The translations under genes and the position numbers were made by a program. The notes beneath the pieces are model-generated. The model saw only the letters and a list, made by a program, of their open reading frames with translations. It was not told the origin of the DNA and did not search any database. From Flavobacteriaceae bacterium (GTDB lineage Bacteria; Bacteroidota; Bacteroidia; Flavobacteriales; Flavobacteriaceae), in NCBI GenBank assembly GCA_965224465.1, contig OZ245049.1, positions 540,001 to 572,000 of the forward strand: a stretch of 32,000 bases of DNA, in the 5' to 3' direction. This document shows, one piece after another, positions 1 to 32,000 of this stretch. Numbering within the stretch: position 1 is the first letter of the stretch; every line of letters begins with the position of its first letter.

Positions 1-966
1 TTAAAAGAGGTTGGTTTAGGTGATCTAAATAATGATTGGTTTACTAAAAATGAAAAACAAAAACCAGCGGAATTAATAGATACCCTTATTAAAAGAGCAA
101 ACAAAAAATATGACGAAACAAAAAAAGAACAACCGGTTTCAAAAGACAAGGAAACTGAATTCAAAGCCAAGACTAAAGAAATTGTTTTGCAGGCTATAAA
201 CACCTATACTGAAGTTAATAATGGCAATGATATTGAAGAAAATTTCAAATCCTATTATATTAATGGAGTTTATCAATTGATGGATAAATCGGGTTTTGCT
301 GACAATCAAGATATTTCTCATCTTAATTCAGATACTATTGTTGCTCAAAGTGTTGCTTCAAATATACATTTTAAACTTACAAGTACTTTTTCTTATTTTA
401 TTTCAAAAGATTACTTAATTGAAAGAGAGAATATTTTTGAGGCAATTGACAGGTTAAGTGTCAACCTTAAAGAATATTGTATAATATCATTTGGTGTTTA
501 CCTTCCGTTTTTAGTAGACAATTTAAAAGTTCCTAATCTAACCAAACAAGGTGAATTCTATTATTTTCATGATACTAAAATAATTACTCTAAACACTTAT
601 GTAAATGAAGTAGTAAGAGATTCTATTATAGTAATAAAGAAAGACTGTTTGCCTAAATTAGTATTTAAAACAATAGACACAGAAGAATTCACTAAATATA
701 ACTTAGACGAATTGGATGAGCAAACTCATCTTTCTGCATCAATTGTTGATTTAAATATTAATCAAGATTTAAGGGATGAAATATCACGTAAATCGAATGA
801 AGATTTAACAAAAAATGTATTAGCATGTATTTCCCTTTGTATTGAAACTCGCTGGAAATCATCTACTACTTGTTATCAATTTAAACCTTTTGACCAATTT
901 AGAAATAAGGGAATTCCACAAAAATTGGAAGATATTGAAACGATAAATAAAACAACCAGCCCATAA
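1..966 (+). CDS. hypothetical protein, 5'-partial (frame 1 is open from the window edge; the M at 187 is probably internal)
   Basis: Frame 1 has no stop from nt 1 to TAA at 964-966. No motif recognised. The stop codon overlaps the inverse core of the following attC. Confidence 0.55.
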   Translation, partial: LKEVGLGDLNNDWFTKNEKQKPAELIDTLIKRANKKYDETKKEQPVSKDKETEFKAKTKEIVLQAINTYTEVNNGNDIEENFKSYYINGVYQLMDKSGFADNQDISHLNSDTIVAQSVASNIHFKLTSTFSYFISKDYLIERENIFEAIDRLSVNLKEYCIISFGVYLPFLVDNLKVPNLTKQGEFYYFHDTKIITLNTYVNEVVRDSIIVIKKDCLPKLVFKTIDTEEFTKYNLDELDEQTHLSASIVDLNINQDLRDEISRKSNEDLTKNVLACISLCIETRWKSSTTCYQFKPFDQFRNKGIPQKLEDIETINKTTSP

Positions 967-1037
967 CACGTGCTCATACATCATAGCTTTGCCGCAGGCG
1001 CAACACAAAGATACGCTGCATAGCACCACCGTTACCT
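961..1037 (+). repeat. attC-type recombination site, short form, intron-free (attC-0)
   Basis: CCATAAC (RYYYAAC-like inverse core, 961-967) ... GTTACCT (GTTRRRY-like core, 1031-1037). Imperfect inverted arms GTGCT..AT..AGC / GCT..AT..AGCAC. Bases after G1031 (TTACCTGC) are complementary to the end of the next cassette at 6022-6028. Confidence 0.6.
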
Positions 1038-1195
1038 GCAAGCGAAAAAACAGCCAGCCGCACAAAAAAAGAGTGCCAAAAAAGGCACACATTGTTTTTT
1101 ACCCACCACATTTAACCATTACAATTAAACGACTTTTCTCATTAGAATTTAATGATTTATTATTAAGTTTACAGCATAATTAAATCTGTTCGAAA

Positions 1196-1393
1196 ATGAA
1201 CCGAATAAAAGAAATTCTGAAAGACAAAGGAATCAGTCAAACTTGGCTTGCTAAGGAAATGGAGAAGAGTTATCCTGCTATAAATGATTACGCAAGAAAC
1301 AAACGACAACCAAGCATTGAAGACCTTTACAAGATTGCCGAAATATTGAACGTAGACATTTCGGAACTATTAATATCAAACAAGAAAAAATGA
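1196..1393 (+). CDS. XRE/Cro-C1 family HTH regulator, R-M controller (C-protein)-like
   Basis: 65 aa. Typical HTH_3 pattern (GISQTWLAKEMEKSYPAINDYARNKRQPSIEDLYKIAEILNVDISELL). Stop overlaps the ATG of the downstream methyltransferase (ATGA). Confidence 0.8.
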   Translation: MNRIKEILKDKGISQTWLAKEMEKSYPAINDYARNKRQPSIEDLYKIAEILNVDISELLISNKKK

Positions 1394-3468
1394 AACTAAC
1401 CGATATATTAAGAGACAGTAACTATAAACTAACTCAATTTACAACTGAGCAAATTTCGACATTAGAAAATAGTATCTTTCTAAAAGAAGTTAGAGGAAAA
1501 GAAGTTCCATTTATTAACTGTTTGGTACGCAGAAAAGATATTCAACTAAAACCTGAAGAAGCCATTAGACAATTATATTTAATGGTTTTGAATGAAGAAT
1601 ACGGATATCCATTTGAAAGAATGGAAATTGAGTATGCCGTAAGTTTTGGACGTGAAAAGAAACGTGCTGATATTGTGATTTTCGACAAAAAAGATACCCG
1701 TTCTATCTACATAATGGTAGAACTTAAAAAACCGAAACTAAAAGATGGTAAAGAACAACTAAAATCTTATTGCAATGCAACTGGTGCACCAATTGGCGTT
1801 TGGAGTAATGGAGATTCAATTTCTTTTTATCATAGAAAAGACCCAAACTATTTTGAAGATTTATCTGCAATTCCATCTGCAAGTGAAAAATTATCTGATA
1901 TTTTAACCGAACGTTGGACAATTGACGATTTAGTAAAAAAAGATAAATTAGTTACCGAAAAAAAATCATTAAAAGATTTGATTTTGGAAATGGAAGATGA
2001 AGTTTTAGCAAACGCAGGTGTAGATGTTTTTGAAGAATTGTTTAAACTTATTTTCACCAAACTGTATGATGAAATGGAAAGCGGTAGAAATAAAACCCGC
2101 CATTTACGTTTCAGAAATTATGGAGATACCGAAACCGAGCTAAAAGAAAAAATACAAGACGTTTTTGATAACGCAAAAAGCAAATGGGAAGGCGTGTTTA
2201 CAGAAGATAGTAAACTAATGCTAACACCTTCTCACCTATCTGTTTGTGTTTCCTCATTACAAGATGTTAAATTATTCAATTCCAACTTAGATGTAGTAGA
2301 TGAAGCTTTTGAATATTTAATTGGTAAAAGTAGTAAAGGAGAGAAAGGACAATATTTTACACCAAGATATGTAATTGATATGTGTGTAAAAATGATGAAT
2401 CCACAAAAGGAAGAAACCGTAATTGATACCGCAGCAGGAAGTTGTGGTTTCCCTGTACATTCAATCTTTCACGTTTGGGAACAAATCCTAAAAGAAAAAG
2501 GAATACCTAAAAGCCATTTGTTTACAGCAGAAGAAAAACCTACAGAATGTACAGATTATGTGCAAAACAACGTTTTTGCCATTGATTTTGATGAAAAAGC
2601 CGTTCGTGTAGCAAGAACATTAAACCTAATTGCAGGTGACGGACAAACAAATGTATTGCATTTGAACACCTTAGATTATGAACGTTGGGACGAAAAAACA
2701 AAAGATGAAGATTGGCAAGAAACTTATTTTGAGGGTTGGAAAAAACTTAAAAAATTAAGGACAAACAAAAACAGCAATCGAGATTTTCAGTTTGATGTAC
2801 TAATGGCAAATCCACCGTTTGCAGGCGATATTAAAGAAAGTAGAATATTAGCTAAATACGAATTAGGTAAAAAACCAAACGGAAAATACCAAACCAAAGT
2901 TGGGAGAGATATTTTATTTATTGAGCGTAATTTAGATTTCTTAAAACCAGGAGGAAGAATGGCAGTTGTTTTGCCACAAGGTAGATTTAACAATAGTTCT
3001 GATAAAAATATACGTGATTATATTGCCGAAAAGTGTAGAATTTTAGGCGTAGTAGGTTTACACGGTAATGTGTTTAAACCACATACAGGTACAAAAACCT
3101 CTGTGCTTTTTGTGCAAAAGTGGGATGCTAAATTATGCCCTAAAAAAGAAGATTACCCAATATTTTTTGCGACCCAACAAGAACCAAGTAAGGACAATAG
3201 CGGAGATAAGATTTTTGTAAAGAAAAAAGATTTTCCAAATACAAATTCAACAGAAAACAATAAAGTAGAAGAGGCACAAAACCATTACGAAACATCTACA
3301 ACAGATTTAGACGAATATTTATTAGATTCTCACGGACATTTAATTGTAAAACACGACCTTTTTAATCACGATAATAGAACAAAAGACGGTATAGCAGAAG
3401 CATTTATAGAGTTTGCTAAAAAAGAAAAACTGTCTTTTGTGCAAGAAAGTCTTGTGCTGGGAAAGTAA
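1390..3468 (+). CDS. N6-adenine DNA methyltransferase (HsdM-like, gamma class) with N-terminal PD-(D/E)xK / HsdR_N-like domain
   Basis: 692 aa. N-terminal nuclease-like signature RADIVIFD...YIMVELKKP. AdoMet motif I VIDTAAGSCGF. Catalytic motif IV NPPF (LMANPPFAG). Translationally coupled to the upstream HTH gene. Confidence 0.85.
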   Translation: MKLTDILRDSNYKLTQFTTEQISTLENSIFLKEVRGKEVPFINCLVRRKDIQLKPEEAIRQLYLMVLNEEYGYPFERMEIEYAVSFGREKKRADIVIFDKKDTRSIYIMVELKKPKLKDGKEQLKSYCNATGAPIGVWSNGDSISFYHRKDPNYFEDLSAIPSASEKLSDILTERWTIDDLVKKDKLVTEKKSLKDLILEMEDEVLANAGVDVFEELFKLIFTKLYDEMESGRNKTRHLRFRNYGDTETELKEKIQDVFDNAKSKWEGVFTEDSKLMLTPSHLSVCVSSLQDVKLFNSNLDVVDEAFEYLIGKSSKGEKGQYFTPRYVIDMCVKMMNPQKEETVIDTAAGSCGFPVHSIFHVWEQILKEKGIPKSHLFTAEEKPTECTDYVQNNVFAIDFDEKAVRVARTLNLIAGDGQTNVLHLNTLDYERWDEKTKDEDWQETYFEGWKKLKKLRTNKNSNRDFQFDVLMANPPFAGDIKESRILAKYELGKKPNGKYQTKVGRDILFIERNLDFLKPGGRMAVVLPQGRFNNSSDKNIRDYIAEKCRILGVVGLHGNVFKPHTGTKTSVLFVQKWDAKLCPKKEDYPIFFATQQEPSKDNSGDKIFVKKKDFPNTNSTENNKVEEAQNHYETSTTDLDEYLLDSHGHLIVKHDLFNHDNRTKDGIAEAFIEFAKKEKLSFVQESLVLGK

Positions 3469-3500
3469 ATAGCCCTTTTAATGAAACTCGATATAAGGAG

Positions 3501-4922
3501 TTGTTGAAAGGGCTAGAAATAGTTGAAATAAATTATTCGGATTTAAAAGAAGAATATAGTAAATTAAGACTTGATGCTGAATTTTACAAAAAAGAGTATG
3601 TTCAATTTACCAAAACAATAAAAAAGAAAGATTTTTTAAAAATTGGACAAGTTTCATTTGTTACAGACGGAATTCACGAATCTATTGATTTTGATAAAAC
3701 AAGCGAGATTAACTTAATTTCTGCAAAATCACCTAAAGAGAATTATTTTGATTTAACATCAAATCATCATATTTCATCAAAGCAAAATCAAAAAAATCCA
3801 AGAACAGAATTACAAGAAAATGATGTAATTATTTCTACTGTTGGTACTATTGGAAATTGTGCTGTTGTGAGAAAAAATATTTTACCGGCAAATTCGGATA
3901 GACACGTTGGGATAGTTAGAATAAAGGAAAAGATAAAACCATATTTTTTATCTACTTTTTTATTGTCAAAATATGGAAGATTTCAAACATTAAGAGAATC
4001 TACAGGTAATGTTCAATTAAATTTATTTATTTACAAAATAAAGGAATTAATAATACCTAATTTATCAAATAAATTTCAATCAAAAATAGATTTTCTTTGT
4101 TCTTTAGCTTATGATAATCGAATACAATCAAAAAATAATTACACCCAAGCCGAAAACTTACTTTTAGACGAAATTGGTTTACAAAATTTTGAACCAAGCA
4201 AAGAACCTGTAAATATTAAATCTTTTAAAGATAGTTTTGGTACAAGTGGTAGATTGGATGCGGAGTATTATCAAAAGAAATATGAACAAGTAGTCAACAA
4301 AGTTAAAAATAAGCCTTTTGACATACTTTCTAATCTTGTAGATATTAAAAAATCTATAGAACCTGGTTCTAAAAACTATGTAGAAAAAGGTTTGCCTTTT
4401 ATGCGAGTTGCCGATTTATCAAAAAATGGTTTATCTGAACCTCAAAAATATATTTCTGATTATTTTGTAAAAGAAAATCAAGATAAAATCAATAATTTAA
4501 AACCTAAAAAAGGAACAATATTATTCTCAAAAGACGGAAGTGTAGGTATTGCATATCATTTAAGAGAAAATTATAAAGGCATAACATCAGGTGCGATTTT
4601 GCATTTAAATGTAAAAGATGAAAACAGAATAGTACCAGAATATTTAACACTTGCTTTAAACTCAAAAGTTGTACAAATGCAAGCAGAAAGAGATGCAGGA
4701 GGTTCAATTATATTACATTGGCGTTCAAGTGAAATAGAAAATGTTGTTGTTCCAATTATTGATTATAAAAAACAACAACAAATAGCAGATTTAATTGAAC
4801 AAAGTTTCACCCTAAAAAAACAAAGCGAACATTTATTAGAAGTTGCCAAACGAGCAGTAGAAATAGCCATAGAAGAAAATGAAGCAATAGCATTCAAGTA
4901 TATTAACCAAGAAACTAAATAA
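3501..4922 (+). CDS. hsdS: restriction-modification specificity subunit (HsdS-like, two target-recognition domains)
   Basis: 473 aa. Internal two-fold architecture with repeated conserved helices (LRLDAEFYKKEY near the N-terminus, GRLDAEYYQKKYE mid-protein). TTG start as given by the ORF track, so the start is uncertain. Confidence 0.85.
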   Translation: MLKGLEIVEINYSDLKEEYSKLRLDAEFYKKEYVQFTKTIKKKDFLKIGQVSFVTDGIHESIDFDKTSEINLISAKSPKENYFDLTSNHHISSKQNQKNPRTELQENDVIISTVGTIGNCAVVRKNILPANSDRHVGIVRIKEKIKPYFLSTFLLSKYGRFQTLRESTGNVQLNLFIYKIKELIIPNLSNKFQSKIDFLCSLAYDNRIQSKNNYTQAENLLLDEIGLQNFEPSKEPVNIKSFKDSFGTSGRLDAEYYQKKYEQVVNKVKNKPFDILSNLVDIKKSIEPGSKNYVEKGLPFMRVADLSKNGLSEPQKYISDYFVKENQDKINNLKPKKGTILFSKDGSVGIAYHLRENYKGITSGAILHLNVKDENRIVPEYLTLALNSKVVQMQAERDAGGSIILHWRSSEIENVVVPIIDYKKQQQIADLIEQSFTLKKQSEHLLEVAKRAVEIAIEENEAIAFKYINQETK

Positions 4923-4924
4923 TT

Positions 4925-5926
4925 ATGCAAGAAAACAATTCACAAATAATTATTTATCAGAATGAAAACGGAGAAACAAAATTAGATGTTCGTTTTCAAG
5001 ATGAAACCGTTTGGTTAACACAAAAATTAATGGCAGAGTTGTTTCAAACTACACCTCAAAACATAACCATACATCTAAAAAATATCTTTGAAGAAGGAGA
5101 GTTAGAAGAGAAAGCAACTTGTAAGGATTTCTTACAAGTTCAAATAGAAGGTAAAAGAGAAGTAAAACGAGAGCGTCAATTTTACAATTTAGACGCTATT
5201 ATTTCGGTAGGTTATCGTATAAAATCTAACGTAGCTACTAAGTTTAGACAATGGGCTACAAGCCAACTTAGAGAATACATAGTAAAAGGTTTTGTATTGG
5301 ATGATGAGCGTTTAAAAAACCCTGATTTACCTTTCGATTACTTTGAAGAATTAACCCAACGAATACAAGATATTCGTACTTCTGAAAAGCGTTTTTACAG
5401 AAAAATAACAGACATTTATGCAACAAGTGTAGATTATGACCCAACTTTAGACATTAGTATTGGTTTCTTTAAAACTGTCCAAAACAAATTGCATTGGGCT
5501 ATTACAGGAAACACAGCGTCTGAAATTATTACAGAAAGAGCAGATAGCACTAAAGAAAATATGGGCTTAACCAATTGGAGAGGTGTAAATATTAGAAAAT
5601 CAGATGTTTCTGTTGCGAAAAACTACTTAAAAGAAGATGAAATTTCAGCCTTAAATAATTTAGTGGAGCAATATTTAATTTTTGCACAAGGGCAAGCAAT
5701 GCGTAGAATCCCTATGCATATGAATAGTTGGATAGATAAGTTAAACAGTTTTTTAACATTAAATGACAGAGAAATTTTAACAAACGCAGGTAGTGTATCT
5801 CACGAAATTGGAAAAGAAAATTCAGAACGAGAATATAAGATTTTCAAAGAAAATAAGCAGAATATAATAGACGAAGGAGACTTTGAAAAGGCTATAAAAA
5901 AAATAGATAATAAGTCTCGAAAATAG
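4925..5926 (+). CDS. rhuM: RhuM family protein (frequently embedded in type I R-M loci)
   Basis: 333 aa. Starts 3 nt after the hsdS stop. N-terminal region (QFYNLDAIISVGYRIKSNVATKFRQWAT, LDDERLKNP) matches my recollection of RhuM-family proteins. Confidence 0.7.
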   Translation: MQENNSQIIIYQNENGETKLDVRFQDETVWLTQKLMAELFQTTPQNITIHLKNIFEEGELEEKATCKDFLQVQIEGKREVKRERQFYNLDAIISVGYRIKSNVATKFRQWATSQLREYIVKGFVLDDERLKNPDLPFDYFEELTQRIQDIRTSEKRFYRKITDIYATSVDYDPTLDISIGFFKTVQNKLHWAITGNTASEIITERADSTKENMGLTNWRGVNIRKSDVSVAKNYLKEDEISALNNLVEQYLIFAQGQAMRRIPMHMNSWIDKLNSFLTLNDREILTNAGSVSHEIGKENSEREYKIFKENKQNIIDEGDFEKAIKKIDNKSRK

Positions 5927-7070
5927 CCAACGCAAGTTCAAGCACATTTAAAGTTTGCTCGTGCCTCACAAATTTAAAAGAGCTTTCACGCCAACGCTAT
6001 CAACAGAACGGGAAAAAGCCAGCAGGTAATCGAGTAGACGGGTGACAACTGAATAGTTGCCACTGCGCCTCTCACACCACCGTACGTACGGGTCTCGTAT
6101 ACGGCGGTTCAAAAAATTGAAGTCTGCGTATTATTAATGTAATCTATCAAAGGTTTATACCCTTTTCGTACAAGTCTAGATTTGGTAATGGTAGTCTTTA
6201 AAATTGGACTTTGGGCTACTGCCCATCCTCCCATTCTGGTTCTACTCCAAGCGTATGCTTGTCCATTCTCTATTCCTAATCTGATTAGGTTTTTACGTTT
6301 TCGTTCGAGTTTTTTCCAATCGTGCCAAATACAATATCGCAACCGATTTCTTATCCACTCATCTAGCTTTTTAACTTTTGCATAGATGTTGGTTAAACGG
6401 TAATTATTCATCCAGCCTCGGCAGACTTGATTAAGCCGTTCTAAACGTTCCGACAATGACATTGGTTTGGTTTTCTTGGTAATACTCTTTAGGTTACGCT
6501 TAAACTTTGCCCAACTTTTCTTTGCTACTACTAGTATATATTGTCCTTTTACTCCCTTTTTGTAGACTGGCACAAAGCCATGTCCTAGTAACTCAAAGTT
6601 TACGGGTCTACGAATGCCACTTTTGGCTTTATTTATAGGTAGTTTTAATTTGTCTTTTAAGAAGACAAACAACGTATTCCCTATTTGTTTCGCCTCACGT
6701 TTGGTCTTTGCGTAAATGCTAAAATCATCTGCGTAGCGGACGTACCGTAAACCCATTCTTTTCATTTCTTTATCCAAGACGTCTAACATTATGTTAGATA
6801 GTAAGGGACTAATTGGGCTTCCTTGCGGGATTCCTTTTCTACGCTTTTGAAGTTTCCCATTTATTAAAATAGGAACTCTAAGCCATTTTCGGATTAAACG
6901 CATGGTTGTTGGACATTTTACCCTGTGGTAAATAAGTTGTAGTAGGATACAATGGTCCACTTCATCAAAGAACCCTTTAAGGTCAATATCTACAATATCT
7001 TGGTAACCATTATTGATATACTGTTGAGCTTGTAGTACTGCTTTTTGAATGTTCTTTTGTGGTCTAAACC

Positions 7071-7119
7071 GACCAACGGGAGCTCATGAACTCCCTAAAA
7101 TAAAAAGCTGTGAATAACC
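7071..7119 (-). repeat. 49-nt mini-insertion (TTATTCAC...GTTCATGAGCTCC family) inside intron copy A
   Basis: Absent from copies C and D at the same position (tctaaacc|caaaac). Identical to the insertion in copy B. Contains hairpin GGGAG-N8-CUCCC. Boundary ambiguous by up to 4 nt because AACC is repeated at both junctions. Confidence 0.85.
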
Positions 7120-7348
7120 CAAAACTAAGTGGCTCAAAATCAAATTCGAACTGAACCATTAATTGTTGGCTTACCGCTTGCTGTAGCCATCTATCTACTA
7201 CTGTTGGGATTCCTAAAAGTCTGGTTTTACCCTTGCCTTTTGGAATGCTTACTCCTAAGATTGAGTTTGGAACATAGCTATTCTTACGGATCGTTGTTAG
7301 TATGTCTGAACGGTTTTCAACTATATAAGTTGAAAGTTCCGTTACTTT

Positions 7349-7436
7349 TATGTGACGGTTTTATTTATTTAAATCGGTCACATAGAGCATCCGAAGATAA
7401 ATAGTCTTTCTTAGGAATATTTCTTCTCGGATGGTT
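7349..7436. repeat. 88-nt insertion made of two hairpins, unique to intron copy A
   Basis: Copies B, C and D read gttacttt|cataccatc without it. Hairpin 1 is TATGTGAC...GTCACATA. Hairpin 2 is CATCCGAAG...CTTC(TC)GGATG. Confidence 0.8.
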
Positions 7437-8021
7437 CATACCATCAACTCCGCTAGCTCCTTTATTTCGCTTCACTTGACGTGCTGCTTTAAAAAGGTTG
7501 GTAGCTTCTAGTACTTTGTCAATCATAGGTTAAATAATTCGGGTACTCCTGTTGGTTTAAAACTAGGCTAGCTAGGCATCCTAATTGAATTTCAACGTAA
7601 TTTAATGTTCTGTCCTTCCCTATTTGTGAGACCATCTGAGGTCTTTCCTCAACTCGTTTCCCATAGGTACTATGACGTCTGCTGACTTCTCCATAGAACC
7701 AACTCCTGGCTTTGGAGACCTCCCCAGGTAATGACATCTTCTTTCACTCAATCACTGCCGTATCTACATAACTACCCTTTTAGTATTCTTTTGGGCGTTG
7801 CAATGATGTGTTTACTTACCCAAGTAATTATACCTCTGTATACGGTTTCTGTTCGTCAGTACCGAGCTTTGTAGTCTCGCTTCCTTCAGATAAAACCTCA
7901 CGGTTTTCACCCTTGCGACTTACTAATGTTTCAGAACGTTACTCCTGCACATAAGGGACTTGCACCCTCTAGATTAATTAACTACCTTTCCGTAGTTAAA
8001 AGATGCCCATGCTGGGCACAC

Positions 8022-8212
8022 ACAAAGTATATAAAACATAGCTTTTAAGTGCTAAACCCAAAGGTTTGTGATTATTTACAAAGTTCCGCCAAATTTTTAA
8101 TTTGGCTTTTAAAATAGAAAAGATAAAAACAAAATATAAAAATTTGGCTCTGTACTAAACCCGAAATTTATCGTATTTTTATACGCTACGTTTCATATAC
8201 AAACCGTTGGCA
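8022..8212 (+). repeat. attC-1, distal part (its inverse core GCAGGTA is at 6022-6028, split off by intron A)
   Basis: Member of a family that is about 85% similar (8022-8212, 12019-12206, 15486-15676, 19340-19527). Arms GTATATAAAACATAGC / GCTACGTTTCATATAC. Ends in core GTTGGCA (8206-8212). Confidence 0.7.
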
Positions 8213-8227
8213 ACAAGCTAAAAAAAC

Positions 8228-9118
8228 CTACGTAATTGAAAATTCATCTGTGAAGTTTGAAATAAAATCTTGGATATACTTTTTAGATTTATCAGCAGAA
8301 CGAATAACTAAAAAATGATTTCTCTTTAATCCGTTTTTTCCGATTTTTTTATAAATCAATTCCTTTGGAAGTTTAAAAGATTTTAGTGCCCATTTTGGCA
8401 TACACATTACCCCAAAATTTGCACCAATCATTTCTAAAACAACTTCTGTAAGCGGAATAGCGGAAATTTTAGAAGGAATTATCTTATTAGGTTTTAGAAA
8501 ATGTTCATAGACAGAAACAGTTTCTAGTGGAAAAGAATGTATTATTAAATGTGCTTCTGCAAAATCATTTACATCTAAAAATTCTAAATCACCCAAAGTA
8601 TTTTCTTTATGCATAATTGCATAAATTTCATCTTCAAAAATTTCTATACTTGATAATAGACTATTTTCAGGTTTTGAGGTTACAATAGCAATGTCAATAT
8701 CATTAGACAATAACTTTGAAATTGGTTGATGTGTTGCTTCCAAAATTAGTTCTAGGTTAATTTCGGGATACAATAAGCCCATTTTTTGGATAAAATTTGG
8801 TAAACCTTGATAAAACGAATAGCACTCTGTACTTACTTTTATATTACCAATAGAACCTTTTCTTATTCTCTTAATGGTATCAAACCCTTTTTCTAAACTA
8901 TTCAATATTTCACAACCAAGTTTATTGAGCTCTTTTCCTTCTTCAGTTAAAACCCATTTGTTTCTAGTTCTATGAAAAACCTTAAACCCAAGTTGCTCTT
9001 CTAAATCTTTTAATTGATGACTTAAAGCTGATTGCGTTAGAAATAATTTACCTGATGAATTAGCAATACTACCTTCTTCAGCAATCGTTTTTATGAGTCT
9101 AAAATATTTAATTTCCAT
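8228..9118 (-). CDS. LysR family transcriptional regulator
   Basis: N-terminal HTH (MEIKYFRLIKTIAEEGSIANSSGKLFLTQSALSHQLKDLEEQLGFKVFHR) plus a substrate-binding domain. The start is more likely the MEIKYF Met (9118) than the ORF-track start at 9145. Confidence 0.85.
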   Translation of the reverse strand: MEIKYFRLIKTIAEEGSIANSSGKLFLTQSALSHQLKDLEEQLGFKVFHRTRNKWVLTEEGKELNKLGCEILNSLEKGFDTIKRIRKGSIGNIKVSTECYSFYQGLPNFIQKMGLLYPEINLELILEATHQPISKLLSNDIDIAIVTSKPENSLLSSIEIFEDEIYAIMHKENTLGDLEFLDVNDFAEAHLIIHSFPLETVSVYEHFLKPNKIIPSKISAIPLTEVVLEMIGANFGVMCMPKWALKSFKLPKELIYKKIGKNGLKRNHFLVIRSADKSKKYIQDFISNFTDEFSIT

Positions 9119-9252
9119 AACTTCAAAGTTACAACAATATGACAAATTTGAATTTGAAATATTTTCATTTATAAATTAGAATCATTCAGTTTCAAAACTA
9201 TTCCTAAATTATCAATACCTATAAATTTGTATCAAATTAAAATCTAAAAATT

Positions 9253-9645
9253 ATGCAAAAACAAATTGAATTTTACGAAAACAAATTAGCTTACGAAATG
9301 GACCCTTCAGATTTATATGATGGTTTTGAAAACAGTACAGATTATATTGCACTTGATGCACGACAAGCATTTGGGTTTGATAATGAACATATTCCAACTG
9401 CAATTAATATTCCTCATAGAGAAATGACAGAAGAAACTACAAAGCATCTTGATAAATCAAAAACGTATGTTACCTATTGTGATGGAATTGGTTGCAACGC
9501 TTCAACAAAAGGTGCGTTAAAAATGACTATATTAGGCTTTAAAGTAAAAGAACTGATGGGCGGAATTGAATGGTGGAAATTTGACGGTTATGCAACCGAA
9601 GGAACAAATTCTACCAAAGGCTCTATGTTTGAATGTGCTTGTTAA
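9253..9645 (+). CDS. rhodanese-like domain protein
   Basis: 130 aa. Rhodanese pattern with an active-site Cys loop (VTYCDGIGCNAST). Divergent from the LysR gene. Confidence 0.75.
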   Translation: MQKQIEFYENKLAYEMDPSDLYDGFENSTDYIALDARQAFGFDNEHIPTAINIPHREMTEETTKHLDKSKTYVTYCDGIGCNASTKGALKMTILGFKVKELMGGIEWWKFDGYATEGTNSTKGSMFECAC

Positions 9646-9656
9646 ATTGATAATTT

Positions 9657-10097
9657 ATGACAATAAGAATTGCAGAGAAAAGAGATTTTGAAACTATTAA
9701 AAAATTAGTTAAAGCACACGCCACATTTGAAAAGGCGAGTGCTTTAAATGATAATAACCTAAACCGATTAAGCAATTATATTTTCAATACTGATGTTGTA
9801 AAATGTTTAGTTGTAGAACTGAATAGTGAAATTGTTGGTTACGCAACCTTTATGAAACAGTTTTCTACTTGGGATGCAAATTATTATATCTACTTAGATT
9901 GTTTGTATCTAAATGAAAAAACTAGAGGAAAAGGTATAGGAACACAAATTATGAATAAAATAAAGACATACGCAAAATCTATAAGCTGTTCTGTAATTCA
10001 GTGGCAAACACCTGACTTTAATAAAAAAGCAATTGATTTTTATAAAAAACTAGGAACCGATTCTAAAACAAAAGAAAGATTCAATTGGAAAATCTAA
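9657..10097 (+). CDS. GNAT family N-acetyltransferase
   Basis: 146 aa. Acetyl-CoA binding motif region (RGKGIGTQIMNKIKTYAK). Confidence 0.8.
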   Translation: MTIRIAEKRDFETIKKLVKAHATFEKASALNDNNLNRLSNYIFNTDVVKCLVVELNSEIVGYATFMKQFSTWDANYYIYLDCLYLNEKTRGKGIGTQIMNKIKTYAKSISCSVIQWQTPDFNKKAIDFYKKLGTDSKTKERFNWKI

Positions 10098-10193
10098 AAA
10101 AAGCCAGTTGCCAATCGAGTAGACGGGTGACAACTGAATAGTTGCCACTGCGCCTCTCACACCACCGTACGTACGGGTCTCGTATACGGCGGT

Positions 10194-11523
10194 TCAAAAA
10201 ATTGAAGTCTGCGTATTATTAATGTAATCTATCAAAGGTTTATACCCTTTTCGTACAAGTCTAGATTTGGTAATGGTAGTCTTTAAAATTGGACTTTGGG
10301 CTACTGCCCATCCTCCCATTCTGGTTCTACTCCAAGCGTATGCTTGTCCATTCTCTATTCCTAATCTGATTAGGTTTTTACGTTTTCGTTCGAGTTTTTT
10401 CCAATCGTGCCAAATACAATATCGCAACCGATTTCTTATCCACTCATCTAGCTTTTTAACTTTTGCATAGATGTTGGTTAAACGGTAATTATTCATCCAG
10501 CCTCGGCAGACTTGATTAAGCCGTTCTAAACGTTCCGACAATGACATTGGTTTGGTTTTCTTGGTAATACTCTTTAGGTTACGCTTAAACTTTGCCCAAC
10601 TTTTCTTTGCTACTACTAGTATATATTGTCCTTTTACTCCCTTTTTGTAGACTGGCACAAAGCCATGTCCTAGTAACTCAAAGTTTACGGGTCTACGAAT
10701 GCCACTTTTGGCTTTATTTATAGGTAGTTTTAATTTGTCTTTTAAGAAGACAAACAACGTATTCCCTATTTGTTTCGCCTCACGTTTGGTCTTTGCGTAA
10801 ATGCTAAAATCATCTGCGTAGCGGACGTACCGTAAACCCATTCTTTTCATTTCTTTATCCAAGACGTCTAACATTATGTTAGATAGTAAGGGACTAATTG
10901 GGCTTCCTTGCGGGATTCCTTTTCTACGCTTTTGAAGTTTCCCATTTATTAAAATAGGAACTCTAAGCCATTTTCGGATTAAACGCATGGTTGTTGGACA
11001 TTTTACCCTGTGGTAAATAAGTTGTAGTAGGATACAATGGTCCACTTCATCAAAGAACCCTTTAAGGTCAATATCTACAATATCTTGGTAACCATTATTG
11101 ATATACTGTTGAGCTTGTAGTACTGCTTTTTGAATGTTCTTTTGTGGTCTAAACCGACCAACGGGAGCTCATGAACTCCCTAAAATAAAAAGCTGTGAAT
11201 AACCCAAAACTAAGTGGCTCAAAATCAAATTCGAACTGAACCATTAATTGTTGGCTTACCGCTTGCTGTAGCCATCTATCTACTACTGTTGGGATTCCTA
11301 AAAGTCTGGTTTTACCCTTGCCTTTTGGAATGCTTACTCCTAAGATTGAGTTTGGAACATAGCTATTCTTACGGATCGTTGTTAGTATGTCTGAACGGTT
11401 TTCAACTATATAAGTTGAAAGTTCCGTTACTTTCATACCATCAACTCCGCTAGCTCCTTTATTTCGCTTCACTTGACGTGCTGCTTTAAAAAGGTTGGTA
11501 GCTTCTAGTACTTTGTCAATCAT
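10194..11523 (-). pseudogene. intron RT/maturase, frameshifted by the 49-nt insertion
   Basis: ORF pieces 10194-11045 and 11149-11523 together match the 426-aa copy D protein. Confidence 0.9.
11156..11204 (-). repeat. 49-nt mini-insertion, identical in sequence and position to the one in copy A
   Basis: gaccaacgggagctcatgaactccctaaaataaaaagctgtgaataacc on the + strand. Its reverse complement belongs to the TTATTCAC...GTTCATGAG family seen at 24831-25286. Confidence 0.85.
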
Positions 11524-12018
11524 AGGTTAAATAATTCGGGTACTCCTGTTGGTTTAAAACTAGGCTAGCTAGGCATCCTAATTGAATTTCAACGTAATTT
11601 AATGTTCTGTCCTTCCCTATTTGTGAGACCATCTGAGGTCTTTCCTCAACTCGTTTCCCATAGGTACTATGACGTCTGCTGACTTCTCCATAGAACCAAC
11701 TCCTGGCTTTGGAGACCTCCCCAGGTAATGACATCTTCTTTCACTCAATCACTGCCGTATCTACATAACTACCCTTTTAGTATTCTTTTGGGCGTTGCAA
11801 TGATGTGTTTACTTACCCAAGTAATTATACCTCTGTATACGGTTTCTGTTCGTCAGTACCGAGCTTTGTAGTCTCGCTTCCTTCAGATAAAACCTCACGG
11901 TTTTCACCCTTGCGACTTACTAATGTTTCAGAACGTTACTCCTGCACATAAGGGACTTGCACCCTCTAGATTAATTAACTACCTTTCCGTAGTTAAAAGA
12001 TGCCCATGCTGGGCACAC

Positions 12019-12206
12019 ACAAGGTGTATAAAACATAGCTTTTAAGTGTTAAACCCAAAGGTTTGCACTTATCTACAAAGTTCCGCCAAATTTTTAATTT
12101 GGCTTTTAAAATGAAAAGATAAAAACAAAATAAAAAATTCGGCTCTGTGTTTAACCGAAAAACAGTACCTTTTTACACGCTACGTTTCATACACAAACCG
12201 TTATGC
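12019..12206 (+). repeat. attC-2, distal part (inverse core at 10107-10113)
   Basis: Same repeat family. Ends in core GTTATGC (12200-12206). Confidence 0.7.
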
Positions 12207-12232
12207 CTTATTAAAAAAACACAAGCTTCATA

Positions 12233-12811
12233 ATGAACGAAAAGAATCTTCTTAGAAATATATTTTCAAGTGCAAACCTTTCAATTAAAGAAAATGAAAG
12301 CGTATTAAAATCATTTACACAAGTAATTTTCAAAAAGAATGAATTTCTGTTTAAGGAAGGTCAAACACTCAATCATTATTACTTTTTAGAAAAAGGTTTT
12401 GTACGATCTTTTATTTATGATTATGATGGAAATGAAATAACTACAAGATTTTACTCTGAACCTGAAATTGTATTAGATTGGACTTCTTTTATGCTACGAA
12501 CTCCGACTCAGGAAAACTTCCAAGCAAACACGGACTGTATATGCTGGCGTTTGAAATTTAATGATTTCCAAGAACTTTTTAATTCAATAAAAGGTTTTAG
12601 AGAATCAGGAAGAAGTCGATTTGCAAATAGTTATTTAGAATTAAAAAATAGTCACCTCTCAATAATTTCAACTACTGCAAAAGAAAGATACTTGAAACTT
12701 ATAAAAGAACATCCTGAAATAATAAATAATGCTTCTTTAAAACATATTGCTACTTATCTTGGCATTACCGACACCTCATTAAGCAGAATTAGAAAAGAAA
12801 TTGTATCCTGA
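12233..12811 (+). CDS. Crp/Fnr family transcriptional regulator
   Basis: 192 aa. cNMP-binding-like N-terminal domain (FKKNEFLFKEGQTLNHYYFLEKGFVR) and C-terminal HTH (LKHIATYLGITDTSLSRIRK). Confidence 0.8.
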   Translation: MNEKNLLRNIFSSANLSIKENESVLKSFTQVIFKKNEFLFKEGQTLNHYYFLEKGFVRSFIYDYDGNEITTRFYSEPEIVLDWTSFMLRTPTQENFQANTDCICWRLKFNDFQELFNSIKGFRESGRSRFANSYLELKNSHLSIISTTAKERYLKLIKEHPEIINNASLKHIATYLGITDTSLSRIRKEIVS

Positions 12812-12888
12812 TATTTCTTTCTTGCCAAATGCTAAGTCTTTTAAATTTAATAGCATATACCTTTGTTTAAAACAAAAAACAATAATTT

Positions 12889-13629
12889 ATGTACATTTCA
12901 ACCATTTCAACAGCAATAATCGTATTATTCATTGTTTCATTGGCATTTCCTCTTTTTATGTACGCTTTTGCTATAAAATCAGCAGGAAAATCAGCAGGAA
13001 TAATCTCGTCAAAAATTCGTAATATTCAATTTGGTGTTTTTGGGTTTTTCATATTATGGTGGGTGTTTACTTCGTTTTTATCTATTAATGGATTTCTTTA
13101 TGGAAATGTTCTACCTCCAAAACCTGTTCTCTTTTTAGTACTCCCACTTATACTTTTTTTATTCTTTGTTATAAAAAGGAGTTCTACATTTAAAAAGTTA
13201 TTTGAATCTATAAAAATTGAAACGCTAATCAATATTCATATTTACAGGTTAATTGGTGGCTGGTTTTTAATAATGGCATATTACGAACTTTTACCCTTCG
13301 GGTTTGCCACAAGAGCTGGATGGGGAGATATTCTCTCAGGGATATTTGCTTTATTGATAACTTATTTGGTTTTCAAGAAAAAAATATTAGGTATTAAATG
13401 GGCATACGTTTGGAATATTTTTGGGTTAATTGATATTCTTGCTGTTGTAATATCAGCAACAATATTAACCTCGAGTGCTCATTCTAACCCAACAAACGCA
13501 AATGATATTATGGAATTAACTAGGTTTCCTTTTGCTTTAATACCAGCTTTTGCCCCAGCTTCTTTAATCTTTTTGCACATCATAACGTTTCAAAAATTGA
13601 ATCTAATAAGAAAAGAAAACAAGGCATAA
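12889..13629 (+). CDS. integral membrane protein, function unknown
   Basis: 246 aa with several long hydrophobic segments. The stop TAA overlaps inverse core AAGGCATA and the first intron base. Confidence 0.6.
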   Translation: MYISTISTAIIVLFIVSLAFPLFMYAFAIKSAGKSAGIISSKIRNIQFGVFGFFILWWVFTSFLSINGFLYGNVLPPKPVLFLVLPLILFLFFVIKRSSTFKKLFESIKIETLINIHIYRLIGGWFLIMAYYELLPFGFATRAGWGDILSGIFALLITYLVFKKKILGIKWAYVWNIFGLIDILAVVISATILTSSAHSNPTNANDIMELTRFPFALIPAFAPASLIFLHIITFQKLNLIRKENKA

Positions 13630-15485
13630 TCGAGTAGACGGGTGACAACTGAATAGTTGCCACTGCGCCTCTCACACCACCGTACGTACGGGTCTCGTAT
13701 ACGGCGGTTCAAAAAATTGAAGTCTGCGTATTATTAATGTAATCTATCAAAGGTTTATACCCTTTTCGTACAAGTCTAGATTTGGTAATGGTAGTCTTTA
13801 AAATTGGACTTTGGGCTACTGCCCATCCTCCCATTCTGGTTCTACTCCAAGCGTATGCTTGTCCATTCTCTATTCCTAATCTGATTAGGTTTTTACGTTT
13901 TCGTTCGAGTTTTTTTCCAATCGTGCCAAATACAATATCGCAACCGATTTCTTATCCACTCATCTAGCTTTTTAACTTTTGCATAGATGTTGGTTAAACG
14001 GTAATTATTCATCCAGCCTCGGCAGACTTGATTAAGCCGTTCTAAACGTTCCGACAATGACATTGGTTTGGTTTTCTTGGTAATACTCTTTAGGTTACGC
14101 TTAAACTTTGCCCAACTTTTCTTTGCTACTACTAGTATATATTGTCCTTTTACTCCCTTTTTGTAGACTGGCACAAAGCCATGTCCTAGTAACTCAAAGT
14201 TTACGGGTCTACGAATGCCACTTTTGGCTTTATTTATAGGTAGTTTTAATTTGTCTTTTAAGAAGACAAACAACGTATTCCCTATTTGTTTCGCCTCACG
14301 TTTGGTCTTTGCGTAAATGCTAAAATCATCTGCGTAGCGGACGTACCGTAAACCCATTCTTTTCATTTCTTTATCCAAGACGTCTAACATTATGTTAGAT
14401 AGTAAGGGACTAATTGGGCTTCCTTGCGGGATTCCTTTTCTACGCTTTTGAAGTTTCCCATTTATTAAAATAGGAACTCTAAGCCATTTTCGGATTAAAC
14501 GCATGGTTGTTGGACATTTTACCCTGTGGTAAATAAGTTGTAGTAGGATACAATGGTCCACTTCATCAAAGAACCCTTTAAGGTCAATATCTACAATATC
14601 TTGGTAACCATTATTGATATACTGTTGAGCTTGTAGTACTGCTTTTTGAATGTTCTTTTGTGGTCTAAACCCAAAACTAAGTGGCTCAAAATCAAATTCG
14701 AACTGAACCATTAATTGTTGGCTTACCGCTTGCTGTAGCCATCTATCTACTACTGTTGGGATTCCTAAAAGTCTGGTTTTACCCTTGCCTTTTGGAATGC
14801 TTACTCCTAAGATTGAGTTTGGAACATAGCTATTCTTACGGATCGTTGTTAGTATGTCTGAACGGTTTTCAACTATATAAGTTGAAAGTTCCGTTACTTT
14901 CATACCATCAACTCCGCTAGCTCCTTTATTTCGCTTCACTTGACGTGCTGCTTTAAAAAGGTTGGTAGCTTCTAGTACTTTGTCAATCATAGGTTAAATA
15001 ATTCGGGTACTCCTGTTGGTTTAAAACTAGGCTAGCTAGGCATCCTAATTGAATTTCAACGTAATTTAATGTTCTGTCCTTCCCTATTTGTGAGACCATC
15101 TGAGGTCTTTCCTCAACTCGTTTCCCATAGGTACTATGACGTCTGCTGACTTCTCCATAAAACCAACTCCTGGCTTTGGAGACCTCCCCAGGTAATGACA
15201 TCTTCTTTCACTCAATCACTGCCGTATCTACATAACTACCCTTTTAGTATTCTTTTGGGCGTTGCAATGATGTGTTTACTTACCCAAGTAATTATACCTC
15301 TGTATACGGTTTCTGTTCGTCAGTACCGAGCTTTGTAGTCTCGCTTCCTTCAGATAAAACCTCACGGTTTTCACCCTTGCGACTTACTAATGTTTCAGAA
15401 CGTTACTCCTGCACATAAGGGACTTGCACCCTCTAGATTAATTAACTACCTTTCCGTAGTTAAAAGATGCCCATGCTGGGCACAC
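13629..15485 (-). mobile_element. group II intron copy C (class C-like, in attC), RT frameshifted
   Basis: 1857 nt versus 1856 nt in copy D. The extra T lies in the T-run at 13911-13917. One substitution near 15160. Confidence 0.9.
13709..14990 (-). pseudogene. intron RT/maturase with a +1 frameshift near the 3' end (or a sequencing error)
   Basis: The 365-aa ORF (13893-14990) is identical to copy D until the homopolymer, then diverges (..WKKTRTKT). The natural stop would be at 13709. Confidence 0.8.
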
Positions 15486-15676
15486 ACAATGTATAAAAAA
15501 CATAGGGATTTTGGTGCTAAACCAAAGTTCTGTGAATATTTACAAAGTCCGCTAAATATAAAATTTAGCGTTTATATAAGAAAAAATAAAAGCAAAATAT
15601 TTATACTTAGCTAAGTAATAAACCGATTCGAAAGTGCTTTTTAACTGCCCTACGTTTCTTATACTAGACGTTAGCC
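15486..15676 (+). repeat. attC-3, distal part (inverse core at 13621-13628)
   Basis: More diverged member of the family. Its internal hairpin keeps pairing through compensatory changes (CGCTAAAT...ATTTAGCG). Ends in core GTTAGCC (15670-15676). Confidence 0.7.
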
Positions 15677-15711
15677 ATAATTATAAACAAACTTTCAGAA
15701 TTCAAAAATGA

Positions 15712-16539
15712 ATGCAGATTGAAACGTTCAAACCACAAAACAAAGAACTTAAGAAATATATTGAAAGTTTTTACATTTTGGAACATTCCCGAAAGGATGA
15801 TAAAATAAGTTATTTAACCTTTCCTTCTATTTTCTCAATTGTAGCGGTAGTTAATAACGCAAAAAATATTATAACGGCTGATAATATCACAACAAAATTT
15901 TCTAAATCAGAATCATTAGAAACAAGTTTAGTCTGTAAATTCAACACACCTATTTGTTTTCAATATCAAGGCAACATTAAGGAAATTTGTATTTATTTTA
16001 AACCTTTAGGGCTAAATGCTTTTATAAAAAATAATTTAGCAAGTTTTAGTCATAGTTACTTTGACCCGTTTATACCATTTTCTGATTACGAGAATGAAAT
16101 GAAAAAAATTTTAGACACTGAAAATAAAACTCGGTTAGTAGAAAGTTTGGAAAAATATTGGTTGAGTAAAATTATTGGGTTTCACCATCCTTTTTTAAGT
16201 AATGCTATTTCTAAAATAGAAGAGAATCCGAAAATAACGACTCTGGAATTAGCAAATGAATTTAATGTCAGCCAAAAGACATTAATTTCGCATTTTAAAA
16301 AACACTTATGCAAAACACCTTCTGAATACAAAAAAATACTACGATTCAGAAAAGCTTTATCCGAAATGCAAAATTCAAACAAAGAAACTAAATTAACTGA
16401 ATTGACTTATATTATTGATTTCTTTGACCAATCACATATGGTTGCCAACTTTAAATCATTAACTGGACTCTCACCAAAAACATTTTTTAAAAACTTGACA
16501 ACTATAAAAAATAGTAGTATTCATTGGATATTTGGATAG
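15712..16539 (+). CDS. AraC family transcriptional regulator
   Basis: 275 aa. C-terminal double HTH (LELANEFNVSQKTLISHFKKHLCKTPSEYKKILRF...FFDQSHMVANFKSLTGLSPKTFF). Confidence 0.85.
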   Translation: MQIETFKPQNKELKKYIESFYILEHSRKDDKISYLTFPSIFSIVAVVNNAKNIITADNITTKFSKSESLETSLVCKFNTPICFQYQGNIKEICIYFKPLGLNAFIKNNLASFSHSYFDPFIPFSDYENEMKKILDTENKTRLVESLEKYWLSKIIGFHHPFLSNAISKIEENPKITTLELANEFNVSQKTLISHFKKHLCKTPSEYKKILRFRKALSEMQNSNKETKLTELTYIIDFFDQSHMVANFKSLTGLSPKTFFKNLTTIKNSSIHWIFG

Positions 16540-16607
16540 GGTAAATCTTTTACAATTTAATTGGTATTTCAACAACTAAATTTGCAGTTCATCAAAATCA
16601 ATTTACT

Positions 16608-17474
16608 ATGAAAAACATCATTTTTGTATTCTTACTTGTCTTTGTGCTTTTAGGTTGTAAAAAAGAGCAAGACAAAGTCCAAACAAAATCTATTGAAAAT
16701 TTAAGCAGTAAAGAAGCATTACTTGTTGGAACATTTCATTATAATAATCCAGGTGCTGATGTCGCCAAATTCAAATCATTTAATATTCTTAACGAAGATT
16801 CTCAACTTGAATTGGATAAAATAAGTGCAAAAATCAAGAATTATAATCCAACTAAAATATTTGTAGAATGGCCATATAACGAACAAAAAGAATTAGATTC
16901 TTTGTATCAGTTATATAATCAAGGTAAGTATTTCCAAAACGATAGTCTTTCTGACTTTTATTTGAAAAATGAAATATTTCAATTAGCATTTAGAGTAGCG
17001 AAAGAAATTAAGCTAAAAACCATCTATGCCATTGACTACAATGAAACAAAATTTCCATTTAATGACGTTATGAATGATATTGAAAAAAGGAATCAGTCTG
17101 AACTTAAAAAAAACATAGAAAACGACATATCTAAACTTACAACAGAATTTGATAATAAAATTGAATCAGAAACTTCACTTATAGAATTAACATACTATAT
17201 GAATACTTCTGAATTCCGAGACTTTCATAATAACCTTCATAATAACTTAATGCTATTAGCAGGCGAACCAGATGATTTTTCTGGACCATTTTTGACATCT
17301 GAATGGTTTAAGAGAAATCTATATATGTGGTCATTCGTTCAAAAAAACACGAAAAAGTCTGATGAAAGAATTATGGTTTTGGCTGGAGCAGGTCACATAG
17401 CTATGTTTGAGAAATTTATTAACCAGAATAGTGAATGGAAAGTTAAAGAACTAAAAGAAGTTATGGAAAAGTAA
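16608..17474 (+). CDS. lipoprotein, function unknown (possibly TraB/GumN/Tiki-like superfamily)
   Basis: 288 aa. Signal peptide with lipobox (VLLGC). LVGTFHYNNPG and GAGH motifs recall DUF5694/TraB-GumN type proteins. This is recollection only. Confidence 0.55.
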   Translation: MKNIIFVFLLVFVLLGCKKEQDKVQTKSIENLSSKEALLVGTFHYNNPGADVAKFKSFNILNEDSQLELDKISAKIKNYNPTKIFVEWPYNEQKELDSLYQLYNQGKYFQNDSLSDFYLKNEIFQLAFRVAKEIKLKTIYAIDYNETKFPFNDVMNDIEKRNQSELKKNIENDISKLTTEFDNKIESETSLIELTYYMNTSEFRDFHNNLHNNLMLLAGEPDDFSGPFLTSEWFKRNLYMWSFVQKNTKKSDERIMVLAGAGHIAMFEKFINQNSEWKVKELKEVMEK

Positions 17475-17483
17475 CTATGGCTA

Positions 17484-19339
17484 ATCGAGTAGACGGGTGA
17501 CAACTGAATAGTTGCCACTGCGCCTCTCACACCACCGTACGTACGGGTCTCGTATACGGCGGTTCAAAAAATTGAAGTCTGCGTATTATTAATGTAATCT
17601 ATCAAAGGTTTATACCCTTTTCGTACAAGTCTAGATTTGGTAATGGTAGTCTTTAAAATTGGACTTTGGGCTACTGCCCATCCTCCCATTCTGGTTCTAC
17701 TCCAAGCGTATGCTTGTCCATTCTCTATTCCTAATCTGATTAGGTTTTTACGTTTTCGTTCGAGTTTTTTCCAATCGTGCCAAATACAATATCGCAACCG
17801 ATTTCTTATCCACTCATCTAGCTTTTTAACTTTTGCATAGATGTTGGTTAAACGGTAATTATTCATCCAGCCTCGGCAGACTTGATTAAGCCGTTCTAAA
17901 CGTTCCGACAATGACATTGGTTTGGTTTTCTTGGTAATACTCTTTAGGTTACGCTTAAACTTTGCCCAACTTTTCTTTGCTACTACTAGTATATATTGTC
18001 CTTTTACTCCCTTTTTGTAGACTGGCACAAAGCCATGTCCTAGTAACTCAAAGTTTACGGGTCTACGAATGCCACTTTTGGCTTTATTTATAGGTAGTTT
18101 TAATTTGTCTTTTAAGAAGACAAACAACGTATTCCCTATTTGTTTCGCCTCACGTTTGGTCTTTGCGTAAATGCTAAAATCATCTGCGTAGCGGACGTAC
18201 CGTAAACCCATTCTTTTCATTTCTTTATCCAAGACGTCTAACATTATGTTAGATAGTAAGGGACTAATTGGGCTTCCTTGCGGGATTCCTTTTCTACGCT
18301 TTTGAAGTTTCCCATTTATTAAAATAGGAACTCTAAGCCATTTTCGGATTAAACGCATGGTTGTTGGACATTTTACCCTGTGGTAAATAAGTTGTAGTAG
18401 GATACAATGGTCCACTTCATCAAAGAACCCTTTAAGGTCAATATCTACAATATCTTGGTAACCATTATTGATATACTGTTGAGCTTGTAGTACTGCTTTT
18501 TGAATGTTCTTTTGTGGTCTAAACCCAAAACTAAGTGGCTCAAAATCAAATTCGAACTGAACCATTAATTGTTGGCTTACCGCTTGCTGTAGCCATCTAT
18601 CTACTACTGTTGGGATTCCTAAAAGTCTGGTTTTACCCTTGCCTTTTGGAATGCTTACTCCTAAGATTGAGTTTGGAACATAGCTATTCTTACGGATCGT
18701 TGTTAGTATGTCTGAACGGTTTTCAACTATATAAGTTGAAAGTTCCGTTACTTTCATACCATCAACTCCGCTAGCTCCTTTATTTCGCTTCACTTGACGT
18801 GCTGCTTTAAAAAGGTTGGTAGCTTCTAGTACTTTGTCAATCATAGGTTAAATAATTCGGGTACTCCTGTTGGTTTAAAACTAGGCTAGCTAGGCATCCT
18901 AATTGAATTTCAACGTAATTTAATGTTCTGTCCTTCCCTATTTGTGAGACCATCTGAGGTCTTTCCTCAACTCGTTTCCCATAGGTACTATGACGTCTGC
19001 TGACTTCTCCATAGAACCAACTCCTGGCTTTGGAGACCTCCCCAGGTAATGACATCTTCTTTCACTCAATCACTGCCGTATCTACATAACTACCCTTTTA
19101 GTATTCTTTTGGGCGTTGCAATGATGTGTTTACTTACCCAAGTAATTATACCTCTGTATACGGTTTCTGTTCGTCAGTACCGAGCTTTGTAGTCTCGCTT
19201 CCTTCAGATAAAACCTCACGGTTTTCACCCTTGCGACTTACTAATGTTTCAGAACGTTACTCCTGCACATAAGGGACTTGCACCCTCTAGATTAATTAAC
19301 TACCTTTCCGTAGTTAAAAGATGCCCATGCTGGGCACAC
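17484..19339 (-). mobile_element. group II intron copy D, apparently intact (class C-like, attC-targeting)
   Basis: 1856 nt. 5' GUGUGCCCAGC, 3' ...CUACUCGAU. Domain V at 17531-17565 (rc GAACCGCCGUAUACGAGACCCGUACGUACGGUGGU), then a DVI hairpin with a bulged A 7 nt from the end. Full-length RT ORF in domain IV. Confidence 0.92.
17564..18844 (-). CDS. group II intron reverse transcriptase/maturase (no endonuclease domain)
   Basis: 426 aa. RT motifs (GIPQGSPISPLLSNI, YVRYADDFSIY with YADD). Maturase X-domain (CRGWMNNYR). The protein ends without an HNH/En extension. Confidence 0.92.
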   Translation of the reverse strand: MIDKVLEATNLFKAARQVKRNKGASGVDGMKVTELSTYIVENRSDILTTIRKNSYVPNSILGVSIPKGKGKTRLLGIPTVVDRWLQQAVSQQLMVQFEFDFEPLSFGFRPQKNIQKAVLQAQQYINNGYQDIVDIDLKGFFDEVDHCILLQLIYHRVKCPTTMRLIRKWLRVPILINGKLQKRRKGIPQGSPISPLLSNIMLDVLDKEMKRMGLRYVRYADDFSIYAKTKREAKQIGNTLFVFLKDKLKLPINKAKSGIRRPVNFELLGHGFVPVYKKGVKGQYILVVAKKSWAKFKRNLKSITKKTKPMSLSERLERLNQVCRGWMNNYRLTNIYAKVKKLDEWIRNRLRYCIWHDWKKLERKRKNLIRLGIENGQAYAWSRTRMGGWAVAQSPILKTTITKSRLVRKGYKPLIDYINNTQTSIF

Positions 19340-19527
19340 ACAACGTGTATAAAACATAGCTAATAAGTGCTAGACCGAAAGGTTTGTGCTTATTTACGAA
19401 AACCGCCAAATTTTTAATTTGGCTTTAAAACTGAAAAGTTAAAACAAAATATAAAAAATTGGCTCTGTGTTTATCCGAAAAGTTAGCGTCTTTTAACACG
19501 CTACGTTTCATACACAAACCGTTGTAA
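19340..19527 (+). repeat. attC-4, distal part (inverse core at 17476-17483)
   Basis: Same family. Arms GTGTATAAAACATAGC / GCTACGTTTCATACAC. Ends in core GTTGTAA (19521-19527). Confidence 0.7.
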
Positions 19528-19541
19528 ATAATGTAAAAAAC

Positions 19542-20567
19542 ATGATAAATAAAATTCTGATTCCGTTACTACTTATCACATTAGTTGCAAGTTGTCAAAA
19601 TAAAAAAAATATGAATAAAGAATACGAATGGAGAGTATCCATCAATGCACCAAAAAAATTTCCCGCTACTATATACTACGCATCCTTAGGAGGTGTAGAA
19701 ATGAGAAGAGATGGAACTATAGATAGCGGTTGGGGTATCTCTGGTTCTGATAGTGAAGGAATGAAAACACTGCCAAAAACACTAAATTTAATATGGCTTT
19801 CTTATGTAGAAAATCAATTTTATAAAGGAAACTTTAAACTAGACCAAGAAAAAATAAAACAAGTTTTTGATGAAGGCTTTTTAAAGAGTTTACGAACTGG
19901 TATTACAAGGTTTCATGATTTTCATTTTGTCATTAATGTAGCACCAGGAGGTACGGTGGCTGTATGGATGAAAGGTTTGGGTGGCTTTCAACGAGAAGTA
20001 GGCTTTTTTAAAGCCGAAAAAACAGACGTAAAATGGAAAGACTTTGTACCGATGGGACTTCAAGACAGAGAGAAATATGTACAAGGAAGATTAGATAGAA
20101 ATGGCGAAAAAAAATCCTTAATCCATTACAAAACCAACGGCATCCCTTTTGAACGTTGGAAAAACTACCGAGAATATTTTAGTTTAAAAACTAGTATGCC
20201 TCTAAAACATGAATTAGTTTTTTTGAGATACGATTGTTTTAATGGAGAACGTTTTTATGGAGAAAATAAGGCCTACCATAGAAACGAAAACTTTAGTAAA
20301 TTACCGATTCCTAAAGAGATTGCAATTAATTGGATAGAAGAAGGCAATGATGAATACAAATACATTGCCGTTTTAAATCTAAAAGAAAGTGAATATACTA
20401 AAATGGCTACCTTTTTAAAAAAACACGGTAATAAAGCAGCATTTTATATAGAACCCTATATTCCAATAAACGTAAGAGAAGTACGTTTATTTTTAAAAAA
20501 TGATACTGAGAAAATGGAGGTTGAGTTACAACCTTATGAGGTGAAACGAAAATATTTAAAATTTTAA
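19542..20567 (+). CDS. lipoprotein, candidate immunity partner of the downstream lipase (possibly DUF2931-like)
   Basis: 341 aa. Lipobox (LVASC). Its stop lies 2 nt before the ATG of the Tle1-like gene. The DUF assignment is recollection only. Confidence 0.5.
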   Translation: MINKILIPLLLITLVASCQNKKNMNKEYEWRVSINAPKKFPATIYYASLGGVEMRRDGTIDSGWGISGSDSEGMKTLPKTLNLIWLSYVENQFYKGNFKLDQEKIKQVFDEGFLKSLRTGITRFHDFHFVINVAPGGTVAVWMKGLGGFQREVGFFKAEKTDVKWKDFVPMGLQDREKYVQGRLDRNGEKKSLIHYKTNGIPFERWKNYREYFSLKTSMPLKHELVFLRYDCFNGERFYGENKAYHRNENFSKLPIPKEIAINWIEEGNDEYKYIAVLNLKESEYTKMATFLKKHGNKAAFYIEPYIPINVREVRLFLKNDTEKMEVELQPYEVKRKYLKF

Positions 20568-20569
20568 TT

Positions 20570-21244
20570 ATGGGAATTGTTTTTGGAGAATATGTACCTA
20601 GTAGAGAAAAAACAGAATACGGAAAAATAGTAACCGTAGGTGTATTTTTTGACGGCACATTGAACAACCGTAAAAACACCCGTGCTCGTAAAACAACCTT
20701 AGGTGAAGAAACAGATAATAACCCCACTTTAAGCACCACAATAAATGCAGATGGTACTAGCGAAAGAGCACAGGGAATTACAGCTTTTAATAAAGAAAAA
20801 GATGTAAGTTATTTTAATGATGAATCTAATGTGTCTCGTTTAGAACGCTTTTATAAAAAGGATGATACCGAGGTATTAAAAATATATGTGGAAGGTATTG
20901 GTACAGATAATTTTAAAGGCGATGCATTTTTAAGTAAAACCATGGGAGCTTTTAGTAGAGGTATTGGCGATAAAGTGAGTAAAGCTTGCAAGACAATTGC
21001 AGAAAAATTAGATGATTTAAAATATGATGGAGATAGGCTTATAAATGTATTACAAATAGATGTTTATGGCTTTAGTAGTGGTGCAGCGGCGGCACGCCAC
21101 TTTATCTACCAAATAATGCGTACAGATACCTTTACATTAGAAACCGATATTATTACAGGGTTTACAATAGATATTCATCCAACAAAGGGCTATTTAGGGC
21201 AGTATTTACACAATAAAATTAGTGTAGATGAAATTAAAAGCTGA
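20570..21244 (+). pseudogene. DUF2235/Tle1-like alpha/beta-hydrolase (T6SS phospholipase effector family), 3'-truncated by IS30
   Basis: GVFFDGTLNNRKNT near the N-terminus and nucleophile elbow YGFSSGAAAARHF. The last two codons and the TGA stop (21239-21244) come from the IS30 end. Confidence 0.7.
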
Positions 21245-22363
21245 ATTCAAGTCACAAACGCAACTTTTAGTTAAATAATAATTGTTCCATTACAAATATA
21301 GGGTTTTGATATTTATGTCTCTTCCTAGGTCTGTTATTTAATTTTGTTTCTACCTCTTTGATTCTTTGATCTGTTAGGTTTGTAAAGTCACTTCCTTTGG
21401 CAAAATATTGTCTAATCAAACCATTTAAATTTTCGTTAGATCCTCTTTCCCAAGAGTGATATGGATGCGCAAAAAAGTAATCAATACATAAATTTTCTGC
21501 AACCTGCTCATGGCCTGCAAATTCTTTTCCATTATCAGCTGTTATAGTATGTAGATAAGGCTTCCAGTCTTCTAATATTTCATTGATAGCTTTAGTGACA
21601 ACAACTGCTTCTTTAGAGCTTACTTTTTTCATTTTAAGCATTCCAGAAGCTCTATCATTTACGGTAAGTATGGCTTGATTATGGTTTTTACCTATGATTA
21701 AATCGACCTCTAAATCTCCAAATCGATTTCTTTGTTCAACAACTTCAGGGCGTTGTTCTATACTAATACGATTCTTTATAACCCCTCTAGAATCCTTTGA
21801 TGAGCCACGTTTTCTATATCTCCTTCCCTGTCTGCGAAGGTGTGTATGTAAATCACCATCATTCCTCTTGTCTTCCCTAATATGCTGATATATACGCTCA
21901 ATAGACACCGTTTCTTTACCTTGTTTTTTTAGGACACCAACTACTTGCTCAGGACTATAATCGTCTCGCAATAACAACTCTATTGCTTGTTGAATATCTT
22001 CTGTAAAGCGTTTTCTTTTAGGCTTTTCTTTATGACGTTTAGCATACTTTTTTTGGGCTAATTCATGCTTGTAAACTCCATTTCTTTTGTCTGAATTACG
22101 CTTAATCTCTTTGCTAATAACAGACTTGTCTTTTCCTATAGCAGCTGCTATCTCAACCTGTTTATAACCTTGTTTTAACATGCAACAAATTGTGTATCTT
22201 TGCGCTTGGGTGATGTGTTTCATACAACTTCTTTTTTCGAGATTTGAGACCGTAAGATACATATCCATCAAGACAAGAAAGGTAGGTTTTCCTACTTTTC
22301 TGTTTTGAAAATATAACCATCATAGAATCAAATCGAAAAGTTGCGTTTATTAGTTGAATTTAA
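21239..22363 (-). mobile_element. IS30 family insertion sequence, copy 1
   Basis: About 1125 bp. Near-identical to 26243-27367 in inverted orientation. Imperfect terminal IRs (AGCTGAATTCAAGTCACAAACGCAACTTTT / TTAAATTCAACTAATAAACGCAACTTTT). No matching target duplication. Confidence 0.88.
21267..22271 (-). CDS. IS30 family transposase
   Basis: 334-aa ORF. The likely true start is MKHITQAQRYTI at 22223. HTH plus DDE integrase-like core. Confidence 0.88.
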   Translation of the reverse strand: MMDMYLTVSNLEKRSCMKHITQAQRYTICCMLKQGYKQVEIAAAIGKDKSVISKEIKRNSDKRNGVYKHELAQKKYAKRHKEKPKRKRFTEDIQQAIELLLRDDYSPEQVVGVLKKQGKETVSIERIYQHIREDKRNDGDLHTHLRRQGRRYRKRGSSKDSRGVIKNRISIEQRPEVVEQRNRFGDLEVDLIIGKNHNQAILTVNDRASGMLKMKKVSSKEAVVVTKAINEILEDWKPYLHTITADNGKEFAGHEQVAENLCIDYFFAHPYHSWERGSNENLNGLIRQYFAKGSDFTNLTDQRIKEVETKLNNRPRKRHKYQNPIFVMEQLLFN

Positions 22364-22955
22364 GTAATTTTGGAACAGTCATTTTGGGTTTGACTAAATC
22401 TGTTTTTTTTATTAAAGCGCTTGTTTTAGGGTGATTTCGTGTTTCTTTCTCATAGTTTTTAAAATAATATCTCTTTCGTTTATTTAGGTTCAGGTCTTCG
22501 AATACCACTCGAATACAACAAGCGAAACATCACCTTGCGCTTATAATTAATACAGCTTTCAAACAAAAATTGTAACTCCTCCCTACTAATAATTAAGGGT
22601 AAACTCGGTTTTTCTTTGGGATAGGGAATCTTCCGTGCTAAGGATATATTTTCTAGTATTACCTAAAAGTAGTATCGCAATCCTGCAACATACAACTTGA
22701 TGGTACGCCAATTTAATCCTTTGTCATCTCTCAAAAAAACTAAAAAATCGATTACCTGATCTTGCTACAACTCCTTGGGGGCTTTATCGTGAAATTCATA
22801 CAATTTAACGAGCCCACGTACATAGTTACGAATAGTCTGGTCGGATTTATTAGCAACAATCATTCGGTTTTGATAAATACGAACCAAGTTTACTAATCTT
22901 TTTTTACTACCTTTACTTCTGTTGTACTAAGCCTTTTTCCTTCTGTGTTTTTCAT
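22364..22955 (-). pseudogene. tyrosine recombinase/integrase N-terminal part, decayed and truncated by IS30
   Basis: My translation of the - strand reads MKNTEGKRLSTTEVKVVKK(frameshift in A-run)RLVNLVRIYQNRMIVANKSDQTIRNYVRGLVKLYEFHDKAPKEL*QDQVIDFLVFLRDDKGLNWRTIKLYVAGLRYYF*..KIPYPKEKPSLPLIISREELQFLFESC..KVMFRLLYSSGIR. It has SAM-like N-domain architecture and the LLYxxGxR box. At least 1 frameshift and 2 in-frame stops. Confidence 0.65.
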
Positions 22956-23010
22956 GTTATTCTGATTTTAAATGAATAACACAGAAGTTAAGGGGTCCCA
23001 GGATACACCT

Positions 23011-23153
23011 TAGGAGTTTAGAGCAACACACGTTTATAGTTAATTGCCGATTCTGTTGTAAAATTAAGGCTTGTAGACAGCTTTAACCTTATTGCAATTA
23101 AAAAGGTAAGAAGCCCGAAATCGGCAACATAATCATAGCGCCATCCGTTGGCA
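23011..23153 (+). repeat. attC-like site, intron-free (attC-x); an attI alternative is not excluded
   Basis: GAGCAAC (23011-23017) ... GTTGGCA (23147-23153). Perfect 9-bp inverted repeat TTGCCGATT / AATCGGCAA plus further imperfect pairing. The right arm CATAGCGCCATCCGTT resembles attC-0 (CATAGCACCACCGTT). Confidence 0.55.
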
Positions 23154-23178
23154 TTCATTAGGAAAAACTAAGAAAACA

Positions 23179-24597
23179 ATGAAAAATATAATACTAATAG
23201 TTTTGATTTTAATAGTTAATCTTTCGTTCGGACAAACAGAAAAAGCAGATAACAAAATTATAACCGAAAAATTTGTAGAAAATTATAATAATGATAATTA
23301 CAATGGAATATTTTCAATGTTTGCAGATGTAATGAAAAAAGCATTACCAATAGAAAAAACCACAGAATTTTTAAACGGTCTTAAATCTAAAGCAGGAAAT
23401 ATTACTAATCGAGAATTTGTAAAATATGAAAATGGAACTTATGCTTCTTATAAGACTACATTTGAACGTGTCGTTTTCGTTCTTAACATTTCAATAGATG
23501 ATGATTCAAAAATAAACGGATTATTTGTTAAACCTTTTGTTGAAGAAGTTAATTCGAAAAATGTAATTAATAATTTAACTATTAAAAACGGTTTAGTAAC
23601 AAAAGAACAATCTGAAATCATATTTGAAAACGCAAAAATATTTCCAAATCACACACAAATTTCGATTGCAATAATTAAAGATGGAAAAGTTATTTATTTT
23701 GGAATATATAAGGAAAGTGATACTATTTCAACCATTGATAACAAAAAAAATATTTTTGAGATAGGTTCTATATCTAAAGTTTTCACATCTACCCTACTTG
23801 CAAATTTTGTTATGGACGGAAAAGTTAAACTAAATGAAAATGTTAATGAATATTTAAAAACACCTTTAAATAACAGAACAAAAATCTCATTTACTGATTT
23901 GGCTAATCATACATCTGGACTTCCTCGATTACCAACAAATCTTGATTTAACAAAAGTCAATCCTGAAAACCCTTATATAGAATACAAGGAAAAAGAAATG
24001 AAAGAATATTTAACCAAGTATCTTGAATTATCTAATAAAGGAGAATATCAATATTCCAATTTAGGAGCAGGATTACTCGGTTATACACTAAGTAAAATTG
24101 AGAATGTTACTTATGAAAGCCTACTACAGAATAAAATATTTTCGAAATATGCTATGCAAAATTCAACAGCAGATATTAATAAAATAAAAGGGAATTTAGT
24201 AAGAGGACTAAATAACGAAGGAAAAGAAATTCCAAATTGGGAGTTTTCCGTTTTGGCTGGTGCAGGTGCAATATTTTCAACAGTAGAAGATCTATCGCAA
24301 TTTGCTATTTCTCAATTTGACTACTCAAATAAGGAACTTAAACTTACAAGAGTGAAAACTTTTGAATTAAATAAACATATAGATATTGGCTTAGGTTGGC
24401 ACATTTTAAAATCTCAATCTAAAAATTTTTGGTATTGGCATAATGGTGGGACTGGAGGATATTCATCTTCAATAGTAATTGAAGAAAAGTTTAAAAATGG
24501 AATAATTGTTCTATCAAATGTATCTGCATTCAATCCTAATATGGGCAATATTGATAAACTATGTTTTGAATTAATGAAAACATTAGAAAAAGAATAA
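23179..24597 (+). CDS. secreted serine hydrolase, beta-lactamase/PBP (class C-like) family with an N-terminal extra domain
   Basis: 472 aa. Signal peptide. SxxK (FEIGSISKVF) and YxN (YQYSNLG) motifs. Confidence 0.8.
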   Translation: MKNIILIVLILIVNLSFGQTEKADNKIITEKFVENYNNDNYNGIFSMFADVMKKALPIEKTTEFLNGLKSKAGNITNREFVKYENGTYASYKTTFERVVFVLNISIDDDSKINGLFVKPFVEEVNSKNVINNLTIKNGLVTKEQSEIIFENAKIFPNHTQISIAIIKDGKVIYFGIYKESDTISTIDNKKNIFEIGSISKVFTSTLLANFVMDGKVKLNENVNEYLKTPLNNRTKISFTDLANHTSGLPRLPTNLDLTKVNPENPYIEYKEKEMKEYLTKYLELSNKGEYQYSNLGAGLLGYTLSKIENVTYESLLQNKIFSKYAMQNSTADINKIKGNLVRGLNNEGKEIPNWEFSVLAGAGAIFSTVEDLSQFAISQFDYSNKELKLTRVKTFELNKHIDIGLGWHILKSQSKNFWYWHNGGTGGYSSSIVIEEKFKNGIIVLSNVSAFNPNMGNIDKLCFELMKTLEKE

Positions 24598-24830
24598 CGA
24601 AATGCCAATCGAGTAGACGACTCCAACTAATTAGCTGAAAGGCGCCTCTCACACCACCGTACATACGAGAACTTCGCTTGGTCATTTCTAATTATAAGTA
24701 TAAAAACACTTCTAATTCTCATGAACCTATACGGCGGTTCAAAAAATTGAAGTTTGCGTATTATTAATGGTTTCTATCCTTTTCGTACAAGTCTACATTT
24801 GTGTTTGGTAGTCTTTAAAATTAGACATTA

Positions 24831-24929
24831 TTATTCACTCCCTTTTATTTTTTTAGAGGTGTTCATGATAGCTTCGCAGTTATTCACTCCCTTTTATTTT
24901 TTTAGAGGTGTTCATGAGCTCCACTTCAC
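24831..24929 (+). repeat. tandem pair of about 49-nt mini-repeats (TTATTCACTCCCTTTTATTTTTTTAGAGGTGTTCATGA...)
   Basis: Two head-to-tail units (24831-24879, 24880-24929) sit exactly where the RT ORF has been lost. Confidence 0.8.
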
Positions 24930-25035
24930 TACAGTTCACTCAATCACTGCCGCATCTACATAAATACCCTTTTGATATTCTTTGGATCTTACAATGATGT
25001 GTTTGCTTACCCAAGTAATTACGCCTCTGTATACG

Positions 25036-25086
25036 ATATATTCACGAATTTCTATTTTTGGTATGTTCTTGAGTCACTACGCTTAG
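25036..25086 (+). repeat. diverged mini-repeat copy
   Basis: ATATATTCACGAATTTCTATTTTTGGTATGTTCTTGAGTCACTACGCTTAG has the same block order (TATTCAC / T-rich / GG.GTTC.TGAG / CTACGC.AG). Absent from copy D. Confidence 0.6.
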
Positions 25087-25191
25087 TACTGTACATCAGT
25101 ACCGAGATTTGTAGGGGTATTTGCTCATTCCTCAATCACAAATAATCTTCAGATAAAACGGCACGGTTTACACCCTTGCGACTTACTAATG

Positions 25192-25286
25192 CCTATTCAC
25201 AGTTTTTCATTTTATGGAGTTCATGAGAGCTACGCCGTTATTCACTCCCTTTTATTTTTTTAGAGGTGTTCATGAGAGCTACGCAG
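25192..25286 (+). repeat. tandem pair of mini-repeats
   Basis: Units 25192-25237 and 25238-25286, inserted between ttactaatg and ttcagaacg of the intron backbone. Confidence 0.8.
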
Positions 25287-25378
25287 TTCAGAACGCTACT
25301 CCTGCACATAAGGGACTTGCACCCTCTAGATTAATTAACTACCTTTCCGTAGTTAAAAGACGCCCCTGCTGGGCACAC

Positions 25379-25503
25379 ATAAAGTGTATAGTTTATTGCT
25401 ATTTCTTGCTAAACCAAAGGTAAATAATATTTTATAAAGCCAGTGTTTAACTGAACAATTTATATATTTAAACATGCAACAAACCATACACCAAACGTTA
25501 ACT
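25379..25503 (+). repeat. attC-5, distal part (inverse core AATGCCA at 24601-24607)
   Basis: Shorter and diverged. Starts ATAAAGTGTATAG and ends CATACACCAAAC-GTTAACT (core 25497-25503). Confidence 0.6.
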
Positions 25504-25508
25504 ACAAT

Positions 25509-26246
25509 ATGAAAAAAATTCTAATCCTATATTTTATATTCTCATTTATTTTTGCTTGTAAACACGAAAAAGAAGATAATAAAAATTTTAATGACTCAAC
25601 TTTAAATACATCTGAGAAAATCCTTACAGAGAAAGTTTTAAAAAAAAAAACTGTTGAAGAATTAAGAATTCTACGAAATGAAATATTTGCTAAGAAAGGA
25701 TACGTTTTTAAAGACACTGTTTTAAACAAATACTTTTCTAAAAAGAAATGGTATAAACCGAATAAAAAGACTGAGATAATCTTAACAGATACTGAAAGAA
25801 AGAATATTGAATTAATAAAAAGAATCGAAAAAGAATTAAAACCTTTTGAGATACCTGATGGTTATGAGATACTTAATACAATATCATTAGATTTTGATAA
25901 AGACCAAGTTAAAGATATAATTCAATTAGTTAAAAACACTAAAAGTAATTATTTTGAACAATTTATTTTTATTTATTTAACAAAGACAAAAACACTTCAA
26001 AAGATAGATTTAGGCTTAGAGGACGAATTTAATCAGACCCATGCATTTATAAACGTTGAAAATGGAATTTTAAAATTTGACTATACAATACCTGGAACAG
26101 GTTTATTTAATTACATATATTTTTTTACTTATAATTCAAAAATTAATAATTTTCAATTATCATCTTATTCAACATCAAGTCGAATAATGTATGGGCATAT
26201 TAGTAAAGAGTACAATTTAATAAATGGAACTTATAATGTAACTTAA
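25509..26246 (+). CDS. YARHG domain lipoprotein, N-terminal fragment of an IS30-split gene
   Basis: Lipobox (FIFAC). YARHG-type motif (LRILRNEIFAKKGYVFKD...YF....WYKP). The TAA stop at 26244-26246 is supplied by the IS30 end. Confidence 0.75.
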   Translation: MKKILILYFIFSFIFACKHEKEDNKNFNDSTLNTSEKILTEKVLKKKTVEELRILRNEIFAKKGYVFKDTVLNKYFSKKKWYKPNKKTEIILTDTERKNIELIKRIEKELKPFEIPDGYEILNTISLDFDKDQVKDIIQLVKNTKSNYFEQFIFIYLTKTKTLQKIDLGLEDEFNQTHAFINVENGILKFDYTIPGTGLFNYIYFFTYNSKINNFQLSSYSTSSRIMYGHISKEYNLINGTYNVT

Positions 26247-27367
26247 ATTCAACTAATAAACGCAACTTTTCGATTTGATTCTATGATGGTTATATTTTCA
26301 AAACAGAAAAGTAGGAAAACCTACCTTTCTTGTCTTGATGGATATGTATCTTACGGTCTCAAATCTCGAAAAAAGAAGTTGTATGAAACACATCACCCAA
26401 GCACAAAGATACACAATTTGCTGCATGTTAAAACAAGGTTATAAACAGGTTGAGATAGCAGCTGCTATAGGAAAAGACAAGTCTGTTATTAGCAAAGAGA
26501 TTAAGCGTAATTCAGACAAAAGAAATGGAGTTTACAAGCATGAATTAGCCCAAAAAAAGTATGCTAAACGTCATAAAGAAAAGCCTAAAAGAAAACGCTT
26601 TACAGAAGATATTCAACAAGCAATAGAATTGTTATTGCGAGACGATTATAGTCCTGAGCAAGTAGTTGGTATCCTAAAAAAACAAGGTAAAGAAACGGTG
26701 TCTATTGAGCGTATATATCAGCATATTAGGGAAGACAAGAGGAATGATGGTGATTTACATACACACCTTCGCAGACAGGGAAGGAGATATAGAAAACGTG
26801 GCTCATCAAAGGATTCTAGAGGGGTTATAAAGAATCGCATTAGTATAGAACAACGACCTGAAGTTGTTGAACAAAGAAATCGATTTGGAGATTTAGAGGT
26901 CGATTTAATCATAGGTAAAAACCATAATCAAGCCATACTTACCGTAAATGATAGAGCTTCTGGAATGCTTAAAATGAAAAAAGTAAGCTCTAAAGAAGCA
27001 GTTGTTGTCACCAAAGCTATCAATGAAATATTAGAAGACTGGAAGCCTTATCTACATACTATAACAGCTGATAATGGAAAAGAATTTGCAGGCCATGAGC
27101 AGGTTGCAGAAAATTTATGTATTGATTACTTTTTTGCGCATCCATATCACTCTTGGGAAAGAGGATCTAACGAAAATTTAAATGGTTTGATTAGACAATA
27201 TTTTGCCAAAGGAAGTGACTTTACAAACCTAACAGATCAAAGAATCAAAGAGGTAGAAACAAAATTAAATAACAGACCTAGGAAGAGACATAAATACGAA
27301 AACCCTATATTTGTAATGGAACAATTATTATTTAACTAAAAGTTGCGTTTGTGACTTGAATTCAGCT
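26243..27367 (+). mobile_element. IS30 family insertion sequence, copy 2, with a 3-bp target duplication
   Basis: AAC at 26240-26242 and at 27368-27370. Removing the IS plus one AAC fuses the flanking ORFs in frame. Confidence 0.9.
26335..27339 (+). CDS. IS30 family transposase
   Basis: Differs from copy 1 at two residues (VGILKK vs VGVLKK, YENP vs YQNP). Likely true start at 26383 (MKHIT). Confidence 0.88.
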   Translation: MMDMYLTVSNLEKRSCMKHITQAQRYTICCMLKQGYKQVEIAAAIGKDKSVISKEIKRNSDKRNGVYKHELAQKKYAKRHKEKPKRKRFTEDIQQAIELLLRDDYSPEQVVGILKKQGKETVSIERIYQHIREDKRNDGDLHTHLRRQGRRYRKRGSSKDSRGVIKNRISIEQRPEVVEQRNRFGDLEVDLIIGKNHNQAILTVNDRASGMLKMKKVSSKEAVVVTKAINEILEDWKPYLHTITADNGKEFAGHEQVAENLCIDYFFAHPYHSWERGSNENLNGLIRQYFAKGSDFTNLTDQRIKEVETKLNNRPRKRHKYENPIFVMEQLLFN

Positions 27368-27404
27368 AACAAAAGAAGCCTCTACCATAATTAACCCAAA
27401 TAAA

Positions 27405-27947
27405 ATGATTATGACTAAAAACATGGGGAAACAAGAGTCTAAATTAATAACTCCAGATTTAATTAATGGAAAATTAGATGCATATTTGGATAATATTGGT
27501 AATGAGTTTGACGAAGAACGGTATTCCGATTATTATGGAGAGTTTATAGATTGTAGAGAAGCAATAATACAAAAATTAACTTTAGACTTTGAATACGGTA
27601 GGAATAATTATCTTGGACAGTATAAAGTTTTTGAAAGTCAAATGAAAAACTTTATCCAATCTATAAACACAGATGAAATATTAAAATCTAGAGTTAATAA
27701 GTACTCAAGAAAATATACCCTTCATAGAGATTGGGATTTAAATTATATTAAAAAAGACGAATGTGAAGATGAGCTATTTATGATTTTTGACACTAAAAAT
27801 AATACATTTAGTATTCAAATTAACAATTGTGCTCACGTAATAGAAGAGGGTAAAGTTGTTCATGCATCTGAACAATCAATTATATTTGAGTACACAATAG
27901 AAAAAAATTGCACCTATAAATTTAATAGAATAACTGGAGCTGGATAA
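27405..27947 (+). CDS. C-terminal fragment of the IS30-split YARHG lipoprotein gene
   Basis: The frame is open from 27371 and continuous with 25509-26242 once the IS is removed (..NVTKEASTIINPNKMIMTKN..). Confidence 0.7.
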   Translation: MIMTKNMGKQESKLITPDLINGKLDAYLDNIGNEFDEERYSDYYGEFIDCREAIIQKLTLDFEYGRNNYLGQYKVFESQMKNFIQSINTDEILKSRVNKYSRKYTLHRDWDLNYIKKDECEDELFMIFDTKNNTFSIQINNCAHVIEEGKVVHASEQSIIFEYTIEKNCTYKFNRITGAG

Positions 27948-27958
27948 TACTGTAGTTA

Positions 27959-27972
27959 ATCGAGTAGACGGG
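27959..27972 (-). mobile_element. 14-nt stub of the group II intron 3' end
   Basis: ATCGAGTAGACGGG is identical to the first 14 nt of all full copies. It is preceded by inverse core TGTAGTTA (27951-27958) and cut off by IS256. Confidence 0.75.
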
Positions 27973-28031
27973 ACTGTAAACTCAACTCTGTCTGAATAAA
28001 AAAAAGTATTAACTTTATTCAAACAGAAAAC

Positions 28032-29264
28032 ATGACAAAAGACGAGTTAGCCAACATTGAAAAAAAGGCATTGGATCAATTATTATCAGGAAAAAGTTTA
28101 TTCGGAAAAGAAGGTGCCTTTGCTCCTTTAATGAAACAATTTCTTGAGAAAGCATTGGAAGCAGAAATGGAATCACACCTTAGTGAAGAGGAACGTTCTA
28201 AAGGGAATAAACGTAACGGAAAGGGCAAAAAGACTGTTAAAACTAGTATTGGTAGTTTTGAAATAAGTACGCCAGCGGATAGAAATAGTAGTTTCGAGCC
28301 TGTTCTGATAAAAAAGCGTCAAACCATTTTAGCAGATAATTTATCAGATAAGATCATTGGATTATATGGCTTAGGAATGAGCTTACGCGATATTTCTGGT
28401 CATATAAAAGAGATGTATGATACAGATATATCACACACTGTTTTAAGTCAAATTACAGATAAGATCATACCCGATATAAAACAATGGCAAAGTCGTCCAG
28501 TAGAACAGATGTACTGCATTGTTTGGCTTGACGCTATGCATTACAAGGTAAAAGTAGACGGTAAAATACAACACAAAGCACTTTACAATGTTTTAGGAGT
28601 AAATAAAGAAGGGATAAAAGAGGTTTTAGGAATGTATATTTCAGAAAGTGAAGGCGCAAATTTTTGGCTTCAAGTATTGACAGACCTTAATAACAGAGGG
28701 CTTAAGGATATCCTAATTGCCTGTACAGACAACTTAAAAGGGTTTTCAGAAGCTATCTTGAGTGTATTTCCTAAAACACAAATTCAAAAGTGTATTGTTC
28801 ATCAAATTCGTAATTCTTTAAAGTATATAGCTTCCAAAGATCAAAAAGAATTTATTCGAGATTTAAAGCTTGTTTACAAGGCAGTTAATAAAGATATTGC
28901 TGAGTTGGAGTTATTGAAATTAGAAGAAAAATGGGGAGAAAAATACCCTGTAGTTTTAGAAAGCTGGAACCGTAATTGGGAAGAGTTATCTCAGTTTTTT
29001 CAGTATACAGAACCTATCAGAAAAATAATTTACACAACAAATGCAGTAGAAGGTTTTCATAGACAGGTAAGAAAAGTAACTAAAACAAAAGGGGCTTTTA
29101 CCAGTGATATGGCACTATTGAAGCTTGTTTACTTAGCAACAAAAAATATCGAAAAAAAATGGACAAACCCTTTACATAATTGGTGCTTGACAATTCAACA
29201 ATTATATATTAAATTTGAAGATCGAATAACGTTGGATTTACATAAAAACGGAAGCAGTTCGTGA
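28032..29264 (+). CDS. IS256 (Mutator-type) family transposase
   Basis: 410 aa. Typical N-terminus (LDQLLSG.SLFGKEGAFAPLMKQFLEKALEAEMESHL) and DDE core (WLDAMHYKV..., ACTDNLKGF...). Confidence 0.9.
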   Translation: MTKDELANIEKKALDQLLSGKSLFGKEGAFAPLMKQFLEKALEAEMESHLSEEERSKGNKRNGKGKKTVKTSIGSFEISTPADRNSSFEPVLIKKRQTILADNLSDKIIGLYGLGMSLRDISGHIKEMYDTDISHTVLSQITDKIIPDIKQWQSRPVEQMYCIVWLDAMHYKVKVDGKIQHKALYNVLGVNKEGIKEVLGMYISESEGANFWLQVLTDLNNRGLKDILIACTDNLKGFSEAILSVFPKTQIQKCIVHQIRNSLKYIASKDQKEFIRDLKLVYKAVNKDIAELELLKLEEKWGEKYPVVLESWNRNWEELSQFFQYTEPIRKIIYTTNAVEGFHRQVRKVTKTKGAFTSDMALLKLVYLATKNIEKKWTNPLHNWCLTIQQLYIKFEDRITLDLHKNGSSS

Positions 29265-29284
29265 CGCTAGCCGCTGGGGCTCAT

Positions 29285-29342
29285 TTTAAAATAGTTCGAT
29301 TTTTAAAGCAGCCTTATGAAGAGAAAATCGAACTATTTTAAA
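29285..29342 (+). terminator. perfect 19-bp stem hairpin downstream of the IS256 transposase, inside the IS
   Basis: TTTAAAATAGTTCGATTTT (29285-29303) pairs with AAAATCGAACTATTTTAAA (29324-29342), with a 20-nt loop. The function (terminator or transposition control) is inferred. Confidence 0.5.
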
Positions 29343-29500
29343 ACGTAGAAAAAAACAAGCAGACAGAGTTTAAATTACACAACCATGTCTATTTCTGAAT
29401 CTAGATAATTAACTTTTACATCACAAACCTTCCAATCTGTTCCTAAATTTAATAGTAACTCAAACAGTTTTGTTGAAAACATCTTTTTGAGGTAAAGATA

Positions 29501-30094
29501 CTAATTCCACAACATTCGTGGTAGAACCATTTCTTTTAATACAGTTACAAAATCATCTGACAATTCAATTTTTTTTCCACTATTAAAAAATAGTTTTTTT
29601 TGACAGAAAATAGCATCTTTCATATTCTCCGTATTGGCTTCTTGTTGGCTGGCTATAATTGGTTCGTCATTATCTGTAATTATTGCAGGAAAACTAGTTG
29701 TCTTTTTTTTAGTAAAAGTAATCCCCGTTAAAAATAGGCTATCTAAAATACTCATACGTTCACCTTTTTCATAGTTTTGAGTTCTTATTTCTTCATAAAG
29801 TTGTTTTTCATACCAAGCAATTCTAGGCACTCCATTGCCATCCAGTCCTACAGAAATAATATCAAGAACCCTATATATTATTTCGTTTTCTAAGGCTACA
29901 GGAAATTCAAAATACCGTTTTAAATCTGACATTGTAACTACTGTTAATGCATAGTCTTCTCCATCTATAATTTTATTGGTTACATAGCAAAAATGAAAAT
30001 ACTGATGCTCCTTAAAAGGTTTCATCACTTCATTATCCTTCATTATATCTTTCTTTTTAGGAGCTGTATAGTCTCCAAATATTATATTTGTCAT
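29501..30094 (-). CDS. hypothetical protein, last gene of the vgrG operon (candidate T6SS cargo, adaptor or immunity)
   Basis: 197 aa. Starts 5 nt after the stop of the small upstream ORF. No motif recognised. Confidence 0.55.
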   Translation of the reverse strand: MTNIIFGDYTAPKKKDIMKDNEVMKPFKEHQYFHFCYVTNKIIDGEDYALTVVTMSDLKRYFEFPVALENEIIYRVLDIISVGLDGNGVPRIAWYEKQLYEEIRTQNYEKGERMSILDSLFLTGITFTKKKTTSFPAIITDNDEPIIASQQEANTENMKDAIFCQKKLFFNSGKKIELSDDFVTVLKEMVLPRMLWN

Positions 30095-30099
30095 TATTG

Positions 30100-30270
30100 C
30101 TATTTATTACCTTCTACATTAATTTTTTTTCCGCAATTAAGCACTAAGTCTTCGTGTTGAGATTCTATATTTATCGAATTCGAAATTTTAATTATTTCAC
30201 CTTTTACGATTAAAATATACTCTTTATCTACACTAATTTCTATATTTCTTGCTTGTTTTATAATTGCCAT
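30100..30270 (-). CDS. small protein (56 aa from MAIIKQ...), function unknown
   Basis: The ATG at 30270 lies 1 nt after the vgrG stop (TAAtATG). The ORF-track start at 30294 would overlap vgrG. Confidence 0.4.
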   Translation of the reverse strand: MAIIKQARNIEISVDKEYILIVKGEIIKISNSINIESQHEDLVLNCGKKINVEGNK

Positions 30271-30271
30271 A

Positions 30272-32000
30272 TTAAAAAAGATTTGTTTTGTCACTACTGT
30301 TTAATTTTACACTTTTTCCACTTTGTAGCGTCATGTCTTCCTTTTTACTTACTATAGTTACTTTGGATGCTATTTCATTAGAACTGTCCGATTGTCTCTT
30401 AAACTCAATATCAACAAGTTCTTTTCTTTTGTCACTCTTTTCTTTTATATCTCCACTCGCATTTTGTAAAATATCCTTCCCTGCTCTAGAAGATATATTC
30501 CGTCCAGCCGTCTCATCAATATTCTCTCCCGCATTTACCACTATATTTTTACCTGCGCTGATATTTATATTTTCTCCCGCAGTAATATTAATATCCTTGA
30601 GTGCATTGATACTAATTGTTTCATTTTTGGTATCTATAATTATATGATTGCCTTTTTTATCCGTAATCGTAATACTCTCTTCCCTCGGCGTATCATTAAA
30701 CTCAATCATATGTCCACTTTTAGTAATAATGGATTTTATATTATTGTCTTGTTTTCCTCCTAGGCCATTTTCGCTGTGAAACATACTCCCCATCACAAAG
30801 GGTCTGTTGGGATCGTTGTATTCAAAACCTACCATTACCTGGTCGTTTACTTCGGGGATAAAAACATGTCCTCTATTTTTTGCATGGTTTTTACTGCTTC
30901 CAGCATCGGGTGTCATTACACGTATCCAAGAAGTTTTCATGGTGTGTATTTGCCAATTAAAACGTACTTGTACGCGTCCCATTTCTCTGGGGTCGGCATT
31001 AGACATAACCGTGGCTAGTTGGGTTGATGCCTTGGGCAAGGATACCTTGGGTTCTTCGAGTACTGCAATTCCAGACGGAATTGCCTCAAAGGTGTTGTAA
31101 TATTCCGAACGTTCGGTAGCATGGTGGCTTATATTGGTAATCATATACTCCCCATAATTTTTAATGTCAAAGCTAGTTTCCTCGTCTACCTTGGCTCTCA
31201 CCTTAATCACAGTTCCTACGGTTAAGCCCTGCTTGGTGCTTTTTCCTTTCATTACATGCAATCCTGCACTTAATGTGGCTTGTTTACGTGCGACTAAATC
31301 GTCTATTTGAGATTTCATTTCAGTCTCAATATTGGTAAAACCATTTTTTGGATTTTTGTAGGTTTCCAAAGAGGTATAAAAGGCATGTGAGCCCAGTTCG
31401 TTTAATCCTGCTACTTGATCCTTGGACGAAGTGCTTATTAATCTGTTATTGGTAGCGTTGTAAGAGAATTTTGTTTGTCCGTGATCCTTTATTTTTATTT
31501 CTAATTGTATTTCGGACAGGTCTCTTCCGTATTCGATTGCTACAGCTTCTTCTTGGGGTGGTTTCCCAAATATTAATTGTACGCCGTTATAATAAAACCA
31601 TTCGTTGTATTGTTTTGCCAATCGCTGCAAAAAATCGTAATTATTTTCGTTGTATTGTACTTGGTATTCTATGACTTCGTTAAATGTAGGTTTTATGAGT
31701 AACGGTACTCGTAAGTCTCCCATGGTTTGTCTTACAATACCTTCTAAGGTGTTTTGCCGCCAAGAACACAATTGTTTTCCTCCTTGTAAAAGTATGGTGG
31801 GCGAATATCCTTTTATGATTAAATTACCATTATGCCCATCCTTATTTTCAAGGTTTATAGAGCTTATATAACCTAAAAAATCGACGGTACCAAAAGTTAT
31901 AATTAATGATTTCCCTAGCCAATCCTTCGATTTATCTATCGTATGTCCTCCGGTTTCTTCTACCACATCATTGTCTAAAATAATTTCAAAAAAATGATGG
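30272..32000 (-). CDS. vgrG: T6SS spike protein VgrG (TssI), 5'-partial (frame open to the window edge)
   Basis: gp27-like region, then a gp5 OB-fold (RVQVRFNWQ...SWIRVMTPDAGSS...GHVFIPEVNDQVMVGFEYNDPNRPFVMGS), then C-terminal beta-helix repeats (NITAGENINISAGKNIVVNAGENI). The start at 31966 is a GTG, and the frame continues upstream (HHFFEIILDND). Confidence 0.85.
   Translation of the reverse strand, partial: HHFFEIILDNDVVEETGGHTIDKSKDWLGKSLIITFGTVDFLGYISSINLENKDGHNGNLIIKGYSPTILLQGGKQLCSWRQNTLEGIVRQTMGDLRVPLLIKPTFNEVIEYQVQYNENNYDFLQRLAKQYNEWFYYNGVQLIFGKPPQEEAVAIEYGRDLSEIQLEIKIKDHGQTKFSYNATNNRLISTSSKDQVAGLNELGSHAFYTSLETYKNPKNGFTNIETEMKSQIDDLVARKQATLSAGLHVMKGKSTKQGLTVGTVIKVRAKVDEETSFDIKNYGEYMITNISHHATERSEYYNTFEAIPSGIAVLEEPKVSLPKASTQLATVMSNADPREMGRVQVRFNWQIHTMKTSWIRVMTPDAGSSKNHAKNRGHVFIPEVNDQVMVGFEYNDPNRPFVMGSMFHSENGLGGKQDNNIKSIITKSGHMIEFNDTPREESITITDKKGNHIIIDTKNETISINALKDINITAGENINISAGKNIVVNAGENIDETAGRNISSRAGKDILQNASGDIKEKSDKRKELVDIEFKRQSDSSNEIASKVTIVSKKEDMTLQSGKSVKLNSSDKTNLF

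Follow-up and report, generated by a model that had tools for sequence, protein, structure and literature searches.

What kind of system strung together the unrelated genes of this locus, and is that system an integron? The stretch of DNA analysed here (32,000 nt, hereafter the window) has a G+C content of 33% and had been described in an earlier note as a row of gene cassettes, each starting with the reverse complement of its own end, and assigned to the distal part of a large chromosomal integron or to a CALIN. The architecture proved to be as described: the window carries a real integron-like mobile gene-cassette array, into which introns and insertion sequences have been set, as laid out below.

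958..1033, plus strand: short attC-like site, from reading and folding the sequence, closing the cassette that enters from the left; R'' is ...CCCATAAC with AAC at 965-967, and the R' GTT lies at 1031-1033
1031..6028, plus strand: cassette 1, start GTTACCTGC, end GCAGGTA|(AC); type I restriction-modification methylase (1390-3468), specificity subunit (3501-4922), RhuM-family protein (4925-5926)
6029..8021, minus strand: group II intron copy 1, 1993 nt, with a disrupted reverse-transcriptase ORF; matches to Rfam RF02001 (126 bits) and RF01998
8022..8208, plus strand: attC-like site 1 body, nhmmer profile 157 bits, and fold; order AC-AAA-L''(GTATATAAAACATAGC)-about 150 nt-L'(GCTACGTTTCATATAC)-AAACC-GTT
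8206..10113, plus strand: cassette 2, start GTTGGCAAC, end GTTGCCA|; LysR regulator (8228-9145, minus strand), rhodanese (9253-9645), GNAT acetyltransferase (9657-10097)
10114..12018, minus strand: group II intron copy 2, 1905 nt, ORF disrupted; Rfam match
12019..12202, plus strand: attC-like site 2 body, nhmmer 157.8 bits
12200..13628, plus strand: cassette 3, start GTTATGCCTT, end AAGGCATA|; cNMP-binding protein (12233-12811), unknown 246-aa ORF (12889-13629)
13629..15485, minus strand: group II intron copy 3, 1857 nt, with its ORF cut short at 365 aa; Rfam match
15486..15672, plus strand: attC-like site 3 body, a divergent member of the 189-nt class, nhmmer 64 bits, and fold
15670..17483, plus strand: cassette 4, start GTTAGCCATA, end TATGGCTA|; AraC-type regulator (15712-16539), DUF5694 protein (16608-17474)
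17484..19339, minus strand: group II intron copy 4, 1856 nt, reverse transcriptase/maturase (17564-18844); Rfam match
19340..19523, plus strand: attC-like site 4 body, nhmmer 176.6 bits
19521..21235, plus strand: cassette 5, start GTTGTAAATA, 3' end lost; DUF2931 protein (19542-20567), Tle1-like phospholipase fragment (20570-21244)
21236..22368, minus strand: IS30-family element copy A, transposase 21267-22271 (Pfam HTH_38/rve), inverted repeats 21244-21268 and 22336-22360
22369..23149, plus strand: remnant of an unidentified insert, then the R' end (..CCATCC-GTT) of the site preceding cassette 6
23147..24607, plus strand: cassette 6, start GTTGGCATT, end AATGCCA|; serine beta-lactamase-family protein (23179-24597)
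24608..25378, minus strand: degraded group II intron, 771 nt, Rfam RF02001 36.9 bits, repeat families D12-D16 and D18
25379..25499, plus strand: attC-like site 6 body, short class of about 120 nt
25497..27958, plus strand: cassette 7, start GTTAACTACA, end TGTAGTTA|; YARHG-domain gene, split by IS30 copy B
About 26242-27366: IS30 copy B, transposase 26335-27339, inverted repeats
27959..27974, minus strand: stub of a sixth intron, its 3' end of 16 nt (ATCGAGTAGACGGGAC)
27975..29379, plus strand: IS256/Mutator-family element, transposase 28032-29264 (Pfam Transposase_mut), inverted repeats 27975-27994 and 29360-29379

Packing is tight: in cassettes 3-7 the GTT is followed by the first start codon at 12-42 nt, and in all complete cassettes but one, five out of six, the last stop is no more than about 10 nt from R'' (about 95 nt in cassette 1). 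On the right the array is truncated by the IS256/Mutator element, beyond which lie type VI secretion genes on the minus strand, including a VgrG-like protein (30272-31966). A related stretch, L001, lacks IS30 copy A at the place where it cuts cassette 5; it is likewise free of the IS at the position of copy B and has it at 25731 instead. The remnant at 22369..23149, in which no L'' partner was found for the R' end preceding cassette 6, is 99.9% identical to L001 9182-9970, and its counterpart there extends to the left into an ORF of 426 aa that fits no known family. As the earlier note had said, the window holds no integrase gene. It is probably a distal portion of an integron-like array on the chromosome of a marine Flavobacteriia-type bacterium.

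The signature that defines the cassettes is the complementarity between their two ends, and all twelve strings of the six pairs reported earlier lie exactly where they had been placed. When starts were anchored at the GTT behind the conserved ...ACAAACC repeat tail and ends at the base that precedes the introns' conserved terminus ATCGAGTAGACG, each start matched the reverse complement of its own end over 7, 7, 8, 8, 7 and 8 consecutive positions after 'GT', against only 1-2 in the 36 non-cognate combinations (5 for one related pair, TGGCA, twice). Cognate matching is thus far beyond chance, at about 4^-6 per pair over the variable bases. It also extends further than had been noticed, running through GTT plus seven bases, one A/G position and 2-3 further matches; at the extra position the start has A and the reverse-complemented end has G, as in GTTAGCCATA-A-TTA versus GTTAGCCATA-G-TTA. 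A seventh start (19521, GTTGTAAATA) is partnerless, its cassette having been cut by an IS30 copy. The circular permutation proposed for the array is therefore borne out, each TT-N7 start pairing with its own N7-AA(C) end. As for the pairing of a TTRRRY start with R'', the pairing itself stands and AAC and GTT are invariant, but the GTTRRRY consensus does not hold beyond its first base (R in 93%).

Could this complementarity be a mere by-product of target choice by a passive intergenic repeat (a REP/MITE element or a bidirectional terminator) that transposition or introns had spread? The unit is highly conserved, so abundant that it breaks assemblies, and contains terminator-like hairpins, and class C introns are known to home to terminators (PMC7923331). 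A repeat inserted into a pre-existing palindrome, however, would match the flanks of one copy, whereas the partners here are opposite ends of a cassette, 0.3-5 kb apart and flanking the intervening genes; the off-diagonal values show that the two flanks of a single repeat copy are not complementary, which rules out such an insertion. The rule is, moreover, obeyed by intron-free sites and by sites of the same architecture but unrelated sequence, and entire cassettes are exchanged among genera, breaking at GTT. We regard the passive-repeat explanation as extremely improbable.

That the 2-kb repeats are introns, accompanied by IS elements, was confirmed by Rfam and Pfam matches. With boundaries drawn by comparing the copies and from the GTGTG...GAT ends, the window contains four copies of about 1.9 kb, one degraded copy with an internal deletion plus 49-nt repeats (24608..25378) and one 16-nt stub, all on the minus strand. 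Each is inserted in the bottom strand, where the R'' half-site reads TTGT|T, opposite to cassette transcription and after a stem-loop; the 5' exons end in CTTTGT, CCTTGT, CATTGT and CGTTGT, and the 3' exon begins with the T of T-N7. Class-C-like group II introns have colonised five sites, and had colonised a sixth before an IS destroyed it; the IS30 and IS256 elements cut the array after this colonisation. TTGT|T and bottom-strand geometry are the published target of group IIC-attC introns (PMC7923331), a match that we count in favour of the integron-like reading. The introns resemble that group (S.ma.I2 and relatives) further in the separation of the gene from the site and in a reverse transcriptase/maturase lacking an endonuclease domain; they differ in that the window holds four near-identical copies in one array, of which only copy 4 codes for an intact protein (426 aa; Pfam RVT_1 and GIIM; NCBIfam TIGR04416, 358 bits). 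By these features the introns can be set beside the group IIC-attC introns, a monophyletic lineage of which they may be members; among its nearest neighbours, the reverse transcriptase stands closest to Bacteroidota introns (60-69% identity, against about 40% for Firmicutes class C types).

Removing the introns restores sites of the form X-AAC ... GTT-Y', 120-190 nt long. Together with the relatives described below, they fall into size classes of about 116-125, 157-163 and 185-192 nt, the last being the main one. Within the outer half-sites lie the imperfect L''/L' arms that the earlier note had pointed out (for example 12024-12039 and 12179-12194), forming an L box of 16-18 bp bounded by unpaired spacers of mostly 3 nt on the R'' side and 5-7 nt on the R' side. 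Across 62 distinct L boxes the arms co-vary so that Watson-Crick pairing is kept, except that at positions 7 and 12 a top-strand A·C mismatch, which is a G·T wobble on the bottom strand, occurs in 41 of 62 each, the opposite type occurring in one of 62; position 11 of the R box has the same A/G asymmetry. In the main classes the L arms are equal in length and fully paired, with the G·T wobbles at fixed positions, and no extrahelical bases were seen in the folded bottom strand. The bottom strand is also the more stable one in 103 of 122 sites (Wilcoxon p = 9e-16) and in all sites of the window; that of the site at 958..1033, for instance, forms a hairpin of -12.0 kcal/mol (top strand: -5.1) in which R box, spacer and L box are joined by single-base bulges. 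The sites of the window gave no Rfam match. The central 150 nt or so of the 189-nt class is conserved in sequence across about 40 genera, in contrast to the variable loop of attC sites, which suggests an additional function; it might act in termination, bind a protein or encode an RNA.

How far does the system reach, and do its cassettes move? Sites of about 189 nt were detected in more than 117 stretches of genome, representing about 40 named genera of the marine Flavobacteriia and Cytophagia; in some complete genomes they lie at several distant places, so that a genome may hold several arrays or solitary sites. Among consecutive profile-detected site pairs, 25 of 54 have a match of at least 9 nt (0.85 expected); of the 29 pairs that seemed to fail, 20 contain both partner 9-mers within the interval, beside hidden divergent sites or extra cassettes, and 146 sites have rule-obeying cassettes on both sides. 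Cargo is highly diverse, with no gene family common to the arrays. Related strains do vary at the cassette boundaries, and at the predicted G|TT: three contigs with an identical recombinase, P0058 (L119, L120 and L121), are the same through ...CCGTAC-GTT and directly afterwards enter three different first cassettes. Cassettes shared between genera likewise begin their homology there. Maribacter arcticus and a Psychroserpens genome, for example, share a 1223-nt cassette with its 119-nt site at 98% identity; the likeness begins at GTT, and the sites upstream differ. In two of the four inter-genus shared cassettes homology ends about 20 nt past AAC rather than at the next GTT, so that some exchanges depart from the simple G|TT model.

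These observations are consistent with a mechanism in which the mobile unit would be [TT-N7 ... genes ... N7'-AAC - spacer - L'' - variable centre - L' - spacer - G]. It would leave an array as a circle, and site-specific recombination at G|TT would bring it in. The enzyme would act on the folded, presumably single-stranded, bottom strand of the site, in which GTT+N7 would pair with N7'+AAC as the R box, followed by a G·T wobble and 2-3 more pairs, then by an asymmetric unpaired spacer (about 3 nt versus 5 nt) and the 16-18-bp L box. Such R-box pairing would make the first bases of each cassette the reverse complement of its own last ones, while cassettes differ among themselves. Cleavage itself would presumably fall between G and TT, the break being placeable at or within GTT rather than at an exact phosphodiester bond.

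Which enzyme performs the exchange? The enzyme linked to the arrays of the relatives is a tyrosine recombinase of 363-387 aa, Xer/XerA-like, and in every platform examined the first cassette starts about 45 nt past its stop codon; attI-like sites of the type ...TATACAATT|GTT lie at that distance in L019, L122 and L123. In all ten cases seen (L019, L119-L123, L042, L050, L044 and L012) the sites lie downstream of the recombinase and in its orientation; where the gene runs over the edge of a stretch, it is the C-terminal piece that precedes them. A conserved zinc-ribbon gene, transcribed divergently, is paired with the recombinase. The protein scores 208.9 on TIGR02249 (cut-off 265) and aligns in two stretches that skip profile positions ~180-250; a gap of ~45 aa lies opposite residues ~206-255 of IntI1, and an AF2 model places just 16 residues between helices 271-284 and 301-314. 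By alignment and model, then, the array-linked recombinase lacks the IntI-specific insertion (the I2 helix), and it has an N-terminal addition of ~105 aa. By extension from these relatives, the enzyme of the window's array would be of the same kind, encoded outside the window directly upstream of the first cassette and co-oriented with it, with an attI-like site about 45 nt past its stop.

Sedentary chromosomal integrons consist of IntI, attI and an array of attC cassettes. Canonical intI is transcribed away from the cassettes and contains, or lies close to, their promoter Pc, although a minority of integrons have it in the same orientation (the Treponema type); canonical attC sites measure about 57-141 nt, have a variable centre and carry extrahelical bases that set strand choice. 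The arrays share with integrons their unrelated, tightly packed genes, the AAC...GTT outer half-sites, unpaired spacer and inner L box of each unit, the start/end complementarity of each cassette, the G|TT junction, a bottom strand that folds better, group II introns in R'', an attI-like site beside the recombinase gene (in the relatives only), and cassettes that vary by strain and are common to different genera. Unlike integrons, they are associated with a co-oriented recombinase that lacks the I2 helix and has an extra N-terminal domain and a zinc-ribbon partner; several of their cassettes combine two to three genes with regulators of their own; their main site of 185-192 nt has a centre conserved across genera, fixed G·T wobbles (L-box 7 and 12, R-box 11) in place of extrahelical bases, and an R box of about 13 bp rather than 7. 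Published IntegronFinder surveys, furthermore, report essentially no integrons in this group. The assignment to a canonical integron or CALIN is consequently not supported as it was put forward: the array works like an integron and yet departs from the class in defining features.

It is nevertheless conceivable that a canonical IntI with its I2 insertion is encoded elsewhere and that the adjacent Xer-like gene is incidental. The shared architecture and the introns at the position typical of attC introns would fit such an ordinary integron or CALIN, and the IntegronFinder authors reported lone intI genes (In0) in Bacteroidetes. But in every platform examined the first cassette begins just past the stop of the insertion-less recombinase and strain variation begins at that very GTT; a tblastn search with IntI1 over about 0.9 Mb of array-bearing stretches returned the short type alone, with no canonical IntI; an I2 helix would find no extrahelical bases to recognise in the main site class; and a Chondrinema plasmid carries a whole platform with the short type as its sole recombinase in the 11.3 kb read of the 15.4-kb record. 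An ordinary integron is therefore, in our judgement, very unlikely.

Is the recombinase then simply the housekeeping chromosome-dimer resolvase, and are the 'cassettes' elements that integrate as double-stranded DNA at a dif-like site and pile up in tandem, like IMEX or pdif? Its best matches in sequence and fold are XerA, with XerD and XerC close behind, its identity across genera (76-88%) resembles that of a housekeeping Xer protein, and in Zobellia its gene adjoins the housekeeping genes era and der. The dif site, however, is a duplex of ~28 bp with two 11-bp arms, served by a recombinase of ~300 aa, whereas the arrays have imperfect palindromes of 120-190 nt, a dedicated attI, many short cassettes, and an enzyme that has its own partner gene and is extended by an N-terminal domain. 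The pdif modules of Acinetobacter plasmids, with short duplex XerC/XerD sites in alternating orientation, are similar in that gene modules between inverted Xer-type sites are moved among replicons, but they have neither cassette-specific arm complementarity nor a long hairpin. Recognition of a duplex would, moreover, leave unexplained the co-variation of the arms cassette by cassette and the strand-specific G·T asymmetry, two paralogues of the recombinase (P0001 and P0020) coexist in at least one genome, and a small plasmid carries the platform in full. This reading we consider very unlikely. An Xer-type enzyme can, on the other hand, use a folded strand without an I2 helix, since CTX phage integrates in single-stranded form via a folded hairpin.

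What remains looks like a sister system for capturing genes, widespread and so far undescribed, and the literature searched yielded no account of it. On balance we lean towards the view that marine Bacteroidota (Flavobacteriia and Cytophagia) possess a second family of integron-type gene-capture platforms that had gone unrecognised, both chromosomal and plasmid-borne. In it an Xer-like recombinase would act on folded single-stranded sites without an I2 helix, perhaps helped by its N-terminal domain and the zinc-ribbon partner, with the strand chosen by fixed G·T wobbles and a cassette pool common to dozens of genera. If true, folded single strands would be recombined in these bacteria without the I2 helix, which the field regards as the innovation that enabled single-stranded recombination.

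The earlier note had held that each cassette of the array begins with the reverse complement of its own end, and had quoted six pairs of strings as evidence. All twelve strings are present at the positions it gave. When each cassette start was set against the reverse complements of all cassette ends, with anchors fixed by the conserved parts, the six cognate pairs matched over 7, 7, 8, 8, 7 and 8 consecutive nucleotides after GT, whereas non-cognate combinations matched over only 1-2, apart from one related pair that reached 5. The pairing is in fact longer than the note had seen: past GTT+7, an A in the start stands against a G in the reverse-complemented end, and 2-3 further matches follow. 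Because complementarity joins the opposite ends of a gene-bearing segment, and not the flanks of a single repeat copy, the observation is real and lies far outside chance expectation. The G+C content of the window is 33%. A repeat inserted into a palindrome is ruled out as its source by the low match values of non-cognate combinations, and complementarity made by the exons of introns is ruled out by the fact that the rule is also kept at intron-free sites. No partner was found for the start at 19521, the cassette of which is cut by an IS30 copy (21236-22368), nor was an L'' arm (one of the two inner arms, L'' and L') found in the site preceding the beta-lactamase cassette; we attribute both absences to IS30 and an unidentified insert.

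The sites themselves become legible once the following intervals are removed in silico.

Group II introns removed from the window
6029-8021, minus strand, intron copy 1
10114-12018, minus strand, intron copy 2
13629-15485, minus strand, intron copy 3
17484-19339, minus strand, intron copy 4
24608-25378, minus strand, degraded copy

The restored sites read X-AAC, a 3-nt spacer, L'' GT(A/G)TATAAAACATAGC, about 90-150 nt, L' GCTACGTTTCATA(T/C)AC, AAACC and GTT-Y', AAC and GTT being the outer half-sites R'' and R'. Rfam at the gathering threshold returned no match for them. They delimit seven cassettes and the tail of an eighth, with mutually unrelated cargo.

Cargo of the seven cassettes, left to right
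Cassette 1: type I methylase, specificity subunit and RhuM
Cassette 2: LysR, rhodanese and GNAT acetyltransferase
Cassette 3: cNMP-binding protein and an ORF of unknown function
Cassette 4: AraC-type regulator and DUF5694 protein
Cassette 5: DUF2931 protein and Tle1-like fragment
Cassette 6: serine beta-lactamase-family protein
Cassette 7: YARHG-domain protein

The cassettes are compact, with 12-42 nt between GTT and the first start codon in cassettes 3-7; cassette 1 has a leader of 359 nt, and the first gene of cassette 2 is on the minus strand, its 3' end foremost. Of the six complete cassettes, five have their last stop codon no more than about 10 nt from R''; in cassette 1 the distance is about 95 nt. 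A sigma-70 promoter scan was uninformative: it gave fewer matches than in shuffled sequences and is unsuited to Bacteroidota. Cassette 5 (19542-21244) encodes proteins of the DUF2931 and Tle1-like (type VI lipase effector) families, and the end of the array adjoins a VgrG-like gene (30272-31966, in the stretch 29501-31966); the cassette pool may include type VI effector modules.

What occupies the sites? The element of about 2 kb, present in four copies of 97-100% identity and a degraded fifth, is a group II intron on the minus strand (Rfam RF02001, 126 bits in four copies and 36.9 bits in one; also RF01998), and an intact reverse transcriptase/maturase of 426 aa (RVT_1 and GIIM, TIGR04416) is found only in copy 4. 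The minus-strand context of every intron is the same, ...L-box-(N)TTGT before and T-N7 after. Group IIC-attC introns target the bottom strand of attC within R'', at the consensus TTGT/T and opposite to the cassette genes (PMC3001079, PMC7923331), and the introns of the window share this target position and orientation.

The degraded intron also holds two tandem pairs of a unit of about 49 nt (TTATTCACTCCCTTTTATTTTTTTAGAGGTGTTCATGA...; 24796-24918 and 25203-25325), and a similar piece of about 50 nt breaks the central hairpin of a site in a relative (L093, about 2040-2100); the unit may be a tiny insertion element. Elsewhere, the plus strand at 22743-22760 (also at about 9565 of L001, a near-identical metagenome contig of 22 kb) reads AAAAAATCGATTACCTGATC, which has the 11-mer TCGATTACCTG in common with the minus-strand junction where intron 1 meets its 3' exon (chance expectation, about 0.015); it may be what is left, within the unidentified insert, of an earlier intron junction in inverted orientation. 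The cassette end AGCCAGCAGGTA|AC (6013-6028) recurs on an Aquimarina contig, in Zobellia uliginosa and on a Chondrinema plasmid (L013, L023 and L123), with an intron directly after it in the window as well as on the plasmid. The start of the plasmid cassette (GTTAGCTGC) is one position off the expected partner of this end, and a moving intron may take its 3' exon bases along.

Insertion sequences have further rearranged the array. The IS30 copy at 21236-22368 is missing from that place in L001, and a second copy (26242-27366) splits cassette 7, whereas the IS of L001, accompanied by a 3-bp duplication, is at window position 25731; since the position differs between the two, the IS30-family element is currently active. 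The two copies, in opposite orientation, flank a 3.9-kb segment that includes the cassette of the beta-lactamase family, the degraded intron and the beginning of cassette 7, an arrangement like that of a composite transposon. An IS256-family element (27975-29379) has removed everything past a 16-nt intron stub, and type VI secretion genes come next. L001 further carries an insert of another kind (2385-4230 and 6711-7190), directly after an ..AAC half-site, in which a leader of about 430 nt beginning TAAGTGTTCGTGCGGTGCGTAGC precedes a short-type tyrosine recombinase gene without the N-terminal extension; in one copy about 190 nt interrupt this gene, and in the other only its final 15 codons or so are left. 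Rfam had no match for this insert, which may be a mobile element aimed at these sites. A 426-aa minus-strand ORF of L001 (7465-8745), considered as a second intron type, was set aside, having neither Rfam nor Pfam support.

The array is one of many. An exact 24-mer, GCTACGTTTCATAYACAAACCGTT, was found in more than 117 genome stretches of 8 kb (a lower bound), and the hosts among the matches listed represent about 40 named genera, from marine Flavobacteriaceae as well as Crocinitomicaceae, Cryomorphaceae and Cytophagales. A unit of about 189 nt is conserved throughout, with variable bases outside AAC and GTT, and its profile finds 4-10 copies in many stretches. The rule held over at least 9 nt in 25 of 54 consecutive profile-detected pairs, against 0.85 expected with shuffled partners; in 20 of the 29 apparent failures both partner 9-mers lie within the interval, adjoining hidden sites of 116-159 nt or further cassettes. 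Searching by the rule alone gave 146 sites with rule-obeying cassettes on both sides, in size classes of about 120-125, 160 and 185-190 nt. No protein or protein family is common to the at least 117 array stretches, the cargo being too diverse.

Several features bear on the form in which the sites are recognized. Watson-Crick pairing is kept across 62 distinct L boxes (the paired inner regions) despite sequence change, and positions 7 and 12 of the L box each carry an A·C mismatch on the top strand, equivalent to a bottom-strand G·T wobble, in 41 of the 62, the opposite type occurring once; position 11 of the R box (the paired outer region) has the same asymmetry. In 103 of 122 sites (p = 9e-16), and in every site of the window, the bottom strand is predicted to be the more stable of the two. 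Cassette-specific co-variation of the outer arms and strand-specific wobbles would be expected under selection on a bottom-strand hairpin, whereas recognition of the duplex does not predict them. The main site classes lack bulged bases, a bulged fold being found only in the short site at 958-1033. Within the central part of the 189-nt unit (8086-8125 and its equivalents in loci L002-L118) lie a near-invariant hairpin, CCGCCAAATTTTTAATTTGGC, with T/A runs after it, and another hairpin, TTCGGCTCTGTGTTAATCCGAA. Whereas the centre of attC sites varies, that of this unit is conserved in sequence across about 40 genera, which suggests that it serves as a terminator, as an RNA or as a binding site for a protein, perhaps through the N-terminal domain of the recombinase.

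The comparison of boundaries between related genomes, which the earlier note had proposed, bore out the mobility of the cassettes: three contigs with identical recombinases are identical through ...CCGTAC-GTT and then continue into three different cassettes. Full cassettes are, moreover, common to different genera.

Cassettes shared between genomes
Maribacter arcticus and Psychroserpens: 98% over 1223 nt plus a 119-nt site; homology from GTT, upstream sites different
Winogradskyella immobilis and a Bacteroidia MAG (L060/L067): 87%, 188-nt site included; homology ends past this site, near the next GTT
L043/L075: 95%; homology ends about 20 nt after AAC
L037/L080: 85%; homology ends about 20 nt after AAC

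As GTT is common to all partners, these boundaries do not place the cleavage bond exactly. For L043/L075 and L037/L080 the end of homology coincides with the intron insertion point, where intron-intron homologous recombination that swaps site bodies would be expected to leave its breakpoints.

Which enzyme could move these cassettes? The window has no recombinase gene, as the earlier note had said of an intact intI. Across all stretches, tblastn with an approximate IntI1 query detected no tyrosine recombinases except ones that lie upstream of the sites and in the same orientation. The full-length example comes from Maribacter (L019; 375 aa).

Assignment of the L019 recombinase
NF040815 (XerA/'integron integrase'): 230 bits, above the cut-off of 220
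TIGR02249 (integron integrase): 209 bits in two stretches, below the cut-off of 265
IntI1 (BLASTP, approximate sequence): 33% identity, with a gap of about 45 aa at the extra domain of IntI1
Best solved relatives: XerA, IntI4 and XerD
AF2 model (pLDDT 78): alpha/beta N-terminal domain (1-75), core-binding and catalytic domains, no extra helix

This recombinase belongs to a very large family, with 76-88% identity between genera. In L019 about 45 nt separate the stop codon from the first cassette (...TATACAATT|GTTGTCATTA), and the rule is kept by four cassettes in a row, of which three have sites quite unlike in sequence; the array of Zobellia uliginosa extends at least 26 kb from the recombinase. 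Divergent from the array recombinase and just upstream of it, in four of four platforms examined, plasmid included, lies a conserved gene for a zinc-ribbon protein of 123-129 aa.

Zinc-ribbon gene
L119: 9520-9900, minus strand
L122: 9562-9936, minus strand
L019: 5074-5445, plus strand
L123 (Chondrinema plasmid): 8264-8653, plus strand

The protein has an N-terminal CxxC...CxxxC motif and weak DUF2116/YacG similarity, and is a candidate accessory or regulatory factor. The same platform on Chondrinema litorale plasmid unnamed28 (NZ_CP111070.1, 15.4 kb, record 3,300-9,100) comprises the zinc-ribbon gene, the recombinase (45% identity, full length), an attI-like site and at least one cassette (GNAT), followed by an intron of the same family at R'' and a 120-nt site; the system thus extends beyond chromosomes.

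Integrons are the textbook system of gene capture and shuffling, considered nearly confined to Proteobacteria and defined by an IntI with the I2 insertion. The integron reading of the earlier note stands insofar as the locus appears to work like one, judging from sequence and with the recombinase assigned through relatives: cassettes would be circular, the site would be the folded bottom strand, and exchange would take place at G|TT beside a dedicated tyrosine recombinase. As to membership of the class, several defining tests failed. The array-linked recombinase lacks I2, is encoded in the same direction as the array, carries an additional domain and is accompanied by a partner gene; unlike attC, the main site classes have no extrahelical bases, and the sites are long and conserved in sequence. 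For Bacteroidetes, IntegronFinder surveys list no more than solitary intI genes and a single Salinibacter integron. In the literature searched, which mostly excluded subscription-journal papers, so that an earlier description is possible, we found no account of integrons or attC-like arrays in Flavobacteriia or Bacteroidota. The I2 helix is held to be the innovation that allowed single-strand recombination (PMC7790495).

If the reading is true, whether I2 is really needed to recombine a folded single strand becomes directly testable, as a natural enzyme appears to manage without it. The dense, near-identical introns lying exactly at R'' likewise offer a natural test of the proposed swapping of sites between genes by homologous recombination. 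A gene-capture system comparable to integrons would then pervade an ecologically dominant marine clade, missed by standard detection tools, with a route of mobilization in at least one platform version on a plasmid and with a large untapped cassette pool, represented in this window alone by genes for restriction-modification, regulators, an enzyme of the beta-lactamase family and genes like those of type VI effectors.

Follow-up and report, generated by a model that had tools for sequence, protein, structure and literature searches.

In the literature, group II introns of bacterial class C (IIC) that target attC sites (IIC-attC introns) appear as infrequent guests of the integrons of Proteobacteria, and their scarcity has been raised there as a question. 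The proteins that they encode form a monophyletic subset of class C, whose members normally insert after terminator hairpins (PMC3001079). According to the published rule, IIC-attC introns enter the R'' box of attC on the bottom strand, at TTGT/T (PMC7923331, PMC3001079). attC sites are likewise invaded by a family of insertion sequences, IS1111-attC (PMC9229058), but these are DNA transposons with a DEDD transposase, whereas the element described here is a ribozyme-based retroelement.

We analyzed a stretch of 32,000 nt (hereafter the window) from a marine flavobacterium, Flavobacteriaceae bacterium GCA_965224465.1 (OZ245049.1:540001-572000). The analysis confirmed that one predicted group II intron sits at an identical base position in six or more neighbouring attC-type sites, antisense to the cassettes. 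The limits of the four main copies, set by repeat finding and by MAFFT alignment of these copies with their flanks, agreed exactly with those of a preliminary description of this DNA. All four lie on the minus strand: copy A at 6029-8021 (1993 nt), B at 10114-12018 (1905 nt), C at 13629-15485 (1857 nt) and D at 17484-19339 (1856 nt). They had been called identical apart from three indels. The three indels are present, namely 88 nt inserted in A alone (7349-7436), 49 nt inserted in both A and B (7071-7119 and 11156-11204) and one extra A in an A-run of C (13906-13923), and to them must be added a C>T SNP in C (position 15160) that had gone unmentioned; the copies are otherwise identical. The 49-nt insertion splits the reverse transcriptase (RT) ORF of B, and the extra A of C shifts the RT frame beyond residue 360 or so. 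Within the window, the full RT/maturase ORF of 426 aa is found in copy D only (17564-18844). The earlier count of one intact RT gene in five therefore holds for the window, but further intact copies exist in the same genome type.

Two more copies, also on the minus strand, occupy the same position in further attC sites of the same array. Copy E (24608-25378, 771 nt), delimited by Rfam search and alignment, is decayed, diverged and without ORF; it keeps the 5' end, pieces of domain I and domains V-VI, and carries at least six small insertions, one of which (24668-24727) replaces the domain V loop. Copy F is a 14-nt 3' stump (27959-27972) ending in ..CCCGTCTACTCGAT, and the IS256-like element that adjoins it (27973 to about 29382) took away the remainder.

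Several lines of sequence evidence support the assignment of this element to class C. Copies A-D each match the Rfam families RF02001 (126 bits) and RF01998 (36 bits), and domains V-VI (17484-17564, minus strand, in copy D) score 39.9 bits against RF00029, for a cut-off of 40. The 5' GUGUG and 3' AU ends, in keeping with the GUGYG and AY of class C, and the CGC rather than AGC triad of domain V, all of which had been noticed earlier, were seen again at the junctions and in the RF00029 alignment, where the intron has CCGCCGUAU and the consensus GAGCCGUAU. The last 117 nt fold (z = -5.1) into domains V and VI, the latter having a bulged A, and the ribozyme outside the ORF amounts to about 575 nt. 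The RT matches TIGR04416 (358 bits) and contains the Pfam domains RVT_1 (residues 65-270) and GIIM (295-368). It has no other Pfam match, so that no DNA endonuclease domain was found in its 426 residues, in agreement with the first reading. Its closest solved relatives are IIC RTs: a PDB search returned GsI-IIC (311 bits) and the Eubacterium rectale (E.r.) IIC RT (299 bits), followed by the R.i. and E.r. RT domains (218 bits), LtrA (IIA, 114 bits) and TeI4h (IIB, 110 bits). The element thus resembles ordinary class C introns (the O. iheyensis intron, B.h.I1, GsI-IIC, E.r. IIC) in its compact ribozyme and CGC triad, in an RT of about 420 aa without endonuclease domain (6AR1, 311 bits over the full length) and in a target made of a hairpin and an IBS1 of 3-4 nt. 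However, those introns lie after transcription terminators, usually in sense orientation, whereas this one lies antisense in cassette recombination sites. The identity of the copies and their intact motifs suggest that the intron may be active.

On the minus strand the junctions read 5'-..TTGT/GTGTGCCC...CTCGAT/T-3', with TTAT in copy E as the exception, and removal of the intron restores ..A/AC at each site, as had been claimed. TTGT/T is present at four of the five window copies with a surviving 5' junction. When related contigs are included, it is present at 11 of 13 distinct 5' junctions, the exceptions being TTAT (copy E) and GTGT (L001:3648). The rule extends to introns of Formosa, Polaribacter, Persicobacter and a Chondrinema plasmid, and it can be read in classical integron introns of Serratia (L006, in a class 1 integron) and Shewanella (L012). 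The junctions, the published rule and the Serratia intron therefore agree on the antisense insertion at bottom-strand TTGT/T that had been proposed. The preliminary description had also proposed a search for an EBS1 complementary to this target. We located it as 5'-ACA-3' in a stem-loop of copy D (19118-19133, minus strand), where it pairs with the TGT that ends the 5' exon, and it covaries with the target in relatives: the EBS1/target pair is ACA/TGT in five introns and ACC/GGT in two Adhaeribacter introns. This covariation supports a probable target composed of a hairpin and a 3-bp EBS1/IBS1 pairing. The two unoccupied sites of the window (attC0 and attC5) have GTGT/T on the bottom strand, and this same word is used at L001:3648, so that IBS1 alone is insufficient to account for the choice of site. 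Moreover, an attC with a perfect TTGT/T is empty in the contig of a sister strain (L015, around 11715), which means that occupancy is incomplete.

The sites themselves lie on the plus strand, each intron separating R'' from the attC body and R'. The body and R' of attC A span 8022-8212 (R' GTTGGCA, 8206-8212), with R'' GCAGGTA at 6022-6028 on the other side of intron A. The corresponding coordinates are 12019-12206 for attC B (R' GTTATGC; R'' 10105-10113), 15486-15676 for attC C (R' GTTAGCC; R'' 13621-13628), 19340-19527 for attC D (R' GTTGTAA; R'' 17475-17483) and 25379-25503 for attC E (R' GTTAACT, 25497-25503; R'' 24599-24607), the last being shorter, at about 130 nt. attC0 (961-1037) measures only about 75 nt, and attC5 (23021-23153) is of a different sequence type. 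Six of the eight attC sites that can be recognised in the window carry the intron. In each R', GTT is followed by the reverse complement of the 8-10 nt located just before AAC where the next site begins. Thus R' GTTACCTGC of attC0 (from 1031) is complementary to R'' of attC A, R' GTTGGCATT of attC5 (from 23147) to R'' of attC E, and R' GTTAACTAC of attC E to the R'' half CTGTAGTTA of the site of intron F (27950-27958). Such complementarity makes six links in all (attC0-A, A-B, B-C, C-D, attC5-E and E-F). The core GTT is present in seven of seven R' boxes, the RRRY part being a loose fit. As the preliminary description expected of true attC sites, the restored bottom strands fold (z = -3.2 to -7.0), and they are more stable than the top strand in five of five sites. 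The L-box stems vary by compensatory changes (GTAGC/GCTAT, GTAGGG/CCCTAT, GTTGGGC/GCCCAAT, GTGGC/GCCAT).

These features support the view that the targets are probably genuine attC-type sites. It could be objected that they are hairpins of a generic kind, such as terminators or REP-like repeats, given that terminator hairpins are what IIC introns usually follow (PMC3001079), that the window is devoid of an integrase gene and that the sites are unusually long, up to about 190 nt. We consider this very improbable, because six consecutive R'/R'' complementary links are produced only by site-specific insertion of cassettes, because in five related loci a tyrosine recombinase gene ends 30-60 nt before the start of the chain and because cassette content varies between close strains.

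Most cassettes hold two or three genes, in many cases including a regulator of their own, and defence genes are plentiful. Cassette 1 (1032-6028, plus strand, about 5 kb), for example, encodes a type I restriction-modification methylase, a specificity subunit and a RhuM-family gene. Cassette 5 contains an IS30-like element (21239-22384, minus strand), a second copy of which lies inverted in the cassette after attC E (26222-27367). We also searched for an outward promoter, since IIC-attC introns are characterised by an internal one (Pout) that drives the cassettes downstream. On the plus strand, neither attC nor the final 300 nt of the intron contains the Bacteroidetes -7 consensus, TAnnTTTG, although a motif search of this kind cannot exclude a promoter.

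The best explanation for this locus, to which we assign a probability of about 85%, is that a IIC intron entered the attC-type sites of a chromosomal array by repeated retrohoming, each time into the folded bottom strand. Alternatively, after a single insertion or a small number of them, the intron could have spread as DNA, a block made of the intron and the attC body being copied by gene conversion or unequal recombination. The attC bodies, on the 5'-exon side, are 90-98% identical between copies over about 130 nt, the same 49-nt insertion is present in A and B, and recombination at introns is observed between strains. However, similarity between attC sites is normal in chromosomal arrays, and here it reaches R', far from the intron, and includes the unoccupied site of L015. 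Every copy has its 3' junction at precisely the same base even though the R'' words beyond it all differ, and one would not expect six conversion tracts to stop at a single position. The same intron is also found in dissimilar sites (copy E, L001:9506 and L003). We therefore regard spread at the DNA level as unlikely. The 49-nt insertion common to A and B may reflect either the mobilization in trans of an RT-defective copy or an exchange of DNA between copies, and the data are compatible with both. Gene conversion, instead of recent insertion, could also account for part of the identity between copies.

Repeated retrohoming would proceed as follows. The intron RNA would recognize the attC hairpin together with a very short pairing, EBS1 ACA with TGT, for which the T that opens the 3' exon would serve as IBS3, and would reverse-splice between GT and T of the R'' box of the bottom strand. 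As the RT is without endonuclease domain, the cDNA would presumably be primed from the nascent strand at a replication fork. Insertion by this RNA-mediated, bottom-strand route would give all copies one shared insertion base and an orientation antisense to the cassettes. Copies A, B, C and E, whose RT gene is broken, would have moved, or would move again, only by means of RT from an intact copy, for example D. attC sites split by an intron may be impaired for recombination, and excision of their cassettes may be blocked. The identical 1.86-kb direct repeats would then feed homologous recombination, so that the array would be rearranged independently of the site-specific recombinase.

Comparison with the sister-strain contig bears on this last step. 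At introns B, C and D, one flank matches that contig with 100% identity and the opposite flank is unrelated to it; in all three cases synteny is lost at the intron. These breaks support homologous recombination between intron copies as their probable origin, and they lend comparative support to the RecA route through direct repeats that had been suggested earlier. Misassembly across identical repeats, in either assembly, could in principle give the same breaks.

The identical copies as a whole could likewise be an assembly artefact, one repeat having been placed several times. Identical repeats of 1.86 kb are hard to assemble, and many relatives of the RT are found on contigs of 1.4-2.5 kb, as is typical of collapsed repeats. 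Yet each copy has unique flanks on both sides, three of them have private indels, and the independent metagenome assembly ERZ25073217 shows the same junctions for copies B, C and D and also has the 49-nt insertion of B. An artefact is the least probable of the explanations that we considered.

Compared with the IIC-attC introns of Proteobacteria (S.ma.I2 of Serratia marcescens and those of class 1, Shewanella, Geobacter and Nitrosomonas integrons), the present intron has the same target (R'', bottom strand, TTGT/T) and antisense orientation. The ribozyme belongs to the same Rfam families (RF02001: 134 bits for theirs, 126 here), EBS1 is found in the same loop (ACAA in theirs, ACA here) and the RT is likewise without endonuclease domain. 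More than one copy per array is also known in Shewanella (L012). On the other hand, the 5' end is GUGUG instead of GUACG, the host belongs to the Bacteroidota and occupancy is much higher, with six of eight sites in the window. The RT is 35-37% identical to those of classical Serratia and Shewanella attC introns, as against 40-41% to Firmicutes IIC RTs. The likeness to S.ma.I2 pointed out earlier therefore holds for the position and orientation of insertion but not for the RT, which is 36% identical to RTs of the S.ma.I2 type and does not group with them. In a neighbour-joining tree of 14 taxa (500 bootstraps; a distance method, with one long branch), the Bacteroidota clade and the classical IIC-attC clade each obtained 100%, while their grouping as sisters obtained 1.2%. 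The RT thus did not fall in the monophyletic IIC-attC subset in this small tree, a weak negative that suggests a Bacteroidota-specific lineage apart from classical IIC-attC introns. attC targeting by IIC introns was already known; our comparisons support three differences here, the RT lineage, the very high occupancy and a non-standard array recombinase.

No integrase or recombinase gene is present within the 32,000-nt window. In five Bacteroidota loci (L015, L016, L132, L134 and L007), one of which is the sister contig, a tyrosine recombinase gene adjoins the array. Aligned with IntI1, this protein possesses the catalytic R-K-H-R-H-Y residues but is without the IntI-specific insertion of about 36 aa. 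It has an N-terminal extension of about 90 aa, scores 180 bits against the integron integrase model TIGR02249 (cut-off 265) and has a XerC-like protein as its best solved relative. No canonical integron integrase with the IntI-specific domain was found in these five loci, and for this reason the label "integron" needs to be qualified. The recombinase gene is co-oriented with the cassettes, not divergent. In all five loci a first GTT, attI-like site lies past its stop codon, and the reverse complement of the 9-10 nt after this GTT recurs at the end of the first cassette, which shows that the chain starts there. Sedentary chromosomal integrons (Vibrio, Xanthomonas, the 'inverted' Treponema type) have similarly long arrays, imperfectly palindromic sites with a GTT core, complementarity at cassette boundaries, strain-variable content and defence genes. 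They differ from the present system in the recombinase (no IntI insertion, N-terminal extension, score below the integrase cut-off), in its co-orientation and the attI-like site after its stop codon, in sites reaching about 190 nt and in cassettes of mostly two or three genes. Surveys with IntegronFinder have recovered almost no integrons in Bacteroidetes (PMC9024848), perhaps as a result of such an atypical recombinase and sites.

Taken jointly, these observations could point to an unrecognised integron-like cassette platform in marine Flavobacteriaceae and on some Cytophagia plasmids, a reading that we put forward tentatively and at somewhat less than even odds. The platform would depend on a Xer-like tyrosine recombinase that lacks the IntI insertion and whose gene is oriented like the cassettes, and would comprise sites of up to about 190 nt and multi-gene cassettes rich in defence systems. 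On the same tentative reading, the Bacteroidota IIC lineage would have acquired TTGT/T attC targeting independently or from a much older ancestor, and recombination between introns, not the recombinase, would now drive much of the rearrangement.

The same target logic thus appears to be at work in another phylum with a distant RT lineage. Most sites of one array are split, and the comparison of two strains puts rearrangement breakpoints at the introns, which makes this locus a natural system for studying the effect of a retroelement on the dynamics of cassette arrays. If confirmed, our reading would mean that integron-like systems, and the stores of defence genes that they carry, extend further than is now known, and it points to marine Flavobacteriaceae as holders of cassette arrays.

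The G+C content of the window is about 29–33%, with four blocks reaching 38–39%. Repeat finding identified these blocks as four direct repeats, and alignment of their minus strands with 80 nt of flanking sequence placed the intron copies A to D at 6029-8021, 10114-12018, 13629-15485 and 17484-19339, exactly as in the preliminary description. In every copy, the shared sequence runs from ..TTGT|GTGTGCCC to ..CTACTCGAT|T. The introns had been described as identical apart from three indels. All three were found, an 88-nt insertion in A alone, a 49-nt insertion common to A and B, and one additional A in C, and copy C carries an SNP besides; the four copies are otherwise identical across 1856 nt. 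The Rfam models for group II domains I–IV matched the minus strand of every copy with 126 and 36 bits and, at a relaxed threshold, the domain V–VI model matched the final 81 nt with 39.9 bits for a cut-off of 40. Among the copies in the window, only D contains an uninterrupted ORF, of 426 aa. Two further copies are degraded. Intron E (24608-25378) has kept its 5′ end, parts of domain I and domains V–VI, has lost its ORF and contains many small insertions. Of the sixth, intron F (27959-27972), the last 14 nt remain; they adjoin an IS256-like element (27973 to about 29382) that removed the rest of the intron and is probably located at the end of the array.

The 88-nt insertion of copy A (7349-7436) comprises two hairpins, CATCCGAGAAG..CTTCGGATG and TATGTGACCG..CCGTCACATA, and no second copy of it was found in the window or in five related loci (L001-L005) that include sister-strain contigs. 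In copy E, a 60-nt insertion starting with GGTTCATGAG (24668-24727) takes the place of the domain V terminal loop. The same insertion is found at L005 2490-2548, in a sister-strain copy that is otherwise intact and codes for the reverse transcriptase (RT); the ribozyme of such a copy should be inactivated and its RT gene whole. The sister-strain site of copy C (L001 17107-19679) contains, in succession, an intron 5′ end, diverged fragments similar to copy E over about 750 nt, and a full copy that begins at intron position 36, an arrangement that suggests a nested or recombinant intron.

The protein encoded by copy D contains the RVT_1 and GIIM domains and no others, and clears the cut-off of the NCBIfam model for group II RT/maturases with 358 bits. 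Compared with solved structures, it is closest to the four class C RTs, at 311, 299, 218 and 218 bits and with full-length coverage for the first two, whereas LtrA (IIA) and TeI4h (IIB) score 114 and 110 bits. Domain V reads CCGCCGUAUACGAG-ACCCGUACGUACGGUGG, with a CGC triad; AGC is present at this position in most group II introns. The bulged A of domain VI is located seven bases from the 3′ end, the final 117 nt fold with an energy of -40 kcal/mol (z = -5.1), and the ribozyme minus its ORF is about 575 nt long. The hallmarks from which class C had been proposed (5′ GUGUG and 3′ AU ends, CGC triad, compact ribozyme, 426-aa RT devoid of an endonuclease domain) were all recovered, and the RT comparison agrees with them.

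No integrase gene was found in the window, where the only transposases are IS30-like and IS256-like. On the plus strand, every intron is flanked by ..A and AC.., and beyond each of them lie about 190 nt of conserved sequence ending in ..CCGTT. The 8–10 nt from the GTT of each site are the reverse complement of the bases preceding the next intron: GTTGGCAAC past A for GTTGCCA|AC at B, GTTATGCC past B for GGCATA|AC at C, and GTTAGCCATA past C for TATGGCTA|AC at D. The chain extends outward, with GTTACCTGC at 1031, where a short, intron-free site of classical appearance (attC0) ends, complementing the R'' box at A, GTTGGCATT at 23147 (attC5, also intron-free) complementing R'' at E, and GTTAACTAC past E complementing R'' at F. 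In this AT-rich DNA, automated chaining of the boundaries with 8-nt words was dependable for the first steps only. Such complementarity is the product that would be expected of circular cassettes inserted via a crossover at G|TT of R', and we consider it decisive, as we know of no other process that yields it. When folded, the intron-free bottom strands of five sites form a long L''/L' stem flanked by an R box, with energies 3.2 to 7.0 standard deviations under those of shuffled sequence, and the bottom strand is stabler than the top in all five. The stem is preserved by compensatory changes despite sequence drift, both between sites and between genomes. Boundary complementarity, bottom-strand folding and stem conservation all support the earlier proposal that the introns invaded attC sites.

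The array extends from before 961 to about 27958, and six of its eight recognisable sites are invaded. The two intron-free sites, attC0 (961-1037) and attC5 (23021-23153), belong to other sequence types and have GTGT/T at the target position, not TTGT/T; in the sister strain, one copy is inserted at GTGT (L001:3648) and a perfect TTGT/T site is vacant (about 11715 in L015, the sister contig with a recombinase). Near-identical words preceding the crossover-proximal AAC, AAAGCCAGCAGGTA|AC and AAAGCCAGTTGCCA|AC, end different cassettes, even across genera (6014-6028 and 10099-10113 in the window, 4362-4375 in L007 and about 11708 in L015), and this conserved stretch is longer than the 7-nt R'' box. 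The cassettes are atypical, since most of them contain two or three genes, frequently a regulator and an effector (LysR, rhodanese and GNAT; Crp and a membrane protein; AraC and DUF5694), and one is a 5-kb type I restriction-modification module. Two IS30-like copies (21239-22384 and 26222-27367), 98% identical and in inverted orientation, interrupt the Tle1-like and YARHG gene cassettes. The first of these cassettes, in 19542-21244, combines a DUF2931 gene with a Tle1-like phospholipase effector (type VI secretion). At the right end of the window, a 564-aa ORF on the minus strand (30272-31966) looks VgrG-like by eye.

On the bottom strand, the insertion point reads ..TTGT^TRRRY and lies within R''. 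Group IIC-attC introns target R'' on the bottom strand at TTGT/T (IBS1/IBS3), opposite to cassette transcription (PMC7923331, PMC3001079). The junctions ..ATTGT|GTACGCCC...CCCGAT|T could be read directly both in the intron of a class 1 integron on a Serratia plasmid (intI1-blaIMP-26-intron-qacEdelta1, L006) and in that of a Shewanella array (L012). Antisense insertion inside R'' at TTGT/T, as initially proposed by analogy with Serratia-type introns, is therefore in agreement with the published rule and with these junctions, and the data support a class C intron following the known IIC-attC target rule. By aligning domain I with the same two introns, we located EBS1, the intron bases pairing with IBS1, at the terminal loop 19118-19133. 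This loop is GCACAAGA (ACAA) in the classical proteobacterial introns, versus ACACAUCA (ACA) here. Its pairing with the target covaries: five Bacteroidota introns combine the ACA loop with a ..TGT| site, and two Adhaeribacter introns combine an ACC loop with ..GGT|. This amounts to a compensatory change at -3, so that recognition is predicted to involve the hairpin, three base pairs and T at +1, which is the recognition logic of class C introns. The intron RNA would reverse-splice into single-stranded DNA and, because the RT has no endonuclease, the cDNA would be primed by a nascent strand; both steps are expected from what is established for class C introns. A search for an outward promoter, by means of the Bacteroidetes -7 motif TAnnTTTG, found no such motif in the plus strand of the attC or of the region at the intron 5′ end; the sigma-70 promoter model is not applicable to this phylum.

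An identical RT protein is encoded on three ENA contigs (metagenome assembly ERZ25073217) and on a 5.24 Mb NCBI contig. The ENA contigs contain about ten further copies, six of them full-length with 100% identity and one more with the domain V insertion; B, C and D are present at the same junctions, B including its 49-nt insertion. The idea that a single intact RT serves the other copies holds for the window, where only D is intact; the genome has several intact copies. RT relatives with 74–96% identity are common among marine Flavobacteriaceae (Tenacibaculum, Formosa, Polaribacter, Winogradskyella, Yeosuana), many of them on contigs of about intron size. In Formosa haliotis and Polaribacter litorisediminis, introns are again located at ..TTGT|T past an attC-like hairpin, in the orientation opposite to that of small accessory genes. 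The RT is 60–69% identical to those on plasmids of Cytophagia and Chryseobacterium, 40–41% to Firmicutes IIC RTs and 35–37% to the Serratia and Shewanella proteins of the classical IIC-attC group. The IIC-attC lineage is defined by RTs that are monophyletic within class C (PMC3001079). In a neighbour-joining tree of 14 taxa (500 bootstraps, support scored on unrooted bipartitions), the Bacteroidota and classical clades each obtained 100% support and were sisters in 1.2% of the replicates. Membership in the IIC-attC lineage is therefore not supported by this tree, a weak negative given its 14 taxa and long branch. The likeness to S.ma.I2-type introns extends to the target rule; the RT did not group with theirs in this tree, which leaves room for a putative second lineage of attC-targeting introns.

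The 49-nt insertions of A and B (7071-7119 and 11156-11204, minus-strand sense) belong to the same sequence family as several insertions in E (at least five more units in 24608-25378). The family core is TTATTCAC-N7-9-ATTTT-N5-10-GTTCATGA, and a short GC-containing tail completes the unit. When one genome per species was scanned for the exact pattern, at least 113 stretches matched (L017-L129); among the matches listed, nearly all are from Bacteroidota, in many orders, and 13 of these 113 are within or abut class C RT genes. One unit interrupts a Tenacibaculum CRISPR repeat (L069). The units had no Rfam match at E <= 1; reading of the sequences argued against a peptide gene, the reverse-strand mini-ORF varying in length and stopping early. 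By eye, the conserved ends form no consistent stem, as a hairpin would, and no conserved adjoining gene points to the end of a larger element. The family looks like a phylum-wide miniature insertion element. The identical 49-nt unit in the RT genes of both A and B implies either that a defective copy was mobilised by an RT acting in trans or that the copies exchanged DNA.

Each intron leaves only two R'' bases with the hairpin, so that the R box cannot form, and the predicted block of cassette excision is reasonable. Comparison with the sister contig covered the three introns common to both strains. For D, identity is 100% over the intron and 600 nt of its 3′-exon side, whereas on the 5′-exon side it gives way, at the intron boundary, to attC-family similarity, past which the sequences are unrelated. 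For B and C, the 5′-exon side is 100% identical and the 3′-exon side diverges at most 12–50 nt from the intron. A site-specific event would place the break at G|TT of R' and leave R'' unbroken. Since synteny breaks at the introns and not at G|TT, exchange inside identical introns fits the strain differences at B, C and D, as anticipated for direct repeats. Misassembly across the repeats is a competing reading of these breaks.

The array of the sister contig starts beside a gene for a 378-aa tyrosine recombinase, and the same layout was observed in Winogradskyella forsetii, Algibacter sp. L1A34 and Aureibaculum algae as well as on a Chondrinema plasmid. At each of the five loci, the recombinase gene (about 368–378 aa; L015 9937-11073, L016 10001-11131, L132 8001-9107, L134 8001-9098, L007 4959-6119) is directly upstream of the cassettes in the same orientation, an attI-like GTT site is located 30–60 nt past its stop codon, and the first cassette closes with the reverse complement of the 9–10 nt following this GTT. 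Alignment with IntI1 showed that the catalytic residues are present and that the IntI-defining insertion of about 36 aa is absent. The protein is also extended by about 90 aa at its N terminus, scores under the integron integrase cut-off, and has a XerC-like protein as best solved relative. The recombinase occurs, like the RT, in ERZ25073217 and on the 5.24 Mb contig; its family is widespread across Flavobacteriaceae, and the nearest named relatives are Tenacibaculum, Formosa, Polaribacter and Winogradskyella. Cassettes of the relatives encode SIR2 with DUF87 (HerA-like), a GmrSD-family protein, an ApaLI restriction enzyme, a Lamassu LmuB-like protein and a type ISP enzyme. IntegronFinder 2.0 detected almost no integrons among Bacteroidetes (PMC9024848), and a literature search that covered few subscription journals yielded no account of integrons or attC sites for these Bacteroidota genera. 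Our analyses support departures of this intron from known IIC-attC introns in lineage, in occupancy and in its non-canonical host platform; as a lead drawn from these sequences, the recombinase and its arrays may constitute an unrecognised integron-like platform.
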